64,000 nt of DNA from Deltaproteobacteria bacterium. Its GTDB lineage: Bacteria; Myxococcota_A; UBA9160; SMWR01. The position numbers and the translations under genes were made by a program. The number at the start of each line of letters is the position of its first letter. Positions within the stretch are counted from its first letter, which is position 1. The stretch spans positions 974-64,973 of the forward strand of contig JANNIY010000130.1 in the NCBI GenBank assembly GCA_031405455.1, given 5' to 3'. Below the pieces are notes generated by a model, which worked only from the letters and a program-made list of their open reading frames with translations, had not been told where the DNA came from and ran no database searches. Below, in pieces: positions 1 to 64,000 of this stretch.

Positions 1-188
1 CGCGCGTCTCGCGCAGGCGGCTGCTGCGAACGGCACTCCAGGCGGGAGCGCTGCTCGCGCTCACGCCGGGTGTGGGACTTTCAATCGTTGCCGAAGTGCT
101 GACCCCGGACGAGCTGCGCGCCTTCGACCAGCTCGCCTTGCGCCTCACACGCCTGCGCGGCGATCCACTGGCCGCCGCCTCCGCTTGA
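1..188 (+). CDS. 3' end of a hypothetical protein (start outside window) with a twin-arginine-like signal
   Basis: Reading frame 3 gives RVSRRRLLRTALQAGALLALTPGVGLSIVAEVLTPDELRAFDQLALRLTRLRGDPLAAASA, then TGA at 186-188. SRRRLL plus a hydrophobic stretch looks Tat-signal-like. It is absent from the ORF track because the start is off-window. Confidence 0.35.
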   Translation, partial: RVSRRRLLRTALQAGALLALTPGVGLSIVAEVLTPDELRAFDQLALRLTRLRGDPLAAASA

Positions 189-251
189 TTTTCGGCATTC
201 CTTCCAGGCGCGAAGCCGGATCCTGCGGATGCAAACGCCTGCCGCGCAGGG

Positions 252-1667
252 CTAGGAAGCCTGCGCGGGCGGCGTCGAGCGGACGCTGCGCTCGGCGCGC
301 CGGTAGAGCGTCTTGCGATCGATGCCCAGGATGCGAGCGGCCCGCACCTTGTTGCCGCCCGTGAGTTGCAGGATTTCGTCGATGTAGCGCTCTTCCACCT
401 CGCGCAGCGAGAGGCGCTTCTCGCCGGCCGCGCGTAGGAAGGCAGCGACCGGAGGCGTGTCCGACACGGTCGCAACCGCTCCGAGCGGCAGGTCCGCCGC
501 GCCGAGTTCGACGCCATCGCAGAGCGCGAGCGAGCGCTCGATCACGTTCTCGAGCTCGCGCGCGTTGCCCTTCCACGCACACGCCGCCAGCCGCTGCATG
601 GCTTCCGGCGACACCGTCCGGCGGGCACCGTCTCCGTGCCGATGCAGGAAGTATTCGACCAGCGCCGGAATGTCCTCGGGACGCTCCCGCAGCGGTGGGA
701 TGTACAGCGGAATTACGTTCAATCGATAGAAGAGATCCTCGCGGAAGCGGCCCTCCTCGATCTCGACTGCCAGATCCTTGTTCGTCGCCGCGACGATTCG
801 CACGTCGACTTTCACCGACTGCGTGCTTCCTACGGCGCGGATTTCGCGGTCCTGGATCACGCGCAGCAGCTTGCCCTGGAGGCCGAGCCCCATGTCGCCG
901 ATCTCATCGAGGAAGAGTGTGCCTCCATTCGCCTTCTCGAACAGACCCTGCTTGGAAGCGTGGGCACCGGTGAACGCGCCGCGCACGTGCCCGAACAGCT
1001 CGCTCTCGAGCAGACCTTCCGGTATCGCCGTGCAGTTGATCGGAATGAAAGGCTTGTCGGCGCGGCTGCCATGGAAATGCAGGGTGCGCGCGACGACCTC
1101 CTTGCCGGTTCCGCTCTCGCCTGTGATCAGCACCGAGCTGCGACCGTGCGCGATCTTGCGGATCAACGCGAAGATCTCCTGCATCGCGGGACTCTTTCCG
1201 ATCAGGTCGCCAAACGCGCTCGTGCGATCGACGGCGCGGCGCAAGCGACGGTTCTCGTCCTCGAGCGCACGCTGCTGGAGCGCGCGATCGACCGCGAACA
1301 TCACGACTTCAGGCTCGAAGGGTTTGGCGATGTAATCGAAGGCGCCGGCGCGCATCGCCTCGACGGCAGAGTCGATGCTGCCGAAGGCCGTCATCACGAT
1401 CGCGGGGGTCTCCGGTCGCAGCCGGTGCAGCTCGCCGATCAGCTCGATGCCGCTGCGCCCGGGCATGCGCACGTCGGTCAGCACGATGCCGAAGTCCAGC
1501 TCGCGGGCCAGGTCGAGCGCCGCGCCTGCGGAAGCTGCCTCGCGCACGTCGAAGCCGCGGTCGCGGAACAGGGACGCGAGCATCTGCCGCATCGCGACGT
1601 CGTCGTCCACCACGAGAAGGGTTCGGTTGGGGTCCATTGCTCCAATCATGAGCACATGCCGTGCCAT
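252..1667 (-). CDS. Sigma-54-dependent response regulator (NtrC family: REC + AAA+ + Fis-type HTH)
   Basis: REC N-terminus LLVVDDD...VLTDVRMPG. Walker A is GESGTGKE and the sigma-54 contact loop is GAFTGA. The C-terminal HTH is GNKVRAARILGIDRKTLYRR. Start is ambiguous: ATG at 1667, 1646 or 1637 (MDPNRTLLVVDDD). Confidence 0.93.
   Translation of the reverse strand: MARHVLMIGAMDPNRTLLVVDDDVAMRQMLASLFRDRGFDVREAASAGAALDLARELDFGIVLTDVRMPGRSGIELIGELHRLRPETPAIVMTAFGSIDSAVEAMRAGAFDYIAKPFEPEVVMFAVDRALQQRALEDENRRLRRAVDRTSAFGDLIGKSPAMQEIFALIRKIAHGRSSVLITGESGTGKEVVARTLHFHGSRADKPFIPINCTAIPEGLLESELFGHVRGAFTGAHASKQGLFEKANGGTLFLDEIGDMGLGLQGKLLRVIQDREIRAVGSTQSVKVDVRIVAATNKDLAVEIEEGRFREDLFYRLNVIPLYIPPLRERPEDIPALVEYFLHRHGDGARRTVSPEAMQRLAACAWKGNARELENVIERSLALCDGVELGAADLPLGAVATVSDTPPVAAFLRAAGEKRLSLREVEERYIDEILQLTGGNKVRAARILGIDRKTLYRRAERSVRSTPPAQAS
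1651..1666 (-). promoter_or_regulatory. Sigma-54 type -24/-12 match (site A) at the 5' end of the activator gene
   Basis: The minus strand reads TGGCACGGCATGTGCT (GG and GC 10 nt apart, as in TGGCAC-N5-TTGCW). The -12 C lies 15 nt upstream of the ATG at 1637. The site would be intragenic if the ATG at 1667 is used. Confidence 0.35.
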
Positions 1668-1767
1668 CGGCGACGACGCCCGAGAAAGCCGTACAGCCTG
1701 TTTCTCTGCACCTTCAGGCAACAGCCAGGGTCATTATGCCACAGTTTTGATAACAGGCGGGCCCGCC

Positions 1768-2790
1768 TCAGAACCGGTAGCCGACCTCGAGCCACCCGAG
1801 AGCGGCCGGCCCAGCGTCGACCGTATCGGCGTCGCCGCCGTGCTCGGCCTCCACTCGCCACTGCTGATAGACGACCGAACCCGCGCCCGCGGCGATCCGC
1901 CAGCGCTTCGTGGGAGACCAACGCAAGCCGACCAGCACGGGAACCCGGCGCTGGCGAAGCGTCGGCGCGCCCAGCGCGGCGCCGCGATCGTCGAGGAGGT
2001 GGGAATTGGATTCGTAGCGAGCGCGCAGCTGAAGCTCCAGCTTGGGATGCAGATCCACTCCGAACAACAGGCCCGCACCGTTCGACTTGAGCCGCATGTC
2101 ATCGCGGATCTTCCAACGAAAGCCGAACACGGGCTGGATGCTCACGCCGCCCTTCGCGAGGCGCGATCCGACTTCGACGCCGAGCGCGAGCGAAAACCGC
2201 GGGTTGAGCTCGAATCCCACGCCGACGGCCCCGGAGCCCTTCGCAGCGTCCGCGACCTGCGCCCCCTCCTCCCAACTCAGCCTGGCGCGTCCCTCGCCAA
2301 AGACCGACCAGCGCGGGTCGATCTCGTAAACCCCCCCGAGCCCGACTTCGAAGCCGTATAGCTCCTCGAAGAGATCGCCTCCGCCGAGGTCCGCCGCCAG
2401 CTCGCTGCGATCGCCGTCGTAGCCATAGAACCAGGCCTGGCCCGCGGTGCTCAATCGCAGCGCGAACGCCCTGGAAACCGGCACCTCCACACTCAGCCCG
2501 AACTCGGAGCGCAGCTCGTTGGCATCCGCCGGCCCGAAATCGGCGAGCACCGACAAGGTCTCCTCGGTGTAGCTGCGCACCCGCGTCTTGGACAACCCGA
2601 TCGAAACGAGCTCCACGATGTCGTCGGGCAACGGTGCGTCCCGCTCGTCCGCGTCGGGTTCGCCGCCAGAAGCAGCCGCGCCGAATGGGAGCCATAGCCA
2701 CACGACGATCCATGCGGTCCACCGAACACGCAGGCGCCAGGTTCGAGCGAGCGGATGCGCTTGCGCTGGACGCTTCAGCAGGTCTCGCAT
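1768..2790 (-). CDS. Hypothetical outer-membrane beta-barrel protein
   Basis: N-terminal hydrophobic signal WIVVWLWLPFGAAASG. Alternating amphipathic strands rich in G/Y/R/E follow. The C-terminus EVGYRF ends in the aromatic residue typical of OMPs. Confidence 0.6.
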   Translation of the reverse strand: MRDLLKRPAQAHPLARTWRLRVRWTAWIVVWLWLPFGAAASGGEPDADERDAPLPDDIVELVSIGLSKTRVRSYTEETLSVLADFGPADANELRSEFGLSVEVPVSRAFALRLSTAGQAWFYGYDGDRSELAADLGGGDLFEELYGFEVGLGGVYEIDPRWSVFGEGRARLSWEEGAQVADAAKGSGAVGVGFELNPRFSLALGVEVGSRLAKGGVSIQPVFGFRWKIRDDMRLKSNGAGLLFGVDLHPKLELQLRARYESNSHLLDDRGAALGAPTLRQRRVPVLVGLRWSPTKRWRIAAGAGSVVYQQWRVEAEHGGDADTVDAGPAALGWLEVGYRF

Positions 2791-2947
2791 GGCTGCGACG
2801 CAGCCTCCCTGCCTGTCACGTTATCCTCTTCTCACTGCCCGAGTGCAAGCAGGCAGCGGCGTGGGCGCAGAGGAGCTCGCTCCGGCTACGCTGCAGATCG
2901 CAGTCGGCCCCATTCTCGAACGGCGTACACCCGCGGAGGCGATTCCG

Positions 2948-3418
2948 ATGAACCGATGCAGCATGGCCACATCCGATGGAACGCGCAGCCCGTCGGAGCC
3001 GGCCCGGATTCGACTCCAGGCGCCGCTGCGCCGCTCGCTCGCACTTGCCGCCAGCTTGCTCGCCATCGGGTGCTCGACCCGCCAGGTCGAGGAGCCGGCG
3101 GGACGCGAAGTCTATCTGCGCCACTGCGCCGCCTGTCACGGCGACGCCGGGAAAGGCGACGGGCCGGTGGCGATCTCCCTGCGACAGCCGCCGTCGGATC
3201 TGACCACGATCGCCCGCCGCAACGGCGGCAGCTTCGACGAGCGGCGCGTGATGCAGGTGATCGATGGGCGCTCGCTCGTCGCGGCGCATGGCACGCGAAG
3301 CATGCCCGTGTGGGGCATCGTCTTCGAAGACGAACTCGAGGGCGAGCCGTATTCTGGATACACCTCGCTCCTGCGCTCGCGCAATCTGACGGATTATCTG
3401 CGTTCGATTCAGCAGTAG
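2948..3418 (+). CDS. c-type cytochrome lipoprotein (monohaem)
   Basis: ATG at 2948, lipobox LLAIGC, haem motif CAACH and a distal MPVWG. It is a paralogue of the CDS at 48679-49098. Confidence 0.8.
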   Translation: MNRCSMATSDGTRSPSEPARIRLQAPLRRSLALAASLLAIGCSTRQVEEPAGREVYLRHCAACHGDAGKGDGPVAISLRQPPSDLTTIARRNGGSFDERRVMQVIDGRSLVAAHGTRSMPVWGIVFEDELEGEPYSGYTSLLRSRNLTDYLRSIQQ

Positions 3419-3547
3419 TCCGGGTGGGGCGCACGCATCGGCTCGGAGACTCCCCGCGCCTGGCGGGATTCCCGTTGCGCCCCGCACCGGTCTGGGGCGG
3501 TTGTCGTCAGTTCGCGCGCTGCGCGTGCATGCGCTGACACCGCACGG

Positions 3548-3563
3548 CGGTACGCTCGTTGCA
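3548..3563 (+). promoter_or_regulatory. Sigma-54 type -24/-12 match (site B, GGTAC variant)
   Basis: CGGTACGCTCGTTGCA has a perfect TTGCA -12 element and correct spacing. The -12 C is 15 nt upstream of the ATG at 3577. Confidence 0.4.
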
Positions 3564-3576
3564 GGGGTGAAGCGGC

Positions 3577-4725
3577 ATGCGCGACGCTTCTCCCCTGCGT
3601 CCCCGGGCGCTCCCCGAGTTCGCAGACGTGCGCTCCCTTGCCGACCCTCGTCGGGGCCCTCTCGTCTCGCTCTACCTGCCGTTGCTGCGCGGCTTTCCGC
3701 ACGTGCGGCAGAACGCAGCCGCCTACCAGGGCGCCGTCGCGGAAGCCGAACTCCGACTCCAAGCCGCTGGCCTGTCCCCAGGCGAGGCCGCAGCCTCCGG
3801 CGAACAGCTCGCCGCCGTCGAAACGGATCTCCGGCGCTTCGAGCGCCGCGCGGCAGGCGTCGCCGTCTTTCGCGACCGCGCAACCCTTCACGCCTATGGC
3901 CTTCAGCAGGAGCCCGCGCGCTGCGTGATGGTTGCGGACAACTTTGCCCTGCGTCCGCTGCTGGCGGCCGTGCACCGCGACCGGCGCTACCACGTACTCG
4001 CGCTGTCGACGAATCGCGTTGCACTGTTCAAGGGGGATGCCTTCGGGCTGGCGACGATCCTGGCGCAGGGTGTACCCGCAAGCTTGGAGGATGCACTGGG
4101 GACCGAGCTGACCGCCAAGGAGCTACGCGTCAGTGGAACCCAAGCGGGCGCTGCCTCGCCGCGCTACTTCAGCCACGACAGCGGCCGCGACGAGCGCAAG
4201 CTCGATCTCAAGCGCTTTCATCTGCGAATCGCGCGCGCGATCGAGGCAGAACTCGTGGGCTGCGATGAGCCCCTCATCCTGGTCGCGGCACAAGCTCACC
4301 ATTCGGGATTGCGCGCCGCGCTGCGCCTGCCGTGCCTGCTTCCCACGGGTGTGGAGACCAGCCCAGATCATCTTTCGACGAGCGACCTGCACGCGCGTAC
4401 CTGGCCGCTCGTCGACGACGCCAGCGACGCAGAAGACGCGGCACTGGCGAGCGAGTACGAGGGCTTCGTCGCTCGCGGCAAGGGTCTGCACCGCATCAGC
4501 GACGTCGCGGCGGCCTCCGCTGCCGGGCGCGTACACCGGCTCTGGGTGACTCGCGACGAACGTCTGCCGGGGGCGATCGATCCCGCGAGCGGCGTGCTCG
4601 TCGGAGGCCGCCCCGAGGAGGACGTGCTCGACGGCATCGTCAGCCTGGTGCTGCGCCACGGCGGCGACGTGATCGTCAGCCGCTGCGTCCCGTCCGGCTC
4701 GAGCGTCGCAGCGGAGCTGCGCTGA
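3577..4725 (+). CDS. baeRF3-like protein (bacterial archaeo-eukaryotic release-factor family)
   Basis: 382 aa. Recalled family hallmarks are present: GPLVSLYLP near the N-terminus, RRYHVLALSTNRVALFKG in the middle, PLILVAAQ, and an acidic C-terminal domain. No database search was possible, so the family assignment is from memory. Confidence 0.6.
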   Translation: MRDASPLRPRALPEFADVRSLADPRRGPLVSLYLPLLRGFPHVRQNAAAYQGAVAEAELRLQAAGLSPGEAAASGEQLAAVETDLRRFERRAAGVAVFRDRATLHAYGLQQEPARCVMVADNFALRPLLAAVHRDRRYHVLALSTNRVALFKGDAFGLATILAQGVPASLEDALGTELTAKELRVSGTQAGAASPRYFSHDSGRDERKLDLKRFHLRIARAIEAELVGCDEPLILVAAQAHHSGLRAALRLPCLLPTGVETSPDHLSTSDLHARTWPLVDDASDAEDAALASEYEGFVARGKGLHRISDVAAASAAGRVHRLWVTRDERLPGAIDPASGVLVGGRPEEDVLDGIVSLVLRHGGDVIVSRCVPSGSSVAAELR

Positions 4726-4807
4726 TCCCATCCGCCCCGCCGCGCCGCCAGCACGGGACCTTCTGTCTCGCTCCGGACTCCGTGCGTGCCGTGCGTTCAT
4801 CTCGAAA

Positions 4808-4823
4808 CGGCACGCGTCTTGCT
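4808..4823 (+). promoter_or_regulatory. Sigma-54 type -24/-12 match (site C)
   Basis: CGGCACGCGTCTTGCT lies 50 nt upstream of the ATG at 4872. A strong SD (GGAGGGGAGAG) sits between them. Confidence 0.6.
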
Positions 4824-4871
4824 CCTCTACGCGGAGAGCGCAGCCAATCGCCTGCGCCAGGAGGGGAGAGC

Positions 4872-5078
4872 ATGCATCGCTCCGAAAGCGACCAGGGAAC
4901 CTCTTGCGCGGACTGCGGAGCGGCAGTTCTTGCGGGTGCGGAGGCCGGCTTCGACTTCGCTGAGGATGCCACGCTGTGCGCGAGCTGCGCGGCAAGGCGC
5001 GGTGGCTCCTACGACGCCCATCAGGAGCGCTGGGTGCGTCCGCCGCGAATCGCTGACCTCCTCGACGAGCCGCGCTGA
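4872..5078 (+). CDS. Small hypothetical protein with a CxxC...CxxC (Zn-ribbon-like) motif
   Basis: 68 aa: MHRSESDQGTSCADCGAAV...LCASCAARRG. The SD GGAGGGGAGAG is upstream. It lies inside the longer track ORF 4332-5078. Confidence 0.5.
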   Translation: MHRSESDQGTSCADCGAAVLAGAEAGFDFAEDATLCASCAARRGGSYDAHQERWVRPPRIADLLDEPR

Positions 5079-5122
5079 GCTGCGGCGCAAGCCAACGGCT
5101 TGCTGGGAACTCACCGAAGCAG

Positions 5123-5401
5123 GTGCAATCGGTGATGTCGCCCGAAGTACACACCTACAGGCCCGGCGATTCCATCGAAGACGTCGAGGCGACCCTGCGT
5201 CGCGCCCGGATCCGCCGTCTGCCCGTGGTCGACGAAGCCAAGCAACTGGTCGGAATCGTCTCGCTATCGGATTTGGCGCGGGCCGCGGCCCACTGTCGCC
5301 AGCAGAAGAAGCCCGCGGTCGGCGAGGCTGCCGTCGCGGAGACGCTCGCAGCCATCTGCCAGCCGCGGGAAACGGCGCCCCCTGAAGGCGCTGGAGACTG
5401 A
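5123..5401 (+). CDS. CBS domain protein (only one clear CBS repeat)
   Basis: VMSPEVHTYRPGDSIEDVEATLRRARIRRLPVVDEAKQLVGIVSLSDLARAA is a canonical single CBS motif. At 92 aa it is about half the usual CBS pair. Confidence 0.7.
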   Translation: MQSVMSPEVHTYRPGDSIEDVEATLRRARIRRLPVVDEAKQLVGIVSLSDLARAAAHCRQQKKPAVGEAAVAETLAAICQPRETAPPEGAGD

Positions 5402-5475
5402 GTCCAGCCCTTGCAAAACGCCAGGGCGAAGAGCACGCTCCGGCCGGGTTTTTCAACCATTGGAGGGAGTTTTAG

Positions 5476-5742
5476 ATGCGACGAGAACTAATCGCCGGCG
5501 CTGTCGCGGTAGGGATGCTCGGATTGGCGGGCTGCGCGACCAATGGCGACGTGGAAAAGATCAACAGCCGGCTCGATGCGCTCGACCAGCGAGTCGCGGG
5601 CGTCGAGACCGCTGCGCGCAACGCCGAGAGCCGCGCCACCGCCGCCGAGCAGGCTGCGGCCGACGCGCGGCGTGCCGCGCAGGCCGCCGAGGACTCGGCC
5701 CGCAAGTCCGAAGCGATCTTCCAGAAGCGGATCTCGAAGTAG
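5476..5742 (+). CDS. Braun-lipoprotein-like (Lpp-like) alanine-zipper lipoprotein
   Basis: SD GGAGGGAG is followed by the ATG. The signal carries lipobox LAGC. An Ala/Gln/Arg-rich coiled coil follows and the protein ends in a C-terminal Lys (KRISK), parallel to E. coli Lpp (LAGC...YRK). Confidence 0.85.
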   Translation: MRRELIAGAVAVGMLGLAGCATNGDVEKINSRLDALDQRVAGVETAARNAESRATAAEQAAADARRAAQAAEDSARKSEAIFQKRISK

Positions 5743-6660
5743 CCGACCCATTGGAGCGGTCTCTGGCGGCGGCAGCGTGCCCACCCGGGTGGGCACGCCG
5801 TTCGCGCGCGCGATCACACGCCGCACGGCAGCGATGTCTACGCGCTCGCCAAGACCGAGCGCTCGAGGCGTTTCGAGCGCCGCCGCCAGGGGGTCGGAGA
5901 TCCGACTGTAGACGTCCGGGTGCGCCTCGAGGAGCAGCTGGTCGCCTTCGCGCCCCCATTTGTACGGCTGGTAGACCAGCTGTAGCCGGGTACCCTCGCG
6001 AACGCGATCGTAGAGTCGGACGATGTCCTCCTCGTAGAATCGGACACAGCCGTGCGTCGCAATGCGCCCGATCGACCAGCGGACGTTGGTGCCGTGGAGC
6101 CCGTAGCTCGACGTCCCGATCGTCATCCAACGACTGCCGAGCGGGTTGTCGGGCCCGGGTGGAACGACGGCGGGGAGTTCGGGCTTGACCGCGCGAATCG
6201 ACGCCGGCACCCGCCACTCCGGCTCGCTGCGCTTCGCTCCGACGCGGTATTCGCCGACGGGCGTCGGATCGTCGGCATCGCCGATCGCCACGGCGAACAC
6301 CTCGGGGCCGTCCTCGACGCCGAAATCGTAGAGACGCATTTCCGGGATGTTCACGACGAGGCCCGCGGGCACCGCCTGCGGCAGCAGATAGCGCGTGGGG
6401 AGCCGCACGACCGTGCCGGGGTCGGGGATCCACGGGTCGAGGCCGGGATTCAACCGCGACACCGCTTCGAAGCCGAGCCGATGGCGCGCGGCGACGTCGA
6501 GCAACGTATCGTCGGGCAGCACGAAATCCGTCTGCACGACGCCCAGCGGCGGACGCAGAGCCGCGTAGACGTCGACTTCGGTTTCGCCCGCCGGGGGCGC
6601 GGCGCTCGCGCGCGCGGCGATCAGCAGCAAGGCGAGCGCCAGCCCGGGCGCCTGCCTGCG
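5488..6660 (-). CDS. L,D-transpeptidase with LysM-like + YkuD domains (ErfK/YbiS/YcfS architecture)
   Basis: LysM-like segment DTLLDVAARHRLGFEAVSRLNPGLDPWIPDPGTVVRLP. The YkuD core is SYGLHGTNVRWSIGRIATHGCVRF. The signal-like segment is RRQAPGLALALLLIAARASA. The 5' end is unresolved because no ATG/GTG/TTG lies near the signal. The frame has no stop before 5488. Confidence 0.8.
   Translation of the reverse strand, partial: RRQAPGLALALLLIAARASAAPPAGETEVDVYAALRPPLGVVQTDFVLPDDTLLDVAARHRLGFEAVSRLNPGLDPWIPDPGTVVRLPTRYLLPQAVPAGLVVNIPEMRLYDFGVEDGPEVFAVAIGDADDPTPVGEYRVGAKRSEPEWRVPASIRAVKPELPAVVPPGPDNPLGSRWMTIGTSSYGLHGTNVRWSIGRIATHGCVRFYEEDIVRLYDRVREGTRLQLVYQPYKWGREGDQLLLEAHPDVYSRISDPLAAALETPRALGLGERVDIAAVRRVIARANGVPTRVGTLPPPETAPMGRLLRDPLLEDRFGLAGRVLGGLRGTPRVGRSLLGGGGAALGVARSGLDARDSLVERIEPAVDLFHVAIGRAARQSEHPYRDSAGD
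5774..5797. terminator. Perfect 24-nt palindrome between convergent lpp-like and ldt genes
   Basis: GCGTGCCCACCCGGGTGGGCACGC lies 32 nt after the lpp-like stop. There is no U-tract, so it could be a bidirectional hairpin terminator or a protein-binding palindrome. Confidence 0.5.
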
Positions 6661-7272
6661 CCCGCGGCCGCGCTGCTCCTCGGCCTCTGGCTGGCCGGCT
6701 GCGCAGCCACTGCGCCCGCGCCGCCAGTCGCTTCTGCGCCCGGCGCACTCGACGGCTCGACCCCGCTGACGAGCGACGTAGCGTGCCCGCGCATCCAGTA
6801 CATCCTGATCCGCAAGCGCGAGCACCAGCTCGTGGCACGTTGCGAATCGGGGACGATGATCGTGATGACCGTCGCCATCGGCCGCGATCCCATCGGGACG
6901 AAGCAGGCGCACGGCGATCAACGCACGCCCGAGGGCAATTACCGGGTTTCCGGGTCGGCTCGTCACAGTCGTTTCCACCGCCTGATCCCCATCGACTATC
7001 CGTCGCGGCGCGACGCCGACGCGGCGCTCGCACGCGGCACGCTCACCGTGAGCGAGCATGCACGCATCGTCGCTGCGCACGCGCAAACTCGCACACCGCC
7101 GCAGGATACCGCGCTCGGCGGGCACCTTGGGCTGCATGGCGAGGGTCGGGAGTGGCGCGGCGAATCAGCGGGACTCGACTGGACGTACGGCTGCGTAGCG
7201 GTGCGCGACCATGAGATCGAATTCCTCGCACGGCGGGTGAGCCGCGGAACGTCCGTCTGGATCCTGCCGTAG
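6652..7272 (+). CDS. YafK-like L,D-transpeptidase-fold lipoprotein
   Basis: Lipobox LWLAGC. Motifs IQYILIRKREHQLVARCESG, GDQRTPEGNYRV, IPIDYPSRRD and HGEG...TYGCVAV parallel E. coli YafK (DpaA)-type proteins. The start codon is unresolved: in-frame CTG at 6652 or ATG at 6481. Confidence 0.7.
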   Translation: MPAPAAALLLGLWLAGCAATAPAPPVASAPGALDGSTPLTSDVACPRIQYILIRKREHQLVARCESGTMIVMTVAIGRDPIGTKQAHGDQRTPEGNYRVSGSARHSRFHRLIPIDYPSRRDADAALARGTLTVSEHARIVAAHAQTRTPPQDTALGGHLGLHGEGREWRGESAGLDWTYGCVAVRDHEIEFLARRVSRGTSVWILP

Positions 7273-7314
7273 CCGAAAACCAGGCGGGTGTTCACGCGCG
7301 CGCCAGGCGAAAGC

Positions 7315-8580
7315 TCAACCGGCGGAGGGGCCAGGCGAGTCGGCCCCGGGAAAGGCGACACGAAATTCGGTGCTCTCGCCGGGGGTGCTCGTCGCAGCGA
7401 TCGTCCCGCCGTGATCGGTCACGATGCCTTGGGCCACCATCAACCCCAGACCGTTGCCCTCGCCAGCCGGCTTCGTGGTGAAAAAAGGCTCGAAGATGCG
7501 CGGCAGATCTTGCTCGGCGATACCGGCGCCGGTGTCGGCGACACACAGCTCGATGCGACCCTCGGAGCCCGGGTGCAGCGATACGTGCAGGGTGCCGCCA
7601 TTCGGCATCGCGTCGGCGGCGTTGAGGAACAGATTCAAGAAGAGCTGTTGTAGCCGCTCGGGATCCGCGATCAGGCTCGGCGTCGGTTCGAACGCGCGCT
7701 CGACCTCGATACCGCGCCGCTTGAGCTTCTCCGACACGAAGGACAACGTGGTCTCGAGCAGCGGCTCGAGCGCAATCGGCACCCGCCGCCGGCGCCCCGG
7801 CCGCGCCATGTTGAGCAGCGTCTGGATGATCTTCGAGATGCGGGCGATCTGCTCCTGGATCGTCCGCAGCCGCCAGCGCGCCTGCTCGCCCGTCACCTCG
7901 GGCTCGAGCAGCTTCGCGTGCCCCTGGATCACGCCCATGGGCGTGCCGATTTCGTGGGCGAGCCCGGCGACCAGCGTGGCGATCGAAGCCAGCTCTTCCG
8001 CGGCCTTCGCCCGCGAGGCGGTCTGACGCAGCTCGGAGCCCTGCTCCTCGAAATCGCGCGCGAGGCGACGACTCTGCGCCTCGAGTTCGTGGGTGAGATA
8101 CTCGAGCCCGCTGTCGTGATCCTCGATGTACGCCTCGAGCGCGATCTGGGCGTCGAGCATCAGGAGTTTCTGGAGCGCGACCACCGTGCGCATCGCTCGC
8201 TCCGGGTCGGCCGCGTAGGTATCGAAGATCAGGGGTGTGAGCAGGGAGAGGTAGCCGGCGTAGGCGCCGAGGTACCAACGCGGCTCGAGACCGATCTTCT
8301 GGTGCACCTCGCCGATGCGCCGGCGCTGGGCGACAAAATCCTCGTCGAAGGTCGGGTTCGCGAGGCTGAGCAGATACTCGCGCTGCTTGATGAGGAGGCG
8401 TTCCTTCACTCCCGGCTCGCGGAGCAGCTCGCGGGTCGGGCCAAAGGAGAGCAGATTGCGATAGAAGGCCGCCACGAAACTCGCGGCGTTGCGCTCGAGG
8501 GCAGGCCCGAGCGCAGCGAGCAACTCCACGTCCGCCGCTGTCATTCCCAGGTAGCTGAGCTGCTGCTGAAGCTTGTTCAC
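7315..8580 (-). CDS. Globin-coupled sensor histidine kinase
   Basis: The N-terminal protoglobin/GCS-like domain reads FVAAFYRNLLSF...RRRIGEVHQKIGLEPRWYLGAYAGYL, with a candidate proximal His. The H-box is LAHEIGTPMG, the N-box NLFLNAADAM and the G-boxes DTGAGI / GNGLGLMVA. Start is a GTG at 8580 or an ATG at 8544/8676. Confidence 0.85.
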   Translation of the reverse strand: MNKLQQQLSYLGMTAADVELLAALGPALERNAASFVAAFYRNLLSFGPTRELLREPGVKERLLIKQREYLLSLANPTFDEDFVAQRRRIGEVHQKIGLEPRWYLGAYAGYLSLLTPLIFDTYAADPERAMRTVVALQKLLMLDAQIALEAYIEDHDSGLEYLTHELEAQSRRLARDFEEQGSELRQTASRAKAAEELASIATLVAGLAHEIGTPMGVIQGHAKLLEPEVTGEQARWRLRTIQEQIARISKIIQTLLNMARPGRRRRVPIALEPLLETTLSFVSEKLKRRGIEVERAFEPTPSLIADPERLQQLFLNLFLNAADAMPNGGTLHVSLHPGSEGRIELCVADTGAGIAEQDLPRIFEPFFTTKPAGEGNGLGLMVAQGIVTDHGGTIAATSTPGESTEFRVAFPGADSPGPSAG

Positions 8581-8726
8581 TCCCCACAGGGTCGGCGTCA
8601 CAGCCGGCAGAGTCAATGGCGGCCGCCCCCCCTCGCCCCACTCCCCCCGCCTGCTCGCAGGGGCGCTTCGACTCACCAGAGCCGCCCGCAGCGACGCAAC
8701 GCGGCGCCTGGCGGGTCGCGACCGCT

Positions 8727-8742
8727 TGGCACATCGAATGCA
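8727..8742 (+). promoter_or_regulatory. Sigma-54 type -24/-12 match (site D)
   Basis: TGGCACATCGAATGCA. The -12 C is 16 nt upstream of the ATG at 8757. Confidence 0.5.
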
Positions 8743-8756
8743 CCGGGAGTCGGCTC

Positions 8757-9230
8757 ATGCAGCGGGTCCCTACGCCGGAACGCACCCCCACCGCAATTCG
8801 CGAGCCGCGAAGCCCGCGCGTGCGCGACGTCATGCGGCGCGACTTCATCACGATTTCGCAGCAGGAGAGCGTGCTCGAGGCCCTGGAGCTGATGCGGCTC
8901 GCGCGCCTGCGTCATCTGACGATCGCCGATCAAGGCGTGCTGATCGGAATCCTCAGCTACCGAGACCTTCAAGACGAGCTGCTCGCACAGATCGACCCGG
9001 CGGCGGGGTTCCAGGGCGAGCCCGCGGTCCAACATTCCGCGGCCGTCGAGCACGTCTCGGGCTCTCCCTACTCGATCAGCCCGGATGCGACGCTTGCCGA
9101 AGCGGCGGCCCGGCTCGAGCGACTCCGCGTCGGCTGTCTGCCGGTCGTCGAACCGGGGGAACAGGGTCTGCGGGTCGTGGGCCTGCTCACGGAGATGGAT
9201 CTGCTGCGCGCCGCCTTTCAGACGCCCTGA
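8757..9230 (+). CDS. CBS domain pair protein
   Basis: Two CBS repeats: VRDVMRRDFITISQQESVLEALELM...LIGILSYRDL and VSGSPYSISPDATLAEAAARLERLRVGCLPVV...VVGLLTEMDLL. Confidence 0.85.
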   Translation: MQRVPTPERTPTAIREPRSPRVRDVMRRDFITISQQESVLEALELMRLARLRHLTIADQGVLIGILSYRDLQDELLAQIDPAAGFQGEPAVQHSAAVEHVSGSPYSISPDATLAEAAARLERLRVGCLPVVEPGEQGLRVVGLLTEMDLLRAAFQTP

Positions 9231-9268
9231 GGCGAAGCCCGCAGGAACGCGGTACCCCCTCCGCGATC

Positions 9269-10705
9269 ATGGAATCGCTCGCCGCACAGTTCGTCGCAGG
9301 ACTCGCTCGCGGGGCGGCGGACCCCGCACTCCTGCGGAGCGCCGGCGAGCCCGAGCCCGAGGCCGCCGCGGCGGCGTTTCAACGCGCGGCGCGCGACCGC
9401 GACCTCGCGAATTCGCACGCGCAGTGGGCGCCCGTGCTCTTGCGCACCGCGCGCCCCGGTTTCGGCGCGCAGTGCCTCGAGGAGATCGCGCAACGCGCGC
9501 GCGAGCGAACCGGGGGGCGCCTCGACATTGCAGGCTGCCCGGCGCTGCCCCACGTGCTCGGCTCGAGCAGCTTTCTCGCGCGTTTGCTGCTGCGCCATCC
9601 GGAGTGGATCCGCGAGATTGCAGGCGCACTCCCCGACGCGCCTCCCCCTCGCGCAATCGATCCGGATTGGGACGCGATCCGCGCGGCGAAGTACACCGGG
9701 CTGTTGCGCATCGCCGCGCGCGATCTGCTCGCGCGTCCCTTCGCGAACAGCCTGCGCGAACTCTCGGACCTCGCCGATCGCTGTCTCGCCGCGGCGCTCG
9801 CGTGCGCCGCGCGGGAGACCGAGGTCGAGGCGCCGGCCCTGCTCGCGCTCGGAAAGCTCGGAGGCCACGAGCTCAACTTTTCCTCCGACGTCGATCTGCT
9901 CTTCGTCTACGAACCCCCGCCGACGGTCGACCCGCTCGAACACAATCACGCCGTCGCGCGCCTGATTCGACGTCTGAAGACGGCGCTCGAGGTGCGCAGC
10001 GAAGACGGCTTCGGCTATCGCGTCGATCTGGGGCTGCGCCCCGAAGCCGACACCGGTGTGCTCGCAAATCCGGTCGACGTCGCGATCGGATACTACGAGG
10101 GCTTTGGCGCGGAATGGGAACGTCAAATGCTGATCCGCTTGCGCCACGTCGCCGGACCGGCCGACGTGGGCGAAGGTTTTGCGCGGGAGATCGCGCCATT
10201 CGTATACCGGCGGCTGATCGACCCCGGGGTCATGCGCTCTGTGCGCGACATGAAGGCGCGCATCGAGGACGAGCGTCGCAGCGCGGGGCGGGACCTCGAA
10301 TTCGACCTGAAGGAGGGGCCCGGCGGGATCCGCGATGTCGAGTTCCTCGTGCAGTCGCTCCAGCTCTTCTTCGGCGGCCGCGATCTCGCGCTGCGCACGG
10401 GCAACGTGCTCGCAGCGCTGGCGGCCCTCGCGCAGCTCGGACACCTGCCGGAAGCGACCGCGGCTGCGCTGGTTTCGGCCTACACCTGGTTGCGACGCGC
10501 CGAGCATGCGCTGCAGCTCGCGGAGGAGCATCAGACGGCCCGCTTCCCGAGCGACCGCGCCGGCCAGATCGCGCTGGCGCGGCGCATGGGTTACCCGGAG
10601 GCGGAAGCCGAGGCGGCGCGGACCGGACTGCTCGAAGACCGGATGGCCGCGCGCAGCGAGGTGCGCGCGCACTTCGAGGCGCTGGTGCTGCGGGAAGGCG
10701 AGTGA
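9269..10705 (+). CDS. glnE: Glutamine synthetase adenylyltransferase, N-terminal (adenylyl-removing) half
   Basis: GlnE-type nucleotidyltransferase motif GKLGGHELNFSSDVDLLFVY plus GlnE-family helical regions. It ends in TGA at 10703-10705, at the position of the inter-domain linker of full-length GlnE. Confidence 0.85.
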   Translation: MESLAAQFVAGLARGAADPALLRSAGEPEPEAAAAAFQRAARDRDLANSHAQWAPVLLRTARPGFGAQCLEEIAQRARERTGGRLDIAGCPALPHVLGSSSFLARLLLRHPEWIREIAGALPDAPPPRAIDPDWDAIRAAKYTGLLRIAARDLLARPFANSLRELSDLADRCLAAALACAARETEVEAPALLALGKLGGHELNFSSDVDLLFVYEPPPTVDPLEHNHAVARLIRRLKTALEVRSEDGFGYRVDLGLRPEADTGVLANPVDVAIGYYEGFGAEWERQMLIRLRHVAGPADVGEGFAREIAPFVYRRLIDPGVMRSVRDMKARIEDERRSAGRDLEFDLKEGPGGIRDVEFLVQSLQLFFGGRDLALRTGNVLAALAALAQLGHLPEATAAALVSAYTWLRRAEHALQLAEEHQTARFPSDRAGQIALARRMGYPEAEAEAARTGLLEDRMAARSEVRAHFEALVLREGE

Positions 10706-12018
10706 CGGAGACCCTCGCGCAGCGGCTGCGCGGAGCGCTCGCGGGCTCGCCCCTCGCCGAGCGCCTCGCGACGGCAGCGGCGCCGTTGCTCGAGCGCCGT
10801 TCGGAAGACGCCGCCGTGCGACGTCTCGCAGGCCCTGCCCTCACCGGCCTCGCGCGCGGCGTCGCGACACAACCCGAATTCGCCGGCTTCCTATCGCATC
10901 GTCCGGAGCTGCTCGAGCGCATCGCGCAGGCGAACGCGGAAACGCTCGGCCGCCGCGCCAGCGAACTCGCTGCGAGCGCGCAGGCGGAAACGTCCGGCGA
11001 TCTCGAGAGCGAGCTCGATGCGCTGCGCCTGCTGCGTCGCGAGGAGACCGCGATCGCAGTCTGCTGCGATTTTGGCGGATTGGCGGCGTTCGAGCAGGTG
11101 TCGGCCTTTCTCTCGATCCTCGCCGAAACGATCACGGCGCGCGCCCTGCGGCTCGCGCGACGCGGCCCCGGCTTGTCGCGGCAGACCTTTGCGGCGATCG
11201 GAATGGGCAAGATCGCCGGGCGCGAGTTCACCCATCACTCGGATCTCGACTTGATTTTTCTCTACCAGGGGGGACCCGATGAAGTCGCGCTGGCTTCCAA
11301 GATCGGACAACGCCTGATCGCCTACCTCACGACGATGACGGGCGCCGGCATCGCCTACGCCGTCGACACGCGCTTGCGTCCCTCGGGCCAGAAGGGAATG
11401 CTCGTCACCTCGTTCGAGGGCTTCACGCGCTACCAGCGCGAGACCGCAGAAACCTGGGAGCATCTGGCACTGCTGCGCTCGCGCCCGATCGCAGGGGAGC
11501 TGACGATCGCGAACGAGGTCCTGGACGACGTGCGCCACTTCATCCTGCGCGGCGGGCAGAAGCCGTGGCCCTACCTCGCCGATCTGCGCGCGCGCGTCGA
11601 GCGCGAGCGTGCGAAGGAGGATGCCACGCAGCTCGCCTTCAAGACGGGTGCTGGCGGCCTGATGGACGTCGATTTTCTTGCCGGCGGCGGGCTGCTCGAA
11701 CGGGGCACCCGGAACTTTCCGGCGTTCCCGAGCGTCGCCGCGATGCTCGCCTGCACGCTCCCGGCGGCAGCAACGCAGAGATTGCTCGCCGACTACGGCT
11801 GGCTGCGCCGCAGCGAGGCGCGTGCGCGCTGGGTCGCGGGCCGGGCCGTCGAGGAGATCCCGGCGGGGGGCGAGTCGTTGGTCGCGATTGCGGAACTCAG
11901 CGAACCCGGCCTTGCCCCCGCGGCGCTGCTCGACCAGATCCGCGCCGTGCGCCGTCGGATCCGCGCCGCCTATCAGGCGGTCGTCGACGCCGAAACGATC
12001 ACCGCGTTCCCGGGTTGA
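10702..12018 (+). CDS. glnE: Glutamine synthetase adenylyltransferase, C-terminal (adenylyltransferase) half
   Basis: The GTG at 10702 overlaps the upstream stop (GTGA). A second NTase motif, GMGKIAGREFTHHSDLDLIFLY, and RLRPSGQKG are present. Confidence 0.8.
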   Translation: MTETLAQRLRGALAGSPLAERLATAAAPLLERRSEDAAVRRLAGPALTGLARGVATQPEFAGFLSHRPELLERIAQANAETLGRRASELAASAQAETSGDLESELDALRLLRREETAIAVCCDFGGLAAFEQVSAFLSILAETITARALRLARRGPGLSRQTFAAIGMGKIAGREFTHHSDLDLIFLYQGGPDEVALASKIGQRLIAYLTTMTGAGIAYAVDTRLRPSGQKGMLVTSFEGFTRYQRETAETWEHLALLRSRPIAGELTIANEVLDDVRHFILRGGQKPWPYLADLRARVERERAKEDATQLAFKTGAGGLMDVDFLAGGGLLERGTRNFPAFPSVAAMLACTLPAAATQRLLADYGWLRRSEARARWVAGRAVEEIPAGGESLVAIAELSEPGLAPAALLDQIRAVRRRIRAAYQAVVDAETITAFPG

Positions 12019-12068
12019 GCGACCGCGCGCCCGCTTCGGGTACCCTGAAACCCGACCCGGAGGAAAGC

Positions 12069-13253
12069 ATGACCGCGCGGCTCGCCTATCCCGCCTTCGA
12101 CTGCGACAACCACTACTACGAAGCGCTCGACGCCTTCACCCGCCACATGGACCCGCGGCTCGCGAAGCGCGCCGTCCAGTGGGCGGTGATCGACGGCCGC
12201 AAGCGGCTGTTGGTGGCAGAGCGCATCAATCGCTTCATCCCCAATCCCACCTTCGACCCCGTCGCAAAAGCCGGCTGCCTCGATCGCTTCTTTCGCGGCG
12301 ACAACCCCGAGGGTCTCGACATCCGCGCCGCCTTCGGCGAGCTCGAGCCGATCCGCCCGGCCTATCGCGACCGCGAGGCGCGGCTGGCGCTGATGGACGA
12401 GCAGGGGATCGAAGGCTGCCTCCTGTTTCCGACGCTCGGCGTCGGCATCGAGCACCCGTTGCGCCACGACGCCGAGTTGACGCACGCCACGCTGCACGCC
12501 TTCAACCAGTGGCTGGACGAAGATTGGGGCTTCGCCTGGCGCGAACGCATCTTCGCCGCGCCCATGCTCTCGCTGATGGACGTACAGCGGGCCGTGACGG
12601 AGCTCGAGTGGGTGCTCGCACGCGACGCGCGCGTGGTGCTACTGCGCGCGGCGCCGGTGCCCGGCGCCAGACGTCGCTCGCTCGGCGATCGCGCGTTCGA
12701 TCCCTTCTGGGCGCGCGTGAATGAAGCCGGCATCACGGTCGCCTTTCACGCCGGCGAGAGCGGCTATGGCGAGTACGCATCGCATTGGGGAGAGCCCGAG
12801 AACCTGGAAGCCTTCGGCGGCGGGCCGTTCCGGAGCGTCACGCAGACCGACCGCTCGATCTACGACGCGCTCGCGGCGCTGATCATCCACGGCGTCTTCC
12901 AGCGCTTCCCCAACGTGCGTGTCTGCAGCATCGAAAACGGCTCGGAATGGGTGCACAGCCTGCTCTCGAAGCTGAAGAAAGCCGAGCGCATGAATGTGCA
13001 CGCCTTCCTCCAGCCGCCGATCGAGACTTTTTGTCGCCACATCTCGGTGGCGCCCTACTATGAAGAAGACGTGCGTGCGCTCGCCGACACGATCGGCATC
13101 GACAAAGTCCTGCTCGGCTCGGACTTCCCACATGCCGAGGGCCTCGCCGACCCGCTCTCGTTTCTCGACGAGCTGAAGGCTTTCACGCCCGACGATGTCC
13201 GCCTCGTGATGCGCGAAAACGGCAAACGCCTGGTGACACACCAAAGGCCGTAG
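12069..13253 (+). CDS. Amidohydrolase-2 family metal-dependent hydrolase
   Basis: SD GGAGGAAAG precedes the ATG at 12069. DCDNHYY at the N-terminus and GSDFPHAEG near the C-terminus are typical of the TIM-barrel amidohydrolase_2 family. Confidence 0.75.
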   Translation: MTARLAYPAFDCDNHYYEALDAFTRHMDPRLAKRAVQWAVIDGRKRLLVAERINRFIPNPTFDPVAKAGCLDRFFRGDNPEGLDIRAAFGELEPIRPAYRDREARLALMDEQGIEGCLLFPTLGVGIEHPLRHDAELTHATLHAFNQWLDEDWGFAWRERIFAAPMLSLMDVQRAVTELEWVLARDARVVLLRAAPVPGARRRSLGDRAFDPFWARVNEAGITVAFHAGESGYGEYASHWGEPENLEAFGGGPFRSVTQTDRSIYDALAALIIHGVFQRFPNVRVCSIENGSEWVHSLLSKLKKAERMNVHAFLQPPIETFCRHISVAPYYEEDVRALADTIGIDKVLLGSDFPHAEGLADPLSFLDELKAFTPDDVRLVMRENGKRLVTHQRP

Positions 13254-13318
13254 TCGATTTCGCTCTCTTGTCTGCGCCGCGTGTATTCGCGTAATCGACG
13301 ATCGCCTTCGGCATGCCA

Positions 13319-13759
13319 TCACGCCGGGCCGGGGCGCTTTCCCTGCCCTGCTCGGCGCAGCGCGCCCATCACGTCCTCCCGCGCGATGATGCCCACGACG
13401 CGGCCTGCGTCCACCACCGGCAAGCTCTTGCTCCGCGTGTCCACCAGTTTCTGGAGCACCCGCGTGAGCGGCGTGCGCGGGCAAACGCTGAGCAGATCGC
13501 GCGACATCACCTCCGACACCGGCCGCTCGAAAACACGCTCGAACGCCGGCAGGATCACGTCCTCGGAGAAGGCAAACGCCTCGAGCAGATCGAGCGAGGT
13601 CACGAAGCCCACCGGTCGCTCCGCGGCATCGACCACCGGCAGCCCGTTCCAGCCGTGCTTCTCGAGCAGTGCCTCGGCCTCGGCGAGCGTCGTCTCCTCG
13701 CGAACGCAAACCGGGCGCGACATCACATCCTGGACCTGGTAGTCGAGAAATTCGTACAT
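13319..13759 (-). CDS. CBS domain pair protein
   Basis: 146 aa with two CBS repeats: VQDVMSRPVCVREETTLAEAEALL...GFVTSLDLL and VSEVMSRDLLSVCPRTPL...VVGIIAREDVM. Confidence 0.9.
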   Translation of the reverse strand: MYEFLDYQVQDVMSRPVCVREETTLAEAEALLEKHGWNGLPVVDAAERPVGFVTSLDLLEAFAFSEDVILPAFERVFERPVSEVMSRDLLSVCPRTPLTRVLQKLVDTRSKSLPVVDAGRVVGIIAREDVMGALRRAGQGKRPGPA

Positions 13760-13819
13760 GGCTCCGCCTCCCTCACGCGGCCGTCGCCGGCCCCAGTTTC
13801 CAAATCCGGATCTCGAACC

Positions 13820-15241
13820 TCAGGTCGCCCGGGCGACTCGCTCGATGCACACCCGCTCGCCGTGGCGTGCGACCACGGCCTCGAGCTGCAAGCGTTCGCT
13901 GAGTGTCACCCGCAACGCCTCGGCGGCCTGCGGCTCGGCGTGCACCACGAACGTCAGCCCCGGCCGTCCTTCGGCGCTGCCAACCCAGGCGACGATTTCC
14001 GGCTGGTCCGCGTGCACCGAGAACGCGCTCGCGTCGAACACTTCGGCGCGCACCGGAACGTAGCGTCCGAGCATCTTCAGGAACGGACGCCCCTCGAGCA
14101 GCTGCCGACCACGCGTCTCGGAGGGCTGGAAGCCGGTGAGGATCACGCTGTTACGGGGATCGGGGAGGCGCGCGGCGAGGTGGTGGAGCACGCGGCCACC
14201 CGTCGCCATCCCGGAAGCCGAGACGATGATGGCCGGACCCCGCTCCTGGTGAATCGCCTTCGAACTCGCGACATCGCGCGCTTCGCGCAGGTCGCCCGGT
14301 TCGAAGGGATCGTCGACGTCGTGCAGCTCGCTGCGAATCTCCGGATCGCCGCTCGCGATCGCTGCGCGATAGACCGCGAGCGCGGCGAGGGCCATCGGGC
14401 TGTCTACGTAGACGGGCACGCGCGGCACCGCCCCCGCTCGCATCAGGCGCCGCAGATGGAAGAGCACGACTTCGGTGCGATCGACGGCAAAGGCCGGAAT
14501 CACGGCGACCCCACCCCGTTCGGCCGTGCGCACCAGCGCCTGAGCGAAGCGCGCGAGCCCCGCCTCGTCGTCATGCGTGCGGTCTCCGTAGGTGGCTTCG
14601 ACGAGCAGCACGTCGCACGCCGGCGGCGGCGCGGGCGGCACGAGCAGCGGGTGCGCCGTCCGTCCGAGATCCCCGCTCACGACGAGCTTGCGCGGCTCGG
14701 GCCCCGCGATTTCGAGCACGATGCTCGCCGAACCCAGGATGTGCCCTGCCGTCCGGAAGCTCGCGCGAACGTCAGGCGCCACTTCGATGGGCGTGTCGTA
14801 GGCGACACCCCGGAAATTCTCGAGGATCGCGTCGGCGTCTTTTTCGGTAAAGAGAGACAGAGCGGGATCGTGCTTGGAGTAGCCCTTGCGGTTCGCGTAC
14901 GCCGCGTCTTCTTCTTGAAGCCGCCCGCTATCGGGCAGCACGATGCGGCAGAGCTCGAGCGTCCGCTGCGTCGCGAATACCGTGCCGCGAAATCCAGCGC
15001 GTCCCAGCGCTGGCAGATAACCCGAATGATCGACGTGGGCGTGCGTCAACACTACGGCATCGATCGTCTCGGGCGGCACCGGAAACGGCTCCCAGTTGCG
15101 CAGCCGCAGAGCCTTTTCGCCCTGGAATAGCCCACAGTCGACGAGCACGCGCGCACGGCCCGTCTCGACGAGAAACCGGCTGCCGGTCACGGTGCCCGCA
15201 GCGCCGAGAAACTGGATCACGGGTACGGACGGAGTCGACAT
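13820..15241 (-). CDS. MBL-fold beta-CASP family hydrolase (RNA-metabolising type)
   Basis: LGAAGTVTGS, the HAHVDHSG (HxHxDH) motif, and beta-CASP-style C-terminal motifs ending in FVVHAEP. Confidence 0.85.
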   Translation of the reverse strand: MSTPSVPVIQFLGAAGTVTGSRFLVETGRARVLVDCGLFQGEKALRLRNWEPFPVPPETIDAVVLTHAHVDHSGYLPALGRAGFRGTVFATQRTLELCRIVLPDSGRLQEEDAAYANRKGYSKHDPALSLFTEKDADAILENFRGVAYDTPIEVAPDVRASFRTAGHILGSASIVLEIAGPEPRKLVVSGDLGRTAHPLLVPPAPPPACDVLLVEATYGDRTHDDEAGLARFAQALVRTAERGGVAVIPAFAVDRTEVVLFHLRRLMRAGAVPRVPVYVDSPMALAALAVYRAAIASGDPEIRSELHDVDDPFEPGDLREARDVASSKAIHQERGPAIIVSASGMATGGRVLHHLAARLPDPRNSVILTGFQPSETRGRQLLEGRPFLKMLGRYVPVRAEVFDASAFSVHADQPEIVAWVGSAEGRPGLTFVVHAEPQAAEALRVTLSERLQLEAVVARHGERVCIERVARAT

Positions 15242-15253
15242 CGCGAATCGACC

Positions 15254-15979
15254 CTATAGCGCTTTTCGGATCCTGCGATATCCGTCGCGAATTTCGTCGA
15301 TCAGCAGGCGGGCGGCGTCGCGCACTTCGCGCAGAGGTTCCTCGCTGACCTGCGCGATCTGGCGACCCTTTCCCTCGAGGCGATGAAACTCGTGTTCGAG
15401 CTTCTCCCACTGATCCTTCGCGTCGGCCTTCGCCAGATGCACGCGCACGTTCAGCTCGTCGCGCACCCGGCGCAGCTCGTCGAACTCGCTCCGAAAACGT
15501 TCCTTCCACTCGGACATGATCGATTCCTCCTCCCGATTGTTGCTTCCACGGTCGCTTGCATCGGGCAACAGCGCGGCCGTGAGCAGATCTGTCTCGGTGA
15601 CGAGCCCTACGAAGGTCCCATCCGCCTTCACCACGGGGACGCAGCCGATCTTGTGCCGCACCATCAGCGCCGCCGCCTCGCGCAGCGTCGCGTCGCGTTT
15701 GACCGTGATCAGGTCTTGCGACATCACCTCGGCGACTTCGACCGAACGCAAAAGGCTCCGGTGCCCCGTCACTTCGTAACCGAGCGCACGCGACAGTGAA
15801 GCCGCCAGCAGATCCCGACTCGACACGATGCCCACGAGCTTTTCCCCGTCGAGGACGGGCATGTGCCGCACGCGGCCCAGCCGCATGACGTCTTCCGCCA
15901 GGTCGAGGCGGTCCTGAACGGTGAGCGTCGCCACCTCGGACTGCATCACCTCGCACACCTGCCGCGCCGCCGCGTCCAT
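15254..15979 (-). CDS. CBS pair fused to an 87-aa helical/coiled-coil tail
   Basis: SD GAGGAGGGCGAGG precedes the ATG at 15979, followed by two CBS repeats. With no intervening stop the frame continues into MSEWKERFRSEFDELRR..., which has its own SD (GGGAGGAGG) and ATG at 15517. Confidence 0.8.
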   Translation of the reverse strand: MDAAARQVCEVMQSEVATLTVQDRLDLAEDVMRLGRVRHMPVLDGEKLVGIVSSRDLLAASLSRALGYEVTGHRSLLRSVEVAEVMSQDLITVKRDATLREAAALMVRHKIGCVPVVKADGTFVGLVTETDLLTAALLPDASDRGSNNREEESIMSEWKERFRSEFDELRRVRDELNVRVHLAKADAKDQWEKLEHEFHRLEGKGRQIAQVSEEPLREVRDAARLLIDEIRDGYRRIRKAL

Positions 15980-16006
15980 CCTCGCCCTCCTCAGCCTCTT
16001 TGCAGG

Positions 16007-16022
16007 TGCAGAATCGGTGCCA
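16007..16022 (-). promoter_or_regulatory. Sigma-54 type -24/-12 match (site E)
   Basis: The minus strand reads TGGCACCGATTCTGCA. The -12 C is 29 nt upstream of the ATG at 15979. Confidence 0.6.
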
Positions 16023-16146
16023 GCGTTTGCGAGCCGCACGAGCCTCCGCAACGTCGTGTGTGCGGCGACCTGCCTCAGTCGAGGCCCCCTCCTACCCGGA
16101 TTCCCCTGGCTGGTGAGAACCCGTTCGGACGCGCGGTTCCCGCCGG

Positions 16147-17868
16147 TTACGCGAGTAGCTCCGCCGCGATCGCACGCAGCTCGCGCTTCCAACCGTCTCG
16201 GTCCGTGTGCACGACACGCTGCGCAACCGCGGGCCATTCCTGCGGCGGCTCGAAGCGCGCGGCGCTGTGCGCGTGAAACTCCGGTCCGGCATCGGAGGCG
16301 TCGTTGCCCGCAGCTTCGCGACGGGCGAGGCGTTCGCGGGCAATCGGAGCCGCGCAGCGTGTTTCGAGAAAGAACGCGCGCGCACCCCGCTCGTGCGCGA
16401 AGACGCGGGCTCGCTCGCGGTCGGCGGCGCGCGCCCACGTGGCGTCGAGCAAAACCGTCCGACCCGAAGCGAGCACCGGCGCAGCGCGTTCGAGCAGCCC
16501 CGCGTACACGCGGTCCTGGCGAGCCGGATCGTAGAGGCCCGAGTCGAGCCCGGCGCCCACGCGCGCCGTCGGGTCGAGGCCCGCCTGGCGCTTTCTCACC
16601 CGGTCGGAGGCGACGACGACTCCGGACAGGGCTTCTGCGAGCCCCGCCGCCGCGCTGCTCTTCCCGGATCCCACGATTCCCCCGACCAGCACGAGCGCAC
16701 CGGTCCCGCCCGGCGCGAGCACCTGCAACGCGAGGTCGAGGTGGCGCCGTGCGCTTTCGGCGGCGCGCGCGCGCTGCGCTGGATCGATGGCCGCATCCTG
16801 CGCTGCCAGCGAGGCCACCTTCGCTCGCACGCCGGCGCGGTAGCTCGTGAAGAAATCGACGAGCGCGTAGAGATCGAAATCATCGCTCTCGCGCGCATAG
16901 CTGCGCAAGAAATGCTCCGCCCTGGCCGCTGCATCCCGGTAGCGCAGGTCCATCGCGGGGAAAGCGACTTCGGCCGCGGCATCGATGCGGCGCAAGGCCT
17001 CCGAGAACTCGAGGCAATCGATCGCAATCGGCTCCGCGTCGTCGCGTTCGAACCACAGGTGCTGCAGGTGGAGATCGCCGTGGCCGTCGACGGCGCGGCC
17101 CGCGAGCCGGCGGCGCTCGAAGCGCTCGGCATGCGCCTCGGCAAAGGCGCGAGTTCGCGTCTCGAGTTCGCGCAGCACTTCGCTCGAGAGCAGCGCAGGC
17201 ACCGCCCCCGCGAGCAGGCGCAGATTGTCTTCCACCGGGCCGATGCAGCGCTGCCGCCACTGCTCGGGCGTGAAGGGCGCGGGCGTCCCCAGAGCGTGGC
17301 GCTCGTGGAAGCGCGCGATCAGCACCGCCGCGCTTTCGAGCTGGGCGTCCGAGAGCGCATCGCGCGCGAGCAGGGAGAGCGCGTCACGGCCCGCAGGCAG
17401 ACGGCGCATCACCACACAATGCTCGGGCCCGGAGCCTCCGGCCGCCGGCTGCGCGAGCGTTCCCCCGATGGGTCCGATCCGCACGGGCCCCTGCATCAGC
17501 GGAGCGACTCCGAGGTAGACGTCCGGGGCAAGACGACGGTTGAGCGTCACTTCTCGCAGGCAATCGGCGTTGCGCTCCGCGCGGGTCGTGAAACACACGA
17601 AGGAAAGATCCACGGCTTTGCGGAACTTGTAGACGCGATCGCCCGTCAGGAAGAGCTGGGAGAGATGCGTCTGCACGCGCTCGACGCCGGCCGCGGCGCT
17701 GGGATCGTCCGGGTAGGCGCCGGCTGCGGCGAGCGCGCCGAGATCTTCCGGCGAAAGCGAGGCCTCGGAGCGCGCGCCTTCCCCGAGCACTGCGTCGCGC
17801 TTGATGGGGGGCACGGGCAGCGCGACGGCTAGGCTTCGCCCGTCGCCTTCAGCGTGAGAACGGGGCAC
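16147..17868 (-). CDS. Bifunctional APH-like phosphotransferase / P-loop kinase-like protein
   Basis: The N-terminal half has the APH/choline-kinase-like catalytic motif GHGDLHLQHLW. The C-terminal half has the P-loop GGIVGSGKSS. The 5' end overlaps the USP 3' end by about 40 nt, so the start is uncertain. Confidence 0.75.
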   Translation of the reverse strand: MPRSHAEGDGRSLAVALPVPPIKRDAVLGEGARSEASLSPEDLGALAAAGAYPDDPSAAAGVERVQTHLSQLFLTGDRVYKFRKAVDLSFVCFTTRAERNADCLREVTLNRRLAPDVYLGVAPLMQGPVRIGPIGGTLAQPAAGGSGPEHCVVMRRLPAGRDALSLLARDALSDAQLESAAVLIARFHERHALGTPAPFTPEQWRQRCIGPVEDNLRLLAGAVPALLSSEVLRELETRTRAFAEAHAERFERRRLAGRAVDGHGDLHLQHLWFERDDAEPIAIDCLEFSEALRRIDAAAEVAFPAMDLRYRDAAARAEHFLRSYARESDDFDLYALVDFFTSYRAGVRAKVASLAAQDAAIDPAQRARAAESARRHLDLALQVLAPGGTGALVLVGGIVGSGKSSAAAGLAEALSGVVVASDRVRKRQAGLDPTARVGAGLDSGLYDPARQDRVYAGLLERAAPVLASGRTVLLDATWARAADRERARVFAHERGARAFFLETRCAAPIARERLARREAAGNDASDAGPEFHAHSAARFEPPQEWPAVAQRVVHTDRDGWKRELRAIAAELLA

Positions 17869-18278
17869 GGTGCGATCCGGACCGTGCGCTCAGCGACACT
17901 GCCGAGCAACACGTGCTTGAAGCCGGAGAGTCCGCGCGTTCCCATCACGATCAGGTCGGCGCCGATGCGCTCGGCCGTGGTCGCGATCGCTTCCGAGGGA
18001 AAGATCGGAGAGACTTCGGACTCCACGGCGATTTTCTGGCTCTCCACCTTCGCCCGCCATTCCTTCAGCTGCTTCGTCGCGGCTTCGCGGATGTCGCGAT
18101 CGAAGCTCTCGGGGATGACGAGGCCGTAGGGCGAAATCGCACCCACGTTGATCTGGTAGCAATGCAGAAGATGGAGTTTCGATCCGAACACCTTCGCGAG
18201 TTCGATCGCGGTCTCGAGCGCCCGCGAGGAGTGCGTCGAGAAGTCGACGGGAACGAGGATCTTGCGAAAGCCGGTCAT
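17829..18278 (-). CDS. Universal stress protein (UspA family)
   Basis: SD AAGGGAGGA precedes the ATG at 18278. KILVPVDFS at the N-terminus and the ATP-binding motif GTRGLSGFKHVLLGSVAERTV are present. Confidence 0.9.
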   Translation of the reverse strand: MTGFRKILVPVDFSTHSSRALETAIELAKVFGSKLHLLHCYQINVGAISPYGLVIPESFDRDIREAATKQLKEWRAKVESQKIAVESEVSPIFPSEAIATTAERIGADLIVMGTRGLSGFKHVLLGSVAERTVRIAPCPVLTLKATGEA

Positions 18279-18325
18279 GGGTCCTCCCTTGGCCAGGTCC
18301 AACCCGGCAACCTTCCCCTGGCTAA

Positions 18326-18341
18326 AGCAGATCACGTGCCA
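18326..18341 (-). promoter_or_regulatory. Sigma-54 type -24/-12 match (site F)
   Basis: The minus strand reads TGGCACGTGATCTGCT. It is intergenic, with the -12 C 49 nt upstream of the USP ATG. Confidence 0.65.
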
Positions 18342-18475
18342 AGCGGTCGCGGCGATGCAGGCGCCACCAACCTGAAATTCCATTCAGCGACTGGGTTGAT
18401 AGGGAACAGTCCTAGCCGAAAACGTAGCCCATTGCCACAGTTTTAGGTTCGCGCGAGCCAGCGAAATCAGATGGA

Positions 18476-18898
18476 TCACGCGCGTTCGGAGATCGCCGCC
18501 ACGAGGCCTTCCTCGCGTTTTTCGTGGTCGACCAGCACCGCGCACCAGTGCGCGAGCGCCTCCTGGGAGGCGGCGGCAGGCACCTGATCGAGCCGCTCGC
18601 CGAGTCGGCGCAGATCCGCGAGCAGGCTCGCATGCTCGCGCTCGAGCGCCTCGAGATCCGCCGACCGGGAAGGCGAAAGGCCGTGAAGCGCCGGAAAAAA
18701 GAAGCCTTGCTCGAGATCGAAGTGCGCAGCGAGGGCGACCTCGAAGCGATCCAGGGCGCTGCGCGCGTCGCTCAATGCACCGCGTCCGAGCGCGACTTCG
18801 ATCTCGCGCCGCAGCGCGGAAAGGTGGCGGTGTTGGTCCAAGGTCTGCTGTACGAGACGCTTCACCCGCAGCTGGAGACCCGTATCGAAGATCGGCAT
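18476..18898 (-). CDS. Hemerythrin-like (HHE cation-binding) domain protein
   Basis: 140 aa, all-helical. Spaced His/Glu/Asp ligand motifs are HRHL..., AAHFDLEQGFFFP, LEREH and LVDHEKRE. Confidence 0.7.
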   Translation of the reverse strand: MPIFDTGLQLRVKRLVQQTLDQHRHLSALRREIEVALGRGALSDARSALDRFEVALAAHFDLEQGFFFPALHGLSPSRSADLEALEREHASLLADLRRLGERLDQVPAAASQEALAHWCAVLVDHEKREEGLVAAISERA

Positions 18899-18957
18899 GC
18901 GGCGAGGTCACTCCTCTTCTTGCGCGCGGCGGGGCGCTTCCGCTGGCAAAGACTACC

Positions 18958-18973
18958 CGCAAACAGCGTGCCA
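18958..18973 (-). promoter_or_regulatory. Sigma-54 type -24/-12 match (site G)
   Basis: The minus strand reads TGGCACGCTGTTTGCG, an almost perfect TGGCACG-N4-TTGC. It lies 61 nt upstream of the hemerythrin ATG, with SD AGAGGAG in between. Confidence 0.65.
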
Positions 18974-19007
18974 GAAACCCCGGCGGATCGTTATCCCCTG
19001 CCCCGAC

Positions 19008-19355
19008 GTGGCCGAACGCATCCTGGTGATCGACGACGAGCCCGATCTGCTCGAGCTCGTGAGGGTGAACCTGCAACAGGCGGCTCTCTGGCTCGATTCC
19101 GGCCGCCACCGTTGCTTCGTCGCCGGCGTCGAAGTGATGCTCACGTCGGAAGAGTTCGGCCTGCTCGCCCGCTTGCTGGGCCCCCCCGGCCGCGTGATGA
19201 CGCGCGATTTTCTGATCCAGCACGTCTGGGGCGCCGACATCTCGGTCAAGGCCCGCACCATCGACACGCACCTCAAGCGCCTGCGCGAGAAACTGGGGCC
19301 GGCTGGCGACCTGATCGAGCCGGTGCGCGGGGCCGGCTATCGATTCGCAGAGTGA
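19008..19355 (+). CDS. Receiver-less OmpR/PhoB-type winged-helix protein (truncated paralogue of the 21332-22012 gene)
   Basis: The GTG start gives (M)AERILVIDDEPDLLELVRVNLQQA. This is joined directly to ...RHRCFVAGVEVMLTSEEF...RTIDTHLKRLREKLGPAGDLIEPVRGAGYRFAE. About 111 aa are absent, including the phospho-acceptor Asp region. Confidence 0.6.
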   Translation: MAERILVIDDEPDLLELVRVNLQQAALWLDSGRHRCFVAGVEVMLTSEEFGLLARLLGPPGRVMTRDFLIQHVWGADISVKARTIDTHLKRLREKLGPAGDLIEPVRGAGYRFAE

Positions 19356-19807
19356 GCGCTACGGCGGCTGACTCGCCGCGCGACACGCCCCTGGAAGCCG
19401 TGCCCGAAAGCCAACGCAAGCTCGTGGTCGCTCTCGCCGGGGATCGGCCCGCGTTGGCCTGGGCCGATCGCCGCGCCTGCGAGCAAATCCTCTCGAACCT
19501 TCTCGACAATGCGATCCAGTACACGGAGCCGGGCGGCAACATCGCGCTGCGGATCGCCAGCGACGATCGAGACTTGCGCATCGAAATACGTGATACCGGA
19601 ATCGGAATCTCCGAACGAAATCTCGCGCGGATCTTCGAGCGCTGCTACCGCGTCGACCAGGCGCGCTCGCGCGCCCAGGGCGGAACGGGGCTCGGCCTCG
19701 CCATCGTGAAGCACCAGGTGCAGAGCCTCGGCGGCACGATCCAGGTCGAAAGCCAGCTCGGGCGCGGCTCGACGTTTGCCTTCACGCTGCCGCGGCACGC
19801 GAGCTGA
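19352..19807 (+). CDS. HATPase_c-only remnant of a PhoR-like kinase (truncated paralogue of the 22009-23826 gene)
   Basis: The GTG overlaps the upstream stop (GTGA). The first ~30 aa match the PhoR-like N-terminus (SPRD...VP.SQR.LV.AL). The sequence then jumps to AWADRRACEQILSNLLDNAIQYTEPGG...DTGIGI...GGTGLGLAIV. TM, HAMP, PAS and HisKA are missing. Confidence 0.55.
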   Translation: MSATAADSPRDTPLEAVPESQRKLVVALAGDRPALAWADRRACEQILSNLLDNAIQYTEPGGNIALRIASDDRDLRIEIRDTGIGISERNLARIFERCYRVDQARSRAQGGTGLGLAIVKHQVQSLGGTIQVESQLGRGSTFAFTLPRHAS

Positions 19808-19927
19808 GCGGGACGTAAGGTTCCGGCTACAGCGCTACAGAGATTGGTCCCGATCCGGTAGCCTGTCTCGCCGCGAACCCCAGAAGGCTACGCTCGTCGC
19901 TGCTGGGCTCGCCGGAGGCTCATCCGC

Positions 19928-21124
19928 TTGCGAGCTCGACCGTTTCTAGCAGCGCTCATTGCAGCGAGCGTTTCCTTCGCGTCCTGTCTACTTCTCGCTG
20001 AGGTGGCGGTCCGCATCCTCAAGCGGGACTCGGCATTCCAGCCCGACCCGATGCAGTTTCGCTCCCTGCTGCCCGGGAAGGATCAACCCATCGCGACCTT
20101 CGAGACCGATGACAACCTGAACGGGCGTTCGAACGAGATTCCAGAGCGGGCGATCTCCGCCGGCACCCGTCACACGAACAACCTGGGCCTGCGAATGGCC
20201 GAGGATATCGGACCCAAGGCTCCAGACGAGCACCGCGTGCTGCTGCTGGGGGATTCCTATACCGAAGCACTCGACGTTTCCTTCGAACATCGCTTCGATG
20301 GCGTGGCGCAAACCCTCCTCACGCAGGCGAACCGCGCTGAATGGGTCGACTGGCGGATCGTCAACGCAGGCATCCAGAACGGCAGCCCTTCCCAGTACCT
20401 GCTGATGCTGCGCCGGCTGCTACCGCTCGTGAAGCCGAATCTCGTGATCGTCGTGGCGGGTTCGAACGACCTGGGCGACGACATCGAGTGGGAGAACCAA
20501 TACGGCTTCGAGCTGGATGCGGATGGCGTGCCGCTCCGCCCGGCTCGGCGCACTCAGCTATGGCTGCTCCAGAAATCCTATCTGCTGCGCTACCTGCAGG
20601 TCTTTCTCGCGCAATTCACGCCAGGCATACACTCATTCCTGTTCGCCACACGCGACGCGGCCGTTCCGCCGCCGAGCTGGCTGGCGGTGTCCTGCCGCCA
20701 GGCGGCCGATGTCCCCGCGCTCTTCGAGGACAAGACCGGTCGCTACCTGGTCGAGATCCAGGCGATGGCTGAGGCCGCAGGCGCGCGTTTCGGCGTGCTC
20801 GTGATCCACTACAGCTATTCCTTCGCGAACGAACCCTTCTACGAGCCGCGCTTCCCGGGAATCCAGACGACGCTCACGGAGGCGCGCTGTGCCGAAGTCA
20901 ACGCACGTCCCTACGTCGCGCTCATCGATGGCTTTCTCGAGCGTCGTGGCATTCCCTATCGCGACACCCACGCGGCCTTTTCTGCGGCGAAGCGCGAGAC
21001 GCCGAGTCGCAAGCTCTGGAACTTCTTCGACTACCATTTTTCGCCGGCTGGGCACGCGATCGCAGGCGCGGAACTCGCCGCGCTCTTGCAGGCGATGAGG
21101 GGCGATCCCGCCATCACGCCCTAG
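19928..21124 (+). CDS. SGNH/GDSL-family hydrolase-like membrane-anchored protein
   Basis: TTG start and an N-terminal TM segment. Block I is LLLGDSYTE, block III AGSNDLG and block V DYHFSPAGH (DxxH). Confidence 0.65.
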   Translation: MRARPFLAALIAASVSFASCLLLAEVAVRILKRDSAFQPDPMQFRSLLPGKDQPIATFETDDNLNGRSNEIPERAISAGTRHTNNLGLRMAEDIGPKAPDEHRVLLLGDSYTEALDVSFEHRFDGVAQTLLTQANRAEWVDWRIVNAGIQNGSPSQYLLMLRRLLPLVKPNLVIVVAGSNDLGDDIEWENQYGFELDADGVPLRPARRTQLWLLQKSYLLRYLQVFLAQFTPGIHSFLFATRDAAVPPPSWLAVSCRQAADVPALFEDKTGRYLVEIQAMAEAAGARFGVLVIHYSYSFANEPFYEPRFPGIQTTLTEARCAEVNARPYVALIDGFLERRGIPYRDTHAAFSAAKRETPSRKLWNFFDYHFSPAGHAIAGAELAALLQAMRGDPAITP

Positions 21125-21331
21125 CCCCTGGGGATTGGCAAGTCTTCCGAAAAGCGCGGGCAGCGGCACCAGGCCGAGATCTCCCAGTTCACCCGAGACA
21201 CGCGGGGCCGAGCCCAGGCGCTTTCCATGTGGCGAATGAGTGACGAATCCGGGGTGATTGGCAGACACCCGGTCGGATCGCCTGGCGAACGGATTCCCGC
21301 TGCGCGGCTCGACCGTTATTCTCTACCCCCA

Positions 21332-22012
21332 ATGGCAGAACGAATCCTGGTGATCGACGACGAGCCGGATCTTCTCGAGCTGGTGCGGGTAAACCTGCAT
21401 CAGGCCGGCTATCGCGTGGAAACGGCCGATTCGGGTCGCCGCGGCCTCGAGCAGATGCGCCGCAGCAAGCCAGACCTCGTCATCCTCGACCTGATGCTTC
21501 CGGACCTCTCGGGCACCGAATTGTGCCGGCAGGTGCGCGCCGACAGCGAGCTCTCCCGGATACCGATCATCATGCTCACCGCCCGGGCGGACGAGGTCGA
21601 TCGCGTCGTTGGATTCGAGATCGGCGCGGACGATTATGTGACCAAGCCGTTCAGCCCACGCGAGCTCACCCTGCGCGTTGCCGCCGTGCTGCGCCGCAAG
21701 CCAACGCGCGCCGGCGCCGCGGCGAAGCTCGAGCACGGCGCGGTCACGCTCGACCCTGAGCGCCACCGCTGCTTTGTCGCCGGGACCGAAGTGAAGCTCA
21801 CCGCGAAGGAGTTCGACCTGCTCGCGAGCCTGATGACACGCCCCGGCCGCGTGATGACGCGCGATTTCCTGCTCGAGCACGTCTGGGGCGCCGACATCTC
21901 GGTCACCGCGCGCACCATCGACACCCACCTCAAGCGCTTGCGCGAGAAGTTGGGGCCCGCCGGGGACCTGATTGAGACAGTGCGCGGAGTCGGCTATCGA
22001 TTCGCGGAATGA
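21332..22012 (+). CDS. phoB: OmpR/PhoB-family response regulator
   Basis: REC domain (ILVIDDEPD...DLVILDLMLPDLSG...KPF) plus Trans_reg_C (RTIDTHLKRLREKL...GYRF). It is translationally coupled (ATGA) to a PhoR-like kinase in a Pho-gene neighbourhood. The symbol is inferred from context. Confidence 0.85.
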   Translation: MAERILVIDDEPDLLELVRVNLHQAGYRVETADSGRRGLEQMRRSKPDLVILDLMLPDLSGTELCRQVRADSELSRIPIIMLTARADEVDRVVGFEIGADDYVTKPFSPRELTLRVAAVLRRKPTRAGAAAKLEHGAVTLDPERHRCFVAGTEVKLTAKEFDLLASLMTRPGRVMTRDFLLEHVWGADISVTARTIDTHLKRLREKLGPAGDLIETVRGVGYRFAE

Positions 22013-23826
22013 GCGCTGCGGCGACGGGCTCGCCGCGCGACGCGATCCGAGGGGCCGTGCCCAAGAGCCAACGCAATCTCGTGGCCGCGCTCGTGGGGCT
22101 CGCGCTCTTCGTCGTCGCCGTGACGGGCGCCCTCGTCGAGCATGGGCTGCGAGGCGAGCAGGCTGCACGCGTGCAGCGCGAGCTCGAGCAGGAGGCTCGC
22201 GCGCTCGCCAACCAGGCGCAGGGGCTGGGCTTCGAACCTGCCTCGCGCCCCACGCTCGATGCGCTGGCCGATCGGATTTCGGCGGCGACGGGTGCGCGTG
22301 TCACGTGGATCGCCCGCGATGGAACGGTGCTCGGCGATTCCGACGCACGCATCGAAAAGCTTCCCGACCTCGGTGATCACGCGGCGCGCCCGGAAATCCG
22401 GGACGCCTTCGCGGGTCGAACCGGCGTCGCGCGACGCCGCAGCGTGAGCGTCGGCCGCGAGCTTTTCTACGTGGCCGTCCCGGTCGGAGAGGACGCGCGC
22501 GGCGTCGTTCGTCTCGCGGTCGACGCGGCGCAGCTCACGCCGGATCTCACTGCGCACGCCAGCTGGTTCCTCGCCGCCGCGGGCATCGGGCTCGTCGCCG
22601 CGTGCCTCCTGGTTGCAGCGCTTTCCGGCAGCACCCTGCGTCCAATTCGCGAGATGCGCCGCATGGCTGCGGCAATCGCTGCCGGAGATCACGGCTATCG
22701 CTTGCCGCTGCGTTTCGGCGAGGAACTCGGCGATATTGCAACGGCCTTGCAGCAGATGGCCGAGCAGCTGCGCGAGCGCGCGGCGCACGCGATGCGCGAG
22801 AAGGACCAGCTCCAGGCGGTCTTGAACGGCATGATCGAGGGCGTGCTCGTGGTCGACCCGGATCAACAGGTTCTGCTCGGAAACCAGCGCATGCTCGAAT
22901 TCTTCGGCCTGACCTCCGCGCCGCCCGGGCGCACCACGCTGGAAACATTCCGGCACGCGGATCTCGTGGGCGTTCTGAAGGCCGCCGCGGACACCGACGA
23001 GCCGGTTTCGCAGGCGATCGAGGTGGCGCACCCGACCCACCGCACGCTTCGCGTGCACGCGGTGCGCTTCCCTCCCGGCCGCGCCTCGCGCGCGGGCACG
23101 GTCGCGGTGCTGCACGACGTGACCGAGTTGATGCAGCTCGAAAAAATGCGGCGCGATTTCGTGGCGAACGCCTCGCACGAGCTGCGTACACCGCTCGCCG
23201 CAATTCATGGCTTCGCAGAAACGTTGCTCTCGAATCCCTCGCTCAGCGATGCCGACCGGCGCGCCTATCTCGAGGTGATCGATCGTCACGCCAAGCGGCT
23301 GGGCGCGATCGTGACCGATCTGCTCGAGCTCTCGAAGATCGAGAGCCGCGAAACGGTCTTTGCGCTCGCCTCCATCGACACGGGCCATTTGATCGAGACG
23401 CTGCTCCGCGAGTGGCGCCCGCGCATCGAGGAGAAACGCCTGAATGTCTCGCTCGCGAGCGAGCGCCCCGGAATCGCCTGGGCCGATCCCCAGGCTTGTG
23501 AGCAGATCCTCTCGAACCTGCTCGACAACGCCATCAAGTACACGGAGCCGGGCGGCAAGATCGAGGTGCGGGTCGGCGGAAACGAGCGCAATCTGCGCGT
23601 CGATGTGAGCGACACCGGAATGGGGATCCCCGAACGCGATCTTGCGCGGATCTTCGAGCGCTTCTACCGGGTCGATCAGGCGCGCTCGCGCGCCCAGGGC
23701 GGCACGGGCCTCGGCCTCGCAATCGTGAAGCATCTGGTGCAGAGCCTGGGCGGGACGATCCATGTCGAGAGCCAGCTCGGACGCGGCTCGAAATTCACGT
23801 TCACGCTGCCGCGCCACATGGATTGA
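22009..23826 (+). CDS. phoR: PhoR-like sensor histidine kinase (TM-HAMP-PAS-HisKA-HATPase)
   Basis: Two TM segments, then HAMP (IREMRRMAAAIAAGD) and PAS domains. The H-box is FVANASHELRTPLAAIHGF. N/G boxes are NLLDNAIKYT, DTGMGI and GGTGLGLAIV. Confidence 0.85.
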   Translation: MSAAATGSPRDAIRGAVPKSQRNLVAALVGLALFVVAVTGALVEHGLRGEQAARVQRELEQEARALANQAQGLGFEPASRPTLDALADRISAATGARVTWIARDGTVLGDSDARIEKLPDLGDHAARPEIRDAFAGRTGVARRRSVSVGRELFYVAVPVGEDARGVVRLAVDAAQLTPDLTAHASWFLAAAGIGLVAACLLVAALSGSTLRPIREMRRMAAAIAAGDHGYRLPLRFGEELGDIATALQQMAEQLRERAAHAMREKDQLQAVLNGMIEGVLVVDPDQQVLLGNQRMLEFFGLTSAPPGRTTLETFRHADLVGVLKAAADTDEPVSQAIEVAHPTHRTLRVHAVRFPPGRASRAGTVAVLHDVTELMQLEKMRRDFVANASHELRTPLAAIHGFAETLLSNPSLSDADRRAYLEVIDRHAKRLGAIVTDLLELSKIESRETVFALASIDTGHLIETLLREWRPRIEEKRLNVSLASERPGIAWADPQACEQILSNLLDNAIKYTEPGGKIEVRVGGNERNLRVDVSDTGMGIPERDLARIFERFYRVDQARSRAQGGTGLGLAIVKHLVQSLGGTIHVESQLGRGSKFTFTLPRHMD

Positions 23827-23889
23827 GGCGCCTGCTCCAGGCAATCTCGCTCCGGTCAGCTCCGCAATCGAAGGCCCAACGCGAGCCGA

Positions 23890-26028
23890 TCACGGGCGAA
23901 GCAGAGAACTCGCGCTCGCGGAAGAACTCTCGGCAGCGTCTGCTCGTCGCGCGCGCAGTTCGGCTCGCTCGAGCAGGAAGCGATGCGCATCGATGCCCGT
24001 ACAGCGCGCCGCGCGTGTCCAGCTTCCCTCGGGTCCGAGCTCCCAAGCGAGCACGTCGTCGGCGAGGTTCGCGGCGAGGACTTCCTCGAGGCGAGCGCGC
24101 AGTTCCGGGGCTTCGATCGGCGTGACGACCTCGACGCGCCGATCCAGGTTGCGGGTCATCAGATCCGCAGAGCCGATGAAGTAGCGCCGGCCGCGCCGCT
24201 CGCTGCCGAAACGGAAGATGCGCGAGTGCTCGAGAAAGCGTCCCAGCAGCGAACGCACGCGGATGCGCTCCGAAAGCCCCGGCACACCCGGCCGCAGGCA
24301 GCAGATTCCGCGCACGATGAGATCGATTTCGACACCCGCTGCCGACGCCGCGTACAAGGCTTCGATGATCTCGGGATCCTCGAGGCTGTTCACCTTGACG
24401 ACGATCTCGCCATCGCGCGCGGCCACTTCCTCGTTGATGTGAGCCAGCAGCGACGAGCGCAGCCCCTCGGGCGCAACCAGAAGCTTGCGGTAACGCCGCG
24501 GCCGCCCACAACCCGTCAGGTAGTTGAACAGCTCCGTGAGATCGGCTCCGAGCTCGGGCGATGCCGAGAGCAATCCCAGATCCTCGTAGCTGGTGGCGGT
24601 GGTCGGGTTGTAGTTTCCGGTCCCGATGTGACAGTAGCGGCGGATGCCCCCGCCCTCGCGGCGCACGACGAGCGCGATCTTTCCGTGCGCCTTCAATCCC
24701 ACGAGGCCGTAGACGACGTGCACGCCCGCCCGCTCGAGCGTGCGCGCCCACTCGATGTTCGCCTCCTCGTCGAAGCGTGCCTTCAGCTCCACGAGCGTCA
24801 CGACCTGCTTGCCAGCCTCTGCCGCCCGCGCCAGCGTGAGGGCGACGGGATTCGCGGGACCCGATGTTCGGTAGAGGGTGTGTTTGATCGCGAGCACGTC
24901 CGGATCCGCTGCCGCCTGACCTAGAAAGCCCTCGACCGACGATCGAAACGATTCGTAGGGATGGTGCACGAGCACGTCGCCACGCTTGAGCACTTCGAAG
25001 AAGTCGGGGCTGGCTCCCGTCGGGCCGGGAGCCAGCCGCGCAGGTGTCCAAGCCGTCGCCGGCTCGTGTTTCAGATCCGGCCTCGGCAGTGCAGCGATCT
25101 CCGCGAGGCACGAGAGGTCGAGCGGGTCACGCACCCGGAAGACGGCGTCTTGCTCGAGTTCGAGCTCGGCGCTGAGCAGATCGCGCACCTGCGTCGAAAT
25201 CGAATCCGATACCTCGAGACGAATCGGCGGGCTGCCGCGCCGGCGCCGCTTGATGCCGGATTCGATTGCGGCGAGCAGGTCGTCGGCCTCGTCCTCAGTG
25301 ATTCCGATCTCCGCATCTCGCGTCACGCGGAAGGGGCCGCACGAAACGATCTCCATACCCGGAAACAGCGCGCCGATGTGAGCGGTGATCACCTCTTCGA
25401 TCGGAACGAAGCGAGACGCCGAAAGCGCGAGCCAGCGCGGGAAAACGGGCGGCACCTTCACGCGCGCAAAACGGTGCTCGCCCGTTCCCGCGTCGCTGAC
25501 GACGATGGCCAGCGACAGAGAGAGACTCGAGACGTACGGAAATGGATGGGCGGGATCGACAGAAAGTGGCGTCAACACGGGAAAGATCTTCTCGTCGAAG
25601 AGGCTGGATCCGCGAGCCTGCTCTTCGACCGTCAACTCCCCGAACGCGCACAAGTCGATGCCCGCCGCGCTGAGCGCCGGCACGAGCGTCTTGGCGAACA
25701 ACTCGACCTGGCGTTCGATCAGGGATTCGACCTCGCCCCGAATCCGCTGCAGCTGCTCGCCTGCGATGAGCCCGTCGGGAGACGGGATGGCCACGCCCGA
25801 GTCGAGCTGGACGGTGAGGCCTGCGACCCGCACCTGGAAGAACTCGTCGAGATTGTGGGCGGAGATGGCGAGGTACCGCACCCGCTCGAGCAGCGGGCAG
25901 GCCGGATCCTCGGCGAGCGCGAGCACCCTCCGATTGAACCCGAGCCAGGAAAGCTCGCGATTCAGGAAGCGCGCTGGTCCCCGCACCGACCCCGCGGGCG
26001 CACCTGCCCTACTCTCGGCTCCCGGCAT
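23890..26028 (-). CDS. ppk: Polyphosphate kinase 1
   Basis: 712 aa. The N-terminus is RFLNRELSWLGFNRRVL...NLDEFFQVRV. The autophosphorylated-His region is THYCHIGTGNYN-like (RRYCHIGTGNYNP). Two PLD-like C-terminal domains follow. Confidence 0.93.
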   Translation of the reverse strand: MPGAESRAGAPAGSVRGPARFLNRELSWLGFNRRVLALAEDPACPLLERVRYLAISAHNLDEFFQVRVAGLTVQLDSGVAIPSPDGLIAGEQLQRIRGEVESLIERQVELFAKTLVPALSAAGIDLCAFGELTVEEQARGSSLFDEKIFPVLTPLSVDPAHPFPYVSSLSLSLAIVVSDAGTGEHRFARVKVPPVFPRWLALSASRFVPIEEVITAHIGALFPGMEIVSCGPFRVTRDAEIGITEDEADDLLAAIESGIKRRRRGSPPIRLEVSDSISTQVRDLLSAELELEQDAVFRVRDPLDLSCLAEIAALPRPDLKHEPATAWTPARLAPGPTGASPDFFEVLKRGDVLVHHPYESFRSSVEGFLGQAAADPDVLAIKHTLYRTSGPANPVALTLARAAEAGKQVVTLVELKARFDEEANIEWARTLERAGVHVVYGLVGLKAHGKIALVVRREGGGIRRYCHIGTGNYNPTTATSYEDLGLLSASPELGADLTELFNYLTGCGRPRRYRKLLVAPEGLRSSLLAHINEEVAARDGEIVVKVNSLEDPEIIEALYAASAAGVEIDLIVRGICCLRPGVPGLSERIRVRSLLGRFLEHSRIFRFGSERRGRRYFIGSADLMTRNLDRRVEVVTPIEAPELRARLEEVLAANLADDVLAWELGPEGSWTRAARCTGIDAHRFLLERAELRARRADAAESSSASASSLLRP

Positions 26029-26118
26029 CGAGAATCCGATCCTCCCCCAAAAGGGGGTTCACGGTACTACGAGGATCCGCCTCGCATTGTGAACTTCTCG
26101 AGAAGATGGGCGACTCGT

Positions 26119-26817
26119 CTATTGCTCGTCGCCGTCCGAGAAGCGGTAGCCGACACCCCGCACCGTCTCCAGACAATCGCGCGCGGGGCCGAGCTTGCGG
26201 CGGATCGCCTTGATATGCGCATCGACAGCGCGGTCCGAATGGAAAGCGTTCTCGCCCCAAACCTGCTCGATCAACGCTCTCCGGCGCACGACCCGCCCGG
26301 CTTGCGAGACGAGCGCGGCGAGCAGCTGGAACTCGGTGGGGGTGAGATCGATACGCGTGCCCGAAACCTCGGCACGGGCGCGTTCCCGATCGACGCTGAC
26401 GAGCCCCGCGATCTGGCTCGCGGGGCTCGCATCGGCGCCAGCAAATCCACGCAGAACCGCCGCCACGCGCGCCGCCAGCTCGGGTGCGTAGAAAGGCTTC
26501 GACAGGAAATCGTCCGCCCCCGCCTCGAAGGCCAGCACCCGATCGATCTCGGTCGCTTGCGCCGACACCAGGATTACCGGCGTGCGCGCGAGCGCCGGAG
26601 TTTCGCGAATCAGACGGCACAACCCCAATCCGGAGAGGTCGGCCAGATAGCTGTCGAGCAGGATCACGTCCGGGCGCTCGCGGGTGGCCTGGTGCAGCGC
26701 ATCGCGCGCTGATTGTGCCTCGCGACAATCGAAGCGCGGCGGCGAGAGGATCGCGGCGATCCGCCGCCGCGAGTCGGGGTCGCCATCGACCAGCAACACC
26801 CGCTTCGAAGCTTCCAT
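26119..26817 (-). CDS. Orphan OmpR-family response regulator
   Basis: REC domain (VLLVDGDPD...DVILLDSYLADLSG...KPF) plus winged helix (LTPTEFQLLAAL...VDAHIKAIRRKL...GYRF). Confidence 0.88.
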   Translation of the reverse strand: MEASKRVLLVDGDPDSRRRIAAILSPPRFDCREAQSARDALHQATRERPDVILLDSYLADLSGLGLCRLIRETPALARTPVILVSAQATEIDRVLAFEAGADDFLSKPFYAPELAARVAAVLRGFAGADASPASQIAGLVSVDRERARAEVSGTRIDLTPTEFQLLAALVSQAGRVVRRRALIEQVWGENAFHSDRAVDAHIKAIRRKLGPARDCLETVRGVGYRFSDGDEQ

Positions 26818-27042
26818 ATCGGCCGATCTCCCCGCGGTTCTATTCCCCGCCCCCCGCTCCGCCAGCGAACCAATTCCTCGTCACGGGAGCATGACGCATG
26901 GGTGGGGATTGCGAGGCAAACCGGCGGCGAACCCTCCCCAGGGAGGTCGCCTGATCTTCTCCGAATCGTTGGCCGCCTGCCTCGGCCACGAACCACCCTG
27001 CGAACGTCGAGCGACGCATTTCTACGCTTGCGAGGAGGAGGC

Positions 27043-27363
27043 ATGACACACCGAGCTGATATCGAATTGGCGCGACTGGCCGCGGAGGCGGCCCCCTGGG
27101 CCTTTGATGCGTTTTTTGACGATACGATCGCCCGCGTGTACGCGTTCGTTCAGCGCCGATCCTCATCGGCGGAAGCTGCGCAACGAGTGACCGAGCGCGT
27201 GCTCACACACGTTTTTCGAGAGCTTCCCGATTACGACGGCAGCGTCCCCCTTTCCGTCTGGGTGCTGGCGATCCTGAAGCGCGAACTGCGTGGCGAGCAC
27301 CGCGCATCGCAGGCGCGCCCGCGGTCGCTCGCAATCCCGCCGCCGCCGGCCTCGGGAGGCTGA
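27043..27363 (+). CDS. Sigma-70 region-2-only protein (ECF-like, no region 4)
   Basis: SD GAGGAGGAGG precedes the ATG. AFDAFFDDTIARVYAFVQRR...AEAAQRVTERVL...LSVWVLAILKRELRGE follows the sigma-70 r2 pattern. It is only 106 aa, and its 3' end overlaps the convergent AraC gene. Confidence 0.5.
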   Translation: MTHRADIELARLAAEAAPWAFDAFFDDTIARVYAFVQRRSSSAEAAQRVTERVLTHVFRELPDYDGSVPLSVWVLAILKRELRGEHRASQARPRSLAIPPPPASGG

Positions 27364-28184
27364 ACCGGAGCAGCGGCAGCCCGCCGCGCACCCCTGCGAA
27401 AGGCGCTGGGAGTGTCCCCGGTATGCGAACGAAACACGTGATTGAAGTGCCCGAGCGAGCCGAAACCAGCTTCCTCGGCCACGTCGATCACCGCCAGGTC
27501 GCTTTCCAGCAGCAAACTCTTTGCGCGCGCGATTCGCAGCGCGGACAAATGCCCGCCGAGGCTGATCCCGAGCCGCTCGTGCACGAGACGCGAAGTCTGC
27601 CGCTCGGAAAGACCCAGGCGCCTGGCGAGCCGCGAGAGTGTCAGGCTGCAACTCGGATCGCGCGCGAGCGTGTCGAGCTCGTGCGCGAGTACGGCATGCG
27701 CTGGGCTTCGCCGTTGCCGCGGCGGATCGGGCGACTCTCCAGGGCTAGCGGAGATGGCGATTCCGAACAGTTCGAGTGCGCGCGCAGTTCGCGCGAGCCG
27801 GACATCTGCGGCCAGCTCGCGCGTGCTGGAGGCGAGATCGCGCAGGCATAGCGCCGCGTGGCGCGCCGCGCGCGTTCCAGCGCGCAGGGTGGCGGCCCGC
27901 ATCGGCGCGGATCCGAGGTCGAGGCCCGCCAGTGCCAGCGCGTGCGTGAGCCACACACCCTTCGCGCGGAAGACGATCCCCTGCGCCCCGCCCTGACGGG
28001 CCAGAACGCGGACGCTCTCACCGGGCCCGATCGAGAGCACATCGCCGTCGAAGAGCCGCGTCGGCTCGCCCGGCTCGAGGTAGGTGCGCAGCTCGCCGCG
28101 CTCGAGCAGCACGATGGCGATCCCCGCGCAGCTCCGTGCTTCGGGTCCGAATGCGCAGCGTTCGAGCTGGAAACCGACGTCCAC
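27231..28184 (-). CDS. AraC-family transcriptional regulator (cupin-like N-terminus + HTH_18)
   Basis: C-terminal double HTH: LSRLARRLGLSERQTSRLVHERLG...IARAKSLLLESDLAVIDVAEEAGFGSLGHFNHVFRSHTGDTPSAFRR. A long low-complexity tail runs to the stop. Confidence 0.85.
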   Translation of the reverse strand: MDVGFQLERCAFGPEARSCAGIAIVLLERGELRTYLEPGEPTRLFDGDVLSIGPGESVRVLARQGGAQGIVFRAKGVWLTHALALAGLDLGSAPMRAATLRAGTRAARHAALCLRDLASSTRELAADVRLARTARALELFGIAISASPGESPDPPRQRRSPAHAVLAHELDTLARDPSCSLTLSRLARRLGLSERQTSRLVHERLGISLGGHLSALRIARAKSLLLESDLAVIDVAEEAGFGSLGHFNHVFRSHTGDTPSAFRRGARRAAAAPVQPPEAGGGGIASDRGRACDARCSPRSSRFRIASTQTERGTLPS

Positions 28185-28324
28185 GCTTGCACGCTACGCG
28201 CTCCCTGTGACGGCATACGGTCCGTCGCATGCGAGACCGGCAAAGTCTTGGCGACGAGGCGGAGAAGGCGCGGCGCAGCGAACCCTCAGCGGGGTCGGTA
28301 CCGTCGCCGGCCTGCGGGTGCCCG

Positions 28325-28990
28325 CTAGCGCGCGAACTTCGCCGCGTGCTTCACGTTGCGCGCTTCGGCGACCAGGATCACGTCTTCGGCGATGTTCGTG
28401 GCGTGATCTCCGACCCGCTCGAGATTCTTGGCGATGAAGATGATGTCGACCGCCGGCGAAGCCATGTCCGGATGGGAGGCGATCTGCTCGAGCTCCTCGA
28501 GAATCACCTCGTCCTGCGCGTCGTCGATCTCGTCGTCCGACCCGAGCACAGCGTGCGCGGCGCGCGGATCCACGCGGCTGAAAGCATCGAGCGCGCTGCG
28601 CAACATGCCCTGCGCCGAAGCCGCAAGGCGCGCGAGAATGGGCGGAATCGGCGCGTCCGGCCGGCGACCCAGGCGCAGCGCGCTCTTCGCGATGTTGCGG
28701 GCGAGATCCCCGACCCGTTCGAGATCGGTCGCAATCATCTTGATCGCGACCACCTCGCGCAAATCGGCGGCTACGGGCGCTTGCAGCGCCAGCGCCTTCA
28801 GCACGGCCTCGTCGATGCGCACATCGAGGCGATCAATCTCGATATCGTCCTCCGCGATCTCGCTGGCAAGCGCGACGTCGCGCTCGAGCACCGCGCGCAC
28901 CGCCTTGTCGAGGATCGCCTCCGCGCGCCCCCCCATCAGAAGCAGGCTCTCGCGCAAGTCCCGAAGCACCGGGTCGAAGAACCGGCTCAT
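28325..28990 (-). CDS. phoU: Phosphate signalling complex protein PhoU
   Basis: 221 aa with duplicated PhoU repeats: DLERVGDLARNIAK and NLERVGDHATNIAE. Confidence 0.93.
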   Translation of the reverse strand: MSRFFDPVLRDLRESLLLMGGRAEAILDKAVRAVLERDVALASEIAEDDIEIDRLDVRIDEAVLKALALQAPVAADLREVVAIKMIATDLERVGDLARNIAKSALRLGRRPDAPIPPILARLAASAQGMLRSALDAFSRVDPRAAHAVLGSDDEIDDAQDEVILEELEQIASHPDMASPAVDIIFIAKNLERVGDHATNIAEDVILVAEARNVKHAAKFAR

Positions 28991-29003
28991 CTTCGTCTCC
29001 CCA

Positions 29004-29828
29004 TCATCCGTAGCGTCCGGTGATGTAATCGCTCGTCCGTTGCTGCCGCGGATTCGTGAAGATATCGGCCGTCGCCCCGTATTCCACGAGTTCTCCGAGG
29101 TGAAAGAACGCCGTGCGCTGCGAAACCCGCGCGGCCTGCTGCATGTTGTGGGTCACGATCGCGATCGCGTAGCGGCCGCGCAGGTCGTAGATCAGCTCCT
29201 CGATACGCGCGGTGGCGATCGGATCGAGCGCCGAACACGGTTCGTCCATCAGGATCACCTCGGGATCGACGGCGATCGCACGCGCGATGCACAGACGCTG
29301 CTGTTGGCCGCCCGAAAGCGCCGTGCCCGGTTCGTCGAGGCGATCCTTGATCTCCTCCCACAGGCCGGCTCTCTGGAGGCTCACGCTCACGATCTCATCG
29401 AGCTCCGGACCCTTGCGGGCGAGCCCATGGATGCGCGGACCATAGGCGACATTGTCATACACCGACTTCGGGAAGGGGTTCGGCTTCTGGAACACCATGC
29501 CGACTCGCGCGCGCAGCTGCACCACGTCGAGTGAGCCGCCATACACCGGCTCGTTCTCGAGCAGGATGTCTCCCGTCACCCGGCAACCCGCGATCGTGTC
29601 GTTCATGCGATTGAAGCAGCGCAGAAGGGTCGATTTGCCGCAACCCGAGGGCCCGATCAGGGCCGTCACCTCGTCGGCGTAGATGTCGAGATCGACGGAA
29701 CGCACGGCGTGGACATCGCCGTACCAGACGTCGACGCCCTTTGCCTTCATCTTCGGCGACTTCTCGACCGCCAACACGGGTCTGGATTCCATACCGCCGG
29801 GAAGCTTAGCTGCGCGATGGGCCGGCAT
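29004..29828 (-). CDS. pstB: Phosphate ABC transporter ATP-binding protein
   Basis: Walker A is GPSGCGKST, the signature LSGGQQQR and Walker B ILMDEP. Possible starts are the ATG at 29828 (3 nt after the pstA stop), the GTG at 29831 or the ATG at 29792. Confidence 0.93.
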
Positions 29829-29831
29829 CAC

Positions 29832-31145
29832 TCACCACCGCCGTTCGAAGCGTTGCCGCAGCCAGATCGCGAACCCGTTCATCGCGATCAGGAACACGAT
29901 CAACACCAGGATCGCACCCGATGTCTTCTCGACGAATCCACGCTCCGGACTGTCCGCCCACAGGAAGATCTGCACGGGCAGCACGGTGGCAGCGTCGCGG
30001 AAGCCGCCCGGAATGTCGACGATGAACGCCACCATTCCGATCATCAAGAGCGGCGCGGTCTCGCCGAGCGCTCGCGCCATGCCGAGAATCGTGCCCGTCA
30101 GGATTCCCGGCAACGCCAGCGGCAGTACGTGATGACCCATCACCTGGAGCGGCGACGCCCCGAGCCCGCGCGCCGCCTCGCGAACCCCCGGCGGCACCGC
30201 CTTGATCGCCGATCGCCCGGCAATGATCAATGTCGGCAGCGTCATCAGCGCGAGCGTGAGCCCCCCCACGAGCGGCGCCGAGCGCGGCAACGACAGAAAG
30301 CCGAGAAAGACCGAAAGACCGAGCAGACCGAAGACGATCGAGGGCACGGCGGCGAGATTGTTGATGTTGACCTCGATCCACTCCGTCCAGCGATTCTCGG
30401 GCGCGAACTCCTCGAGATAGATCGAAGCCGCCACCCCGAGCGGCAGCGCGATCGCGAGGGTCACGACCAGCGTCAGGAGGGAGCCCATCAATGCCCCCAG
30501 GATCCCCGCCTGCTCGGGCTCGCGCGAGTCACCGGATGTGAGGAACGTGGTGTTCAGCGTCCGGCGTATCCGGCCCTCCGATTCGAGCTGCGCGAGCCAA
30601 CCGAGCTGTTCGGGCGAAAGTCGGCGTGCGCCCTCCGGCAGATCGCGCGGGACGCTTCCTTTCACGACCAGGTCGACCTCGTCGTCGGCCGTCAGCCAGA
30701 TGGAGATACTGCGGCCGAGGAGAGAAGGATCCCTTTCCACGCGGTCGGCGATCTCGCGGGGCGCACCGGAAGAGAGCAGCGCCGCGAGCTGGCGCAGCTG
30801 GGCACGCTCGGTTGTTTCCGGAAACAGCCGCATCAGCGCCTCGCGAGCCGGCGCCGCCCAGTCTGCTTCTCGTATCGCCTGTCCGCGCGTGCTCGCATCG
30901 ACATCCGGCGGCAACGATACGAGCGCAGCGTCGAGCATCACGTCCAGCCGGACTTCCGTGGTCACGAAAGCGCCCCACCCCCGCGCGACCACGCTCACCA
31001 GCAACAGCACGAGCGCAGCGAGCGCGAGCCCGATCGCGGCGAGACCGAGCGTGCGGAACACGCGCTCGCCACGATGCCGCCGCCGCAGGCGCGATTGCAT
31101 CGCGGGCGAGGACCAGCGCGCGGCGACGAACGCCGGCTCAGTCAT
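29832..31145 (-). CDS. pstA: Phosphate ABC transporter permease PstA (long form)
   Basis: 437 aa. An N-terminal TM and large periplasmic loop are followed by a BPD-transporter core containing an EAA-like motif (REAARGLGASPLQV). Confidence 0.9.
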   Translation of the reverse strand: MTEPAFVAARWSSPAMQSRLRRRHRGERVFRTLGLAAIGLALAALVLLLVSVVARGWGAFVTTEVRLDVMLDAALVSLPPDVDASTRGQAIREADWAAPAREALMRLFPETTERAQLRQLAALLSSGAPREIADRVERDPSLLGRSISIWLTADDEVDLVVKGSVPRDLPEGARRLSPEQLGWLAQLESEGRIRRTLNTTFLTSGDSREPEQAGILGALMGSLLTLVVTLAIALPLGVAASIYLEEFAPENRWTEWIEVNINNLAAVPSIVFGLLGLSVFLGFLSLPRSAPLVGGLTLALMTLPTLIIAGRSAIKAVPPGVREAARGLGASPLQVMGHHVLPLALPGILTGTILGMARALGETAPLLMIGMVAFIVDIPGGFRDAATVLPVQIFLWADSPERGFVEKTSGAILVLIVFLIAMNGFAIWLRQRFERRW

Positions 31146-32520
31146 ACTTCTCCCGATAGCGCTGCACCATGCGCAGCGCGATCATGTTCAGCACGAGCGT
31201 CACGCAGAAAAGCACGAGGCCGAGCGCAAAGGCCGAGAGCGTCTTGGCGCTGTCGAACTCCTGGTCCCCCGTGAGAAGCGTCACGATCTGCACCGTCACG
31301 GTGGTGACGGCGGCGAGCGGATTCGCGGTGAGATTCGCGGCCAAGCCCGCCGCCATCACCACGATCATCGTCTCGCCCACCGCGCGCGAGACGGCGAGCA
31401 GGCACGCACCGGCGATCCCGGGAAGCGCGGCAGGCAGGATCACGAGCCGGATCGTCTCCGAACGCGTGGCGCCGAGCCCGAAGGAACCCTCGCGAAGCGA
31501 CTGCGGCACGGCCGTGATCGCATCGTCGGACAGCGACGACACGAACGGGATGATCATGACTCCCATCACGAGCCCGGCAGCGAGCGCGCTCTCCGACGCG
31601 ACGTCGAGTCCCAGCGACAAGCCGGCTTCGCGCAGCCACGGCGCCACCATCAGCGCCGCGAAGAAGCCGTAGACCACCGTCGGCACACCGGCCAGGATCT
31701 CGAGCGCGGGCTTCACGACCGCGCGTACCCGCGAGTCCGCGTAGAAGCTCATGTAGATGGCCGAGAACAGACCGATCGGCACCGCCACGAACATCGCGAT
31801 CAGCGTGACGAGCAGGGTACCTGCAAAAATCGGGACGGCGCCGAAGGATCCCGAACTTCCCACTTGATCCGCACGCAGAGCGGTCTGGGGACTCCAATGA
31901 AGGCCGAAGAGAAACTCCCGGATGGAGACCCGCTCGAAGAAGCGTCCCGACTCGAATACGAGCGACAAGACGATTCCAACCGTCACGAACACCGCGAGAG
32001 TCGCGCACAGCATCAAGCCGACACTCACCGCCCTTTCCACATTCGCTCGCGCGGCCAATTCCGGGCGGATCGCGCGCAACGCGAGCGCCCCGCCCAGGCC
32101 GCTGAAAACGAGGCTCGCGGCCAACGCGAGGCGCAAACCGAGAGCACGCAGCGAGACCCAACGCTCGGAAAGAGCCGCCACGATCGGATCGTCCGCGCGC
32201 AGCGTGGCGTGCCCCAGCGCCAGGTTGCGGGCGTCGTTGAGCAGCATCGAGATCTCTGCTGGCTCACGTCCCACGATTTCGTCGGACACGGATGCGAGGG
32301 CCATGCGATCGATGCCCCCCTCGAAACCGATCATGAAAATGAACACGACCGCGAGACCCGGGAGACCGCAACCCAGCGCAGCGAACCACCCGTAATAACC
32401 CGGGAGCGAGCGCAGCGCAGATGCCCGGCCGGCAACCGCCGCGAGCGCGCGGCGCCGGCCGAGCGCGTAGTACATGGCCGCGAGTGCGGCCACGAGCAGC
32501 GTCAGGGCGGAGAGGCCCAT
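31138..32520 (-). CDS. pstC: Phosphate ABC transporter permease PstC (long form)
   Basis: The ATG at 32520 gives MGLSALTLLVAALAAMYY.... The EAA-like motif is REGSFGLGATRSETI. It overlaps the pstA start by 8 nt. Confidence 0.9.
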   Translation of the reverse strand: MGLSALTLLVAALAAMYYALGRRRALAAVAGRASALRSLPGYYGWFAALGCGLPGLAVVFIFMIGFEGGIDRMALASVSDEIVGREPAEISMLLNDARNLALGHATLRADDPIVAALSERWVSLRALGLRLALAASLVFSGLGGALALRAIRPELAARANVERAVSVGLMLCATLAVFVTVGIVLSLVFESGRFFERVSIREFLFGLHWSPQTALRADQVGSSGSFGAVPIFAGTLLVTLIAMFVAVPIGLFSAIYMSFYADSRVRAVVKPALEILAGVPTVVYGFFAALMVAPWLREAGLSLGLDVASESALAAGLVMGVMIIPFVSSLSDDAITAVPQSLREGSFGLGATRSETIRLVILPAALPGIAGACLLAVSRAVGETMIVVMAAGLAANLTANPLAAVTTVTVQIVTLLTGDQEFDSAKTLSAFALGLVLFCVTLVLNMIALRMVQRYREKYD

Positions 32521-32525
32521 CGCGC

Positions 32526-33575
32526 CTACGGCTTCGTGAGATCGAGCGGGGTCAGCTTCGTAGCATCCGCGCGAAACTTCTCGCGCTCCGCCTTCGGCGA
32601 GGGGATCAACCCCTTGTCGACGAGATAGCCGAAGTCGCCAACCGCCTTTTCGCTCACGAACTCGATCACGTACTCGCGGATGCCGGGAATCGAGGACGCG
32701 TGCGCGTTCTTCACGTAGATGTAGAGCGGACGCGACAGGGGGTACTTCCCCGATGCGATGTCCTCGAAATCGGGTTCGACTCCCTCGATGGTGTCCCCCG
32801 CGATCACATCCGTGTTCTGGCTGAGGAAGCTGTATCCAAACACGCCCACGGCCTTCGGATTGGCCACCAGCTTCTGGACGATCAGGTTGTCGTTCTCGCC
32901 CGCCTCGACGTAGGCGCCGTCTTCCCGAATCGACAGACAAACCTTCTTGAAGCGAGCGTTATCACTCGCCTCGAGCGCCGCCAGCTCGGGAAACGTCTTG
33001 CAGCCAGCCTCGATCGCGAGCTCGTTGAAGGCATCGCGCGTGCCCGACGTTGGCGGCGGGCCGAGCACTTCGATCTTCTGGTCGGGGAGCTTGGAATTCA
33101 CGTCCCTCCAGCTCTTGTTTGGATTCGCGACGAGCGCGCCGTTCGCGGCGGGGATCTCCTTCGCGAGCGCGAGATAGAGCTCGCGACGCGTGAGTGGCAT
33201 GGCCTGCGCCTGCTTCGAGTGGGCGACCACGATGCCGTCGTAGCCGATCTTCACTTCCGTGATCGAAGTGACGCCGTTCTTCGCGCACAGTTCGACTTCG
33301 GAGGCTTTGATGCGCCGCGAGGCCGTCGCGATGTCTGGACCCTGGACGCCCACGCCCGCACACAAGAGCTTGAGGCCGCCGCCCGTGCCCGTGCTCTCGA
33401 CAATTGGCGTCTTGAACGCCCCGCCGCGCCCGAACGTCTCGGCCACGACGGTCGCGAACGGATATACGGTGGAAGAGCCCACGATGCGAATCTGGTCGCG
33501 TGCGCCGGCACTCACCGGCAACGCAAGCGCCAGGACCAGCAGCGCCCAGGCAAATCGAAAATCTCGCTTCAGCAT
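32526..33575 (-). CDS. pstS: Phosphate ABC transporter substrate-binding protein
   Basis: SD GGGAGGA precedes the ATG at 33575. The signal peptide is followed by IRIVGSSTVYPF...TGTGGG...SGTRDAF, the PstS/PBP-like-2 pattern. Confidence 0.9.
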   Translation of the reverse strand: MLKRDFRFAWALLVLALALPVSAGARDQIRIVGSSTVYPFATVVAETFGRGGAFKTPIVESTGTGGGLKLLCAGVGVQGPDIATASRRIKASEVELCAKNGVTSITEVKIGYDGIVVAHSKQAQAMPLTRRELYLALAKEIPAANGALVANPNKSWRDVNSKLPDQKIEVLGPPPTSGTRDAFNELAIEAGCKTFPELAALEASDNARFKKVCLSIREDGAYVEAGENDNLIVQKLVANPKAVGVFGYSFLSQNTDVIAGDTIEGVEPDFEDIASGKYPLSRPLYIYVKNAHASSIPGIREYVIEFVSEKAVGDFGYLVDKGLIPSPKAEREKFRADATKLTPLDLTKP

Positions 33576-33653
33576 GTCAATCCTCCCAATCGTTCGGTTC
33601 GGTTCTCTCCGCGCGGAGGCTAGGGCCACCTCGTGTCCGCTCGGCTGAGTTCG

Positions 33654-33671
33654 TGTGACGGATGTGTGAAT
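33654..33671 (-). promoter_or_regulatory. Pho-box-like direct repeat upstream of pstS
   Basis: The minus strand reads aTTCACAcatcCGTCACAc: two hexamers 11 bp apart, 79-96 nt upstream of the pstS ATG. The same TTCAC-N6-GTCAC arrangement occurs upstream of the porin gene. Confidence 0.5.
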
Positions 33672-33687
33672 ACGTCCCGATCGCAGC

Positions 33688-35040
33688 TCAGAACTTCACG
33701 AGCAGATCCGCCTGTAGACGCAGCCGGTGCGCTCCAGACAGGGAGTCCTCGTAGGCCGGCAGCGCATTGTCGATGGCCTTGCTGAGGAACGCCGTGACGT
33801 TCAGATCCGTGTTCTCGAAGAGCTGGCGCGAGCCATACACGAGCCAGCCCTTCCGGTTGGTCTGCCCATCGTAGAGATCGCTCTCCACGAACATCGACGG
33901 GAAGGCATTCGCCTCGAGGTAGGCATAGCCGGTGCCGACCTGCACATATTTCTTCTTGTCGCCGAGTTCGACCCCCAGCATCCACGCGATGTTCTCCTTC
34001 CCGGCGGGCGGGAACAGCGCGGAGGCTTCGGCCGAGAGGTTGTCCGAAAAGCTTCCATACAGAGTGATGGGCACACTCTCGAAATACGTCGAGCGCAGAT
34101 AGACCGCTGTCGCCAGAATGCCCAGCGTTCCGCCATCCGCGTCGCCCGTCAGGCCGTCGAGGATGTTGCCGCCGCCGCTCGAAACCGACGGGCCATTCGA
34201 ACTGCTGGCCCCGCGTTCGACGAACGCCTCGTTCAGCGACACGAACTGGAAGAAGCTGACGCGCCCCCCGAACGAAAGCGTCTCGAGCGCGCGAGCATTG
34301 GCGCCGATCTGCGCGCCGAACAGCCCTGGATCCTTCGAACCCGAGTTCTCGTCGTCGACGAAGTAGCCGGTATTCGCGAATAGCTCGACCGAGTCGCCCG
34401 GTTTCGCGGTGAGCCGCATGTCCGCACCCTCGAAATTGATGTCGTTGTCCCAGAGCATCACGTCCCGCCCGTTCTTCCACAGAAACGGATTGGGGACGCG
34501 ACCGGCATCGAGCACCAGCGTGCCGTTGAGCGGAACCTGTCCCTCATCGGGAAATGGCGTGAGCTGGACGTAGGCCAGATCGACTTCGATCAGGTCCTTG
34601 CCCCAATCGAGATTGCCGCCGAACGTCTGGTTCGCGCTGCGGTTGTCGCCGCCGCCGGTCGCGAGCTGGAGAATCGCGGCTACGCGCTTGTTGACGTCGG
34701 CGCGCATGCCGACCCGCAAGCGGTAGCGCCCGCGCTGCTGTGAATCTTCGCGAGTGCCGTCGGGGTTGTTCTGGTACCAGAAGCCTTCGTAGCGCGCGCG
34801 AAAGTCGCCCCAGACGGAAATCCTCTCCCACCATCCGGGGGCTTCCTCCGCCTGCCTCGCCGCGGCCTTGGCGCTGATCTCCGTATATTGCTCCTCGTCG
34901 AGCACGCCGCGTTCGTGCAGCGCCTGAACGAGCGCCGTTAGCGCGGGATCGCTCGCATTGTCTTCGCCTCGCGCGGTCGCGGCGCCGATCAGCAGCGCCA
35001 GGATCACGGCGAGCCCCAGGCCATTCTTTCCTTCCTTCAC
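33688..35040 (-). CDS. Phosphate-regulon putative porin (OprO/P-like or 'putative porin' family)
   Basis: The signal is KNGLGLAVILALLIGAATARG. An N-terminal helical segment and a beta-barrel body follow, with C-terminus LLVKF. It heads the pst operon. Preferred start is the GTG at 35040 behind AAAAAAGGGGGGGG; the alternative is the GTG at 35064. Confidence 0.7.
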   Translation of the reverse strand: MKEGKNGLGLAVILALLIGAATARGEDNASDPALTALVQALHERGVLDEEQYTEISAKAAARQAEEAPGWWERISVWGDFRARYEGFWYQNNPDGTREDSQQRGRYRLRVGMRADVNKRVAAILQLATGGGDNRSANQTFGGNLDWGKDLIEVDLAYVQLTPFPDEGQVPLNGTLVLDAGRVPNPFLWKNGRDVMLWDNDINFEGADMRLTAKPGDSVELFANTGYFVDDENSGSKDPGLFGAQIGANARALETLSFGGRVSFFQFVSLNEAFVERGASSSNGPSVSSGGGNILDGLTGDADGGTLGILATAVYLRSTYFESVPITLYGSFSDNLSAEASALFPPAGKENIAWMLGVELGDKKKYVQVGTGYAYLEANAFPSMFVESDLYDGQTNRKGWLVYGSRQLFENTDLNVTAFLSKAIDNALPAYEDSLSGAHRLRLQADLLVKF

Positions 35041-35104
35041 GGATCCCCCCCCTTTTTTCAGCACTCGCCGGAGTCTCGCCGCCGGCGTAGCGCACGCTAT
35101 GAGG

Positions 35105-35164
35105 GATTTGTGAACGTCAGGTTCCGGGAATGTGACGAATTCGTGAAGTCACGATCGCGTGAAG
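35105..35164 (-). promoter_or_regulatory. Array of Pho-box-like 11-bp phased repeats upstream of the porin-pst operon
   Basis: The minus strand reads CTTCACgcgatcgtgaCTTCACgaattCGTCACattccCGGAACctgacGTTCACaaatc. Four units sit on an exact 11-bp register, with one extra unit upstream. Confidence 0.5.
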
Positions 35165-35320
35165 ACCGCCCAACGCGACCTGAAAAGCCGCTCGGATCAC
35201 CCAACGAAAGGCTTCACGCCATCGTCACGACAGCGCAGCGCGACCGCCACCACCGCCCCCGATTCTCGCGTGTCAGATGGGGCCACGGTCGAACTCGCAT
35301 CCGATTCGCGGTGATGGGAA

Positions 35321-36163
35321 ATGATGAACAAGGCGATCCGGCTGGGATTGGCACTCTTGTGGACGCTTGTGCTCACAGCGGGCGAGGTCGCCGCGGAAGA
35401 CTCCCTCGGCACCCAATCACCCGCTGCGGCGGCAGCGACCGCCGAACCTGCACAGCGATCCACTACAACGTACGACAGGATCGTGCGCAAACAGCTCGAC
35501 ACGGACGAGGAGGCGCGAGCCTCGCAGCAACGCATCGACGCTCTCGATGACGCGACGCTAAAGATGCTCTCCGAGTACCGCAAGGCGATCGCTGATTCCG
35601 AAAGCTACGAGGCCTACGCCGCACAACTCGAGGCGCAGGTCGCCGCTCAGGACGGGGAAACCGCAGCCATCCACAAGCAACTCCTCGAGATCGAGACCAC
35701 CTCGCGGGAGGTGCTGCCCTTGATGCAACGGATGCTCGCCACGCTCGCGCAGTTCGTAGCCCTCGACGTTCCATTCCTGGCCGAGGAACGTCGGAACCGC
35801 GTCGCCACGCTCGAGGAGATGATGCCTCGCGCGGACGTAACGCTCTCCGAAAAATATCGCCGGATCGTCGAAGCCTATCAAGTCGAGATGGACTATGGCC
35901 GCACGCTCGACGCCTACGAGGCCAAGCTCGGCGATGGCGACGACGCCCGTGCCGTCCACTTCTTGCGAATCGGCCGGGTCGCCCTGCTCTACCAGACTCT
36001 CGACGGCAGGGAGACAGGCTACTGGGACGCGGCCAACAGGACCTGGGTGATCGACGACGATTACAGGCACGCGTTCAAGGAAGGCATCGCGGTCGCCAAG
36101 AAGTTGAGCGCGCCCGAGATGCTGATTCTTCCCGTACCCACTCCAACCAAGGCGAAGTCGTGA
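35321..36163 (+). CDS. DUF3450-type periplasmic coiled-coil protein of TonB2-type systems (TtpB-like)
   Basis: A signal peptide and long coiled coil are followed by the conserved C-terminus VALLYQTLDGRETGYWD...W. It lies immediately upstream of a large MotA/ExbB protein, as in Vibrio TonB2 loci. Confidence 0.7.
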   Translation: MMNKAIRLGLALLWTLVLTAGEVAAEDSLGTQSPAAAAATAEPAQRSTTTYDRIVRKQLDTDEEARASQQRIDALDDATLKMLSEYRKAIADSESYEAYAAQLEAQVAAQDGETAAIHKQLLEIETTSREVLPLMQRMLATLAQFVALDVPFLAEERRNRVATLEEMMPRADVTLSEKYRRIVEAYQVEMDYGRTLDAYEAKLGDGDDARAVHFLRIGRVALLYQTLDGRETGYWDAANRTWVIDDDYRHAFKEGIAVAKKLSAPEMLILPVPTPTKAKS

Positions 36164-37578
36164 TGCGCGCGCGGGCCCCGATGATCCTTCTCGCACTCGT
36201 TGCCCTGCTGCTCGTCGCACGCGGCGCGTTCGCCAGTACGAGCCTGGACGACCTGCTCGAGCAGACCCTCCAAGGCCGCGCCGTCGAGGCGCAGGCAAAC
36301 GCCGAACGCGAGAAGGTGTTTCTTGCGAAGAAGGAACAGCAGGCCGGCCTGCTTGCCGACGCGCAGGAGAGGAGCAGAGTTGCCGAAGCACGCAGCCAAC
36401 AGCTTTCTGCGAAGTTCGACGCAAGCGAGCTGGAGCTCGCGCGCCTCGAAGACCTGACGACGCAACGTCTCGGCACGCTCGGAGAGCTCTTCGGCGTGGT
36501 CCGGCAGGTCGCGGGAGATGGCTCCTCGATCCTCTACAACTCGCTGATCAGCGCGCAGTTCCCCAATCGCGACCAGTTCTTCTCGAGCCTGGCGAAGGCC
36601 AAGGCGCTGCCGTCGATCGAGCAGCTCGAGCGTCTCTGGTTCGAGATGCAGCGGGAGATGACGGAGAGCGGCAAGGTCGTCCGTTTCGATGGCACGATCG
36701 TCGAATCGGACGGGAGCCCCAAGCACGTCGAGATCGTCCGCATCGGTGGCTTTCTCGCGGTGTCGGAAGGCCGCTATTTGAACTACCTCCCCAGCGTCGG
36801 CACGTTGGGTGTGTTGTCCAGGCAGCCGTCCGCGGAACTGACGCGCATTGCGAGCGAACTCCAGGCATCCAGCGGCGGCCATGTTTCTGCGGCCATCGAC
36901 CCGTCGCGGGGCGTGTTGCTCTCGATGATCGTGCAGCGACCGAGCGTGTTGGAGCGCATCGAGAAGGGTGAAGCGGTCGGGTACGTGATCATTGCGGTCG
37001 GCGTCGTCGCCATGCTGCTCTCCATCTACCAGATCTTCTTCCTATTGCGGATCCGCATGGCGGTCCGCAGCCAGCTCGCCGACATCGATCACCCTCGCAC
37101 GGACAACCCGCTCGGTCGCGTTTTGAGCTCGATCCAGATCGACCCTGGGAATTCGGAGAAGAATGCGGAGGTCGTCGAGCTCCGGATCTCCGAAGCCGTG
37201 CTGCGGGAAGTGCCACGGCTCGAGCGCTTTCAGGCCTTCCTTCGGCTCGCCGTCGCAGCCGGCCCGCTGCTCGGATTGATCGGAACCGTCATCGGCATGA
37301 TCATCACCTTTCAGAGCATCACCGAATCGGGCTCGAGCGATCCCCGATTGATGGCCAACGGCATCGGTCAGGCCATGATCGCGACGGTTCTCGGTCTCGG
37401 TATCGCCGTGCCCCTGCTCTTCATCAACGCCGGCCTCGCGTCGATGTCGCGACAGGTCGTGCAGATCCTCGACGAGCAGAGCACGGGGATCCTGGCAGAG
37501 AGTCTCGAGCGACAACTCGAAACCGAAGCAAGCGGCGTCTTCGGCGGAACTGGCCGTCAGGCTGCGCCGAATGCTTGA
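36160..37578 (+). CDS. Large MotA/TolQ/ExbB-family proton channel protein (TtpC-like)
   Basis: 472 aa. A signal/TM and large periplasmic domain precede the C-terminal ExbB core GPLLGLIGTVIGMI...GIGQAMIATVLGLGIAVP. Confidence 0.85.
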   Translation: MMRARAPMILLALVALLLVARGAFASTSLDDLLEQTLQGRAVEAQANAEREKVFLAKKEQQAGLLADAQERSRVAEARSQQLSAKFDASELELARLEDLTTQRLGTLGELFGVVRQVAGDGSSILYNSLISAQFPNRDQFFSSLAKAKALPSIEQLERLWFEMQREMTESGKVVRFDGTIVESDGSPKHVEIVRIGGFLAVSEGRYLNYLPSVGTLGVLSRQPSAELTRIASELQASSGGHVSAAIDPSRGVLLSMIVQRPSVLERIEKGEAVGYVIIAVGVVAMLLSIYQIFFLLRIRMAVRSQLADIDHPRTDNPLGRVLSSIQIDPGNSEKNAEVVELRISEAVLREVPRLERFQAFLRLAVAAGPLLGLIGTVIGMIITFQSITESGSSDPRLMANGIGQAMIATVLGLGIAVPLLFINAGLASMSRQVVQILDEQSTGILAESLERQLETEASGVFGGTGRQAAPNA

Positions 37579-38107
37579 AGCGATGCTCGAATGGCTGCTG
37601 TGGCCGGTGGCGGCCGTCGCGGATCTCGTCGACGAGGGCGGCCCCTTCGTGTTCTGGATCTTCATTTGCGGCTTTGTGATGTGGACGCTCGTGATCGAGC
37701 GACTCTGGTATTTCTCCCGCGTTCTACCGGAGCAGGCGCGCGCGACGCAGGCGAGTTGGCAGGCGCGCCGGGAACACGGATCCTGGTATGCACGGCAAAT
37801 TCGCCGGGCCATGATCTCGCGGGTTCAGACCGCGATGAGCGCGAACCTGCTGCTTTTGCGCGTGCTGGTTCCGCTCTCTCCCCTGCTCGGCCTGGTAGGA
37901 ACCGTGAGCGGCATGCTCGAGGTGTTCGATTCGATGGCCCTGCGCGGCTCGGCCGACGCCCGCGCGATGGCCAGCGGTGTGTCGCACGCCATGATCTGCA
38001 CGCTTACGGGTCTCGCCGTGAGCATCACGGGGCTGTATCCCGTCTACTACTTCCAGTCCCGCACCCGCCTGGAGACCGAGCTCCTGGCCGACAAGCTCGG
38101 CTATTGA
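37571..38107 (+). CDS. exbB: MotA/TolQ/ExbB proton channel protein
   Basis: 178 aa, three TM segments, with SPLLGLVGTVSGML...GVSHAMICTLTGLAVSI. Confidence 0.85.
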   Translation: MLEAMLEWLLWPVAAVADLVDEGGPFVFWIFICGFVMWTLVIERLWYFSRVLPEQARATQASWQARREHGSWYARQIRRAMISRVQTAMSANLLLLRVLVPLSPLLGLVGTVSGMLEVFDSMALRGSADARAMASGVSHAMICTLTGLAVSITGLYPVYYFQSRTRLETELLADKLGY

Positions 38108-38108
38108 C

Positions 38109-38522
38109 GTGCGCCTCCGGCGACACTTTGACACGACGGACGCGACCGGAATCGACCTCGCCCCGATGCTCGATTTCGTCCTCAATCTGCTGATTTTCTT
38201 CATCATCACCGCGGTCTTCGTGAAGGAACTCGGGATGGACGTCGCGCGCCACGGCGGCGCTGCGGGCGGCCCCGCCACGGGCAAGGACACCGGCAGCATC
38301 TCCGTCGTGGTCAAGAATGGAGGCGAGGTCCTGGTCGACAACCGCGTGGTGGACGTCCGCGCGGTGCGAGCCAACGTCGAGCGCCTCCATGCGCAGAAGC
38401 CCGAATGGGGCGTGATGGTCACCGCCGATCAGAGCGCGGATGCGGGCCTGCTCGTCTTGGTCATCGACCAGGTGCGGCAGGGCGGTGTCGAGAACGTCTC
38501 GTTTGGGACTTCTTCGAGGTGA
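38109..38522 (+). CDS. exbD: ExbD/TolR biopolymer transport protein (copy 1)
   Basis: GTG start. IDLAPMLDFVLNLLIFFIIT is the ExbD TM signature with the conserved Asp. Confidence 0.88.
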   Translation: MRLRRHFDTTDATGIDLAPMLDFVLNLLIFFIITAVFVKELGMDVARHGGAAGGPATGKDTGSISVVVKNGGEVLVDNRVVDVRAVRANVERLHAQKPEWGVMVTADQSADAGLLVLVIDQVRQGGVENVSFGTSSR

Positions 38523-38525
38523 AGC

Positions 38526-38942
38526 ATGCGCTCGCGCCGCCACCTCGATCACAGCGGCGAGGATCACGGCATCGATCTCGCGCCGATGCTCGATTTCGTC
38601 CTGAACCTGCTGATCTTCTTCATCATCACCACCTCGTTCGTGCGCGAGGCCGGAGTCAGCGTCAACCGCCCCGAAGCGGTGACGGCCGTGGAGGAATCGA
38701 ACGGGAACATCCTGATCGCGATCCGATCCAACGGAGAGGTCTGGATGGATCGGCGCCAGGTCGACCTGCGTGAGGTGAGGCCAGTGATCGAGCGACTCCA
38801 CCTCGAGCGCCCCGAGGACACGGTGATCGTGATTGCCGACAAGTCGGCGAAGACAGGGCTGCTCGCCCAGGTGATGGACGAGGTCGCGCTCGGGGGTATC
38901 CGAGAAGTCGCGATTGGCGCCGGGACGACCGGGAGCCGATAG
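38526..38942 (+). CDS. exbD: ExbD/TolR biopolymer transport protein (copy 2)
   Basis: IDLAPMLDFVLNLLIFFIIT is identical to the TM segment of copy 1. The periplasmic domain has diverged. Confidence 0.88.
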   Translation: MRSRRHLDHSGEDHGIDLAPMLDFVLNLLIFFIITTSFVREAGVSVNRPEAVTAVEESNGNILIAIRSNGEVWMDRRQVDLREVRPVIERLHLERPEDTVIVIADKSAKTGLLAQVMDEVALGGIREVAIGAGTTGSR

Positions 38943-38945
38943 CCC

Positions 38946-39590
38946 GTGTCGAAGTTTCGAATGCCGATCGCCGCTCTGCTCTCGGCCCTGCTCACGGCCG
39001 GCCTTTTCGCCACGCTGCGGGCGCTGACCGACTCGAGAAGTACGGTCGAGGACGCCGCGGCGGTCACGAAGGTGGAGTTTGTGCGGTTGCGACGCGAGGT
39101 CGAGATCGAGGAGAAGAAGCGCGAGAAGCCTGAGCGCGAGAAGCCCGAGCAGACGCCTGTGACGCCGACACTCGCCGTCGCCAAGGACGAAGGCCTCGAC
39201 CTCGGGCTCGACGTACAGGCGATTGCGGCGGGGCTCGGCGCGGATTTCGGCTCCGCCGCCGGAGCCGGCGGAGACGGCACCGGACGCGGCAGCCTCACGC
39301 TCAGCTCCGGGCTCTCCGACCGCGATCCCCTGCCACTCGTGCGGGTCGAACCCCAGTACCCGGCTCAAGCGGCGCGCCGCGGACTCGAGGGCTGGGTGCG
39401 CGTCCGCTTCACGATCTCGACGGCCGGCTCGATCAAGGATGCCGCGGTCGTCAACTCGAGCAATACGGTGTTCGAACGAGCCGCGATAACCGCCGTCAAC
39501 AAATGGAAGTATCAGCCCCAGATGGCAGATGGAAAGCCGGTGGAAACTTCCGGCATCCAGGTGGTGCTGCGCTTCCGGATGGAGAGCTAG
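38946..39590 (+). CDS. tonB: TonB family energy transducer
   Basis: An N-terminal TM and Glu/Lys/Pro-rich spacer (EEKKREKPEREKPEQTPV) are followed by the TonB C-terminal domain PQYPAQAARRGLEGWVRVRF...AVNKWKYQP. Confidence 0.88.
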   Translation: MSKFRMPIAALLSALLTAGLFATLRALTDSRSTVEDAAAVTKVEFVRLRREVEIEEKKREKPEREKPEQTPVTPTLAVAKDEGLDLGLDVQAIAAGLGADFGSAAGAGGDGTGRGSLTLSSGLSDRDPLPLVRVEPQYPAQAARRGLEGWVRVRFTISTAGSIKDAAVVNSSNTVFERAAITAVNKWKYQPQMADGKPVETSGIQVVLRFRMES

Positions 39591-39593
39591 ACC

Positions 39594-40916
39594 ATGAACC
39601 GATCGAACGGACTTTCGCGCATCCCCCGCCGCGTCCTCGCGGTGCTCGCCTGCTTCGCGCTCGTCGGCGCATCGGCCGCCATCGGCGCCGAGCGTAAAGA
39701 GGATGTCAAGGCCGATTCAGGGCGCGAAAAGCGGGCCGTCGGGCTGAACCGTCAGGTTGCGGAGAAGCTCGGCAAGGCGATCGAGCTCTTCGAGGTCGAC
39801 CGCTTCGACGAAGCGCTCGAGATTGTCGATCAGCTCGCACAGCGCCGGAGGCTGCGCCCGCCGGACATCGCGCAGATCCACCGCTTTCGCGGCTACATCT
39901 TCGTTTCGAAGGGCAAGAGTGAAGCCGCCGCGGAAGAATTCCGACAGGCGCTCGCAGAGAACGCCCTCGATCGCGTCGCCGAGCAGCAGACGACCTACTC
40001 GCTCGCGCAGATCTACACCCAGCTCGGTCAGTACGCTTCCGCGCTCGAGCTGATCGAGACCTGGTTCGCGAGCGCAGAGAATCCGAAGCCAGACGCCTAC
40101 TTCTTGAAGGCGATGATCCTGGTGCAGCAGGAACAATTCGAGGTCGCACTCGAACCCGCCAGAATCGCCGTCGGAATGACGGATACCCCGCGCGAGAGCT
40201 GGGTGCAGCTGCTCGTGGCGATCTACATCCAGCTCCAGGATTACCCGAACGTGGCGGCCAATCTCGAACGTCTGATCAGCATCGCACCCCAGAAGAAGCA
40301 GTACTGGGTTCAGCTCGCGGCGGTGCAGAACCACCTGCAGCAGGATGCGAAGGCGCTCGCGACGCTGCGGCTGGCGGATCAGGCCGCGCTTCTGAGCGAT
40401 GATCGCGATTTCCGCCAGCTCGCGCGCTTGTTGTTCCTGCGCGACCTGCCCTTCCAGTGCGCGCAGGAGATCGACCAGGCGATCGCTTCGGGCGTCGTAA
40501 AGGCCGACGCCGATTCCTATCGCATGTTGTCGAACTGCTACATCGCCGCGCGCGAGCTCGATCTCGCTCTCGAACCCCTCGCCAGGGCGGGGGAGCTCGC
40601 GCCCGATGGTGAGATGTACATGCTGCTCGGACAGATGCATCTGCAGCGCGAACGCTTCGACGCGGCTCTCGAGGTGCTCCAAAAGGCGTTCGCCAAATCG
40701 AAGCCCGAGCAGCGCGGATCCGTGCAGCTCCTGATCGGCGTGGCGCAGCTGGGATCGAACCACTTCGATGCCGCCGAGCGCGCGTTCCGCGCGGCTTCGG
40801 GCGATGCCAAGGTCGGTGACGCCGCCAAGAGCTACCTGAAGTTCGTGGAAGAGCAGCGCCTTCGGAAGGAACAACTCGGCCAGCGCCAGCAGACGCAGAC
40901 GGTCGCAATGGAATGA
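39594..40916 (+). CDS. TPR-repeat lipoprotein/periplasmic protein (TtpD-like terminal gene of TonB2 loci)
   Basis: A signal peptide is followed by multiple TPR-like helical repeats (ALEIVDQL..., YSLAQIYTQLGQYASALE..., MLLGQMHLQRERFDAALE). Confidence 0.7.
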   Translation: MNRSNGLSRIPRRVLAVLACFALVGASAAIGAERKEDVKADSGREKRAVGLNRQVAEKLGKAIELFEVDRFDEALEIVDQLAQRRRLRPPDIAQIHRFRGYIFVSKGKSEAAAEEFRQALAENALDRVAEQQTTYSLAQIYTQLGQYASALELIETWFASAENPKPDAYFLKAMILVQQEQFEVALEPARIAVGMTDTPRESWVQLLVAIYIQLQDYPNVAANLERLISIAPQKKQYWVQLAAVQNHLQQDAKALATLRLADQAALLSDDRDFRQLARLLFLRDLPFQCAQEIDQAIASGVVKADADSYRMLSNCYIAARELDLALEPLARAGELAPDGEMYMLLGQMHLQRERFDAALEVLQKAFAKSKPEQRGSVQLLIGVAQLGSNHFDAAERAFRAASGDAKVGDAAKSYLKFVEEQRLRKEQLGQRQQTQTVAME

Positions 40917-41070
40917 CGTTCGAGGCGGGTCGCGACGCGAGTGGCATGGCGCTCGCCCCGGTGTTGCTTCCCGATTCTTCACGTTCTCGTCATCGCATCG
41001 TGACGGTTCCGGTCGCTGGGCTCGCCAGACTCGTTCAGCGCTCGAGAATCCGAGCCGCGGGGTTCCCTCC

Positions 41071-44000
41071 ATGTCCGGTCCGCAGCGCCCGGCGCGCTCG
41101 CTCTGCCGAATTTTGTGCCTCGGCTTCGCGCTCGGCGTGCTGTGTTCCGCGGCGCGGGCGGAGGAACCCGCCGTGGAATGGCGGGGCACGATCCGCGGCC
41201 AGGTCTTCGACAGCAAGAAGGAAACTCCGGTCGGATACGCAACGGTCACGCTGATCTGGCCCGCGCCGGAGGATGGCAGCCCGGCGCGGCGCGCCGTCGC
41301 GATCAGCGATCCCAACGGGGCATTCGAGTTCGAAGCGATCCCGGCCGGAAGCTACAACCTCGAATTCAGCCGCTCGGGCTACCAGGCCTCCACGTTGCTG
41401 AATTTTAGCGTGAAGCCCGACCAGCTCGATCGCGCGGACTTCCGCATGCCGCCGCTCGCGGCCACAACGTCCGAAAGCGCCCCAGGCGGGAGCCCGGAGC
41501 CGCCGCTCGAAGACGCGTCCGATGTCGAAGAGTTCGTCGTCCTCGGCGCACGGGTCGAAGCTCTCGAGGCATCGCGGGCGGAATCGGATCAATTGATCAA
41601 CACCCTGAGCGCGGAGGAGTTCTCGAAGTTCGCCGCCTCCGACGTCGGCGACGCGATCAAGCGGATTGCTGGCATCAACGTCGTCGAAGGCCAGTTCGCG
41701 ATCATCCGGGGGCTCGAGGATCGCTACAGCAGCACGCTCTACAACTCGGCCCCGATTCCGAGCCCGGATCCCAACAGTCAATCCGTCCAGCTCGACCTGT
41801 TCCCCTCCGAAGTCGTGAGCAATCTCGTCGTCGCCAAGACCTTCGCACCCGATCTGCCCAGCAATTCGGCCGGTGGATCGATCAACATCGTCACGCACGC
41901 CTATCCCGAGGAATTCGAGATGGGAGTGAAGGGCGGCACCGGCTTCAACACCAATGCCAGCAACCGCTTCATCGAGTTCGAAAATGGCTCCCCTGTGGGA
42001 CACGACGTCGGCGCCAGCGACACCATCGAGAGCGAGGTCGGCGCGTGGCTCGGGGGACGTGGCGAAATCGCGGGTCGCGAGTACCGCTACAAAGCCGTCG
42101 GGAACTGGGAAGTCAACTATGCCACCGCCGAGGGCTTCCAGGAGGCCCGCGAGCCTCGAGCCGCCCAGATCCGGAATTTCCCGAGGCCGCCCACGATCAT
42201 CCAATCCGGCGATCTCTCGCTCGGGCAGCTCGGCCTGAGCGGAGGCCGATTCGACCTGACCGAAAGCGGCCGGGAGGAGCAGGCAACCGGCTATGCCGGT
42301 CTTGGCATCGACATCGACCCGGAGGGCAGCCATAAACTCGATGGCTCCATCTTCTACACCCACAAGACCGACGAGATCGTGCAGCTCGAGGAGAACGGCT
42401 ACCTGCCGAATTTCGACTACGGCAGCATCGACCCGTCGGACGTCAACCCCAACGCCGACTTCGACGGTTTCGCAACCCCGAGCGCCTGGATCGCGCGTTC
42501 TGTCCGCAGCAATTCCAACGACGCAGCGAGCCGGGGACCCCTCTGGTTCGCGAGCTTCTACCAGAGCGCGTCGTACAAGATCGAGCGAGACCTGCTGGTG
42601 ACCCAGCTCAATGGAGATCACCACATCGATCAGCTCGAGGGATTGCACTTCAGCTGGGCGGCGAACTACGCGCACACCAGCGAGACGGAGGCTGCGCTCG
42701 GAGCGCGTTACTTCTACGAACCAGACGACACCACACAGGTTCCGACCCGCTTCCCCACCACACCCGAAGCGCTCGGCTCCGGGCGATACGCAGCGAACAA
42801 CGGAATCTTCACCAACGACAACGACGTCACGGAGGATCAGGGCTTCGGGCGGCTCGATCTGGACTACGAGAGGCCTCTCACCGAGCATGTCACGGTCTCG
42901 CTGATGACCGGCGGCTGGTACGAGCATGCGACCCGCAACGTCGACTCGAGCTTCCTCGAGAGCCCGTCGGTGGATGGCAGCTCCCAGTTCGTGATTTTCG
43001 GTGACACCCCCCAGCAGCTCGGCGATTCGATCTTCGCCGAGCTCGACCAGGGCCCCGATGGCGAGCCCTCCTTCAACCGTGCGACGGCGAACGACGCGAT
43101 GCGCCAGATCGGGGCCTGGAATCTCGGCAGCAAGACCACGTTGTGGGACGATCTCGATCTGCTCAGTGGCTTCCGCGTCGAGAGCATCCTGATCGAGTCG
43201 AACAACGACCCGTTCATCGGCGAAGACCGTTTCGGCGCGCCGGAGATCTTCCCATCGCGCTACCTGTTCTTCGATCGGCTCGACAACCCGGCCCGGGGTG
43301 AAGTGAGCGCCCCGCCACCGACGGGGACGACGTTCAATGATCAGCTGCTCGGCATCGACGTTCCGGTCGACCCGGTCACCGGGCTGGTCGACCTGAACGA
43401 CGCGGCCAGCATCGAGGAGTTCGTCAACGGCAAGATCAACGAACTTCACGTGCTACCGGCCGTCGGGTTCACCTATCGGCCCCTCGAAGGGTTGGCCCTG
43501 CGCGGCGCCTACTCGCAGACGATCGCGCGGCCGTCGTTCCGCGAGATGGGCTTCTACGTCTCCGTCGAGCCCGCCACGGACGATCTGATCGTCGGCAATC
43601 CGCAGCTCGGACTCTCCGACGTCGAGAGTTGGGATGGTCGCCTGGAGTACAACTGGGGCGAACTCGGGGATCTCTTCGCCCTCAGCGGCTTCTACAAGAC
43701 GATCCAGGACCCGATCGAAAGCATCGTCATCCGCAACCCGCTCAACTTCGAGGGCTCGTCCAGCGCGCTCTACCGCACGTTCTTCAACAATCCGAATCAG
43801 GCTTCGCTATGGGGCATCGAGGTCGAAGCCCGCAAGAACCTGGGCTTTCTGGGCCCTGATTTCATGGAGTACCTCTCGGTCGGCGGAAACTACACCTACA
43901 TCAATGCCAAGGTGAATCGCACCGAGATCGAACTGGCTCGCTCGCTGGCGTTCTTCGGAACGGCGGCCGGCGACGAGGAGCGCTTCTCCGAGCTGTCGCA

Positions 44001-44394
44001 GAGCCGGCGCCTTTTCGGTCAGCCCGAGTGGATCGCAAACACCGACATCACCTTCGATCATCCGGACTGGGGAACCAAGGCCACGCTCGCATTCTTTGCA
44101 ATCAGCGATGTGCTGGATGCCGCGGGCAGTGCCACGATCTCGCCCAACGGATCGGTCATCTCCTACACCCTCGATCGCTACATCGACAGCTTCTCGCAAT
44201 TGGATCTGATCCTCAGTCAGACCTGGCACGTCGATCTGCTTCGCGGAGATCTGACCTTCAGGCTCAGCGCCAAGAACCTCACGGATAGTACGCGCAGGAT
44301 TGTGTACGACCCGTACCAGACGAGCGGCAAGATTCCCGAACGCTCATACAAAGTGGGCCGCGACTTCAAGTTCTCGATCTCCTACACGTTCTGA
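41071..44394 (+). CDS. TonB-dependent receptor with N-terminal carboxypeptidase-regulatory-like domain
   Basis: 1107 aa. After the signal peptide comes a CarboxypepD_reg-like domain (IRGQVFDSKKETPVGYATVTL...NGAFEFEAIPAGSYNLEFSRSGY). The plug is DAIKRIAGINVVEGQFAIIRGL. The 22-strand barrel ends in FKFSISYTF. Confidence 0.9.
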   Translation: MSGPQRPARSLCRILCLGFALGVLCSAARAEEPAVEWRGTIRGQVFDSKKETPVGYATVTLIWPAPEDGSPARRAVAISDPNGAFEFEAIPAGSYNLEFSRSGYQASTLLNFSVKPDQLDRADFRMPPLAATTSESAPGGSPEPPLEDASDVEEFVVLGARVEALEASRAESDQLINTLSAEEFSKFAASDVGDAIKRIAGINVVEGQFAIIRGLEDRYSSTLYNSAPIPSPDPNSQSVQLDLFPSEVVSNLVVAKTFAPDLPSNSAGGSINIVTHAYPEEFEMGVKGGTGFNTNASNRFIEFENGSPVGHDVGASDTIESEVGAWLGGRGEIAGREYRYKAVGNWEVNYATAEGFQEAREPRAAQIRNFPRPPTIIQSGDLSLGQLGLSGGRFDLTESGREEQATGYAGLGIDIDPEGSHKLDGSIFYTHKTDEIVQLEENGYLPNFDYGSIDPSDVNPNADFDGFATPSAWIARSVRSNSNDAASRGPLWFASFYQSASYKIERDLLVTQLNGDHHIDQLEGLHFSWAANYAHTSETEAALGARYFYEPDDTTQVPTRFPTTPEALGSGRYAANNGIFTNDNDVTEDQGFGRLDLDYERPLTEHVTVSLMTGGWYEHATRNVDSSFLESPSVDGSSQFVIFGDTPQQLGDSIFAELDQGPDGEPSFNRATANDAMRQIGAWNLGSKTTLWDDLDLLSGFRVESILIESNNDPFIGEDRFGAPEIFPSRYLFFDRLDNPARGEVSAPPPTGTTFNDQLLGIDVPVDPVTGLVDLNDAASIEEFVNGKINELHVLPAVGFTYRPLEGLALRGAYSQTIARPSFREMGFYVSVEPATDDLIVGNPQLGLSDVESWDGRLEYNWGELGDLFALSGFYKTIQDPIESIVIRNPLNFEGSSSALYRTFFNNPNQASLWGIEVEARKNLGFLGPDFMEYLSVGGNYTYINAKVNRTEIELARSLAFFGTAAGDEERFSELSQSRRLFGQPEWIANTDITFDHPDWGTKATLAFFAISDVLDAAGSATISPNGSVISYTLDRYIDSFSQLDLILSQTWHVDLLRGDLTFRLSAKNLTDSTRRIVYDPYQTSGKIPERSYKVGRDFKFSISYTF

Positions 44395-44766
44395 GAATTG
44401 CCGTCTCCCCTCCGATCGCGCGCCGCCCGTAGCCGCGCGCATCGACGGAAACGGGACCCGCGCGGCCGCGTTCGGCGGCATTTGCGTCATCCCGCTGCCA
44501 TTTCCGTGACGATTGGATGAACCGCGCCACTGCGGCGGAACAGACGCCACGTTCTACTGCAGAGAGGCAAATGGATCGGACGCGCGTCGTGCATTCCTCG
44601 CACAGTCGTAACCCAAGCTTCCCGGCTGAATGTCCGGATCGCCGAACGATATGGCCGAACACCGAAAGAAACCGTTCGCGACGGCGAGTAGCCTGCCATC
44701 CGCCGCTCCGAGCTTCGTCTCGACACGGCTGACATCAAGCAACCAGAACACCCAAGAAGGGGTCAA

Positions 44767-46488
44767 TTGAAAATGCTGCAGAAATGGATCCATACACTCG
44801 TGTTTGCTCTCGCTCTCGTCGGCAGCGCCGGCGTCGCGGGCGCACAGATTTCGTGGAACACCGACATCACGACCAACACGACCTGGAACGGCGAGTACGT
44901 GCTCGAGAAGCCGATTTTCGTGAAGAACAACGCGACGCTCACGATCGTCGCGGGCTCGCTCGTACGCGGTCAACCGCGATCGGGAGCCGTCGTGGCTGGA
45001 TCGACCGTGGGCAGCCCCGGCGCGATCATCGTCACGCAAGCCGGTCGGATCGTGGCCGAGGGCACCAAGGGCAACGGCGTGACGCCGGGCCTTCCGATCA
45101 TCATGACGACGGCGGCGGTCGACAACAACCTCGACGGCATCGCCGATGACGACGACCTCAATGGCTTCGAGGATGCGTGGGTCTCGGGGGACCTGTTCCT
45201 CGACAGCGATCCGAAGAACGCGCCCCTCGCGCCGCTCAACAAGGCCGGCAAGGCCAACGTCGCCCTCTGGGGCGGCCTGGTGATCCTGGGCAACGCGCCC
45301 ACGAACGACGCAGACAAGGCGGGGCTCGGCTTCGGCAAGGCGACCGTCGAAGGTCTCACCGTTCCCGGCTTCCCGGTCGCGGACGTGACCTACGGCGGTC
45401 TGCTGCCGCACGACAACTCGGGCCGCCTTCGATACGTCTCGATCCGACACGCGGGGGACGAGATCGGCGAAGGCAACGAGCTGAACGGCCTCTCGCTCGG
45501 CGGCGTCGGCGACGGGACGGTGATCGACAACGTCGAGATCTACTGCAACTTCGATGACGGCATCGAGTGGTTCGGCGGAACGGTCAACGGCAGCCATCTC
45601 GCCGTCTTCTTCGTCGGCGACGACATGTTCGACCTCGACGAAGGCTACACCGGTGTCAACCAGTTCATGTTTGGCATCATGCCGTTCTTCAACGAGAACG
45701 ACGGCGCAGCCTACGGGTCGGCATCGGGCGACAAGGCCGGCGAGAACGACGGCGACAATTATCGCCCGGACAACGTAGCTCTCAACAACAACGTGACCGT
45801 TCGCATCAACATCGACCAGAGCGTGGTCAACACGACTCCGTGGCCCCTGTCCAATCCGATCGAATACAACATGACGGTGATCGGCTCGACGCCGGACGCC
45901 GGGCAGGAGTTCACGCCGGCTTCGCCTGCGGCGACGAACCGCGGCATCCAGTTCCGCAACGGCTTCGCCGGTGAGGTCTGGAACAGCATCATCGTCAACA
46001 CGGGCGCCGAGACCGGCATCGAGATCGGCTCGGGAACGGGCGCGCCGGGCTTCAGCGTGGTCGAGAACGCGAACCCGGCGGCGGCGCTGATCTCGCTGGT
46101 CTGCTCGACACTCGACGACGGCGCTGCGCTCGCCGCCGACGAGCTCAACGTCGTCGGCAACGGCAACGCCCTTGCCGTGACGGACGGCGCCACCGCGCCG
46201 GGAAGCAACAATGTGGTCAATAGCGCCGCCTTCCCGAACCTCGTGAAGGAAGACGCGACCTTCAATCCGACCGGCAATGGGGCAGGCAAGCTGGACGCCT
46301 CGCTCAAGGTCTCTCCGATCAACCCCCGCCCGAACGCAGGCCTCACCGGCGTGGCGGGCTGCCCGGGACCGCGCGGCCCCGGACTCGACGCGACCGCGAC
46401 GTACCGCGGTGCGTTCCTGCGCACGGCGCCGGAACTTTGGACGACAGGCTGGACGGCCCTGAATCTGGCCGGCCTGCTGGCGGACTGA
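44767..46488 (+). CDS. Secreted hypothetical protein with beta-helix-like repeats
   Basis: The signal is LVFALALVGSAGVAGAQ (TTG at 44767 or ATG at 44773). Recurring G-D-D/N-G turns appear, e.g. NVEIYCNFDDGIEWFGGTVNGSHLAVFFVGDDMFDLDEGYTG. The conserved-looking C-terminus is TYRGAFLRTAPELWTTGWTALN. Confidence 0.6.
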   Translation: MKMLQKWIHTLVFALALVGSAGVAGAQISWNTDITTNTTWNGEYVLEKPIFVKNNATLTIVAGSLVRGQPRSGAVVAGSTVGSPGAIIVTQAGRIVAEGTKGNGVTPGLPIIMTTAAVDNNLDGIADDDDLNGFEDAWVSGDLFLDSDPKNAPLAPLNKAGKANVALWGGLVILGNAPTNDADKAGLGFGKATVEGLTVPGFPVADVTYGGLLPHDNSGRLRYVSIRHAGDEIGEGNELNGLSLGGVGDGTVIDNVEIYCNFDDGIEWFGGTVNGSHLAVFFVGDDMFDLDEGYTGVNQFMFGIMPFFNENDGAAYGSASGDKAGENDGDNYRPDNVALNNNVTVRINIDQSVVNTTPWPLSNPIEYNMTVIGSTPDAGQEFTPASPAATNRGIQFRNGFAGEVWNSIIVNTGAETGIEIGSGTGAPGFSVVENANPAAALISLVCSTLDDGAALAADELNVVGNGNALAVTDGATAPGSNNVVNSAAFPNLVKEDATFNPTGNGAGKLDASLKVSPINPRPNAGLTGVAGCPGPRGPGLDATATYRGAFLRTAPELWTTGWTALNLAGLLAD

Positions 46489-46508
46489 TCGGAACTCGTA
46501 CGGAAAAC

Positions 46509-46550
46509 CAGGGTGCTGCCCGCCCGCAGCGGCGGACAGGCAGCACCCTG
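46509..46550 (+). terminator. 12-bp perfect stem hairpin after the 44767-46488 gene
   Basis: CAGGGTGCTGCC-(18 nt)-GGCAGCACCCTG lies 21 nt after the stop. There is no clear U-tract on the plus strand. Confidence 0.55.
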
Positions 46551-46583
46551 AAACCTGAAACACCAGAGGAAGAATCAAGCACC

Positions 46584-47420
46584 ATGAAGACGAAACTTTT
46601 CACGATTGCGTCGCTGCTCGCGTCCATCACCCTGAGCTTGTTCAGCGCCAACCCGGCGCGCGCCGCGATGGTCGCGGGCTGGGACTTCTCCCAGTACTTC
46701 GCCGACGGACTGCTCTCGATCGATGGCGCCTCGTATACGGATACGCTCAGCGCCAATTACTCGGATCTCGACCCGACGCAGGGCGCGGGAACCGAGTCGG
46801 CTGCGTTCGGAACGATGTATCTGAATGGGCAGTTCGGGTCGACCAACGTGAACGCCGGATCGGGCAGCGAGCCCATTCTTCCGTCGGGCGCGTTGGGCGG
46901 CTCGCTCAGCTCGAACCTCGGTGCGCCGGGCGGTCTCGGGGGTTCACTGGACTTCGATACGTTCTCGATTCTCGCTTTCGAAGGCCAGGAGTATACGAAC
47001 GCCCTCGCCCTGACGGCGGCCGACGCTGCGAGCGCCGTGTTCGCGGCAAACCTGAGCTCGGTTCCCGAGATCGGCAGTGACTGGTCGATCAGCTTCGGCG
47101 CCAGGACGTTCAGCGGCGCCGGATCGGTGGGGATCGCGTTCTCCACCGACGGCACCAGCTACGCGAGCATTGGATCGGTGATCCTCAGTGCCCTGGATAC
47201 GCTCTACAGCGTGAACCTGGGCGCAATCGCCACCGATACCGCGTTCGTCAAGCTCAGCTTCGATGCTCCCGCCGCGGGCGGGGTGGGCCAGGCCTTCATC
47301 GACAACGTGGCCGTCAACGCGACCGTGAGCGCGATCCCCGAGCCGGGCACCGCGCTTCTCTTCGGTCTCGGAATGCTCGGCCTCGGCGTCGCAGGCCGCC
47401 GGCGCACGCCGCGCGCGTGA
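46584..47420 (+). CDS. PEP-CTERM sorting-domain protein
   Basis: ATG at 46584 with signal peptide SITLSLFSANPARA. The C-terminus IPEPGTALLFGLGMLGLGVAGRRR combines the PEP motif, a TM segment and an Arg cluster. Confidence 0.85.
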   Translation: MKTKLFTIASLLASITLSLFSANPARAAMVAGWDFSQYFADGLLSIDGASYTDTLSANYSDLDPTQGAGTESAAFGTMYLNGQFGSTNVNAGSGSEPILPSGALGGSLSSNLGAPGGLGGSLDFDTFSILAFEGQEYTNALALTAADAASAVFAANLSSVPEIGSDWSISFGARTFSGAGSVGIAFSTDGTSYASIGSVILSALDTLYSVNLGAIATDTAFVKLSFDAPAAGGVGQAFIDNVAVNATVSAIPEPGTALLFGLGMLGLGVAGRRRTPRA

Positions 47421-47445
47421 TCGGCGCATCGCCGCGGTGAACTCC

Positions 47446-47484
47446 GGAACCGCCACCCCTTGCGGGGTGGCGGTTCCCATTTTC
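47446..47484 (+). terminator. Rho-independent terminator
   Basis: GGAACCGCCACCCC-TTGC-GGGGTGGCGGTTCC (14-bp perfect stem, 4-nt loop) is followed by CATTTTC. It lies 26 nt after the PEP-CTERM gene stop. Confidence 0.85.
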
Positions 47485-47496
47485 AGGGGAGCGCCC

Positions 47497-48348
47497 ATGT
47501 CTCGTCTTCTCTGCCTCGTGTTGTTGCTCGCAGCGTCGGCGCGAGCGGACGTCTCCGAGGGGACCCTCACGAGCAGCCTGCCCGAGTATCACGCGCAAGA
47601 CGCGAACGCAGCCGTCGTGACGGACGCAAACCTGCTCGACAGCGAACGCTTCTGGCCGTATCAGGTCGCACTGACCCGTGACTGGCGGCCTTCGGGCCGC
47701 GCTCAACCCCTGGGCCCGGATGCATCCGGCGTGTTGGTCCGCGTCGAAGCCTCCGGAATGGCGCGCGTCGATTTCGGACGCGACGGGCTCTACGAAGTCC
47801 CGGTCGCGGCTACGGATCTCGTGAGCCGCGCCAATCGCATCCGCCTCGGCGAGCTCGCGAAGCTCGCACCGAACTTCCTGCTGGCGATCGCTCCGAGACT
47901 GGTCGACTCCGCGTCCGATTCGCTGCGCCCATATGCATTCGCGTCTGCGACGGAGGGAAGCGGCTTCCTTTGCGTCTTCGCTGATCCAGATTCGAAGGGC
48001 TTCGCCAGCCTGGCCGCCGCCCTGGCTCCGCTCCACGGCCAGCACGGCGTCTTGACGATCCTGTTTCCGCAGGGCACACATCCCGACGCGCAGGTGCGAG
48101 AGAGACTGCGTTCCCTGAAATGGCCCGTACCGTTCGTCTACGACCATCTATCGGAAGCCTACACCCGGTCGCTGCTGAACGAGGCGAACTCGCCGCCGAC
48201 CCTCCTCCTGCAGACGAAGGATGGCCGCGTTCTCTTCCAGGCCCCAGCGCGAATAGCTGCCGTGCGCGAGCTGACTGCGAAGCTAGCCGAAGAATTCGGA
48301 GCCGGGACGGCGCCGACCCCCGTCGCGGACCGCAGAAACCAACGCTAG
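47497..48348 (+). CDS. Secreted hypothetical protein, C-terminal thioredoxin-fold-like region without CxxC
   Basis: ATG at 47497 with signal LLCLVLLLAASARA. The C-terminal part, GFLCVFADPDSKGF...LTILFPQG...TLLLQTKDGRVLFQ, resembles the TlpA/AhpC fold topology but lacks the redox cysteines. Confidence 0.5.
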   Translation: MSRLLCLVLLLAASARADVSEGTLTSSLPEYHAQDANAAVVTDANLLDSERFWPYQVALTRDWRPSGRAQPLGPDASGVLVRVEASGMARVDFGRDGLYEVPVAATDLVSRANRIRLGELAKLAPNFLLAIAPRLVDSASDSLRPYAFASATEGSGFLCVFADPDSKGFASLAAALAPLHGQHGVLTILFPQGTHPDAQVRERLRSLKWPVPFVYDHLSEAYTRSLLNEANSPPTLLLQTKDGRVLFQAPARIAAVRELTAKLAEEFGAGTAPTPVADRRNQR

Positions 48349-48364
48349 CCGGAGTTCGCGGGCC

Positions 48365-48682
48365 TCACGCGCCTGGGATGCCAGCCGGTTCGGCCGTGAT
48401 CGAGACGATGATCCCGTCAGCCTTCTGCGCCCGCAGAACCCAGCCGGACAGATCAGGTCGCTTCGCGGCGTACGCCGTGAACTCGCGGAAGATGCCGAAA
48501 GGCATGCCGACATGCGTGTGGGTTCGCAGCCCGCGCGGAACACCCGCATCGAATGTGAGGATGGCGTGGCGATCCGTTCTCGATTCCGCGACGAAAGCAG
48601 CGCTTCGTGCGGTCGTCGCGAATGAGACCCATCGGGCAATCGTCGCCCGATCGAAACCGATGGTTTGCACAGACGCGATCAA
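48365..48682 (-). CDS. Small hypothetical protein, last gene of the 50974-48365 operon
   Basis: The in-frame TTG at 48682 overlaps the cytochrome c stop (TTGA); a GTG lies 4 codons later. The sequence WVSFATTARSAAFVAESRTDRHAILTFDAGVPRGLRTHTHVGMPFGIFREFTAYAAK... has ordinary globular composition, unlike the shadow ORFs. Confidence 0.45.
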   Translation of the reverse strand: MIASVQTIGFDRATIARWVSFATTARSAAFVAESRTDRHAILTFDAGVPRGLRTHTHVGMPFGIFREFTAYAAKRPDLSGWVLRAQKADGIIVSITAEPAGIPGA

Positions 48683-49098
48683 TCCTTGCGCTGAATCGAC
48701 TTGAGGTACTCGACGAGCACCGCGATCCGACCGCGCGAGATTTCCTCGGCGACGCCCGAATCCGGGATCGCGTCGCCGAAGCGATCGCCCCAGATCGGCA
48801 TCTCGCGGTTTCCGTGCGCCGGAAGATCGAAGCGTCCGTCGATCTTGCGCGCGACTTCGCCGTCCGGGAAGGCGCCCCCACGCCGCGCAGCGATGCGGGT
48901 GAGATCGGCCGGCCGCACGAGCAATGCCGCGGCGGCGGGACCATTGCCCTGTGCGCCCAGACCGTGGCAGCTGGCGCAGTAGCGCGGAAACGCCTCGGCC
49001 CCGAGCTCCGCGAGGACGGGGTCGTACGCCGGCTCGGCGCGGGTGATCCCGGCAGGCAACAGCGAACCGAACAGACAGACGATCACGAACCAGCGCAT
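48679..49098 (-). CDS. c-type cytochrome (monohaem), paralogue of 2948-3418
   Basis: The ATG at 49098 lies 2 nt after the upstream stop, with AAGGAGG inside the upstream gene. The signal is VCLFGSLLPAGITRA and the haem motif is CASCH. Shared motifs with the paralogue are DLTRIAARRGGAFPD, REMPIWG and YLKSIQ. Confidence 0.85.
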   Translation of the reverse strand: MRWFVIVCLFGSLLPAGITRAEPAYDPVLAELGAEAFPRYCASCHGLGAQGNGPAAAALLVRPADLTRIAARRGGAFPDGEVARKIDGRFDLPAHGNREMPIWGDRFGDAIPDSGVAEEISRGRIAVLVEYLKSIQRKD

Positions 49099-49100
49099 CC

Positions 49101-50405
49101 TCAGCCTCCTTTGGGGTTGGGCTCCTCGCGGCCAGCGCAGAGTGCCTCGCGAAAATCGGGGTGAGCAATTGCAGCGAGCCGCTCGGCGCGCTCCTCGACG
49201 CTGCGCCCAGCGAGCTCCGCCGCGCCGAACTCCGTGACGACGACATCCACCTGGTGGCGCGGCGTCGTCACGATCGAGCCCGGCGCGAGCGTGCGTACGA
49301 TGCGAGAAACGCGCTGGCCGGACACGAGCACGCTCGAGGGCAGGCACAACAGCGAGCGATCGTCGTCGCCGAGCGCGGCGCCAGCGACGAAATCCTCGTG
49401 ACCGCCGATCCCCGAGTACTGCGCGCCGTGGATCGTGTCGGCGACGACCTGTCCGTGAAGGTCGATCTCGAGCGCGCCGTTCAGCGAGCGCATTCGTCGG
49501 TTGCGGCCGATGGTGGTTGGATCGTTGACGACGTCGACGGGCAGGAAGCGCACGTCGCTGCGATCGTTCAGCCAGTCGTAGAGTTCGCGCGTACCCATCG
49601 CGAAGGTCGCCACCGAAAAACCATCGAAGAGGCCCTTGCGGCGGTTGCTCACCTTGCCGGCCTGATGGAGCCGCATCAGCCCGGTCGTGAACATCTCCGA
49701 GTGGATACCATAGTCACCGCCCGCGCCCGAGGCGAGCCGCGTGACCACCTGGCTTGGAATCGCCCCGATGCCGGTCTGGAGGGTCGCCGCCTCGGGGATG
49801 AACCGCAGCGCGTGCTCGGCGATCGCGGCGGCGACCTCGTTCGGCTCTTCATCGGGTAGCTCCCGCGGCGCGCGATCGCTGTGCACGAGCACGTCGATCT
49901 CGCTCGACGCGAGCGCGTGTGGATGCTCGGGCGGGAGCCCGAGCGTGCGCGGGAACCGCGGGCTCGCCTCGACGACCAGCAGGCGCTGCGGGTCGGCTCC
50001 GCAGCGATGCAGTTCCGAAACCATCGCGCCGGCGTGCAGCGAGAGACTCATGCCTCCCCCCTCCCCCGCCGGCGCCACACTCGTCGCCATCACGCGCGGC
50101 GCGAGCTGGCGTGCGATCTTCGCAAAGCGGCGGAAATCGCCCGGAACGAAGCGTACGTCGTGTCCCGCCTTGCGCAGCACGCGCTCGATGGGCCCGAAGA
50201 ATCCCGAGAGCAGGCGTACACCCGGGCGTGTGAAGAGCCGGTGGGGACTGGTGAGCAGCGCTGCGAAGACGGTCAGCTGCTGCCAATCGTCGCGTTCGCC
50301 GAGCGCGTCGAGGAACGCGGCCGGAATGCCCGGGCCGAGCGGCAGCGCCAGCGAGTCGATCGGCCGTAGGCGGGCGGCAGCTTCGGCCGCGCTGCAGATC
50401 TTCAA
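49101..50405 (-). CDS. Acetyl-CoA hydrolase/transferase family protein (4-hydroxybutyrate CoA-transferase-like)
   Basis: 434 aa. Motifs TLQTGIGAIPSQV, GIHSEMFTTGL and GGHEDFVAGA are characteristic of the AcetylCoA_hydro/transf family. The TTG start overlaps the upstream stop. Confidence 0.8.
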   Translation of the reverse strand: MKICSAAEAAARLRPIDSLALPLGPGIPAAFLDALGERDDWQQLTVFAALLTSPHRLFTRPGVRLLSGFFGPIERVLRKAGHDVRFVPGDFRRFAKIARQLAPRVMATSVAPAGEGGGMSLSLHAGAMVSELHRCGADPQRLLVVEASPRFPRTLGLPPEHPHALASSEIDVLVHSDRAPRELPDEEPNEVAAAIAEHALRFIPEAATLQTGIGAIPSQVVTRLASGAGGDYGIHSEMFTTGLMRLHQAGKVSNRRKGLFDGFSVATFAMGTRELYDWLNDRSDVRFLPVDVVNDPTTIGRNRRMRSLNGALEIDLHGQVVADTIHGAQYSGIGGHEDFVAGAALGDDDRSLLCLPSSVLVSGQRVSRIVRTLAPGSIVTTPRHQVDVVVTEFGAAELAGRSVEERAERLAAIAHPDFREALCAGREEPNPKGG

Positions 50406-50974
50406 GGCGCTCTCCTGCGCCGCCGCGCTGGGCGGGCCGACCCGGTCGCGGGATCCTGCGGCATCCGCGCCGCTCGCGACACCCCGTCCCGCCGGCGCGC
50501 GCGGGCGATCCAGCTGCGCAGCTCGCCGAGGCTGCGCACGCCGTGCGCAGCCCCCCAGGCGAGCACGTGCGGGCCGCCGGCCACGAGCAGCCGCAAATAG
50601 CCCCGGCGCACGAGCGTGAGGAACGGAGACAGGATCCGGAGTTCGACATGCAGCGACGGGTCGGGCTCGACCGCGAGATCAAAAAGTGACACGGCGAAGT
50701 CAGCGATTCCGCCGCGGGCCGCGGCCAGGCGGTCGATCGCAGCCGGCGGAAAGCCGAATTCGAGATCCGCGTCCGCGCGCGCCCCCTGCTCGAGCCGGGT
50801 TTTTCCAGCGACCCTCGCGAGATGCCAGACCTCCCCCGGGCGATGCAGGAAGCGCACGTTGCTGCAGGCGTCCTGCGAGAGCAGCGCCGCGGCGCGCGTC
50901 CAGGCCGGGTGCGAGCCGAAAAGCCCTGCGAGGCGTCTCACGTGCGGATCAGCCTCGCTGCGGGTCTCGCGCAT
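50402..50974 (-). CDS. Hypothetical protein (first gene of the operon)
   Basis: The ATG at 50974 gives MRETRSEADPHVRRLAGLFGSHPAW.... I recognise no motif. Coding is supported by its position behind a -24/-12 match and by coupling to the next gene. Confidence 0.45.
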   Translation of the reverse strand: MRETRSEADPHVRRLAGLFGSHPAWTRAAALLSQDACSNVRFLHRPGEVWHLARVAGKTRLEQGARADADLEFGFPPAAIDRLAAARGGIADFAVSLFDLAVEPDPSLHVELRILSPFLTLVRRGYLRLLVAGGPHVLAWGAAHGVRSLGELRSWIARARRRDGVSRAARMPQDPATGSARPARRRRRAP

Positions 50975-51018
50975 GCAACCTCTCGCGCGCGGCTTCGCGC
51001 TGCGCCCTGCCCAGCGGG

Positions 51019-51034
51019 TGCACACGGCGTGCCG
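51019..51034 (-). promoter_or_regulatory. Sigma-54 type -24/-12 match (site H)
   Basis: The minus strand reads CGGCACGCCGTGTGCA. The -12 C is 46 nt upstream of the ATG at 50974. Confidence 0.5.
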
Positions 51035-51137
51035 AGCCCTGCCGGCTCCCCCGCGCGACCGCCGGGGCGAAGCGCCCCGCAACGGTTCCACGCGCCCCAG
51101 TCCGGGGCAGGGAACCACGCCTGGGCTCTCTGGAGGA

Positions 51138-51153
51138 TGGTACGGATACTGCT
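51138..51153 (+). promoter_or_regulatory. Sigma-54 type -24/-12 match (site I, GGTAC variant)
   Basis: TGGTACGGATACTGCT. The -12 C is 45 nt upstream of the ATG at 51197, and the SD AAGGGGGGG lies in between. Confidence 0.45.
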
Positions 51154-51196
51154 CGTGCTAGAAACTCGCAGCGCGTTCGCGCGCAAGGGGGGGTCC

Positions 51197-52399
51197 ATGC
51201 GTCAAGGCTCGATCATCCTGCTGAGCAGCCTGCTCGCGATCGGCGCCGCGCACGCGGCGTCGGAGAACACGGCGCCGCAGGAGCCGCGTGCGACGATGGG
51301 TGAGATCTTCCGCGCCCTCGCCGAAGTGCTGCCGGCGAGCCTCGATGAGCAGCGCTATTCCGATCCGGCCCGGCGGGACGAGATTCTCGCAGCGCTGACG
51401 AAACTCGCCGCTGCCGGCTCGAAGCTCGAAACACACGGCCGCAGCCGGGACGCGGGCTTCAGCTTTCTCTCGCGCTCGCTCGCACGCGACACCGAAGAGA
51501 TCCGGCTCCGTTACGCCGATGGCCGCAGGGACGAATCACGCTTCCTGTTGCACGAACTCACGCAAGATTGCGTCGCGTGCCATTCGCGTCTGCCGAGCCA
51601 GAAGGATGCATCGCTCGGTCGCAGGCTGATGTCCGAGGAACACGTCGCGGCCCTGCCCCTCGACGAGCGCGCGCGCCTCGAGTTCGCCACCCGCCAATTC
51701 GCGAGCGCGCAAAAGACGAGCGAGGCACTGCTCGCATCACCGGACTACAGCGCGATGGATCTCGATCTGACCGGCGCTCTCGATGAGTATCTCGAACTCA
51801 GCTTGCGCGTGCGGCGGGATTTCGAGCGCGCAGCCAGCACGCTCGAGCGCTTCGCGACGCGCGCCGACGTGTCCGCGCGGCTGCGCGTGCGGGTCGGACG
51901 CTGGGTCGCGTCGTTGCGCGAGATCGCCGCCCGCAAGCCGGCGCCGACGCCCCTCGCGGAAGCGCAGGCCCTGCTCGCCGTGGCGCAGGATCGCGCGCGC
52001 TTTCCCGATGAACGCGACGCACTCGTCTACGACCTCGCGGCCTCGAGCGAGCTGCACCGTTTCATCGACACCACAAAGCCGGGACCGGACGCCGCGTTCG
52101 CCTTCTTCCAACTGGGCGGAATCGAAGCGCGCGTCGGCCGCTCCTTCTGGCTTTCGCAGACCGAGGTCTACCTGGAAACCTCCATCCGCATGGCGCCCGG
52201 AGAGCCCTTCGCGCCGCAGGCGCTCGCGGAGCTTCGGGAGTTCCTGGTGTCGGGCTACACGGGGTCCGGGGGCCGGCAGGTGCCTGCGGACGTGCAGCGG
52301 CGCCTCGCGGAGCTGAGCGTCCTCGTCGAGCAGGCCCGCACGCCCGCGCCTGCGGCCTCCACCCCCGAGCGTCAAGTCGAGCCGTCGATGCCCCGATGA
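51197..52399 (+). CDS. Secreted hypothetical protein with a single CxxCH haem-binding motif
   Basis: The signal is IILLSSLLAIGAAHA. The only Cys pair is in LTQDCVACHSRLP. The rest is helical and Ala/Leu/Arg-rich. Confidence 0.6.
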   Translation: MRQGSIILLSSLLAIGAAHAASENTAPQEPRATMGEIFRALAEVLPASLDEQRYSDPARRDEILAALTKLAAAGSKLETHGRSRDAGFSFLSRSLARDTEEIRLRYADGRRDESRFLLHELTQDCVACHSRLPSQKDASLGRRLMSEEHVAALPLDERARLEFATRQFASAQKTSEALLASPDYSAMDLDLTGALDEYLELSLRVRRDFERAASTLERFATRADVSARLRVRVGRWVASLREIAARKPAPTPLAEAQALLAVAQDRARFPDERDALVYDLAASSELHRFIDTTKPGPDAAFAFFQLGGIEARVGRSFWLSQTEVYLETSIRMAPGEPFAPQALAELREFLVSGYTGSGGRQVPADVQRRLAELSVLVEQARTPAPAASTPERQVEPSMPR

Positions 52400-52417
52400 C
52401 CCTGCGGGCCGGCTCGC

Positions 52418-53317
52418 GTGCCGGCAGGGGAGCTGGACGGCGTGCGGCTGATCGCCTGCGAGACCTGCCATGCCCAGTACGACGTCAGTGACGTCGCGGC
52501 GGCGACGATCGAGTGCCGCTGCGGAGGCGTGCTCGAGAACCGCGCGCTGGTGCCGGTCGACGCGAAGATCCACCGCTGTGCCGCCTGCGGCGCCGCGGTC
52601 GGCGAGCGCGCGAAGGGCTGCGATTTCTGCGGCGCGGCGATCGTACGCGAGGGCGATCCGCGCAAGCTCTCGCTGATCTGCCCCGAATGCTGCGCGCGCA
52701 ACGCGAACGACGCGCGCTTCTGCACCGCCTGCGGTGTCGCATTCAGCCCCGAGCCGATTCAGCAGCTCGGCGTCGAGATCGCCTGTCCCCTCTGCGAGGC
52801 GCTGATGCCCGCGCAGACGGTGGCCGGAATCTCCGTAAACGAATGCACGAGCTGCGGCGGACTTTGGGTGCCCGGCGAGCACTTCGAGCAACTGATCAGC
52901 CGTGCGATCGAGATGCGCAAGCAGCGCGACCCGGCAGCGGCGTTGGCGGCGCCGCCGCGCGTCAAGGGCGCCAACCCGGCCGCGCAGCGCGTCGCGTACC
53001 GGCGCTGTCCAAGCTGCAACCTGCACATGCTGCGGCGCAATTTTCGCCGATCGTCGGGAGTGATTCTCGACGTCTGCGGAGATCACGGCACCTGGCTCGA
53101 CGCCGACGAGCTCGAGCAGATCACCGGATTCATCCTTTCGGGCGGAACCACTTCGGCCGTGCTCGCCGAGGGTCCGCCGGCATCCCGCGCCGACGCTCGC
53201 GCGATCGCCGAGTTTGCGCGCGTGCGGGCGCAATTCGAACCGGAGCGCCAACGCGAATTCACGCCCGGCATCCTCGGGATGGGGCTCGTGAAGCTGATCA
53301 AACTGCTTCTCGGTTGA
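52418..53317 (+). CDS. Multi-zinc-ribbon protein (two TFIIB-type Zn-fingers plus three further ribbons) with a C-terminal amphipathic/TM helix
   Basis: Five CxxC...CxxC units. Two have the pattern CPxC...M...C..CGG.W....E (IACPLCEALM...CTSCGGLWVPGEHFEQL and RRCPSCNLHML...DVCGDHGTWLDADELEQI). The C-terminus is GILGMGLVKLIKLLLG. Confidence 0.7.
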   Translation: MPAGELDGVRLIACETCHAQYDVSDVAAATIECRCGGVLENRALVPVDAKIHRCAACGAAVGERAKGCDFCGAAIVREGDPRKLSLICPECCARNANDARFCTACGVAFSPEPIQQLGVEIACPLCEALMPAQTVAGISVNECTSCGGLWVPGEHFEQLISRAIEMRKQRDPAAALAAPPRVKGANPAAQRVAYRRCPSCNLHMLRRNFRRSSGVILDVCGDHGTWLDADELEQITGFILSGGTTSAVLAEGPPASRADARAIAEFARVRAQFEPERQREFTPGILGMGLVKLIKLLLG

Positions 53318-53337
53318 GAAGCGCTAGGAGGAATGCC

Positions 53338-54405
53338 ATGGGTCTTCTGGACAAGCTGCGGGGAGAATTCGTCGACATCATCGAGTGGGTCGACGACAGC
53401 CGACATACCCTCGTGTGGCGCTTTCCGCGCTATCACAACCAGATCAAGAACGGAGCCCAGCTGATCGTGCGCCCCGGCCAGCTCGCGGTGCTCGTGCGCG
53501 AGGGTCGGCTCGCCGACGTCTTCGCGCCCGGCCAGCACCGGCTCGAGACCCGCAACCTGCCCATCCTTTCGACGCTCGCGGGCTGGCCCTACGGCCTCGA
53601 CAGCCCCTTCAAGGCCGAGGTCTACTTCGTCAGCACCCGGCTGATCACGGATCTCAAATGGGGAACCCCCTCACCGGTGCTGCTGCGCGACCCCGATTTC
53701 GGGCCGCTGCGCGTGCGCGCCTTCGGCACCTACACCCTGCGCGCGCTCGACCCGAAGCGCCTGCTCACGCAGCTCGTCGGGGCCGACTCCTCGTTCGAGG
53801 CCGACGAGATCGGGGAACTCCTGCGTTCGATCATCGCGACCGCCTTCGCCGATCTCGTGGCGAAAGCCGAGATTGCGCTGGTCGACCTCTCGAAGAACTA
53901 CCAGTCGCTCTCGGATCGCCTGCAGGATCTGGTGCGCACGCGCATCGATGACGAATACGGGCTCGAGATTCCGCAGCTCTACATCGTGAATATCTCGGCG
54001 CCGGCCGAAGTCGAGCAGGCGCTCGATGCGCGCAGCAGCATGAACGTGATCGGTGATGCCGCCGCCTACCAGGCCTATCAGCTCGGACGCTCGATGCCCG
54101 TTGCGGCGGCCAATCCCGCCGGTGGGCTCGCGGGCGCGGGCGTCGGCGTCGGCATGGGCATGGCGATCGCATCGCCCCTGCTGGCAGGGACTGCGCCCGC
54201 CGCGCCGCCGCATCCCGCGCCGCCTTCGGCCTGGTGGATCGCCGAGGGCGGCCAATCGCAGGGCCCCTTCACCCCCGCACAGCTCGCGAGTTCTGGGCGA
54301 CTGCGCCCCGACACGCTGGTGTGGACGGCCGGCATGGCGGACTGGCAGCCCGCCGCGCAGGTCGCGGCGCTGGCCGCGGTCGTACCGCCGCCGCTGCCGC
54401 GCTGA
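53338..54405 (+). CDS. SPFH-domain protein (virion-core-protein-like, COG4260 type) with a C-terminal GYF_2-like domain
   Basis: SD AGGAGGAA precedes the ATG. The N-terminus MGLLDKLRGEFVDIIEW and the band-7-like body match the type. After a Gly/Ala/Pro linker comes WWIAEGGQSQGPFTPAQLASSGRLRPDTLVWTAGMADWQPA. Confidence 0.75.
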   Translation: MGLLDKLRGEFVDIIEWVDDSRHTLVWRFPRYHNQIKNGAQLIVRPGQLAVLVREGRLADVFAPGQHRLETRNLPILSTLAGWPYGLDSPFKAEVYFVSTRLITDLKWGTPSPVLLRDPDFGPLRVRAFGTYTLRALDPKRLLTQLVGADSSFEADEIGELLRSIIATAFADLVAKAEIALVDLSKNYQSLSDRLQDLVRTRIDDEYGLEIPQLYIVNISAPAEVEQALDARSSMNVIGDAAAYQAYQLGRSMPVAAANPAGGLAGAGVGVGMGMAIASPLLAGTAPAAPPHPAPPSAWWIAEGGQSQGPFTPAQLASSGRLRPDTLVWTAGMADWQPAAQVAALAAVVPPPLPR

Positions 54406-55131
54406 TCAGAAGAAGGGATAGCTCGAGCGCCAGAGCCGGGGCACCTTCAGCCCGAGCTTTTCGATCACCGGCTCGGTGGCCGCGCGAAATGCCTGCCGGC
54501 GGTCTTCGTTGCTGCGGTACTTGAGGCCGAGTTTCAAGTAGAGCGGCGTGCGGCGCGTGCTCGGCGGCCCGAACATGTTGAGGCCGACGCGCCACCACTT
54601 GTTCAGCGCGCGCTGAACACGCGCGCGTCCGAGCCGCTCCACCTGCGCCGCGAGGAAGCGCACACCGAACTCGGGGTGGCCCACCTCCTCTTCGAGGATC
54701 TCGTGCGCCACCTTGCACCACGGCGCGTAGCTGCTCTGCGCGAAATCTTCCACCAGGAAGTAGGCGCCCTGGTCGATCAGGAAGCTCATCATCAGGACGT
54801 CGATCCAGCGCAGGCGCCCGGTCAAGACGTTCATCACCGGAATGAACCAATCGTTGCCGGCGTATTGCGTCACCTGGTCGGCGGGAATGCCGAGCTCTTC
54901 GAGCAGCTTCACGGTCCGGTACCAGTGCTCGGTCTCTTCCTTGGCGAGTTCGGCCACGCGCATCTTCTCTTCGGGGCCGGGAGCCTTGCGCACCCACTTC
55001 GAATACATGTGCGCGGCGAAGAGTTCCGCGCGGGCCTGATCGGCGAGCAGACGCACGAGGGTCTTGCGGTAGCGCGGGCTCATGGCGCTGTCCGCATGCA
55101 CGCTCGCGACGGCAAGCTCGCGTTGTACCAT
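54406..55131 (-). CDS. Ferritin-like di-iron protein of the PaaA/phenylacetate-catabolic family
   Basis: SD CAGGAGGA precedes the ATG at 55131. ExxH motifs are KEETEHW and EEEVGHPEFG. Confidence 0.65.
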   Translation of the reverse strand: MVQRELAVASVHADSAMSPRYRKTLVRLLADQARAELFAAHMYSKWVRKAPGPEEKMRVAELAKEETEHWYRTVKLLEELGIPADQVTQYAGNDWFIPVMNVLTGRLRWIDVLMMSFLIDQGAYFLVEDFAQSSYAPWCKVAHEILEEEVGHPEFGVRFLAAQVERLGRARVQRALNKWWRVGLNMFGPPSTRRTPLYLKLGLKYRSNEDRRQAFRAATEPVIEKLGLKVPRLWRSSYPFF

Positions 55132-55164
55132 GGGAAGTCCTCCTGACCGGCGGGAGCTTGGCGC

Positions 55165-56349
55165 ATGACGGAACCCTGGTGCAACTGGTCGCGCAGCGTG
55201 CGCTGCACGCCGCAGCGCCGCGAGCGGCCGGAGAGCGAGGCCCAACTCGCAGCGCTCCTGCGCGGCGCCGCGGCCGAGGGGCTCGGCGTGCGCGTCGCCG
55301 GCCGGGGACACTCCCACACCCCGCTCGTCGCGACGGAAGGCCTGTTGATCGAACTCGACGGGTTCGCCGGGATCGAAAGCTGTGACGCTTCGGCCTGCGA
55401 AGCGACTCTGCTCGGCGGCACGCAGCTCGCCGAGATCGGCGCACCGTTGCGCGAACACGGACTCGCCATGGAGAACCTCGGCGACGTCGACGTGCAGGCG
55501 CTCGCCGGAGCGATCGCGACCGGAACGCACGGCACCGGACGCCGACTGCGCAGCCTCTCAAACCAGGTCGTGGGCCTGCGCCTCTACACCGCGAGTGGCG
55601 AGCGACTCGAGTGTTCGGAGACGAGCGCTCCGCGCACGTTCGAGGCGGCCCGCGTAGCGCTCGGCACGTTCGGCGTGATCGCCGCCGTGCGTTTGCGGCT
55701 CGTCCCCGCCTACCAGCTGCACGAGCGCATCTGGCGCGAAGACGTGCAGCCCGCGCTCGACGCGCTTCCCGAGCGGATCGCGTCGAACCGCCATTGCGAG
55801 TTCTTCTGGCTGCCCCAGAAAGACCGCCTCGAGCTGAAGACGCTCAACCCGAGCACGCTCGCGACGGGAGTACGCACGGACCGGCCCCGCGAGCGCGTCG
55901 CGCCCGCCCACGAGATCTTGCCCTCGCTGCGCGATGTCCGGCACGTCGAGATGGAATACGCGGTGCCGGCCGAGCACGGCATCGCGTGTTTTCTCGAACT
56001 GCGCGAATGTATGCGCCGCCGCCATCCGGACGTCTTCTGGCCGGTCGAGTTTCGCACCCTCGCGGCCGACGGGATTCCGCTCTCACCGGCGTACGCACGC
56101 GAGACGGTGACGCTCTCGCTCCATCAGGGAGCCGACCTCCCCTACCAGGCGTTCTTTGCGGATGGCGAGGCGATTTTCCGAAATGTCGGCGGGCGGCCGC
56201 ATTGGGGGAAGTTGCACTCGCGCAGCGCGAACGAGTTGCGCGATCTCTATCCGCGCTGGGATGACTTCCACGCCGTGCGCCGCGAACTCGACCCGCACGG
56301 CCGCTTCCTGAATGCCTACTTGCGGGAGTTGTTCGGGGACGCCGCGTGA
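55165..56349 (+). CDS. FAD-linked D-arabinono-1,4-lactone / L-gulonolactone oxidase family oxidoreductase
   Basis: An FAD_binding_4 N-terminus (VRVAGRGHSHTPL, GTHGTG) and an ALO C-terminal domain with GRPHWGK. Confidence 0.8.
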   Translation: MTEPWCNWSRSVRCTPQRRERPESEAQLAALLRGAAAEGLGVRVAGRGHSHTPLVATEGLLIELDGFAGIESCDASACEATLLGGTQLAEIGAPLREHGLAMENLGDVDVQALAGAIATGTHGTGRRLRSLSNQVVGLRLYTASGERLECSETSAPRTFEAARVALGTFGVIAAVRLRLVPAYQLHERIWREDVQPALDALPERIASNRHCEFFWLPQKDRLELKTLNPSTLATGVRTDRPRERVAPAHEILPSLRDVRHVEMEYAVPAEHGIACFLELRECMRRRHPDVFWPVEFRTLAADGIPLSPAYARETVTLSLHQGADLPYQAFFADGEAIFRNVGGRPHWGKLHSRSANELRDLYPRWDDFHAVRRELDPHGRFLNAYLRELFGDAA

Positions 56350-56353
56350 GGGC

Positions 56354-56629
56354 TCAGCGCGCGTTGCGCTCGTGAACCCACCGGCAATCGACCCACAGAT
56401 CCTTCACGATCAGCGCCCGGTCGCGCACAGCGACGCGGCAGCGCTTCTTGTCCGGAGAAACCTCGAGCAGCATGCCCTCGCCGGACCAGAACGTCCCCGC
56501 GCGCATGTCGACGAAGACGGCCGTGCCCTGCCCCGGCATCAGGCAGCCACCGAGAGCCAGCAGCAGGAGACACGACGCGATGCGGGTTCGCAGCGACATG
56601 CGGAGCCCATCGGCCGATCGACGTGACAT
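56354..56629 (-). CDS. Small hypothetical lipoprotein
   Basis: Lipobox LLLALGGC. Size is 91 aa, or 81 aa from the second ATG. Confidence 0.55.
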   Translation of the reverse strand: MSRRSADGLRMSLRTRIASCLLLLALGGCLMPGQGTAVFVDMRAGTFWSGEGMLLEVSPDKKRCRVAVRDRALIVKDLWVDCRWVHERNAR

Positions 56630-56695
56630 CTGAAGACCCGGAATCGCGGCACGGCCGACGCGCAGATCTCGCTGCGGCGCGCCAGGGCGCCGCGC

Positions 56696-57523
56696 CTACA
56701 CGAACGTGAAGCGTCCCTGATCGATCACGACCTCGCCGCGCTGCGTGGCGGTCTGGAAGCGCGCCTCGCTGCCGTCGACCCAGATCGAAACCGTGAGCGC
56801 GTCGCCCGGCAGCACGGGCTTCGAGAAGCGCGCTTCCATGGAACGGAAACGCGCGGGATCGCCCCCGCACAGACCGCTCAGCAGCGCTCGCCCCGTGAAG
56901 CCGTAACTGCACAGTCCGTGCAGAATCGGCTTTTCGAAGCCCGCGCGCTTCGCGAATTCCGGATCCGAGTGCAGCGGGTTGCGGTCGCCCGAGAGCCGGT
57001 AGAGAAGCGCCTGATCGGGCCGCGTCTCGTAACGGACTTCGAGATCCGCGGCGCGCTTGGGCGGCTCGTTGCGCGGGCCGGAGGGTCCGCGCTCGCCACC
57101 GAAGCCGCCTTCCCCCCGGATGAAGGCCGCCATCCGCGTGCGAAAGCGCGGTTCGCCGGTGACGGCGTCGACCGATTCCGACTCCATCACGACGACGGCG
57201 CCGGAACGCTTGTCCCAGACATGCGCGATCCGGCCCGTGCTACGCACCTTGCCCTCGACGGGGATCGGACCGAAGACTTCGATCGCCTGCTCGCCATGCA
57301 CGAGCATCGCCGGATTGAATTGACCGATCGAGCCGAACGGAATTCCGCCGCCACCGACGATCACGGCGAAGGTCGGGAGCACGCGCTGGTCCTTCTCGGT
57401 CGAGAATGCGAGTTCGTCTGTGCCCGACCCGACACCCAGCGCGTAGAGCAGGCAATCTTTCGAAGTCCAACTGCGTTCGACGGGGTCGCCCGTGGTGCCT
57501 GCGGCGTTCGGATTGATCGGCAT
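56696..57523 (-). CDS. MaoC-like (R)-specific enoyl-CoA hydratase, double hot-dog
   Basis: ATG at 57523. The hydratase-2 motif YRLSGDRNPLHSDPEFA sits in the C-terminal hot-dog domain. Confidence 0.85.
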   Translation of the reverse strand: MPINPNAAGTTGDPVERSWTSKDCLLYALGVGSGTDELAFSTEKDQRVLPTFAVIVGGGGIPFGSIGQFNPAMLVHGEQAIEVFGPIPVEGKVRSTGRIAHVWDKRSGAVVVMESESVDAVTGEPRFRTRMAAFIRGEGGFGGERGPSGPRNEPPKRAADLEVRYETRPDQALLYRLSGDRNPLHSDPEFAKRAGFEKPILHGLCSYGFTGRALLSGLCGGDPARFRSMEARFSKPVLPGDALTVSIWVDGSEARFQTATQRGEVVIDQGRFTFV

Positions 57524-57620
57524 GCGCGCTCCTGCGGTGGTTGGCCGGACGCCGCAGCTTACCGTGCGAAGCGGGCGCGTGGTAGCTTTGCGGCCACGGC
57601 AGCAAACCTGGGGGATTGCG

Positions 57621-58184
57621 ATGCGCGCTCCGCTTCCGCATCCCTTCGAGCGCTTCTCGGCGCGAGCCCGCCGCGGCGCCCTGCTGGCTTTCGTCGGCAT
57701 CAGCATCGCGATGATGCTCGTGCTCTCCTCGCTCGATGCGCGCCTGCGCACTCCAGCTTCGCCGCACGGCATCCTTTCCTTCGAGTTCGCGGGAGACGAC
57801 GAACGCGCCATGCGCATGCTCGAGGCCTGGGGCAGCGAGGGGCGCGCTCGCGCCGCGCTGAGTCTGAAACTCGATTTCATCTTTCTCGCTGCCTATGCGC
57901 CGGCTCTCGCGTTGCTCTGCGCGGGCGTCGCCGATCGCCGACGCAGCCTCGGGGCTGGGCTCGCGAACGGCGGCGCTGCACTCGCCTGGGCCCAGCTCGC
58001 CGCGGGTGGCCTCGATGCGATCGAAAACCTCGCGCTCCTGCGCGTGCTCGGCCCAACCCCGACCGGCGGGTCCGCCGGCGCCGCGGCTTGCGCGTCGGCG
58101 AAATTTGCTCTCGTCGCCGCCGGGTTGCTCTACGTGGTCTCGTCAATCGCTTGCAGGCGTTTTCGACGAGCGAATCCGGCGTGA
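57621..58184 (+). CDS. Hypothetical integral membrane protein
   Basis: ATG at 57621. About 4 hydrophobic segments (LLAFVGISIAMMLVLSSL, FIFLAAYAPALALLCAGV, etc.). Confidence 0.5.
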   Translation: MRAPLPHPFERFSARARRGALLAFVGISIAMMLVLSSLDARLRTPASPHGILSFEFAGDDERAMRMLEAWGSEGRARAALSLKLDFIFLAAYAPALALLCAGVADRRRSLGAGLANGGAALAWAQLAAGGLDAIENLALLRVLGPTPTGGSAGAAACASAKFALVAAGLLYVVSSIACRRFRRANPA

Positions 58185-58227
58185 CCCCTCGCGATCGCTG
58201 CATGAAGCAGCCTGAATTTGTCTATTT

Positions 58228-58243
58228 TGTGATTTCAGTCACA
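58228..58243. promoter_or_regulatory. Perfect CRP-type palindrome TGTGA-N6-TCACA
   Basis: TGTGATTTCAGTCACA lies inside the only markedly AT-rich stretch I noticed (about 58210-58260). Its centre is about 116 nt upstream of the ATG at 58352. Confidence 0.5.
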
Positions 58244-58351
58244 TTACGACGTATGTTCGAAGCGCACGCTGATGTCGCGCCCACTGCTCGCGCGGATGCG
58301 CGAGAGAAGGAGAAAGCCCGAAGGCCGCTCGTTTGATAGGGGGGAACCAGC

Positions 58352-58528
58352 ATGGGCATTCTGATCGGAATCCTTGTTTACGGATTTGGCGTTCTGTTCT
58401 TCTGCGCGCTCGCCCGGGCGAACGGACCGGATCTCCAGGATCTCTTCGCGAATTCGAAGCCTGCCGATGAGCGTTTCGAATCGATGCCCGCACGCGGCGT
58501 GGTACACGCGCCAGAAGCGCGTTTCTGA
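58352..58528 (+). CDS. 58-aa hypothetical small membrane protein (below the ORF-track cut-off)
   Basis: My own translation is MGILIGILVYGFGVLFFCALARANGPDLQDLFANSKPADERFESMPARGVVHAPEARF, then TGA at 58526-58528. The SD-like AGGGGGGAA lies upstream. Confidence 0.4.
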   Translation: MGILIGILVYGFGVLFFCALARANGPDLQDLFANSKPADERFESMPARGVVHAPEARF

Positions 58529-58578
58529 GCCGCCGCGCAGCGCACGCCCAACCGCAGACGCAATCCGGGTGCGCGTGG

Positions 58579-60393
58579 TCAGCGCTTTGGAAGGTAGAGA
58601 TCCGTGATCGTGCCCTCGGCGATCTCCGCTGCAAACGCGAGCGTCTCGGAGAGCGTCGGGTGCGGGTGGATCGATAGCGCGAGATCTGCGGCGTCGGCGC
58701 CCATTTCGAGCGCCAGCACGAGCTCGGCGATCAACTCGCCCGCGTTGCGCCCAACGATTCCCGCACCGACCAGGCGCCGGCTCCCCGCTTCGAACAACAG
58801 CTTCGTGACGCCCTCCTCGCGGCCGATGCCGAGGGCGCGCCCGCTCGCGAGCCACGGGAATACCGCTTTCTCCAGCGTCAGGCCGCGCTCCACAGCCTGC
58901 GCCTCGGAGAGTCCCATCCAGGCGACTTCGGGATCCGTGTAGGCCACGGACGGGATCGTGCGCGCGTCGAACGCGACTTTGTGTCCGGCGATCACCTCGG
59001 CGGCAACCCTGCCTTCGTGCGTCGCCTTGTGCGCGAGCATCGGCTCCCCCACCACGTCGCCGATCGCGAATACGTGGGGAACGTTCGTGCGCTGTTGCGC
59101 ATCGACCGGCACGAACCCCCGTTCGTCGACGTGTACGCCAGCGGCCGCGGCGTCGATGTCCCCGCCATTCGGGCGGCGTCCGATCGCGACGAGCACGCGC
59201 GCAAACACGTCCGAGTGCGGCGCCTTCGGACCTTCGAAAGTGACGTGCAGCCCGTCCTGGAGCGGCTCGATCGAGGTGACCTTCGTCGCGAGAAAGATGT
59301 TCTCGTACTGCTTTTCGATACGGCGCTGAAGCGGCTTCACCAGCTCGCGGTCGACGCCGGCGAGCAACTCCGGAAGCTGCTCGACGATCGTCACCCGCGA
59401 GCCCAGGGCCGAGAAGACCGCCGCCAGCTCGAGCCCGATGATCCCGCCGCCGATGACCAACAGGCGCTTCGGGATCTCCTCGAGTTGCAGAGCCGCGGTT
59501 GCATCCATGATGCGCGGATCGTCCGGGCTGCCGGGGAGGCGCAGCGCGTGCGAGCCCGCGGCGATGATCGCGTGCTCGAAAGCAACGCTCGTGGAACCTG
59601 CGGCGGTCTCGACGGCGAGTTCATGCGGCCCGACGAAGCGCCCGACGCCGCGCACGACCTTCACACCGCGACGTTTGGCGAGCCCGCTGAGTCCCGTCGT
59701 GAGACGCTGTACGACGGAATCCTTGCGCGAGCGCAGCTTCGCGAGATCGAGCCGCGGGGGCCCGAACTCGATGCCAGCGAGCGAGAGATCAGCCGCTTCT
59801 CGGATCACCTCGGCGAAATGCAGGAGCGTCTTCGAGGGAATGCAACCGACGTTCAGGCACACGCCGCCGAGATTCTCGTATCGCTCGACCAGCACCACGT
59901 CGAGCCCGAGATCGGCGGCTCGAAATGCGGCGGTGTAGCCGCCGGGACCCGCGCCCAGCACGACGACTCCCGTACGCCCAGCGCCCGCCGAGGCCGGGCG
60001 CGCAGGCTGCGACGCCCTCGGGGGGGCGGCCGCCCGCGACGACGCCGCCACGGCAAGCGATGCCGGCGGCGGAGCTGTCGCCTCCGGCGCCGTCGCGCGC
60101 TCGGGCGCCGCCGGCCCGCCCGCAGGCGCCGCCGGCTCGAGTCGCAGGATCAGCGAGCCCTGAGAAACGCGCCCGCCGACCGCGACGGCGAGCTCACGCA
60201 CGATGCCGGCACGCGGCGCCGGAATTTCCATCGTCGCCTTGTCGCTCTCGAGCGTGATCAGGGACTGATCGGCCGCCACGGCAGCGCCTGGCGAGACCAG
60301 CACCTCGATCACCTCGACGTCGCTGAAATCTCCGATGTCGGGAACCCGCACCTCGACCCACTCGTTCATGCGCACGTCCCCGGGCTGCGTCAC
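58579..60393 (-). CDS. lpdA: Dihydrolipoyl dehydrogenase (E3) with N-terminal lipoyl domain
   Basis: The lipoyl domain carries [11 protein letters not shown]. The FAD motif is [10 protein letters not shown], the redox disulfide [13 protein letters not shown] and the C-terminus HPHPTLSE. The GTG start overlaps the aceF stop (GTGA). Confidence 0.93.
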
Positions 60394-61721
60394 AGGATCA
60401 GATTGCGGATGTCGGCGAGGACGGCGCGCAGCCGGGTCGTGAAGCGCGCCGCCTCCGCTCCGTCGATCACGCGATGATCGTAGGAAAGCGAGAGCGGCAG
60501 CATCAGCCGCGGCTGGAAGGAGCCGTCGATCCAGACGGGTCGCTGTTGCGCGCGCGAGACGCCCAATACCGCGACCTCGGGCGCATTCACGATGGGCGTA
60601 AACGCCGTACCGCCGATGCCACCCAGGCTCGAGATCGAGAAGCAGCCGCCCGCGAGATCCTCGGGCCGTAGCCGTCGCGCGCGCGCCCGGCCACTCACCT
60701 CGGCGAGTTCGGCGGCGAGCGCGAGCAGCCCCTTGCGATCGACCTCGCGGATCACCGGGACGACCAGTCCGTGCTCGGTATCGACCGCGACACCGATGTG
60801 AAAGTACTTCTTGAGGATCAGGGCCTCGCCGCTGCGATCGAGCGAGCTGTTGAAGCGCGGAAACTCCTCGAGAGTCACCGCCACGGCTTTCAACAAGAAC
60901 GCCAGCAGCGTGAGCTTCACGGCCTTCGGGTTCGACTCCTGCGACTTCGACTGACGGAACGCCTCGAGATCCGTGACGTCGGCTTCGTCGAACTGGGTGA
61001 CGTGGGGGACGGTCACCCAGGAGCGGTGCAGGTTGCGCCCGGCAATGCGCCGGATGTTCGGCAGCTCGAGCACCTCGATCGGTCCGAACTTCGCGAAATC
61101 GATGTCGGGCGGCGGCGCGACCTGGAGCCCCAGCGGCGCCGGCGACGCGCCCCCTGCCAGCGCGGATTTCACGTACGCCTGCACGTCCTCGCTGCGAACG
61201 CGATGCTTGCGACCCGTTCCGGTGACACGCGAGAGATCGACGCCGAGTTCGCGCGCCAGCCGCCGAACCGAGGGGCTGGCGTGGGCGAGCGCGGCGCCCG
61301 GGGCCGCCTGCGCGGGCGCGTCCACGGCTTCCGCAGTGGCTTCGCGTGCGGGCGGCGGAACCGCCACTTCGCGCTGCTCGCGCGCTTGCGCGTCCGGAGG
61401 CGTCGGCACGGAAGCCGGAGACGGCCCCACGGCGCTTGCGATCGACGCCTGCGACGCAGGCGCGACGGCGGCTGCACTTTCGTCCACCTCGAGCGTCGCG
61501 ATCAGCGATCCCTCGTTCAGCTTGTCCCCGAGCGCGACGGCGAGCGCCTTCACCACGCCCGCCGTGGGAGACGGAATCTCCATCGTCGCCTTCTCGCTCT
61601 CGAGCGTGATGAGCGTCTGATCGACGCTCACGCGATCGCCGACGGCGACCAGCACCTCGATCACCTCCACGTCGTGGAAGTCGCCGATGTCGGGAACATT
61701 GACCTGTCGTTCGCTCGCCAC
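60390..61721 (-). CDS. aceF: Dihydrolipoyllysine-residue acetyltransferase (E2 of pyruvate dehydrogenase)
   Basis: Lipoyl domain [11 protein letters not shown] and E3-binding domain [15 protein letters not shown]. The catalytic domain contains [10 protein letters not shown]. Confidence 0.92.
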
Positions 61722-61749
61722 GGGATCCTCTGCGGGAACCGGGATCGGA

Positions 61750-64000
61750 CTACACCGTCACCGGGTTCGGCTTCTTCGGGTCGAGGCCATAGCGCGCCAT
61801 CGCCGCGGTCACGCTCGCCGCCGGAATCTCACCTTCGTCCGCGAGCGCCTTCAGCGCCGCGAGCACGATCCAATGCCGGTCGACCTCGAAAAAATCCCGC
61901 AGCCGGCTGCGGGTATCGCTGCGGCCGAAGCCGTCCGTGCCGAGCACCTTGTAGCGCTGTGCGATGAAGGGGCGGATCTGGTCGGCGTGGGCGCGCATGT
62001 AGTCGGTCGCCGCGATCACCGGGCCGGGCCGTCCCGCGAGGCAGCGTTCGACCCAGCCCTGACGTGGCGCCTCTTCCGGGTGGAGCAGATTCCAGCGCTC
62101 ACAATCGAGGCCATCGCGGCGCAGCTCGTTCAGGCTCGTGCAGCTCCAGACGTCGGCCGCCACTTCCCAGTCGCTCTCGAGCAGCTCCGCCGCGGCGAGC
62201 ACCTCGCGCAGGATGGCGCCCGAGCCGAGCAGCTGGGTGCGGAGCTTCGGCCCGCCGCCGCGCCGGATTTCGTACATGCCGCGCACGATGCCTTCGCGCA
62301 CGCCTTCGGGCATCGGCGGGTGCACATAGTTCTCGTTCATCACGGTGACGTAGTAATAAACGTTCTCGTGATCGCGAACCATGCGCAGCAGCCCCTCGTG
62401 CAGGATCACCGCCAGCTCGTATGCGAACGTCGGGTCGTAGGCGCGGCAGTTCGGAATCGTCGACGCCAGGATGAAGCTGTGCCCATCCTGGTGCTGCAAA
62501 CCCTCTCCCGCGAGTGTCGTGCGCCCCGAGGTGCCGCCCAGCAGGAAGCCGCGCGCCTGGTTGTCGCCCGCAGCCCACGCGAGATCGCCGACGCGCTGGA
62601 AGCCGAACATCGAATAGAAGATGTAGAAGGGAATCATCTGCACGCCGTGGTTCGAATACGACGTGCCCGCGGCAATGAACGACGACATCGAGCCGGCCTC
62701 GGACAGACCTTCCTGAAGGATCTGACCTTCCCGGTGTTCGTGGTAGTACATCACCTGGTCGGCATCGACGGGATCGTAGAGCTGCCCGATCGAGGAGTAG
62801 ATGCCGAGCGTTCGAAAGAGCCCTTCCATCCCGAAGGTGCGCGCTTCGTCGGGAACGATCGGCACGACGTGCGGTCCGAGCTGCTTGTCGCGCGTGAGCG
62901 CCGTCAGCAGACGCACGAAGGCCATCGTGGTCGAAATCTCGCGTTCGCCCGAACCCTTCGCCTGCGCCTCGAAGATTTCGAAGCCGGGAACCTCGAGCGC
63001 GGGCGCGGAGCGGCGCCGGGCCGGCAGGTAGCCCCCAAGCGCTTCGCGCCGCTCGCGCATGTAGACCATCTCCGCGCTGTCCTCGGGCGGCTTGTAGAAG
63101 GGTGCGTCCATCAGCTTCGCGTCCGAGATCGGCAGCCGGTAGCGGTCGCGGAACTCGCGCAGCTCGTCCTCACTCATCTTCTTCATCTGGTGCGAGATGT
63201 TCACGCTCTCGCCGGACTTGCCGAGCCCGTAGCCCTTCACCGTCTTCGCGAGGATCACGGAAGGCTGGCCCGTGTGCTTCACCGCCGCCGCGTAGGCCGC
63301 GTAGACCTTCTGCGGGTCATGCCCGCCGCGGTTGAGCCCCCAGATGTCGTCGTCGCTCATGTTCGCGACCAGCTCGCGCAGCTGTGGATATTTTCCGAAG
63401 AAATGCTCGCGCGTGTAGGCGCCGCCCTTGGCCTTGTAGTTCTGGTAGTCGCCGTCGAGCGCCTCCTCCATGCGCTTGAGCAGCAGACCATGCTTGTCGC
63501 GCGCGAGCAGCGCGTCCCAGCCTCCCCCCCAGATCACCTTGATCACGTTCCAGCCGGCGCCGCGGAAGACGCCCTCGAGCTCCTGGATGATCTTGCCATT
63601 GCCGCGCACGGGGCCATCGAGGCGTTGCAGGTTGCAGTTCACGACGAAGATCAGATTGTCGAGCCGCTCGCGCCCGGCAAGCGAGATCGCGCCCAGCGAT
63701 TCCGGTTCGTCCATCTCGCCGTCGCCGCAGTAGCACCACACCTTGCGGCCTTCGGTGTCGACCGTACCGCGGCCTTGCAGGTAGCGCATGAAGCGCGCCT
63801 GGTAGATCGCCATATGGGGTCCCAGCCCCATCGACACCGTCGGGAACTGCCAGAAATCCGGCATCAGCCACGGGTGTGGATAAGAAGACAGCCCCTTGCC
63901 GCCGACTTCCTGGCGGAAGTTGTTCATCTGCTCCTCGGTGATACGGCCCTCGAGGTAGGCACGCGCATAGATGCCAGGCGCGGAATGCCCCTGGAAGTAA
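61750..64000 (-). CDS. aceE: Pyruvate dehydrogenase E1 component, homodimeric type (N-terminus beyond window edge)
   Basis: AceE-type sequence runs throughout (SSYPHPWLMPDFWQFPTVSMGLGP...). The frame stays open upstream of the track's ATG at 63927 to the window end (..YFQGHSAPGIYARAYLEGRITEEQMNNF..). Confidence 0.92.
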   Translation of the reverse strand, partial: YFQGHSAPGIYARAYLEGRITEEQMNNFRQEVGGKGLSSYPHPWLMPDFWQFPTVSMGLGPHMAIYQARFMRYLQGRGTVDTEGRKVWCYCGDGEMDEPESLGAISLAGRERLDNLIFVVNCNLQRLDGPVRGNGKIIQELEGVFRGAGWNVIKVIWGGGWDALLARDKHGLLLKRMEEALDGDYQNYKAKGGAYTREHFFGKYPQLRELVANMSDDDIWGLNRGGHDPQKVYAAYAAAVKHTGQPSVILAKTVKGYGLGKSGESVNISHQMKKMSEDELREFRDRYRLPISDAKLMDAPFYKPPEDSAEMVYMRERREALGGYLPARRRSAPALEVPGFEIFEAQAKGSGEREISTTMAFVRLLTALTRDKQLGPHVVPIVPDEARTFGMEGLFRTLGIYSSIGQLYDPVDADQVMYYHEHREGQILQEGLSEAGSMSSFIAAGTSYSNHGVQMIPFYIFYSMFGFQRVGDLAWAAGDNQARGFLLGGTSGRTTLAGEGLQHQDGHSFILASTIPNCRAYDPTFAYELAVILHEGLLRMVRDHENVYYYVTVMNENYVHPPMPEGVREGIVRGMYEIRRGGGPKLRTQLLGSGAILREVLAAAELLESDWEVAADVWSCTSLNELRRDGLDCERWNLLHPEEAPRQGWVERCLAGRPGPVIAATDYMRAHADQIRPFIAQRYKVLGTDGFGRSDTRSRLRDFFEVDRHWIVLAALKALADEGEIPAASVTAAMARYGLDPKKPNPVTV

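Follow-up and report, generated by a model that had tools for sequence, protein, structure and literature searches.

The analysed stretch of 64,000 nucleotides (hereafter, the window), from an uncultured Myxococcota lineage, probably carries the core genes of a sigma-54-dependent two-component regulon in which a globin-coupled histidine kinase acts directly on an NtrC-type activator and the activator on upstream dyads, in an Nmp-like scheme that lacks the NmpS/NmpT relay. In the proposed mechanism, the cytoplasmic haem-globin kinase (7315-8601) would sense O2, another diatomic gas or the redox state and would phosphorylate the activator (252-1637) directly at D55; the activated AAA+ hexamer would then assemble at dyads of the GGGGC-N5-GCCCC type, lying some 45-100 nt ahead of the promoters, and remodel the sigma-54 holoenzyme on TGGCACG-N4-nTGC(A/T) promoters. 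The predicted targets are the activator gene itself, CBS proteins (one sharing its operon with a split GlnE-like enzyme), a USP and APH/AAA_33 kinase operon, hemerythrin, a CBS and beta-CASP RNase operon, baeRF3 and a Zn-ribbon/CBS pair; a distal acetyl-CoA-transferase/cytochrome c operon is only a probable target.

Genes of the proposed regulon

The domain assignments of the sequence-only reading (REC-Sigma54_activat-HTH_8, Protoglobin-HisKA-HATPase_c, baeRF_family3, CBS, Usp, Hemerythrin and Beta-Casp/RMMBL) were all recovered by Pfam, which is the basis of each entry below, with any further evidence in brackets.

252..1637, minus strand: sigma-54 activator (bEBP) with REC, AAA+ bearing GAFTGA, and HTH_8 (translation)
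3577..4725, plus strand: baeRF_family3 protein (bacterial aeRF1-like)
4872-5078, plus strand: small CxxC...CxxC protein, 68 aa
5123-5401, plus strand: single-CBS protein, after the small CxxC protein gene
7315..8601, minus strand: globin-coupled histidine kinase, Protoglobin-HisKA-HATPase_c (PDB alignments)
8757-9230, plus strand: CBS pair, first gene of the site D operon (8757..13253)
9269-10705 and 10702-12018, plus strand: split GlnE-like nucleotidyltransferases, site D operon
12015-13253, plus strand: Amidohydro_2, site D operon
15254-15979, minus strand: CBS-fusion protein, first gene of the site E operon (13319..15979; synteny)
13820-15220, minus strand: beta-CASP/RMMBL RNase, site E operon (synteny)
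13319-13759, minus strand: CBS pair, site E operon (synteny)
17829-18278, minus strand: USP, behind site F
16147-17814, minus strand: APH-like/AAA_33 P-loop kinase, 14-nt gap to the USP gene
18476..18898, minus strand: hemerythrin, behind site G

The gene order of the site D operon was kept in four related loci (L084, L085, L088 and L095). The "kinase" behind USP was ruled out as a histidine kinase, being an APH-like/AAA_33 P-loop protein whose homologs carry the source annotation [quoted passage not shown]. For the baeRF family, a role in translational shutdown together with HPF has been proposed (PMC6514570).

Sigma-54-type promoter sites

Nine 16-mers (A to I) had been read as -24/-12 promoters, and all were found at the positions and on the strands reported then; A to G are given here, and H and I with the distal operon.

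1651..1666, minus strand: site A, TGGCACGGCATGTGCT, putative -24/-12 promoter of the activator gene, 13 nt from the ATG at 1637
3548..3563, plus strand: site B, CGGTACGCTCGTTGCA, weaker -24/-12 site, 13 nt from the baeRF3 ATG
4808..4823, plus strand: site C, CGGCACGCGTCTTGCT, 48 nt from the gene of the 68-aa CxxC protein
8727..8742, plus strand: site D, TGGCACATCGAATGCA, putative promoter of the CBS/glnE-like/amidohydrolase operon, 14 nt from its start codon and divergent from the kinase gene
16007..16022, minus strand: site E, TGGCACCGATTCTGCA, 27 nt from the CBS-fusion start
18326..18341, minus strand: site F, TGGCACGTGATCTGCT, 47 nt from the USP ATG, with a good Shine-Dalgarno sequence
18958..18973, minus strand: site G, TGGCACGCTGTTTGCG, 59 nt from the hemerythrin ATG, one mismatch to TGGCAC-N5-TTGCW

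All nine are non-coding and each faces a start codon, as had been claimed, although 13-59 nt, and not 15-61 nt, separate it from the 3' end of the site. The claimed motif enrichment held: the degenerate pattern YGGYAC-N6-TGCW has eight matches in the window, whereas 100 dinucleotide shuffles of it gave an expectation of 0.66 and never reached eight. GG-N10-GC by itself was not enriched in the window (1350 vs 1361), so that the signal resides in the full motif. In the window and six syntenic loci, 26/28 near-consensus sites (at most one mismatch) fell in intergenic DNA, oriented upstream of a gene, in loci of which 8.7% is non-coding, and in 80 independent metagenomic loci 73 of the 101 sites with at most one mismatch were oriented upstream.

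Phylogenetically, sites A and C to G stand out as footprints; B and H are weaker sites, though conserved, and I is unconserved. In L090, L091 and L092 the activator start is likewise preceded by site A, at 13-14 nt, and a counterpart stood 6-17 nt before it in 24/25 metagenomic loci. Autoregulation of the activator through a near-leaderless transcript, positive in sign, is predicted. Site B was the best-conserved block upstream of baeRF3 in L095 and L098, where its form is CGGTAYGYTCGTTGCA, and site C was kept at 47 nt in L095 and L096. The 16-mers of sites E and F were identical in L084, F being kept also in L085, L088, L090 and L091, and G was kept in L084. When the orthologous intergenic regions were compared with those of relatives whose proteins are 62-80% identical, nothing but the D, E and F sites, the Shine-Dalgarno sequence and the ATG stood out as conserved islands. 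Judged by their statistics, their orientation and their footprints, the sites behave as genuine sigma-54 promoters; rpoN was not found within the 64-kb window.

Sites recurred before the same gene families in the metagenomic set: activator genes (24/25), orthologous CBS genes (22/30, or 27/30 by a second count), CBS-fusion orthologs (14/18) and hemerythrin genes (13/17). Only 4/15 USP genes had one, which counts against the proposed regulon. The globin kinase gene had no sigma-54 site of its own in the window, and just 1/63 of its orthologs had one.

A dyad as candidate activator site

The dyad consensus came from an unbiased enumeration and was then checked on an independent set of regions. 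GGGGC-N5-GCCCC was the top result, in 9/32 promoter regions against 0.75, and in the independent set it was present in 24/67 regions (control mean 1.5, maximum 4), including 10/15 activator promoters; CBS and CBS-fusion promoters shared it. This enrichment suggests that the dyad may be the site bound by the activator, although GC-rich palindromes were found at likely terminators too. Three elements with two mismatches each accompany sites A, D and E:

1728..1742, unstranded: degenerate dyad GTGGC-ataat-GACCC, centre 69 nt upstream of site A
8660..8674, unstranded: dyad-like element GGGGCGCTTCGACTC, centre 60 nt upstream of site D
16062..16076, unstranded: dyad-like element, centre 47 nt upstream of site E

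The first overlaps a 12-mer, AAAACTGTGGCA, that recurs in the site F region (as an 11-mer, AAACTGTGGCA, at 18433-18443), and GTGGC-N5-GNCCC-like elements occur at the activator promoters of L090 and L092; the block upstream of site D was kept in L084 and L085. Scanning the window within two mismatches gave no dyad at sites B, C, F and G; such degeneracy or absence at most promoters of the window speaks against the proposed scheme.

The globin kinase and the activator as a probable pair

The translated activator has D55, K105, GAFTGA and the Walker A motif GESGTGKE, and its orthologs are found at 72-92% identity in many Myxococcota MAGs. In the kinase, PDB alignments placed the conserved proximal His100 and distal Tyr47 haem ligands with their counterparts in HemAT and AfGcHK; the globin domain is 26-30% identical to AfGcHK, HemAT being the better match, and the kinase core is closest to ZraS, whose partner regulator is of the NtrC type.

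The kinase gene of more distant relatives lies directly upstream of the activator gene in 24/50 loci, both on one strand and 54-367 nt apart; L090 and L091 show this arrangement. Around these pairs, too, lie CBS, USP and hemerythrin genes. An insertion separates the two genes in the sublineage of the window; the split arrangement occurs only in the eight loci with a kinase of at least 78% identity to that of the window. From this adjacency and shared direction, the orphan globin kinase and the orphan NtrC-type activator very probably form a cognate pair, as the earlier circuit had assumed, and we infer direct phosphotransfer between them.

Direction of the oxygen response

In relatives, Hsp20 and COX1/CcoN-like (cbb3-like oxidase) operons are also found behind sigma-54 sites, with a nitroreductase in addition. 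Such a gene set suggests a regulon for adapting to low oxygen or to limited energy, and the low-oxygen or quiescence theme of the dormancy regulon proposed earlier fits it; whether it deserves the label "dormancy-like" would depend on the direction of the oxygen response.

The same direct wiring with the opposite sign, in which the O2-bound kinase is active and the regulon answers oxygen exposure in an oxygen-sensitive organism, is a possibility to be taken seriously, if an unlikely one. The only characterised globin kinases, AfGcHK and NmpU, are active in the O2-bound form, autophosphorylating with haem O2-bound or present, and, the wiring here being direct and free of an inverter, induction by oxygen and not by hypoxia would follow; hemerythrin, USP, Hsp20 and nitroreductase could equally protect against oxidative stress. 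However, a relative has its cbb3-like high-affinity oxidase operon behind a sigma-54 site, and such oxidases are typically induced by low O2 (PMC11841059); the gene families overlap the hypoxia-induced NmpR regulon, and the globin domain is distant from that of AfGcHK, so its ligand logic need not match.

One activator or several

Myxococcota encode dozens of bEBPs, so another activator could serve some of these promoters. That several activators share them, the neighbouring one controlling itself and perhaps one or two operons, is rather improbable: the same gene families bear sites wherever the kinase-activator pair occurs, and the dyad is common to activator and to CBS and CBS-fusion promoters, even though it is weak or absent at several promoters of the window, the motif comes in two flavours (GGGGC-N5-GCCCC and GTGGC-N5-GNCCC) and M. 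xanthus has many NtrC-like activators (PMC11841059).

Relation to NmpRSTU

The sequence-only reading knew of no such circuit, but the closely similar oxygen-sensing NmpRSTU of Myxococcus xanthus was described in 2018 and 2025, with a protoglobin kinase, an NtrC-like regulator and sigma-54 promoters of CBS, USP, hemerythrin and cbb3 oxidase genes, and the parallel with DosR was already drawn there (PMC6211767, PMC11841059). The circuit of the window is therefore a differently wired variant of Nmp-like logic and not a new kind. Both have a globin kinase and an NtrC-like regulator driving sigma-54 promoters of CBS, USP and hemerythrin genes; in contrast to Nmp, the surroundings of the window's kinase yielded neither an NmpS nor an NmpT relay, both its kinase and its activator are only remotely homologous to Nmp-type proteins, and baeRF3, beta-CASP, APH/AAA_33 kinase and glnE-like genes, with Hsp20 in relatives, go beyond the Nmp regulon.

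A bona fide NmpRSTU ortholog, in which kinase and activator would be NmpU and NmpR, with an NmpS hybrid kinase and an NmpT phosphosink encoded elsewhere in the genome and the signal still routed through an inverter, is quite improbable. The shared domain architectures of sensor and regulator, the matching autoregulation and regulon families (CBS, USP, hemerythrin, cbb3; PMC11841059) and the CBS gene beside that of the globin kinase, an arrangement described in Anaeromyxobacter, would fit it, and with an inverter a kinase active with O2 would be compatible with targets of the low-O2 type. Yet no REC-kinase hybrid or 2xREC protein was found in the window or in 86 related loci. In L071, a genuine Nmp-type cluster, the components all lie side by side, and the 2018 paper describes nmpRSTU as contiguous in other deltaproteobacteria. 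The activator gene, moreover, directly follows the kinase gene in the paired loci, the globin domain resembles HemAT more than AfGcHK, the activator is 46% identical to that of L071, no closer than to generic bEBPs, and the published NmpR site GCGCA-N5-TGCGC occurred in 0/32 promoter regions.

Ordinary NtrBC-type nitrogen control, suggested earlier by the glnE-like genes after site D, can be given almost no weight despite the NtrC family of the activator and the two GlnE-domain genes of that operon: glnE-like genes merely follow a CBS gene and had no site of their own (0/21, metagenomic set), no NtrB, glnA, glnB/K or amtB lies in the window, the linked sensor is a globin, the USP, hemerythrin, beta-CASP, baeRF3, Hsp20 and oxidase targets are unrelated to nitrogen assimilation, and the enriched dyad differs from the enteric NtrC site.

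The distal operon

The probable distal target is the operon behind site H; it is listed here with site I and the genes after that site, all genes being assigned by Pfam and by synteny in L173 (minus strand) or in L173 and L174 (plus strand).

48679-49098, minus strand: cytochrome c, site H operon (48679..50974)
49101-50405, minus strand: acetyl-CoA hydrolase/transferase, site H operon
50402-50974, minus strand: unknown 190-aa protein, site H operon
51019..51034, minus strand: site H, CGGCACGCCGTGTGCA, two mismatches, 44 nt from the start codon
51064..51118, unstranded: three tandem dyads exactly 20 nt apart, GGGGCGAAGCGCCCC being exact at 51064, and those at 51084 and 51104 having two mismatches each
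51138..51153, plus strand: site I, TGGTACGGATACTGCT, two mismatches, 43 nt from the start codon
51197-52399, plus strand: clade-specific 400-aa protein (family n = 154)
52418-53317, plus strand: Zn-ribbon protein
53338-54405, plus strand: SPFH/Band7-GYF protein

Site I showed no conservation in L173, which makes it doubtful as a sigma-54 promoter. The ortholog of site H there, CGGCATACTGCGTGCA, has three mismatches and retains GG, GC and TGCA. The first and third tandem dyads (51064 and 51104) were also kept in L173, and the array is the best candidate enhancer (UAS) of the window.

Sigma-54 promoter sites and the genes behind them

The promoter observation is confirmed: all nine 16-mers that a sequence-only reading had taken for -24/-12 (sigma-54) promoters were found at the claimed coordinates and strands, each in non-coding DNA and oriented toward a start codon 13-59 nt away. 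Because the genome is about 68% G+C and abounds in spurious ORFs, genes were called with a codon log-odds model and their starts inspected by eye; a cut-off on GC3 of 0.80 overlooked many of them. The sites and the two regulatory genes are:

252-1637 (-): activator gene, a bEBP with REC-AAA+(GAFTGA)-HTH_8 architecture
1651: site A, before the activator gene
3548: site B, before the baeRF3 gene
4808: site C, before genes for a 68-aa CxxC protein (Zn-ribbon) and a single-CBS protein
7315-8601 (-): kinase gene, Protoglobin-HisKA-HATPase_c
8727: site D, before a CBS-pair gene and two GlnE-domain genes
16007: site E, before CBS-fusion, beta-CASP and CBS genes
18326: site F, before the USP gene
18958: site G, before the hemerythrin gene
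51019: site H
51138: site I, before the gene of a 400-aa protein

The domain calls of the earlier reading were right for the activator, baeRF_family3, kinase, CBS, GlnE, beta-CASP, USP and hemerythrin genes. Behind site F, where a USP and a kinase had been named, the USP stands, and the second protein is a 555-aa P-loop AAA_33 "APH-family/predicted kinase", not a histidine kinase.

The pattern YGGYAC-N6-TGCW matched eight times in the window against 0.66 expected (100 dinucleotide-preserving shuffles, 0/100 reaching eight), and site G was recovered at one mismatch to TGGCAC-N5-TTGCW. The sites hold GG and GC exactly 10 nt apart within the latter consensus; the bare GG-N10-GC spacing was not enriched in the window (1350 vs 1361), indicating that the full motif carries the signal. 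Over 99 sites the consensus was TGGCACG-N4-nTGC(A/T), the first T of TTGC not being kept in the clade.

An enrichment in correctly oriented intergenic DNA had been estimated for the window, and the comparison of motif density there and in coding DNA, made over the window and its relatives, agreed with it: upstream-oriented placement dominates. In the window and six related loci (188.6 kb, 8.7% non-coding), 26/28 sites with at most one mismatch lay in correctly oriented upstream intergenic DNA, preceding USP, CBS, CBS-fusion, activator, hemerythrin, beta-CASP, cytochrome c, Zn-ribbon and hyp106 genes, and the same held for 73/101 such sites in an independent metagenomic sample of 489 kb, despite a coding share of 88-91% in the scanned DNA. 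Two-mismatch matches in the window and six related loci were mostly coding (25/39), as noise would give. Chance as the origin of the sites is excluded. A one-mismatch match at 6626-6641 was ruled out as a YkuD promoter, being inside the signal-peptide coding sequence.

Domain searches of the 64-kb window found no rpoN; its presence in the genome is expected because a bEBP is present, the activator, whose GAFTGA loop (Pfam and translation) makes it available for sigma-54 sites. The 3' ends of sites A, B and D are only 13-14 nt from start codons (1637-1666, 3548-3579 and 8727-8759), and the activator-site spacing is kept across the clade. Given this short distance, leaderless or near-leaderless sigma-54 transcripts are predicted from A, B and D, unless holoenzyme bound between the gene of the kinase and that of the activator has some other role; the Shine-Dalgarno-like GGAG at these three sites would by implication be usable only on transcripts reading through from upstream.

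Conservation of the sites among relatives

The AAA_33 protein served as the entry to syntenic relatives (loci L084, 80% identity; L085-87, 73%; L088, 62%), in which the conserved order is hemerythrin, USP, (GNAT-)AAA_33, CBS-fusion, (beta-CASP), CBS, amidohydrolases, two glnE-like genes, CBS and a divergent protoglobin kinase. Alignments of the orthologous intergenic regions around sites D, E and F showed no conserved islands other than the -24/-12 element, the Shine-Dalgarno sequence and the ATG. Site G is kept in L084, and site C in the related loci L095 and L096. Site B fell below the two-mismatch cut-off of the site scan and was hence missed there; it is the most conserved block 5' of baeRF3 in L095 and L098, as CGGTAYGYTCGTTGCA. 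Site H persists in the syntenic locus L173 with GG, GC and TGCA intact, and site I showed no conservation in that locus. The -24 halves of sites B and H are weaker.

A search of metagenome contigs with an alignment restricted to the protoglobin domain yielded 80 further loci, at 55-85% identity, in which the sites were distributed over the gene families as tabulated. A COX1/CcoN-like four-gene operon and Hsp20 genes also stand behind sigma-54 sites in relatives.

Genes preceded by a sigma-54 site in the metagenomic loci

Activator: 24/25, always 6-17 nt before the N-terminus
Kinase-divergent CBS: 22/30 (27/30 by another count)
CBS-fusion: 14/18
Hemerythrin: 13/17
Zn-ribbon: 2/2
USP: 4/15
Globin kinase: 1/63
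GlnE-like: 0/21

Probable pairing and apparent integrity of kinase and activator

The kinase and the activator, each an orphan in the window, had been joined into one circuit by the sequence-only reading, and gene adjacency in relatives, a comparative-genomic line of evidence, supports this wiring. Activator orthologs 72-92% identical to that of the window occur in many MAGs labelled Myxococcota or Myxococcales. In two related loci (L090 and L091) the activator gene is immediately preceded, in the same orientation, by the gene of the protoglobin kinase, with USP, AAA_33, CBS and hemerythrin genes around them, and the activator gene was the kinase's downstream neighbour in 24 of the 50 loci having a neighbour, with gaps of 54-367 nt. 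The split arrangement, which in the window results from an insertion of YkuD, cytochrome c, baeRF3, Zn-ribbon/CBS and outer-membrane protein genes between the two, was confined to eight loci with a kinase at least 78% identical to the window's (L092, L095 and L098 among them). Adjacency in 24/50 loci, and separation only in the sublineage of the window, make it very probable that the two orphans are a separated cognate pair.

The kinase core was closest to ZraS (E = 3e-35). A full-length kinase query of genome contigs, in which generic kinase motifs dominated, retrieved 80 unrelated kinases, among which ZraS-like cores mostly sit directly before NtrC-type activator genes. In the globin domain a proximal His (H100) and a distal Tyr (Y47) align with the haem ligands of HemAT and of AfGcHK, the Anaeromyxobacter globin-coupled kinase, and the activator retains D55, K105, Walker A and GAFTGA. 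With the catalytic and haem-ligand residues and a ZraS-like core in place, both proteins look functional.

A candidate enhancer upstream of the promoters

The dyad GGGGC-N5-GCCCC came top of an unbiased 5-N5-5 enumeration, being present in 9/32 promoter regions against 0.75 in same-locus controls, and it was found again on independent metagenomic promoters, in 24/67 regions (control mean 1.5, maximum 4), including 10/15 activator promoters. Counted upstream from the -24 element, the centres of its copies fall at about 45-75 nt; the copies are often in tandem and 20 nt apart, and some lie between divergent genes, where they cannot be explained as terminators. Support from the window's own sequence is weaker. 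The clearest case there, a trio of dyads (51064, 51084 and 51104), lies between sites H and I, and two-mismatch versions accompany sites A, D and E. An AT-richer form, GTGGC-N5-GNCCC, stands at activator and USP promoters. The 12-mer AAAACTGTGGCA, common to the regions of sites A and F, was rejected as a separate motif, since an 11-mer scan of the window gave six matches (at most two mismatches) against 5.3 expected; we read it as a degenerate dyad copy that the AT-richer form would explain.

The dyad is a candidate binding element of the activator. Within two mismatches, no dyad was found at sites B, C, F and G of the window, and for such sites several activators may share the promoters.

Comparison with NmpRSTU of Myxococcus xanthus

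Experimental knowledge of a protoglobin-kinase, NtrC-like and sigma-54 oxygen circuit comes only from M. xanthus, whose NmpRSTU system comprises NmpU (protoglobin kinase), NmpT (2xREC), NmpS (REC-HisKA-CA) and NmpR (NtrC-like regulator) (Bretl et al. 2018, PMC6211767; McAllister et al. 2025, PMC11841059). When oxygen drops NmpS phosphorylates NmpR, which is not directly phosphorylated by NmpU; NmpR binds pairs of GCGCA-N5-TGCGC and activates sigma-54 promoters, its targets being the CBS gene heading its own operon, the nmpU operon, USP, a P-type ATPase with cbb3 oxidase, and pilR (PMC6211767, PMC11841059). According to a later paper (PMC12753109), the hemerythrin-like gene mxan_5531 is Nmp-regulated as well. 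The sequence-only reading had known of no description of a circuit such as the one it proposed; NmpRSTU is a published circuit of the same kind, so that novelty is not supported, and the likening to the mycobacterial dormancy regulon was made by the Nmp authors themselves (PMC6211767, PMC11841059).

The window and its relatives share with Nmp the Protoglobin-HisKA-HATPase architecture of the sensor, the NtrC-like architecture of an output regulator that would act at sigma-54 promoters via a multi-copy 5-N5-5 dyad, predicted positive autoregulation, CBS, USP, hemerythrin and cbb3-type oxidase targets, and a Myxococcota host. The relay is different. No NmpS-type REC-kinase hybrid and no NmpT-type 2xREC protein was found in the window or among the 605 genes of 86 related loci, which hold 78 globin kinases, 28 REC-AAA+ activators, no hybrids and no double receivers. 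The full-length kinase query supplied a positive control by chance: in a locus of the planctomycete Anatilimnocola sp. NA78 (L071, NZ_CP187419.1), NmpS-like and NmpT-like genes are present in a complete, contiguous Nmp-type cluster at 9986-15117, in the order protoglobin kinase, 2xREC, REC-PAS-kinase, REC and REC-sigma54-HTH (bEBP); the receiver domain of that activator contains an in-frame stop codon in the assembly. A true Nmp system with its relay genes encoded elsewhere in the genome would account for the shared sensor, regulator and target types and is possible but unlikely, the kinase gene lying directly before the activator gene in about half of the loci, unlike Nmp, where NmpU does not phosphorylate NmpR.

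The published NmpR site (two copies 14-15 bp apart) was rejected as the enhancer here, being found at no more than one mismatch in 0/32 promoter regions against 1.45 expected, whereas the different 5-N5-5 dyad was enriched. The globin domain is 26-30% identical to that of AfGcHK, and the planctomycete globin 38%; over its full length the kinase has 28% identity with the planctomycete NmpU-like protein. At 46% identity, against 44-47% to unrelated bEBPs, the activator appears no closer to the planctomycete Nmp-type activator than to these. Unlike nmpU, which is NmpR-regulated, the kinase gene lacks a sigma-54 drive; the regulon has the extra targets baeRF3, beta-CASP RNase, APH/AAA_33, split GlnE-like, a nitroreductase operon and a TrkA channel, with Hsp20 in relatives, and no link to pilR was seen. 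On these tested features, namely relay, kinase, activator, binding site and regulon, we file the system as a probable differently wired variant of the Nmp kind, not a member of the Nmp system. This simpler two-component form is found in more than 80 metagenomic loci of uncultured Myxococcota; the account is drawn from comparison of genomes and offers no new principle.

Comparison with other haem-based and NtrC-type systems

AfGcHK (Anae109_2438, Anaeromyxobacter sp. Fw109-5) has the same globin-coupled histidine kinase architecture with proximal His and distal Tyr and, as in the window, a CBS-pair gene beside the kinase gene (PMC11841059). The similarity is weak (36.6 bits, vs 63.5 bits to HemAT), and the partner here is a full NtrC-type activator, unlike the double-receiver (2xREC) partner of AfGcHK.

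DosS/DosT-DosR of Mycobacterium tuberculosis likewise places a haem-based gas sensor kinase over a regulon that contains USP and CBS proteins. The DosR regulon is rich in USP, CBS-only (Hrp1-type), alpha-crystallin and nitroreductase families, and the AAA_33 protein may correspond to Rv2004c and baeRF3 to Rv2629. Rv2004c and Rv2005c co-occur with DosR in paper titles and terms; Rv2629 is not named in PMC6514570. The mycobacterial system has a GAF-haem sensor, a NarL/LuxR-type regulator and a sigma-70-type polymerase, unlike the protoglobin and REC-AAA+-HTH_8 proteins of the window, and the signalling proteins of the two show no homology. The proposed analogy with the DosR regulon is thus one of function only, and the sensor and regulator types of DosS/T-DosR are absent.

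FixLJ-FixK of rhizobia is similar in having a haem sensor kinase that governs the cbb3 oxidase, among other genes, when O2 is low, a comparison drawn in PMC11841059; it differs in its PAS-haem sensor, its LuxR-type FixJ and a first step that is not sigma-54 dependent. The ZraSR and NtrB-NtrC pairs resemble the system in the kinase core, which is closest to ZraS, and in that genes of kinases with such cores are mostly followed directly by an NtrC-type activator gene; they have periplasmic metal-binding or PAS sensors instead of a cytoplasmic globin, and another regulon. Nitrogen (NtrBC) control, which had been offered as an alternative because glnE follows site D, is not supported, as the glnE-like genes have no site of their own (0/21) and only ride behind the CBS gene, the window contains no NtrB, glnA or glnK/amtB, and the sensor of the kinase is a globin.

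Proposed mechanism and direction of the response

In the most likely scheme the globin kinase would sense O2, another gas or the redox state and directly phosphorylate the activator, which would oligomerise on the dyads and open sigma-54 closed complexes at the listed promoters, its own included. AfGcHK and NmpU are active when O2-bound, and NmpS acts as the inverter of the Nmp system (PMC6211767, PMC11841059). Without an inverter there are two options: the kinase is active when deoxy, its response to ligand possibly the reverse of that in AfGcHK, or the regulon responds to oxygen exposure. Three features weakly favour low-oxygen induction: the cbb3-like oxidase, Hsp20, and the targets shared with the Nmp regulon, which hypoxia induces.

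Tentatively, and with rather less than even confidence, we propose a short-circuited relative of Nmp, widespread in uncultured Myxococcota, in which the globin kinase would act on the sigma-54 activator directly, without NmpS and NmpT; for low-oxygen genes to be induced, the haem domain would have to switch the kinase on in the deoxy state, opposite to AfGcHK and NmpU; gas sensing would be coupled to quiescence with baeRF3 (a predicted ribosome-blocking aeRF1 homolog), beta-CASP RNase, APH/AAA_33 kinase and split GlnE-like enzyme; and near-leaderless transcripts would encode the activator and baeRF3. The regulon would place three poorly understood families, baeRF3, APH/AAA_33 kinase and CBS-linked split GlnE, under a gas or redox sensor, which offers a condition under which to study their physiology, and regulon membership supports the proposal that baeRF proteins take part in stress-linked translational shutdown.

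Further observations on the gene neighbourhood

At 9269-12018 the GlnE-like function is split over two ORFs that overlap at 10702-10705, each with a GlnE nucleotidyltransferase domain. The two are always co-oriented behind the CBS-pair gene and followed by Amidohydro_2, and the split is kept in the related loci L084, L085, L088, L095 and L098. The enzyme may act on a target other than glutamine synthetase.

An Hsp20/alpha-crystallin gene lies directly 3' of the globin kinase gene in L094 (5128-5695), L095 (10029-10596), L100 (3997-4566) and L117 (3830-4367), following a perfect or near-perfect sigma-54 site, e.g. TGGCACGCGCATTGCA. The kinases of the first three are 78-85% identical to that of the window, and that of L117 66%. 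The gene has been lost from the window, where the next ORF follows the kinase stop after only 178 nt. In L092 (17450-18625), about 9 kb from the activator, the perfect-consensus site TGGCACGCTGGTTGCA precedes the gene of a 106-aa unknown protein and then a nitroreductase gene, a possible further member of the regulon.

In several relatives a GNAT acetyltransferase precedes the AAA_33 protein or forms a fusion with it, and a PLD-family gene comes next (homologs P0006, P0011-P0013, P0017 and P0018; L085 10001-13392); these partners suggest that the USP operon includes a module for modifying small molecules or proteins. The 400-aa protein at 51197-52399, 3' of site I, belongs to a clade-restricted family of 154 proteins with no Pfam domain, sometimes fused to cytochrome c and always followed by a Zn-ribbon gene and an SPFH/Band7-GYF gene.

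An 88-aa Lpp-like alanine-zipper lipoprotein is encoded at 5476-5742 (+) and is wholly overlapped by the 3' part of a long antisense ORF, 5488-7137 (-), that bears YkuD; the limits of the YkuD gene probably differ from those of the ORF.

The OmpR-type regulator and HAMP-PAS kinase encoded intact at 21332-23826 have copies with internal deletions at 19008-19355 and 19352-19807 (77% and 74% identity), within the stretch 19008-21124. The regulator copy lacks most of the receiver domain, the kinase copy consists of the ATPase domain only, and a GDSL lipase gene lies between the deleted copies and the intact pair. L084 is without this insertion, its intact pair being directly divergent from hemerythrin. 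A polyphosphate/phosphate block at 23890-35064 (ppk, OmpR-type regulator, AraC, phoU, pstBACS and porin) adjoins the stress cluster, and ppk/ppx/phoU are next to the hemerythrin-USP cluster also in L085 and L084.

Follow-up and report, generated by a model that had tools for sequence, protein, structure and literature searches.

Conserved spacing between sigma-54 promoter elements and start codons suggests near-leaderless mRNAs in uncultured Myxococcota

Introduction

In Actinobacteria, Deinococcus-Thermus, archaea and some alpha-proteobacteria, leaderless mRNAs come from promoters whose sigma-70-type −10 box lies at a fixed distance of 6 to 8 nt upstream of the ATG. In Escherichia coli, even a few extra 5′ nucleotides reduce leaderless translation. 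To our knowledge, the classic leaderless-rich phyla lack sigma-54, and leaderless mRNAs and sigma-54 are usually found in different organisms; each of the two subjects is well studied, and they have so far been treated separately. The mycobacterial DosS/DosT-DosR system, a hypoxia/dormancy regulon, is built around a haem-based sensor kinase, and its regulator DosR is of the LuxR type.

For sigma-54 promoters of E. coli, predictions put the transcription start site (TSS) 12 nt downstream of the −12 C and give protein genes leaders of at least 18 nt, typically 25 to 90 nt (PMC4591121 Table 1). In Campylobacter jejuni, dRNA-seq data show 8 to 13 nt between the TGCTt element and the TSS downstream of it (PMC3847290). 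For pexR, a bEBP gene of Myxococcus xanthus, a leaderless mRNA (≤5 nt) from a sigma-A promoter has been proposed (PMC12754779). Our literature search found no published description of a sigma-54-driven leaderless mRNA, and neither the D. vulgaris sigma-54 regulome paper nor a 2025 cross-phylum sigma-54 survey contains anything on leader length.

Here we analyse a 64,000-nt stretch of a Deltaproteobacteria contig (JANNIY010000130.1; Myxococcota_A), hereafter the window, in which a preliminary description had reported three −24/−12 matches unusually close to a start codon.

Results

Three sigma-54 elements adjoin annotated start codons

The preliminary description had placed the −12 C of these elements, sites A, B and D, at 15, 15 and 16 nt, respectively, from the A of the annotated ATG, and rechecking of the coordinates confirmed all three distances (Table 1). 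At each site the GG and GC are exactly 10 nt apart and are embedded in TGGCAC-N5-TTGCW-like flanks, with one mismatch to this pattern at A, one at D and two at B. The other six sites (4808, 16007, 18326, 18958, 51019 and 51138) were likewise found to be as described, with approximately 29 to 61 nt to the ATG and strong Shine-Dalgarno (SD) sequences.

Table 1. Window coordinates of the promoter elements, gaps, genes and upstream blocks
Feature	Coordinates	Strand	Details
Site A sigma-54 −24/−12 element	1651..1666	minus	TGGCACggcatGTGCT; −12 C 1652, ATG A 1637
Site B sigma-54 −24/−12 element	3548..3563	plus	CGGTACgctcgTTGCA; −12 C 3562, ATG 3577
Site D sigma-54 −24/−12 element	8727..8742	plus	TGGCACatcgaATGCA; −12 C 8741, ATG 8757
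Comparator sigma-54 element	16007..16022	minus	29 nt to ATG, SD GAGGAGG; second CBS gene 15254-15979
Comparator sigma-54 element	18326..18341	minus	49 nt to ATG, SD AAGGGAGG; Usp gene 17829-18278
Comparator sigma-54 element	18958..18973	minus	61 nt to ATG, SD AGAGGAG; hemerythrin gene 18476-18898
Site A gap	1638..1650	minus	SD-like GGAG 1643-1640; sequence varies, purine-rich in all orthologs
Site B gap	3564..3576	plus	SD-like GGGGTGAAG at 3564-3572; in-frame TGA 3568-3570
Site D gap	8743..8756	plus	GGAG 8746-8749 in the window; mostly pyrimidine-rich across orthologs
NtrC-type response regulator/sigma-54 activator gene	252..1637	minus	Receiver, AAA+ with GAFTGA, HTH_8 (Pfam); ATG 1637-1635
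Small c-type cytochrome gene	2948..3418	plus	CAACH; canonical GGAGG SD
baeRF family 3 gene	3577..4725	plus	382 aa (Pfam); bacterial homologue of archaeo-eukaryotic release factor
Protoglobin-coupled histidine kinase gene	7315..8676	minus	Divergent from the CBS gene
CBS-pair gene	8757..9230	plus	157 aa; poorly conserved 21-aa N-terminal tail; followed by GlnE-like genes
AT-rich conserved block	1727..1747	minus	AAAACTGTGGCATAATGACCC; ~95 nt upstream of site A ATG; has a −10-like hexamer
Conserved block	3492..3510	plus	CTGGGGCGGTTGTCGTCAG; 54-57 nt upstream of site B −24; candidate activator site
Conserved block	8659..8679	plus	AGGGGCGCTTCGACTCACCAG; upstream of site D; similar to the block at site B

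At first glance, such matches might be no more than chance occurrences in G+C-rich DNA. The pattern TGGCAC-N5-TTGCW with two mismatches is not enriched (24 matches versus 18.6 expected), which leaves site B not significant by motif alone; the loose pattern GG-N10-GC-N14-ATG occurs at the chance rate (13 matches versus 14.5 expected), and one further match, at 6626-6641, is probably intragenic. However, with at most one mismatch the window holds 7 matches where 0.97 are expected, a number that none of 100 shuffles reaches, and the variant present at site B, TGGTATG-N4-TTGC, also occurs in the sigma-54 promoter of Xylella glnA, which has been validated by experiment (PMC3224663). Under simple base composition, an ATG at offset 15 to 16 in three of nine sites has a probability of about 4e-4. 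Because the loose pattern is unenriched and site B is weak by motif, the significance of the arrangement comes from motif quality together with real start codons and conservation. In the alignments of relatives, each of the three motifs stands out as the most strongly conserved part of its intergenic region while the flanks diverge (9, 20 and 11 loci for A, B and D); this already contradicts the idea of chance matches, to which we give next to no credence.

The distance from promoter to ATG is conserved among relatives

The identical geometry at three independent genes had been taken to argue against coincidence, and the spacing is indeed kept in related genomes, at 14 to 16 nt in 29 of 29 orthologous promoter-gene pairs from three gene families. 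All nine orthologous loci of the NtrC-type activator show 15 to 16 nt at site A and keep the motif TGGCA(C/T)-N5-(A/G)TGCT; the nine close-clade baeRF loci show 14 to 15 nt at site B with an invariant GGTA(C/T)G-N4-TTGCA, which takes the form GG(T/C)ATG-N4-TTGCA in 11 distant-clade loci; and the 11 distinct CBS loci show 15 to 16 nt at site D with TGGCAC-N5-nTGCA throughout, to a protein identity of 47%. Between the −12 element and the ATG, the sequence diverges freely among orthologs while the spacing holds. Moreover, the N-terminal tail of the CBS protein ranges from 16 to 22 aa among the relatives, yet the promoter-to-ATG distance stays at 15 to 16 nt, which indicates that the constraint ties the promoter to the ATG and not to the protein domain.

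A different arrangement is seen in the distant baeRF clade, where the distance is fixed at 28 nt and a GGAGG starts at offset 15 to 16, and at the second CBS gene, which has 29 nt and an SD in the window versus 15 nt in its L016 ortholog. Orthologous pairs thus appear to interconvert between a promoter-ATG and a promoter-SD architecture. In either case, about 3 to 4 nt would separate the predicted 5′ end from the SD or the AUG, in agreement with a TSS near offset 12.

The TSS offset was taken from other bacteria (PMC4591121, PMC3847290). Subtracting the usual 12 nt (range 10 to 16) from the observed 15 to 16 nt, we infer leaders of 0 to 4 nt, or up to 5 to 6 nt at the low end of the TSS-offset range. 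An offset of 15 to 16 nt is 3 to 4 nt longer than a perfectly leaderless design needs.

Annotated start codons are favored over downstream starts

The leaders would instead be 60 to 80 nt long if the annotated starts were wrong and the true ones lay downstream, as the preliminary description had proposed as an alternative, for the CBS protein at an in-frame GTG (located at 8820-8822 and not, as given there, at 8818); a further candidate in this protein is the conserved ATG 8832 within DVMRRDF. For sites A and B, this alternative is rejected in silico. In the activator, a downstream start would delete the LLVVDDD strand of the receiver, the N-terminus MDP/MEPxRTLLVVDDD is conserved among orthologs, and two of them (L012 and L001) have in-frame stops 6 and 12 nt before the ATG. 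In baeRF, M1 aligns in both clades and is conserved across 32 homologues, which mostly have a length of exactly 382 aa; at least 90% of these 32 sequences share N-terminal residues such as P13 and R19, and the in-frame TGA in the window precedes the ATG by 9 nt.

For site D, a downstream start is unlikely. It would suit the poor conservation of the first 20 CBS codons, whose divergence shows no codon-position bias (0.56, 0.59, 0.51), and the fact that gene callers begin some homologues at the MRRDF methionine, yielding 131-aa versions. Against it, GTG 8820 is GTC or GTT in the orthologs, no SD precedes 8820 or 8832, and the promoter-to-ATG distance of 15 to 16 nt also holds for tails of 16, 17 or 22 aa. 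In addition, the VRDV codons before M26 differ only synonymously, at third positions, which argues that VRDV, a part of the CBS fold, is translated, and the sole positionally conserved start upstream of these codons is the ATG adjoining the site D promoter. Given that the tail lacks a codon-position bias, its translation is deduced from this conserved ATG and not from a coding signature. Over all three genes, we regard misassigned starts as very unlikely.

That such misassignments happen is nevertheless shown by HSP20, which in L001 and L093 had looked like a fourth case, with a sigma-54 motif 15 nt ahead of an ATG; the L092 copy makes clear that the gene really starts 51 nt further on, after a strong SD, AGGGAGG. 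The 15-nt geometry can therefore arise spuriously. Other candidate starts were discarded: the ATGs at 1649 and 1667, present only in the window, and the ATG at 8616 are not conserved as upstream starts, and a TTG or ATG that recurs 18 nt upstream belongs to the −12 element itself (TTGCA/ATGCA). All 29 orthologous copies start with ATG, but ATG is also usual at the SD-led genes here and so does not discriminate. In 23 of 30 copies, the base before the ATG is a C; this C at −1, combined with the universal ATG, was considered as a sign of a TSS at the A and set aside, the same context being found at the SD-led genes of the window.

SD-like tracts in the gaps suggest additional leadered transcripts at sites A and B

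The preliminary description had further stated that the sigma-54 transcripts would exclude any SD sequence. This holds for the predicted mRNA, from which such a sequence would be left out, but SD-like sequences are present in the DNA of all three gaps. When orthologs are included, the mean duplex energy between gap and anti-SD is −5.3 kcal/mol for site A and −6.3 kcal/mol for site B (9 loci), versus −2.8 kcal/mol in the null; real SDs of the same lineage, at −9.7 kcal/mol, are stronger than both tracts. The gap of site D has a mean of −0.8 kcal/mol over 11 loci and is across orthologs poorer in SD-likeness than random sequence (chance of being this poor, 0.005). Since an SD-like tract at A or B cannot sit on the sigma-54 transcript, its conservation suggests that additional leadered transcripts exist at these two sites. 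Site D, which has no SD-like tract across orthologs, is the cleanest near-leaderless candidate. Near-leaderless sigma-54 transcripts thus continue to be predicted at all three genes initially proposed as leaderless, while A and B probably have leadered ones as well.

These observations raise the question of whether the translated mRNAs are simply ordinary leadered ones, produced by read-through from the cytochrome c and outer-membrane-protein genes or from unrecognised promoters, with the sigma-54 sites playing a minor part. The ATG-proximal sites would then contribute a transcript that is translated poorly, or exert their effect mostly as DNA sites, for instance through a stable sigma-54 closed complex that could brake upstream transcription until the activator fires. 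Such a view is in keeping with the conservation of the SD-like tract in the A and B gaps, which extends to the distant L099 copy of the activator gene, with the co-oriented genes upstream of A and B in the window, and with the −10-like hexamer in the conserved AT-rich block upstream of A. It also has parallels elsewhere, as M. xanthus ahpC has documented dual sigma-A and sigma-54 promoters (PMC12754779) and many E. coli sigma-54 binding sites are not obviously productive promoters (PMC4591121). However, it leaves unexplained why the 15- to 16-nt spacing persists while tail length and gap sequence drift. Site D has no co-oriented gene upstream, the kinase being divergent, and since its gap has no SD, a long transcript would hold no advantage for translation; similarly, the activator gene of L002 and L017 has no co-oriented upstream gene, the cytochrome c gene being divergent there. 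Finally, simple scans of 1600-3600 and 8500-8800 for sigma-70 promoters and terminators found nothing and thus gave no positive sign, in these regions, of the second transcripts to which the SD-like tracts point. On balance, we consider an exclusively leadered origin of the translated mRNAs improbable, if still worth serious attention.

Gene context and upstream blocks

The cytochrome c gene is co-oriented with baeRF and ends 158 nt upstream of it, which makes it a possible source of read-through. On the other side of site D, homology of the kinase begins near residue 31, and its true start therefore probably lies near 8586. The divergent arrangement of kinase and CBS-GlnE genes is kept in all relatives, and the Pfam match of the CBS protein begins at residue 22.

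Conserved blocks are found 55 to 110 nt upstream of the A, B and D promoters; they share no clear common dyad and are candidate upstream activator sites (UAS). The block upstream of A is a candidate for either an activator site or a second promoter, and a similar block also occurs upstream of the Usp promoter at 18326. In the block upstream of B, CTGGGGC and CAG are invariant in nine loci. A regular expression for a shared TGGGG-N9-ACAG-like block matched only at B in the window, and for this reason we make no claim to a UAS common to the three sites. The window contains no recognisable RpoN box, and rpoN presumably lies outside it. An Rfam scan of positions 1-20000 returned no known RNA element.

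Discussion

The explanation towards which we lean, by a modest margin of confidence, is that genuine sigma-54 promoters, dependent on an activator, are present at A, B and D and give rise to near-leaderless mRNAs, with leadered ones at A and B in addition. RNA polymerase would start about 12 to 13 nt after the −12 C (range 10 to 16), that is, 0 to 4 nt before the AUG, and the resulting mRNAs, with no room for an SD, would depend on leaderless translation, with recognition by the ribosome of an AUG that is located at the 5′ end or next to it. For the CBS-GlnE operon at site D, this route is probably the sole mode. At A and B, the weak conserved SD-like tract overlaps the −9 to −2 region of the promoter and may serve a second, leadered transcript from upstream, which could stem from read-through of the cytochrome c gene at B and from a putative other promoter at A. 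The leadered transcript would then provide basal SD-dependent expression, to which the sigma-54 promoter would add an inducible SD-independent component. At A and B, most translation could even take place on the leadered mRNA. All three sites probably belong to one regulon under the protoglobin-coupled histidine kinase and the NtrC-type activator of the same locus.

Taken together, the close arrangement of sigma-54 promoter and ATG is conserved and probably functional. A more far-reaching reading, whose prospects we put slightly below even as a whole, is that a conserved stress/low-oxygen regulon of uncultured Myxococcota, made up of the protoglobin kinase, the NtrC-type activator and their targets, among them baeRF, CBS-GlnE and other CBS proteins, couples sigma-54 transcription directly to SD-independent translation by placing the mRNA 5′ end 0 to 4 nt from the AUG, with orthologs switching between the near-leaderless form and a minimal leader that carries an SD at its 5′ end. 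If true, a class of sigma-54-dependent leaderless mRNAs would be described for the first time, and induction of the regulon would be tied to a translation mode that does not cease under limited canonical initiation. If the near-leaderless prediction for the three sites holds, tightly controlled activator-dependent transcription could feed straight into SD-independent initiation, and the bootstrapping of the activator would be concerned too, through a weak SD-dependent basal mRNA and an inducible leaderless one. For annotation, TGGCAC-N5-TTGCA followed by an ATG 15 to 16 nt later would become a start-codon signature in Myxococcota, and the three promoters, with their SD-led orthologs as controls, would offer a natural system for testing the tolerated distance from the AUG to the 5′ end.

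Compared with canonical sigma-54 promoters (E. coli glnAp2, pspA and hypA, Klebsiella nifH, Xylella glnA), the sites described here have the same GG-N10-GC core with TGGCAC/TTGCA flanks. Likewise, an AAA+ activator of the GAFTGA type is encoded nearby, conserved blocks lie 55 to 110 nt upstream, here only as candidate activator sites, and autoregulation of the activator gene is plausible here too. What sets them apart is the predicted leader, which is at least 18 nt for protein genes behind the intergenic sigma-54 sites of E. coli versus 0 to 4 nt here, with no room for an SD. In this respect they resemble the leaderless mRNAs of Actinobacteria and the other groups named above, with which they share the fixed spacing, an ATG in every copy, the lack of an SD (at site D) and the existence of SD-led orthologs. 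They differ from them in using sigma-54 instead of a sigma-70-type promoter, in a predicted residual leader of 2 to 4 nt instead of a 5′-terminal AUG, and in that two of the three genes retain an SD-like tract in the DNA.

In gene content, and in gene content only, the locus is reminiscent of DosS/DosT-DosR, since genes for Usp, CBS-pair proteins, hemerythrin and, in relatives, alpha-crystallin/HSP20 accompany a haem (protoglobin) kinase, whereas the regulator is an NtrC-type sigma-54 activator and not a LuxR-type DosR. The pexR/ahpC region of M. xanthus, a member of the same phylum, likewise contains a bEBP gene with a proposed leaderless mRNA (PMC12754779), and the sigma-A and sigma-54 promoters of ahpC provide a precedent for the dual-transcript model that we propose for sites A and B (PMC12754779).

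Promoter motifs and their distance to the start codon

Direct reading of the sequence gives the 15, 15 and 16 nt that the preliminary description had reported between the C of the -12 element and the A of the ATG at three σ54 promoters, namely sites A (activator gene), B (baeRF gene) and D (CBS gene). The six comparator sites likewise stand ~29-61 nt from their ATGs and have strong Shine-Dalgarno (SD) sequences, including GAGGAGG, AAGGGAGG and AGGAGGGGAG. Within the window, whose G+C content is ~68%, there are 7 matches to TGGCAC-N5-TTGCW when at most one mismatch is allowed, versus 0.97 expected; with two mismatches, the class of site B, the count is 24 versus 18.6 expected, which is no enrichment, and GG-N10-GC-N14-ATG alone is found at chance-level frequency. 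The short geometry is informative only when combined with a strong motif and a genuine start ATG. By a base-composition estimate, the probability that three of nine sites have an ATG at offset 15-16 (counted from the -12 C) is ~4e-4. By every sequence criterion testable, A, B and D would be placed in the σ54 promoter class. The closest relatives of the window are metagenome-assembled genomes that carry the label Myxococcota or "uncultured delta proteobacterium".

Conserved blocks also lie upstream of the three promoters: AAAACTGTGGCA(T)AATG is common to site A and the universal stress protein promoter (~95 nt upstream of the motif), TGGGGC..CAG-like blocks precede B and D, and the palindrome GGGATTCCC precedes the ATG of baeRF by ~110 nt. 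These blocks are candidate activator sites or a candidate second promoter; no dyad shared among them was established, and no Rfam family matched in the region.

Coordinates of promoters, genes and sequence features in the window or, where named, in related loci
Feature	Position	Strand	Details
Site A motif	1666..1651	minus	TGGCACggcatGTGCT; -12 C 1652; A of ATG 1637; distance 15
Site B motif	3548..3563	plus	CGGTACgctcgTTGCA; -12 C 3562; A of ATG 3577; distance 15
Site D motif	8727..8742	plus	TGGCACatcgaATGCA; -12 C 8741; A of ATG 8757; distance 16
SD-like strings in gaps of A, B, D	1643-1640, 3564-3572, 8746-8749
Comparator site, 68-aa ORF	4808-4823	plus	AGGAGGGGAG SD
Comparator site, second CBS gene	16007-16022		29 nt to ATG
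Comparator site, universal stress protein	18326-18341	minus
Further comparator sites	18958, 51019, 51138
Conserved upstream block	1727-1747	minus
Conserved upstream block	3492-3510	plus
Conserved upstream block	8659-8679	plus
Palindrome	3465-3473
Small c-type cytochrome gene	2948-3418	same as baeRF	canonical GGAGG SD; 158 nt upstream of baeRF
CBS N-terminal tail	8757-8819		21 codons
Gene set resembling a regulon	252-1637, 3577-4725, 7315-8676, 8757-12018, 15254-15979, 17829-18278, 18476-18898		second CBS gene, 15254-15979
68-aa ORF	4872-5078	plus	cysteine-rich
977-aa open frame	9085-12018	plus	overlaps CBS gene end
YkuD-matching ORF	5488-7137	minus
YkuD-matching ORF	5986-7272	plus
σ54-like match	6626-6641	minus	probably intragenic
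HSP20 motif, locus L001	13954-13969	minus
HSP20 motif, locus L093	1440-1455	minus
HSP20 motif, locus L092	1372-1387	minus
Second CBS gene motif, locus L016	20690-20705

Validation of the start codons

Relatives have, downstream of the kinase gene, an HSP20 gene with a σ54 motif ahead of it, and in two loci (L001 and L093) an ATG lies 15 nt from that motif; judging from the L092 ortholog, the true start codon follows 51 nt farther on, behind AGGGAGG/AGGAGG. This false positive indicates that geometry alone is no proof and that start codons need validation, which was carried out for A, B and D. In the window, HSP20 is absent from this position next to the kinase. A C at -1 (23 of 30 copies) and the uniform use of ATG were rejected as discriminating signs since SD-led genes of the window share them.

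For baeRF, 32 homologues align from M1, mostly with exactly 382 aa and with conserved residues starting at P13, and an in-frame TGA lies 9 nt upstream of the ATG in the window. The activator protein begins with MDPNRTLLVVDDD, so that any downstream start would lose the first strand of the receiver, and in loci L012 and L001 in-frame stops precede the ATG of its gene by 6 and 12 nt. For the CBS gene, the alternative raised earlier, that the true starts lie farther downstream, merited a test, since there is little conservation in the first 20 codons, which diverge without codon-position bias (0.56, 0.59 and 0.51). The in-frame GTG proposed as its start is actually at 8820, not 8818, and was rejected because it is a GTG in the window only, the orthologs having GTC, GTC, GTT and GTC. 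The V-R-D-V codons before the conserved CBS methionine show only synonymous third-position changes and are part of the CBS fold, indicating that they are translated, and the promoter-proximal ATG is the sole positionally conserved start upstream of them. Taken together, the N-termini, the upstream stops and the ortholog codons speak against downstream starts. Among ~60 CBS homologues, the called N-terminal tails comprise 13-27 residues, most commonly 21. The tail in the window diverges by ~55%, equally at all three codon positions, and its length is identical in five syntenic loci and most of the homologues, being kept without sequence conservation.

Conservation of spacing and predicted transcription starts

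Syntenic loci, which also carry the activator and kinase-CBS-GlnE genes, were obtained by using the baeRF alignment to scan genomes and metagenomes, once each, and more distant loci were added by look-up of CBS homologues. The spacing, on whose conservation the claim of leaderless mRNAs depended, is kept at 14-16 nt throughout: 15-16 nt at site A in 9/9 loci (including L099, whose lineage shares roughly 47% identity in CBS), 14-15 nt at site B in 9/9 close-clade loci (66-75% protein identity) and 15-16 nt at site D in all 11 distinct loci. Across orthologous loci the motif columns are invariant and the 13-14 nt gaps hardly alignable. At site D, the tail measures 16, 17, 21 or 22 aa depending on the lineage, and yet the ATG remains 15-16 nt from the promoter, so that the constraint links the start codon to the promoter and not to the protein domain. 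Leaderless genes have a -10 box at a fixed distance from the ATG, and A, B and D resemble them in spacing and conservation.

For E. coli σ54, the transcription start site (TSS) is predicted 12 nt after the -12 C, or 19 bp past the midpoint of the 17-nt motif (Bonocora et al., PMC4591121). Among protein genes behind intergenic σ54 sites, rutA has the shortest predicted leader, at 18 nt, and the next ones measure 20 and 21 nt (PMC4591121). In C. jejuni, dRNA-seq places the TGCTt element 8-13 nt upstream of the TSS (PMC3847290), or roughly 10-16 nt counted from the C. By these distances, the mRNAs of A, B and D would mostly begin 0-4 nt before the AUG; with the smallest of the C. jejuni distances, the leader could reach 5-6 nt. 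In many site D orthologs, a G occupies offset 12-13 (gGCTCATG, cGCATG) and is a plausible candidate for the initiating purine.

Orthologous promoter-gene pairs alternate between an ATG at offset 15-16 and a GGAGG at 15-16 with the ATG at 28-29. In a distant baeRF clade (40-46% identity; L003-L006, L022-L031), a spacing of exactly 28 nt separates GG(T/C)ATG-N4-TTGCA from the ATG in 11/11 loci, and a strong GGAGG starts at offset 15-16. The second CBS gene of the window has GAGGAGG from offset 16, and in its L016 ortholog the ATG itself is at offset 15. What sits ~3-4 nt past the expected σ54 start position in this lineage is either an SD or the AUG. If the SD-led versions are to function, their TSS must lie at or before offset 14; this is separate support for a TSS near offset 12-13 and, with it, for a leader of 2-4 nt in the short versions.

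SD-like tracts in the short gaps

That the short gaps exclude an SD holds for the predicted transcript, but SD-like strings do occur in the DNA. Scored for duplex energy with the anti-SD ACCUCCUU, the gaps average -5.3 kcal/mol at A (P = 0.005 for this SD-likeness), -6.3 at B (P = 0.0002) and -0.8 at D (P = 0.005 for this SD-poverty), against -2.8 for random 14-mers of window composition and -9.7 for real SDs of the same lineage, the P values being indicative only since orthologs are not independent. In the distant baeRF clade, the 14 nt next to the promoter (mean -1.9 kcal/mol) are not SD-like, so that such a tract is no general promoter feature. Because the tracts at A and B are conserved yet lie outside any σ54 transcript, they argue for additional, longer transcripts at both sites. 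At B, a leadered transcript might arise by read-through from the cytochrome c gene; at A, it might come from a further putative promoter, perhaps the conserved AT-rich block ~95 nt upstream. A basal SD-dependent transcript would make biological sense for an activator gene otherwise wholly self-dependent. A simple scan for σ70 promoters as the source found none, so these longer transcripts are what we infer from the tracts. Site D, with its divergent neighbour and no SD, is the cleanest near-leaderless candidate.

Genes behind the promoters

Site A precedes the gene of an NtrC-type response regulator/σ54 activator (receiver, AAA+ and HTH_8 domains, GAFTGA loop), site B that of a baeRF family-3 protein, and site D that of a CBS-pair protein, which is followed by GlnE-like genes and divergent from the gene of a protoglobin-coupled histidine kinase. 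The remaining σ54-type promoters precede genes for the second CBS protein, a universal stress protein, a hemerythrin and several unknowns. The gene set resembles a stress/low-oxygen regulon, with baeRF, the two CBS-pair proteins, the GlnE-like enzymes, the universal stress protein and hemerythrin as candidate members, plus the protoglobin kinase and the NtrC-type activator; the HSP20 that relatives carry beside the kinase fits this picture.

Directly downstream of baeRF, a σ54-like motif with a strong SD precedes the 68-aa ORF, which contains CADCG...CASC and has no Pfam match. In place of the 977-aa frame, two consecutive GlnE-like genes (478 and 438 aa) are called in relatives, and in the window the first GlnE-like gene probably begins just after 9230. 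Two long antisense ORFs that overlap each other match the YkuD L,D-transpeptidase family, each at a different place; in relatives, a ~465-aa gene is called here on the minus strand and next to it one of 138 aa on the plus strand, indicating that the overlap is a high-G+C ORF artefact.

Comparison with known systems

No σ54 promoter yielding a leaderless mRNA is described in the literature retrieved on leaderless mRNAs and σ54/RpoN (TSS atlases, reviews), and a 2025 cross-phylum survey of σ54 regulons is silent on leader length. For Myxococcota, leaderless mRNAs have been proposed and dual promoters exist (PMC12754779). The original interpretation, σ54-driven leaderless mRNAs, withstood the tests of spacing and of downstream starts and is partly supported overall: with moderate confidence, we consider the most likely mechanism to be σ54-driven near-leaderless transcripts, which at D would be the sole form and at A and B would be accompanied by leadered ones. 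The finding is relevant to researchers of σ54 and of translation initiation, and its worth hinges on the TSS position. In gene content, the region recalls the DosR-type dormancy regulons of mycobacteria, the regulator in the window being a σ54 activator instead.

Follow-up and report, generated by a model that had tools for sequence, protein, structure and literature searches.

A probable sigma-54-dependent stress island with a divergent Balon-family gene in an uncultured Myxococcota-type bacterium

In a 64,000-nucleotide stretch of DNA from a bacterium of the lineage Myxococcota_A (contig JANNIY010000130.1, hereafter the window), a gene for a bacterial aeRF1-like protein is followed by a small four-cysteine protein and an open reading frame with a single CBS repeat. 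This arrangement raises the question of whether the three genes form a translation-arrest or translation-rescue unit, as a preliminary description of the DNA had proposed, or some other kind of stress locus. All three ORFs are present exactly where that description had placed them (Table 1), and its expectation that the trio is conserved in other genomes was borne out by a gene-neighbourhood comparison of orthologous loci. Its placement of the locus in a sigma-54 stress regulon with USP and CBS genes is likewise supported by the −24/−12 sites that stand before such genes. Taking the evidence as a whole, we consider it likely that this piece of DNA belongs to a stress island that depends on sigma-54, in an uncultured bacterium of Myxococcota type.

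Table 1. Features of the locus and its surroundings, in coordinates of the window
Feature	Position	Strand	Description
NtrC-type sigma-54 activator	252-1666	-	Receiver + AAA+ + HTH_8 (Pfam); region includes its own −24/−12 element
Upstream block CTGGGGC(A/G)G..TC..CAG	3492-3510	+	About 40 nt upstream of the P1 −24 element
Promoter P1, CGGTACG-N4-TTGCA	3548-3563	+	Sigma-54-type; ends 13 nt before the Balon ATG
ORF1	3577-4725	+	382 aa; Balon-family (PF18845, baeRF family 3) ribosome hibernation factor homologue
Promoter P2, CGGCACG-N4-TTGCT	4808-4823	+	Sigma-54-type; 48 nt before the Zn-ribbon ATG
ORF2	4872-5078	+	68-aa Cys4 zinc-ribbon-like protein; unannotated family of ~70-aa proteins
Deletion junction	5079-5122	+	~229 bp missing relative to orthologous loci
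ORF3	5123-5401	+	Remnant: second CBS repeat and C-terminal tail of a CBS-pair gene
Protoglobin-HisKA-HATPase sensor histidine kinase	7315-8676	-	Pfam Protoglobin (E 2.7e-37), HisKA, HATPase_c
Second, intact CBS-pair gene	8727-9230	+	157 aa from ATG 8757
USP gene	17829-18383	-	11/12 −24/−12 element at 18341-18326
Hemerythrin gene	18476-18898	-	11/12 −24/−12 element at 18973-18958

The assignment of ORF1 to baeRF family 3 was right: a Pfam HMM search matched it to PF18845 with an E-value of 1.5e-28 and 100.7 bits (cut-off 31.5), and the same model gives Balon itself 105.6 bits. The statement that no member of this family has a characterised function is out of date. Balon (AOC03_06830 of Psychrobacter urativorans; PDB 8RD8, 8RDV and 8RDW) belongs to PF18845, and a 2024 study that combined cryo-EM, knock-out and in-vitro translation showed it to be a hibernation factor that acts in the ribosomal A site (PMC10901736). 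A single-sequence search of PDB sequences with ORF1 returned nothing relevant, and Balon was reached by the family profile only, which aligned end to end with 8rd8_B (Balon) at an E-value of 4e-26. ORF1 is approximately 21% identical to Balon and falls below both NCBIfam equivalog cut-offs, with 71.3 bits (E 1e-19) against a cut-off of 330 for NF052287 (AOC03_06830, Balon) and 13.4 bits against 480 for NF052288 (MSMEG_1130). Homologues of ORF1 are mostly 382 aa long and share its N-terminus. We conclude from these comparisons that ORF1 is a full-length, divergent member of the Balon family, and that it belongs to a distinct subfamily that is the equivalog of neither characterised protein.

The AF2 model of ORF1 (pLDDT 88.4, pTM 0.82) had 8rdv_B as its best Foldseek match (E 6.5e-19, TM 0.73/0.77), followed by 8rdw_B, 8rd8_B, 8v9j_z, 8v9l_z, aRF1 and, in seventh place, Rv2629 (8v9k_z). 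The top five are Balon and Msmeg1130, with TM values of 0.70-0.77, and rank above aRF1, eRF1 and Pelota. The aeRF1/Pelota-like fold that had been predicted for ORF1 is thus confirmed by AF2 and Foldseek, and the model has the three-domain aeRF1-like architecture that Balon, Msmeg1130 and Rv2629 share, closest to the ribosome-bound Balon structures. In the profile alignment, residues ~326-349 of the C-terminal domain fall in the region of the Balon beta-hairpin insert, and the model gives them short strands; they are a candidate counterpart of that insert. At the position of the decoding-centre H-P motif of Balon, the profile alignment places F40-P41 of ORF1, followed by H42; the position thus reads F-P-H, and in the ORF1 clade the proline is common and the histidine is not. 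Because ORF1 is homologous to Balon, Msmeg1130 and Rv2629, it would be expected to bind in the ribosomal A site.

We asked how the locus is expressed by scoring GG-N10-GC sites against the −24/−12 consensus TGGCACG-N4-TTGCW, for which the maximum is 12. P1 scores 10/12 and P2 11/12, and the whole window holds four sites of at least 11/12, with 0.27 expected. Both promoters are conserved across loci whose proteins share merely 66-75% identity, and in the orthologous loci invariant GGTA..TTGCA and GGCACG..TTGCT blocks stand amid otherwise diverged intergenic DNA. The sequence CGGTAYG-N4-TTGCA occurs at the identical 13-nt spacing in loci L001, L002, L004, L008-L012, L014 and L036, and a P1-type site is found in a distant clade as well, there 26 nt from the ATG and with a GGAGG ribosome-binding site. 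P2 is kept at 11-12/12 in L008, L009, L010, L015, L016 and L036 and is missing where the Balon-Zn spacer is 32-49 nt (L001, L004 and L013). The claim that each unit lies behind its own −24/−12 element therefore holds for the Balon gene and the Zn-ribbon gene and fails for the CBS ORF, before which the best GG-N10-GC site in 4950-5135 reaches 7/12. No sigma-70-like promoter or terminator was found in 3300-5900. Upstream of P1, the TGGGGC and CAG columns of a further block are invariant in 11 orthologous upstream regions, and the activator described below, or another regulator, may bind this block.

The promoter-to-ATG spacing of P1 is unusual. Given the usual distance from the −12 element to the transcription start, a promoter ending 13 nt before the ATG predicts that the Balon mRNA should be essentially leaderless. 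Several relatives carry a GAGGAGG-like sequence within the 13 nt, which would be relevant only to read-through transcripts. The leader of the Zn-ribbon gene downstream of P2 carries a GGAGGGGAG ribosome-binding site. A GCGCAG...CTGCGC hairpin in this leader was considered as a structural element and rejected; it is conserved, but has an energy z-score of −0.23 and almost no covariation.

ORF2 has two cysteine knuckles, C12-x2-C15 and C36-x2-C39, and all four cysteines are invariant in 11 homologues, as are RGG-Y-D-W-P positions. Together with a dN/dS of 0.10-0.38, this conservation indicates that ORF2 is a real gene under purifying selection. Copies that are 72-82% identical follow the Balon gene in at least 10 contigs, among them those of most of the close relatives, and in two distant loci (L018 and L024) a homologue stands before it. 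The family comprises 284 cluster representatives at E<=1e-3. ORF2 itself had no significant Pfam or NCBIfam match, no PDB sequence match and no Foldseek match at an E-value below 1. The four-cysteine CxxC...CxxC knuckles resemble those of DksA/TraR (PF01258) and of proteins of the type of TA0289, in which a CBS protein carries a fused Zn ribbon according to a citation in PMC7521041. ORF2 differs from PF01258 in its inter-knuckle spacer of 20 residues instead of 17 and in lacking a coiled coil. As a DksA/TraR finger it scored 15.9 bits against a cut-off of 24.9, and hhalign gave a probability of 11% against the DksA finger of a CBS-DksA fusion, a value at which homology is unproven.

The single-CBS protein had been taken for a half-size unit by design; we found instead that it is the remnant of a CBS-pair gene. 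ORF3 spans 92 codons from GTG 5123, or 88 aa from ATG 5135, where gene callers place the start, and Pfam finds one CBS repeat in it, at residues 3-56. The orthologues that occupy its position are CBS pairs of 154-162 aa, and two repeats are seen in those of L010 (162 aa), L042-L044 (162 aa) and P0059-P0062 (154-161 aa). ORF3 aligns to residues 71-160 of the L010 protein with 70-71% identity. From the Zn-gene stop to the homologous CBS codon there are 44 nt here and 273 nt in L010, and the gap is seen in DNA alignments against L010, L009, L016 and L036. In relatives, the CBS gene lies 60 nt behind the Zn gene with a ribosome-binding site only. As these alignments indicate, a deletion of ~229 bp took the CBS ribosome-binding site, the start codon and the first repeat. 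Because the orthologues are full CBS pairs and the gap is clean, ORF3 is best read as a 5′-deleted derivative, and its function is doubtful. The same layout is present in five independent assemblies, which rules out an assembly artefact. An 88-aa CBS protein in L036, which could pass for an independent truncation, is actually a frameshift in an otherwise full-length gene.

Candidate regulators lie on both sides of the trio. The NtrC-type activator gene is ~1.9 kb upstream of the Balon gene and syntenic in L001, L002 and L036; its −24/−12 element at 1666-1651 lies 13 nt before ATG 1637, and this promoter is conserved, spacing included, in L001, L002, L004 and L011. Synteny makes the activator the likely regulator of P1 and P2. 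The protoglobin kinase is syntenic in L001 and L002 and is likely to be the gas/redox sensor partner of the activator. The second CBS-pair gene has a −24/−12 element at 8727-8742, 14 nt from its ATG, with promoter and spacing conserved in the same four loci as those of the activator. By their promoter motifs, the USP and hemerythrin genes are putative further members of the same regulon.

Two other readings concern translation itself. ORF1 could be a catalytic or rescue factor, peptidyl-tRNA hydrolase-like or Pelota-like, and not a passive hibernation factor. The aeRF1/Pelota fold would allow this, catalysis has been considered possible for a few baeRF families by Burroughs and Aravind (PMC6514570), the loop that stands where GGQ would be contains a GTQ tripeptide in ORF1, and GGQ itself occurs sporadically, in three of the 30 homologues checked, P0009 and P0053 among them. 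However, the glutamine is not conserved, the position reading TQ, TR or TG, and the loop (residues 178-200) is disordered in the model with a pLDDT below 50, variable among homologues and wholly missing in P0031, P0032, P0034 and P0035. NIKS is absent from all 30 homologues, and the nearest structures are the non-catalytic Balons. Lack of conserved GGQ and NIKS and a variable loop at the GGQ position are also what ORF1 shares with Balon, Msmeg1130 and Rv2629, and hibernation fits it better than the rescue role that had been proposed; we regard a catalytic ORF1 as very improbable. Hardly more credible is the broader version in the preliminary description, an uncharacterised translation-rescue trio with a deliberate single-CBS half unit and three sigma-54 promoters of its own. 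Its ORFs, its assignment of the family and two of its three promoters hold up, and the remnant CBS ORF keeps an intact reading frame, an AGGTG 9 nt before ATG 5135 and a dN/dS of 0.25-0.29. That ratio is pairwise over long branches, though, and blind to relaxation after a recent deletion. The characterisation of the family in 2024, the full CBS pairs in the orthologues with the clean deletion here, and the absence of the third promoter leave this version largely refuted.

A more open matter is whether Balon has dedicated partners in the Zn-ribbon protein and the CBS module, which would bind to it or to the ribosome and make hibernation depend on adenylate, redox or metal status. That the Zn gene is found linked to Balon in either of two orders, at Balon identities of 42-100%, speaks for this reading. 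So does a distant Balon clade in which a true fusion of a CBS pair with a DksA/TraR (PF01258) zinc finger lies directly downstream of Balon in seven loci. Among distant members of the Zn family, the one in L045 has a CBS pair next downstream, and another, in L048, adjoins an HPF-cold-shock chimera and a CBS-DksA fusion. CBS modules also belong to the archaeal hibernation factors HibA and Dri (PMC13324472), and mycobacterial Balon lies near the CBS protein Hrp1 (PMC10901736). On the other hand, the Zn family is not always found beside Balon or CBS genes: two of seven distant members have CBS or HPF-related neighbours and five do not, adjoining RNR, OPT, cNMP-binding or Usp-fragment genes with Balon and CBS absent nearby. 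Four close relatives have Balon without the Zn gene, four have the Zn gene without CBS, and the CBS gene is truncated in the present genome. We hold dedicated partnership to be less likely than not. The extended proposal is somewhat less probable, and we regard it as speculative: that Balon, the ~70-aa Cys4 Zn-ribbon protein and a CBS adenylate-sensing module (in the sister clade, CBS-DksA-zinc-finger fusions) would couple hibernation entry and exit to energy, redox or metal status, all from sigma-54 promoters giving leaderless mRNAs that could be translated when canonical initiation is off.

The DosR (hypoxia) regulon of Mycobacterium tuberculosis includes Rv2629, the CBS-pair protein Hrp1 and USPs. 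Rv2629 is a Balon homologue in this mycobacterial hypoxia regulon (PMC10901736), and the island resembles the regulon in placing a Balon homologue, CBS-pair proteins and a USP under what would be one signal-responsive regulator. Both also hold haem- or iron-based O2-binding domains, here those of the protoglobin kinase and hemerythrin. The island differs in having an NtrC-type sigma-54 activator and a protoglobin kinase where mycobacteria have the DosS/DosT-DosR sigma-70 system, and its membership is deduced from promoter motifs. Location in a stress-response gene cluster is a feature reported for the Balon family (PMC10901736), but the partners here are a Zn-ribbon mini-protein and a CBS protein, not RaiA, Hsp20 or RtcB, and expression appears, from the promoter motifs, to be sigma-54 dependent. 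In the association of a CBS (Bateman) module with a ribosome-silencing factor, the locus is like HibA and Dri; the affinity of the HibA module falls from AMP through ADP to ATP (PMC13324472). In those proteins CBS is fused to an HPF/RaiA domain and has been seen on the ribosome (PMC13324472), whereas here it is a separate gene beside Balon, truncated in the present genome.

Returning to the stress island as the preferred explanation, we suggest the following model. The divergent Balon-family protein would, as its family membership implies, occupy the ribosomal A site and park ribosomes during stress, and would be made from an essentially leaderless mRNA transcribed from the conserved P1. P2 would drive the Cys4 Zn-ribbon gene and, in relatives, a co-transcribed CBS-pair gene, of which the present genome retains the second repeat as an ORF of 88-92 codons. 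The NtrC-type activator and the protoglobin sensor kinase would be the probable switch. The same promoter type before the activator, second CBS-pair, USP and hemerythrin genes would give a regulon that resembles in composition the mycobacterial hypoxia regulon with Rv2629.

Two attractive readings are corrected by this analysis: a lack of any characterised family member, and a single-CBS protein that exists by design. Little is known so far about how Balon, discovered as recently as 2024, is regulated or which partners it has. The locus offers three leads: what appears to be a conserved sigma-54 and protoglobin-kinase control circuit for a Balon gene, a ~70-aa zinc-ribbon protein family that is unnamed in databases, and a recurrent link of Balon to CBS or zinc-finger proteins that echoes the CBS-bearing hibernation factors of archaea.

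The three same-strand ORFs of the preliminary description were confirmed by an ORF listing and direct reading of the window (G+C ~68%), with public gene calls starting ORF3 at ATG 5135 (88 aa). Residues 137-318 of ORF1 matched PF18845 (baeRF_family3, E 1.5e-28) in Pfam ahead of the sister baeRF families, which bears out the earlier assignment. The best NCBIfam match was NF052287 ("AOC03_06830 family ribosome hibernation factor", residues 19-366) at 71 bits, below the equivalog cut-off of 330. AOC03_06830 is Balon and, because the Balon sequence taken from a PDB alignment itself scores 105.6 bits on PF18845, the "baeRF3" assignment means the Balon family. Pairwise identity to Balon is ~21%; a single-sequence search of ORF1 against PDB sequences did not reach it, and a profile of 30 homologues (A1) matched it end to end (8rd8_B, E 4e-26). 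The AlphaFold model (pLDDT 88.4, pTM 0.82) matched ribosome-bound Balon first (8rdv_B, E 6.5e-19, TM 0.73/0.77), followed by Msmeg1130 and Rv2629, with archaeal/eukaryotic RF1 and Pelota ranking lower, in agreement with the aeRF1-like fold that had been proposed. A motif check found neither NIKS nor GGQ in ORF1, GGQ being sporadic among homologues; the loop at its position (178-200) is modeled with low confidence and deleted in some homologues. The Balon HP motif aligns to F40-P41-H42 and therefore is not conserved at the sequence level. ORF1 is a divergent, new member of the Balon family, a kind of protein already known.

Non-catalytic translational shutdown was predicted earlier (Burroughs & Aravind 2019, PMC6514570). 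Helena-Bueno et al. 2024 (PMC10901736) report that Balon, like its homologues in mycobacteria, binds the ribosomal A site together with EF-Tu, that these proteins lower translation ~15-fold and help cells to recover from prolonged stationary phase, and that the family is present in ~20% of bacteria, usually within stress operons. The earlier statement that no member had been characterised is thus out of date.

Coordinates of features in the window and in related loci
Feature	Position	Strand	Remark
ORF1 (Balon family)	3577-4725	+	382 aa
ORF2 (Zn-ribbon-like)	4872-5078	+	68 aa
ORF3 (single CBS)	5123-5401	+	92 codons from GTG
P1, before Balon gene	3548-3563	+	CGGTACG-N4-TTGCA, fits sigma-54 consensus
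P2, before Zn gene	4808-4823	+	CGGCACG-N4-TTGCT, fits sigma-54 consensus
Sigma-54 element	1666-1651	-	before activator gene, ATG 1637
Sigma-54 element	8727-8742	+	before intact CBS-pair gene, ATG 8757
USP and hemerythrin genes	17829-18973	-	each behind 11/12 sigma-54 element
Histidine-kinase-like ORF	18524-19807	+	adjoins USP/hemerythrin genes
Lpp-like lipoprotein gene	5476-5742	+	lipobox LAGC
YkuD ORF	5488-7137	-
CBS-DksA fusion	L005 7118-7927; L007 5611-6411; L019 5200-6012		3' of Balon
CBS-DksA fusion	L048 2447-3565	-	beside HPF-cold-shock chimera, unrelated contig

We found 56 homologues of ORF1, mostly exactly 382 aa and mostly metagenomic, the named genomes being Myxococcota or "delta proteobacterium" MAGs. 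The gene order is conserved in loci L001, L002 and L036: NtrC-type sigma-54 activator (-), cytochrome c (+), Balon (+), Zn and CBS (some loci only), Lpp-like lipoprotein (+), YkuD (-), protoglobin sensor kinase (-), CBS pair (+) and GlnE (+). The conserved alanine-zipper lipoprotein gene (Pfam E 8.8e-8) falls wholly on the strand opposite the final ~85 codons of YkuD; public gene calls usually miss it and keep the long YkuD ORF, and one of the two readings is probably wrong. Relatives also have Hsp20, preceded by an 11/12 sigma-54 site, as well as a GroEL-like gene (L001 9407-9969 (-), L042 857-2476 (-)), both absent at the corresponding position of the window.

The gene of the Zn mini-protein is real and is associated with Balon. 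In L001/L003, L004, L008, L009, L010, L013, L015, L016, L036 and L042-L044 Balon is followed by a copy that is 72-82% identical, and in L018 and L024, where Balon is 42-43% identical, a copy 44-51% identical lies upstream of it; the gene is missing in four close relatives (L002, L011, L021, L025). Its dN/dS against six orthologues is 0.10-0.38, and the four Cys and the RGG-x-Y-D...W...P tail are invariant. The protein had no significant Pfam/NCBIfam match (zf-dskA_traR, 15.9 bits vs cut-off 24.9), no match in a PDB sequence search and no structural match for its model (pLDDT 73). Searched with its profile, a set of 1.84 billion representatives gave 284 proteins with E<=1e-3, of which 111 had E<=1e-10; members (P0121-P0270) are nearly all stand-alone, 62-80 aa, with the signature MHRxE..CxxCG..(17-20 aa)..LCxxCAxRRGGxYD..W..P. 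We take these proteins as one family without annotation, defined by the 68-aa protein. A distant member in L045 has a CBS pair directly after it and one in L048 adjoins an HPF-cold-shock chimera and a CBS-DksA fusion, other neighbors being ribonucleotide reductase, an OPT transporter, a cNMP-binding gene and a Usp fragment. A GCGCAG...CTGCGC inverted repeat lies just 5' of the Zn ribosome-binding site in five loci; as a leader hairpin (4834-4871; A8/A9) it was rejected, since its folding z-score was not significant and its columns hardly covary.

The "half-size CBS protein" is, on alignment, a deletion remnant of a CBS-pair gene. The gene 3' of Zn in L010 encodes a 162-aa CBS pair, as in L042-L044, and the nearest database relatives are 154-161 aa; the trio does recur in other genomes. 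ORF3 aligns to residues 71-160 of the L010 protein (70-71% identity), and the distance from the Zn stop to the homologous codon is 44 nt in the window vs 273 nt in L010, one clean 229-nt gap in the DNA alignment; with it went the whole of the first CBS repeat, plus the gene's start codon and AGGAGG ribosome-binding site. Assembly error is not the cause, because five independent assemblies from other sequencing runs have the identical layout. The only other such call, 88 aa in L036, is a frameshift within a full-length gene rather than a parallel truncation. The frame is still open, with AGGTG 9 nt 5' of ATG 5135, and its dN/dS (0.25-0.29) is on a par with that between intact genes (0.29-0.31), so this ratio fits a recent deletion and retained function alike. 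The truncation suggests that this genome can do without the CBS partner at least.

The preliminary description placed each unit behind its own -24/-12 element, which holds for Balon and Zn; none was found before the CBS ORF, and relatives have 60 nt between Zn and the CBS gene behind it. The deletion junction (5092-5101) contains GGCTTGCT, resembling the -12 half of relatives' P2 (GCGGCTTGCT) and lacking a -24 GG partner, and this may be what was read as a third promoter in that description. P1 is kept in every close relative, invariably 13 nt 5' of ATG, and also in the sister clade of distant Balon-bearing loci (26 nt, with a GGAGG ribosome-binding site). P2 is kept at all loci with a Balon-Zn spacer of ~150-167 nt and missing where the spacer is 32-49 nt, where the two genes are presumably co-transcribed. 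Neither a sigma-70-like promoter nor a convincing terminator was found in 3300-5900. A loose -24/-12 pattern was not enriched in the window; with GG and GC obligatory, 11 sites scored >=10/12 (4.7 expected) and four >=11/12 (0.27 expected). The activator and intact CBS-pair elements are conserved in L001, L002, L004 and L011 with 13-14-nt spacing unchanged, and the USP and hemerythrin genes probably belong to this oxygen/redox stress regulon too. At the activator, Balon and CBS-pair genes the elements end exactly 13-14 nt before ATG which, with GC at -13/-12, puts transcription start ~3 nt before ATG; we infer that these mRNAs would be essentially leaderless. A literature search on leaderless sigma-54 transcripts in Myxococcus listed no paper in which both terms, leaderless and sigma-54, occur. 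A block CTGGGGC(A/G)G..TC..CAG (3492-3510), invariant in 11 loci, lies ~40 nt 5' of the Balon -24 element, a distance too short for a typical enhancer site.

In the sister clade (L005, L006, L007, L019, L022, L023, L026; Balon 40-48% identical) the gene directly 3' of Balon is a fusion of CBS pair, coiled coil and DksA/TraR C4 zinc finger (~270 aa; ~270-372 aa including L048). Its finger is a true DksA/TraR (PF01258, E 4.8e-10), and profile-profile comparison with the Zn mini-protein was not significant (probability 11%). In the archaeal hibernation factors HibA and Dri the CBS module is integral to the factor itself (PMC13324472), whereas here CBS lies near the Balon gene; in mycobacteria the CBS protein Hrp1 is encoded close to a Balon paralogue (PMC10901736). 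A functional tie between Balon and CBS/zinc-finger proteins is plausible, and the CBS-DksA fusion could be a hibernation-associated regulator.

Synteny and motifs suggest, as the most probable mechanism, a regulon in which the protoglobin kinase, sensing gas or redox state, would phosphorylate the NtrC-type activator, which would open sigma-54 promoters at its own gene, Balon, Zn(-CBS), the second CBS pair, USP and hemerythrin. By family membership, Balon would then take the ribosomal A site and keep ribosomes inactive. This member of the Balon family has lineage-specific regulation and neighbors, and the parts worth following are the accessory pair (Zn, CBS) and the promoter geometry.
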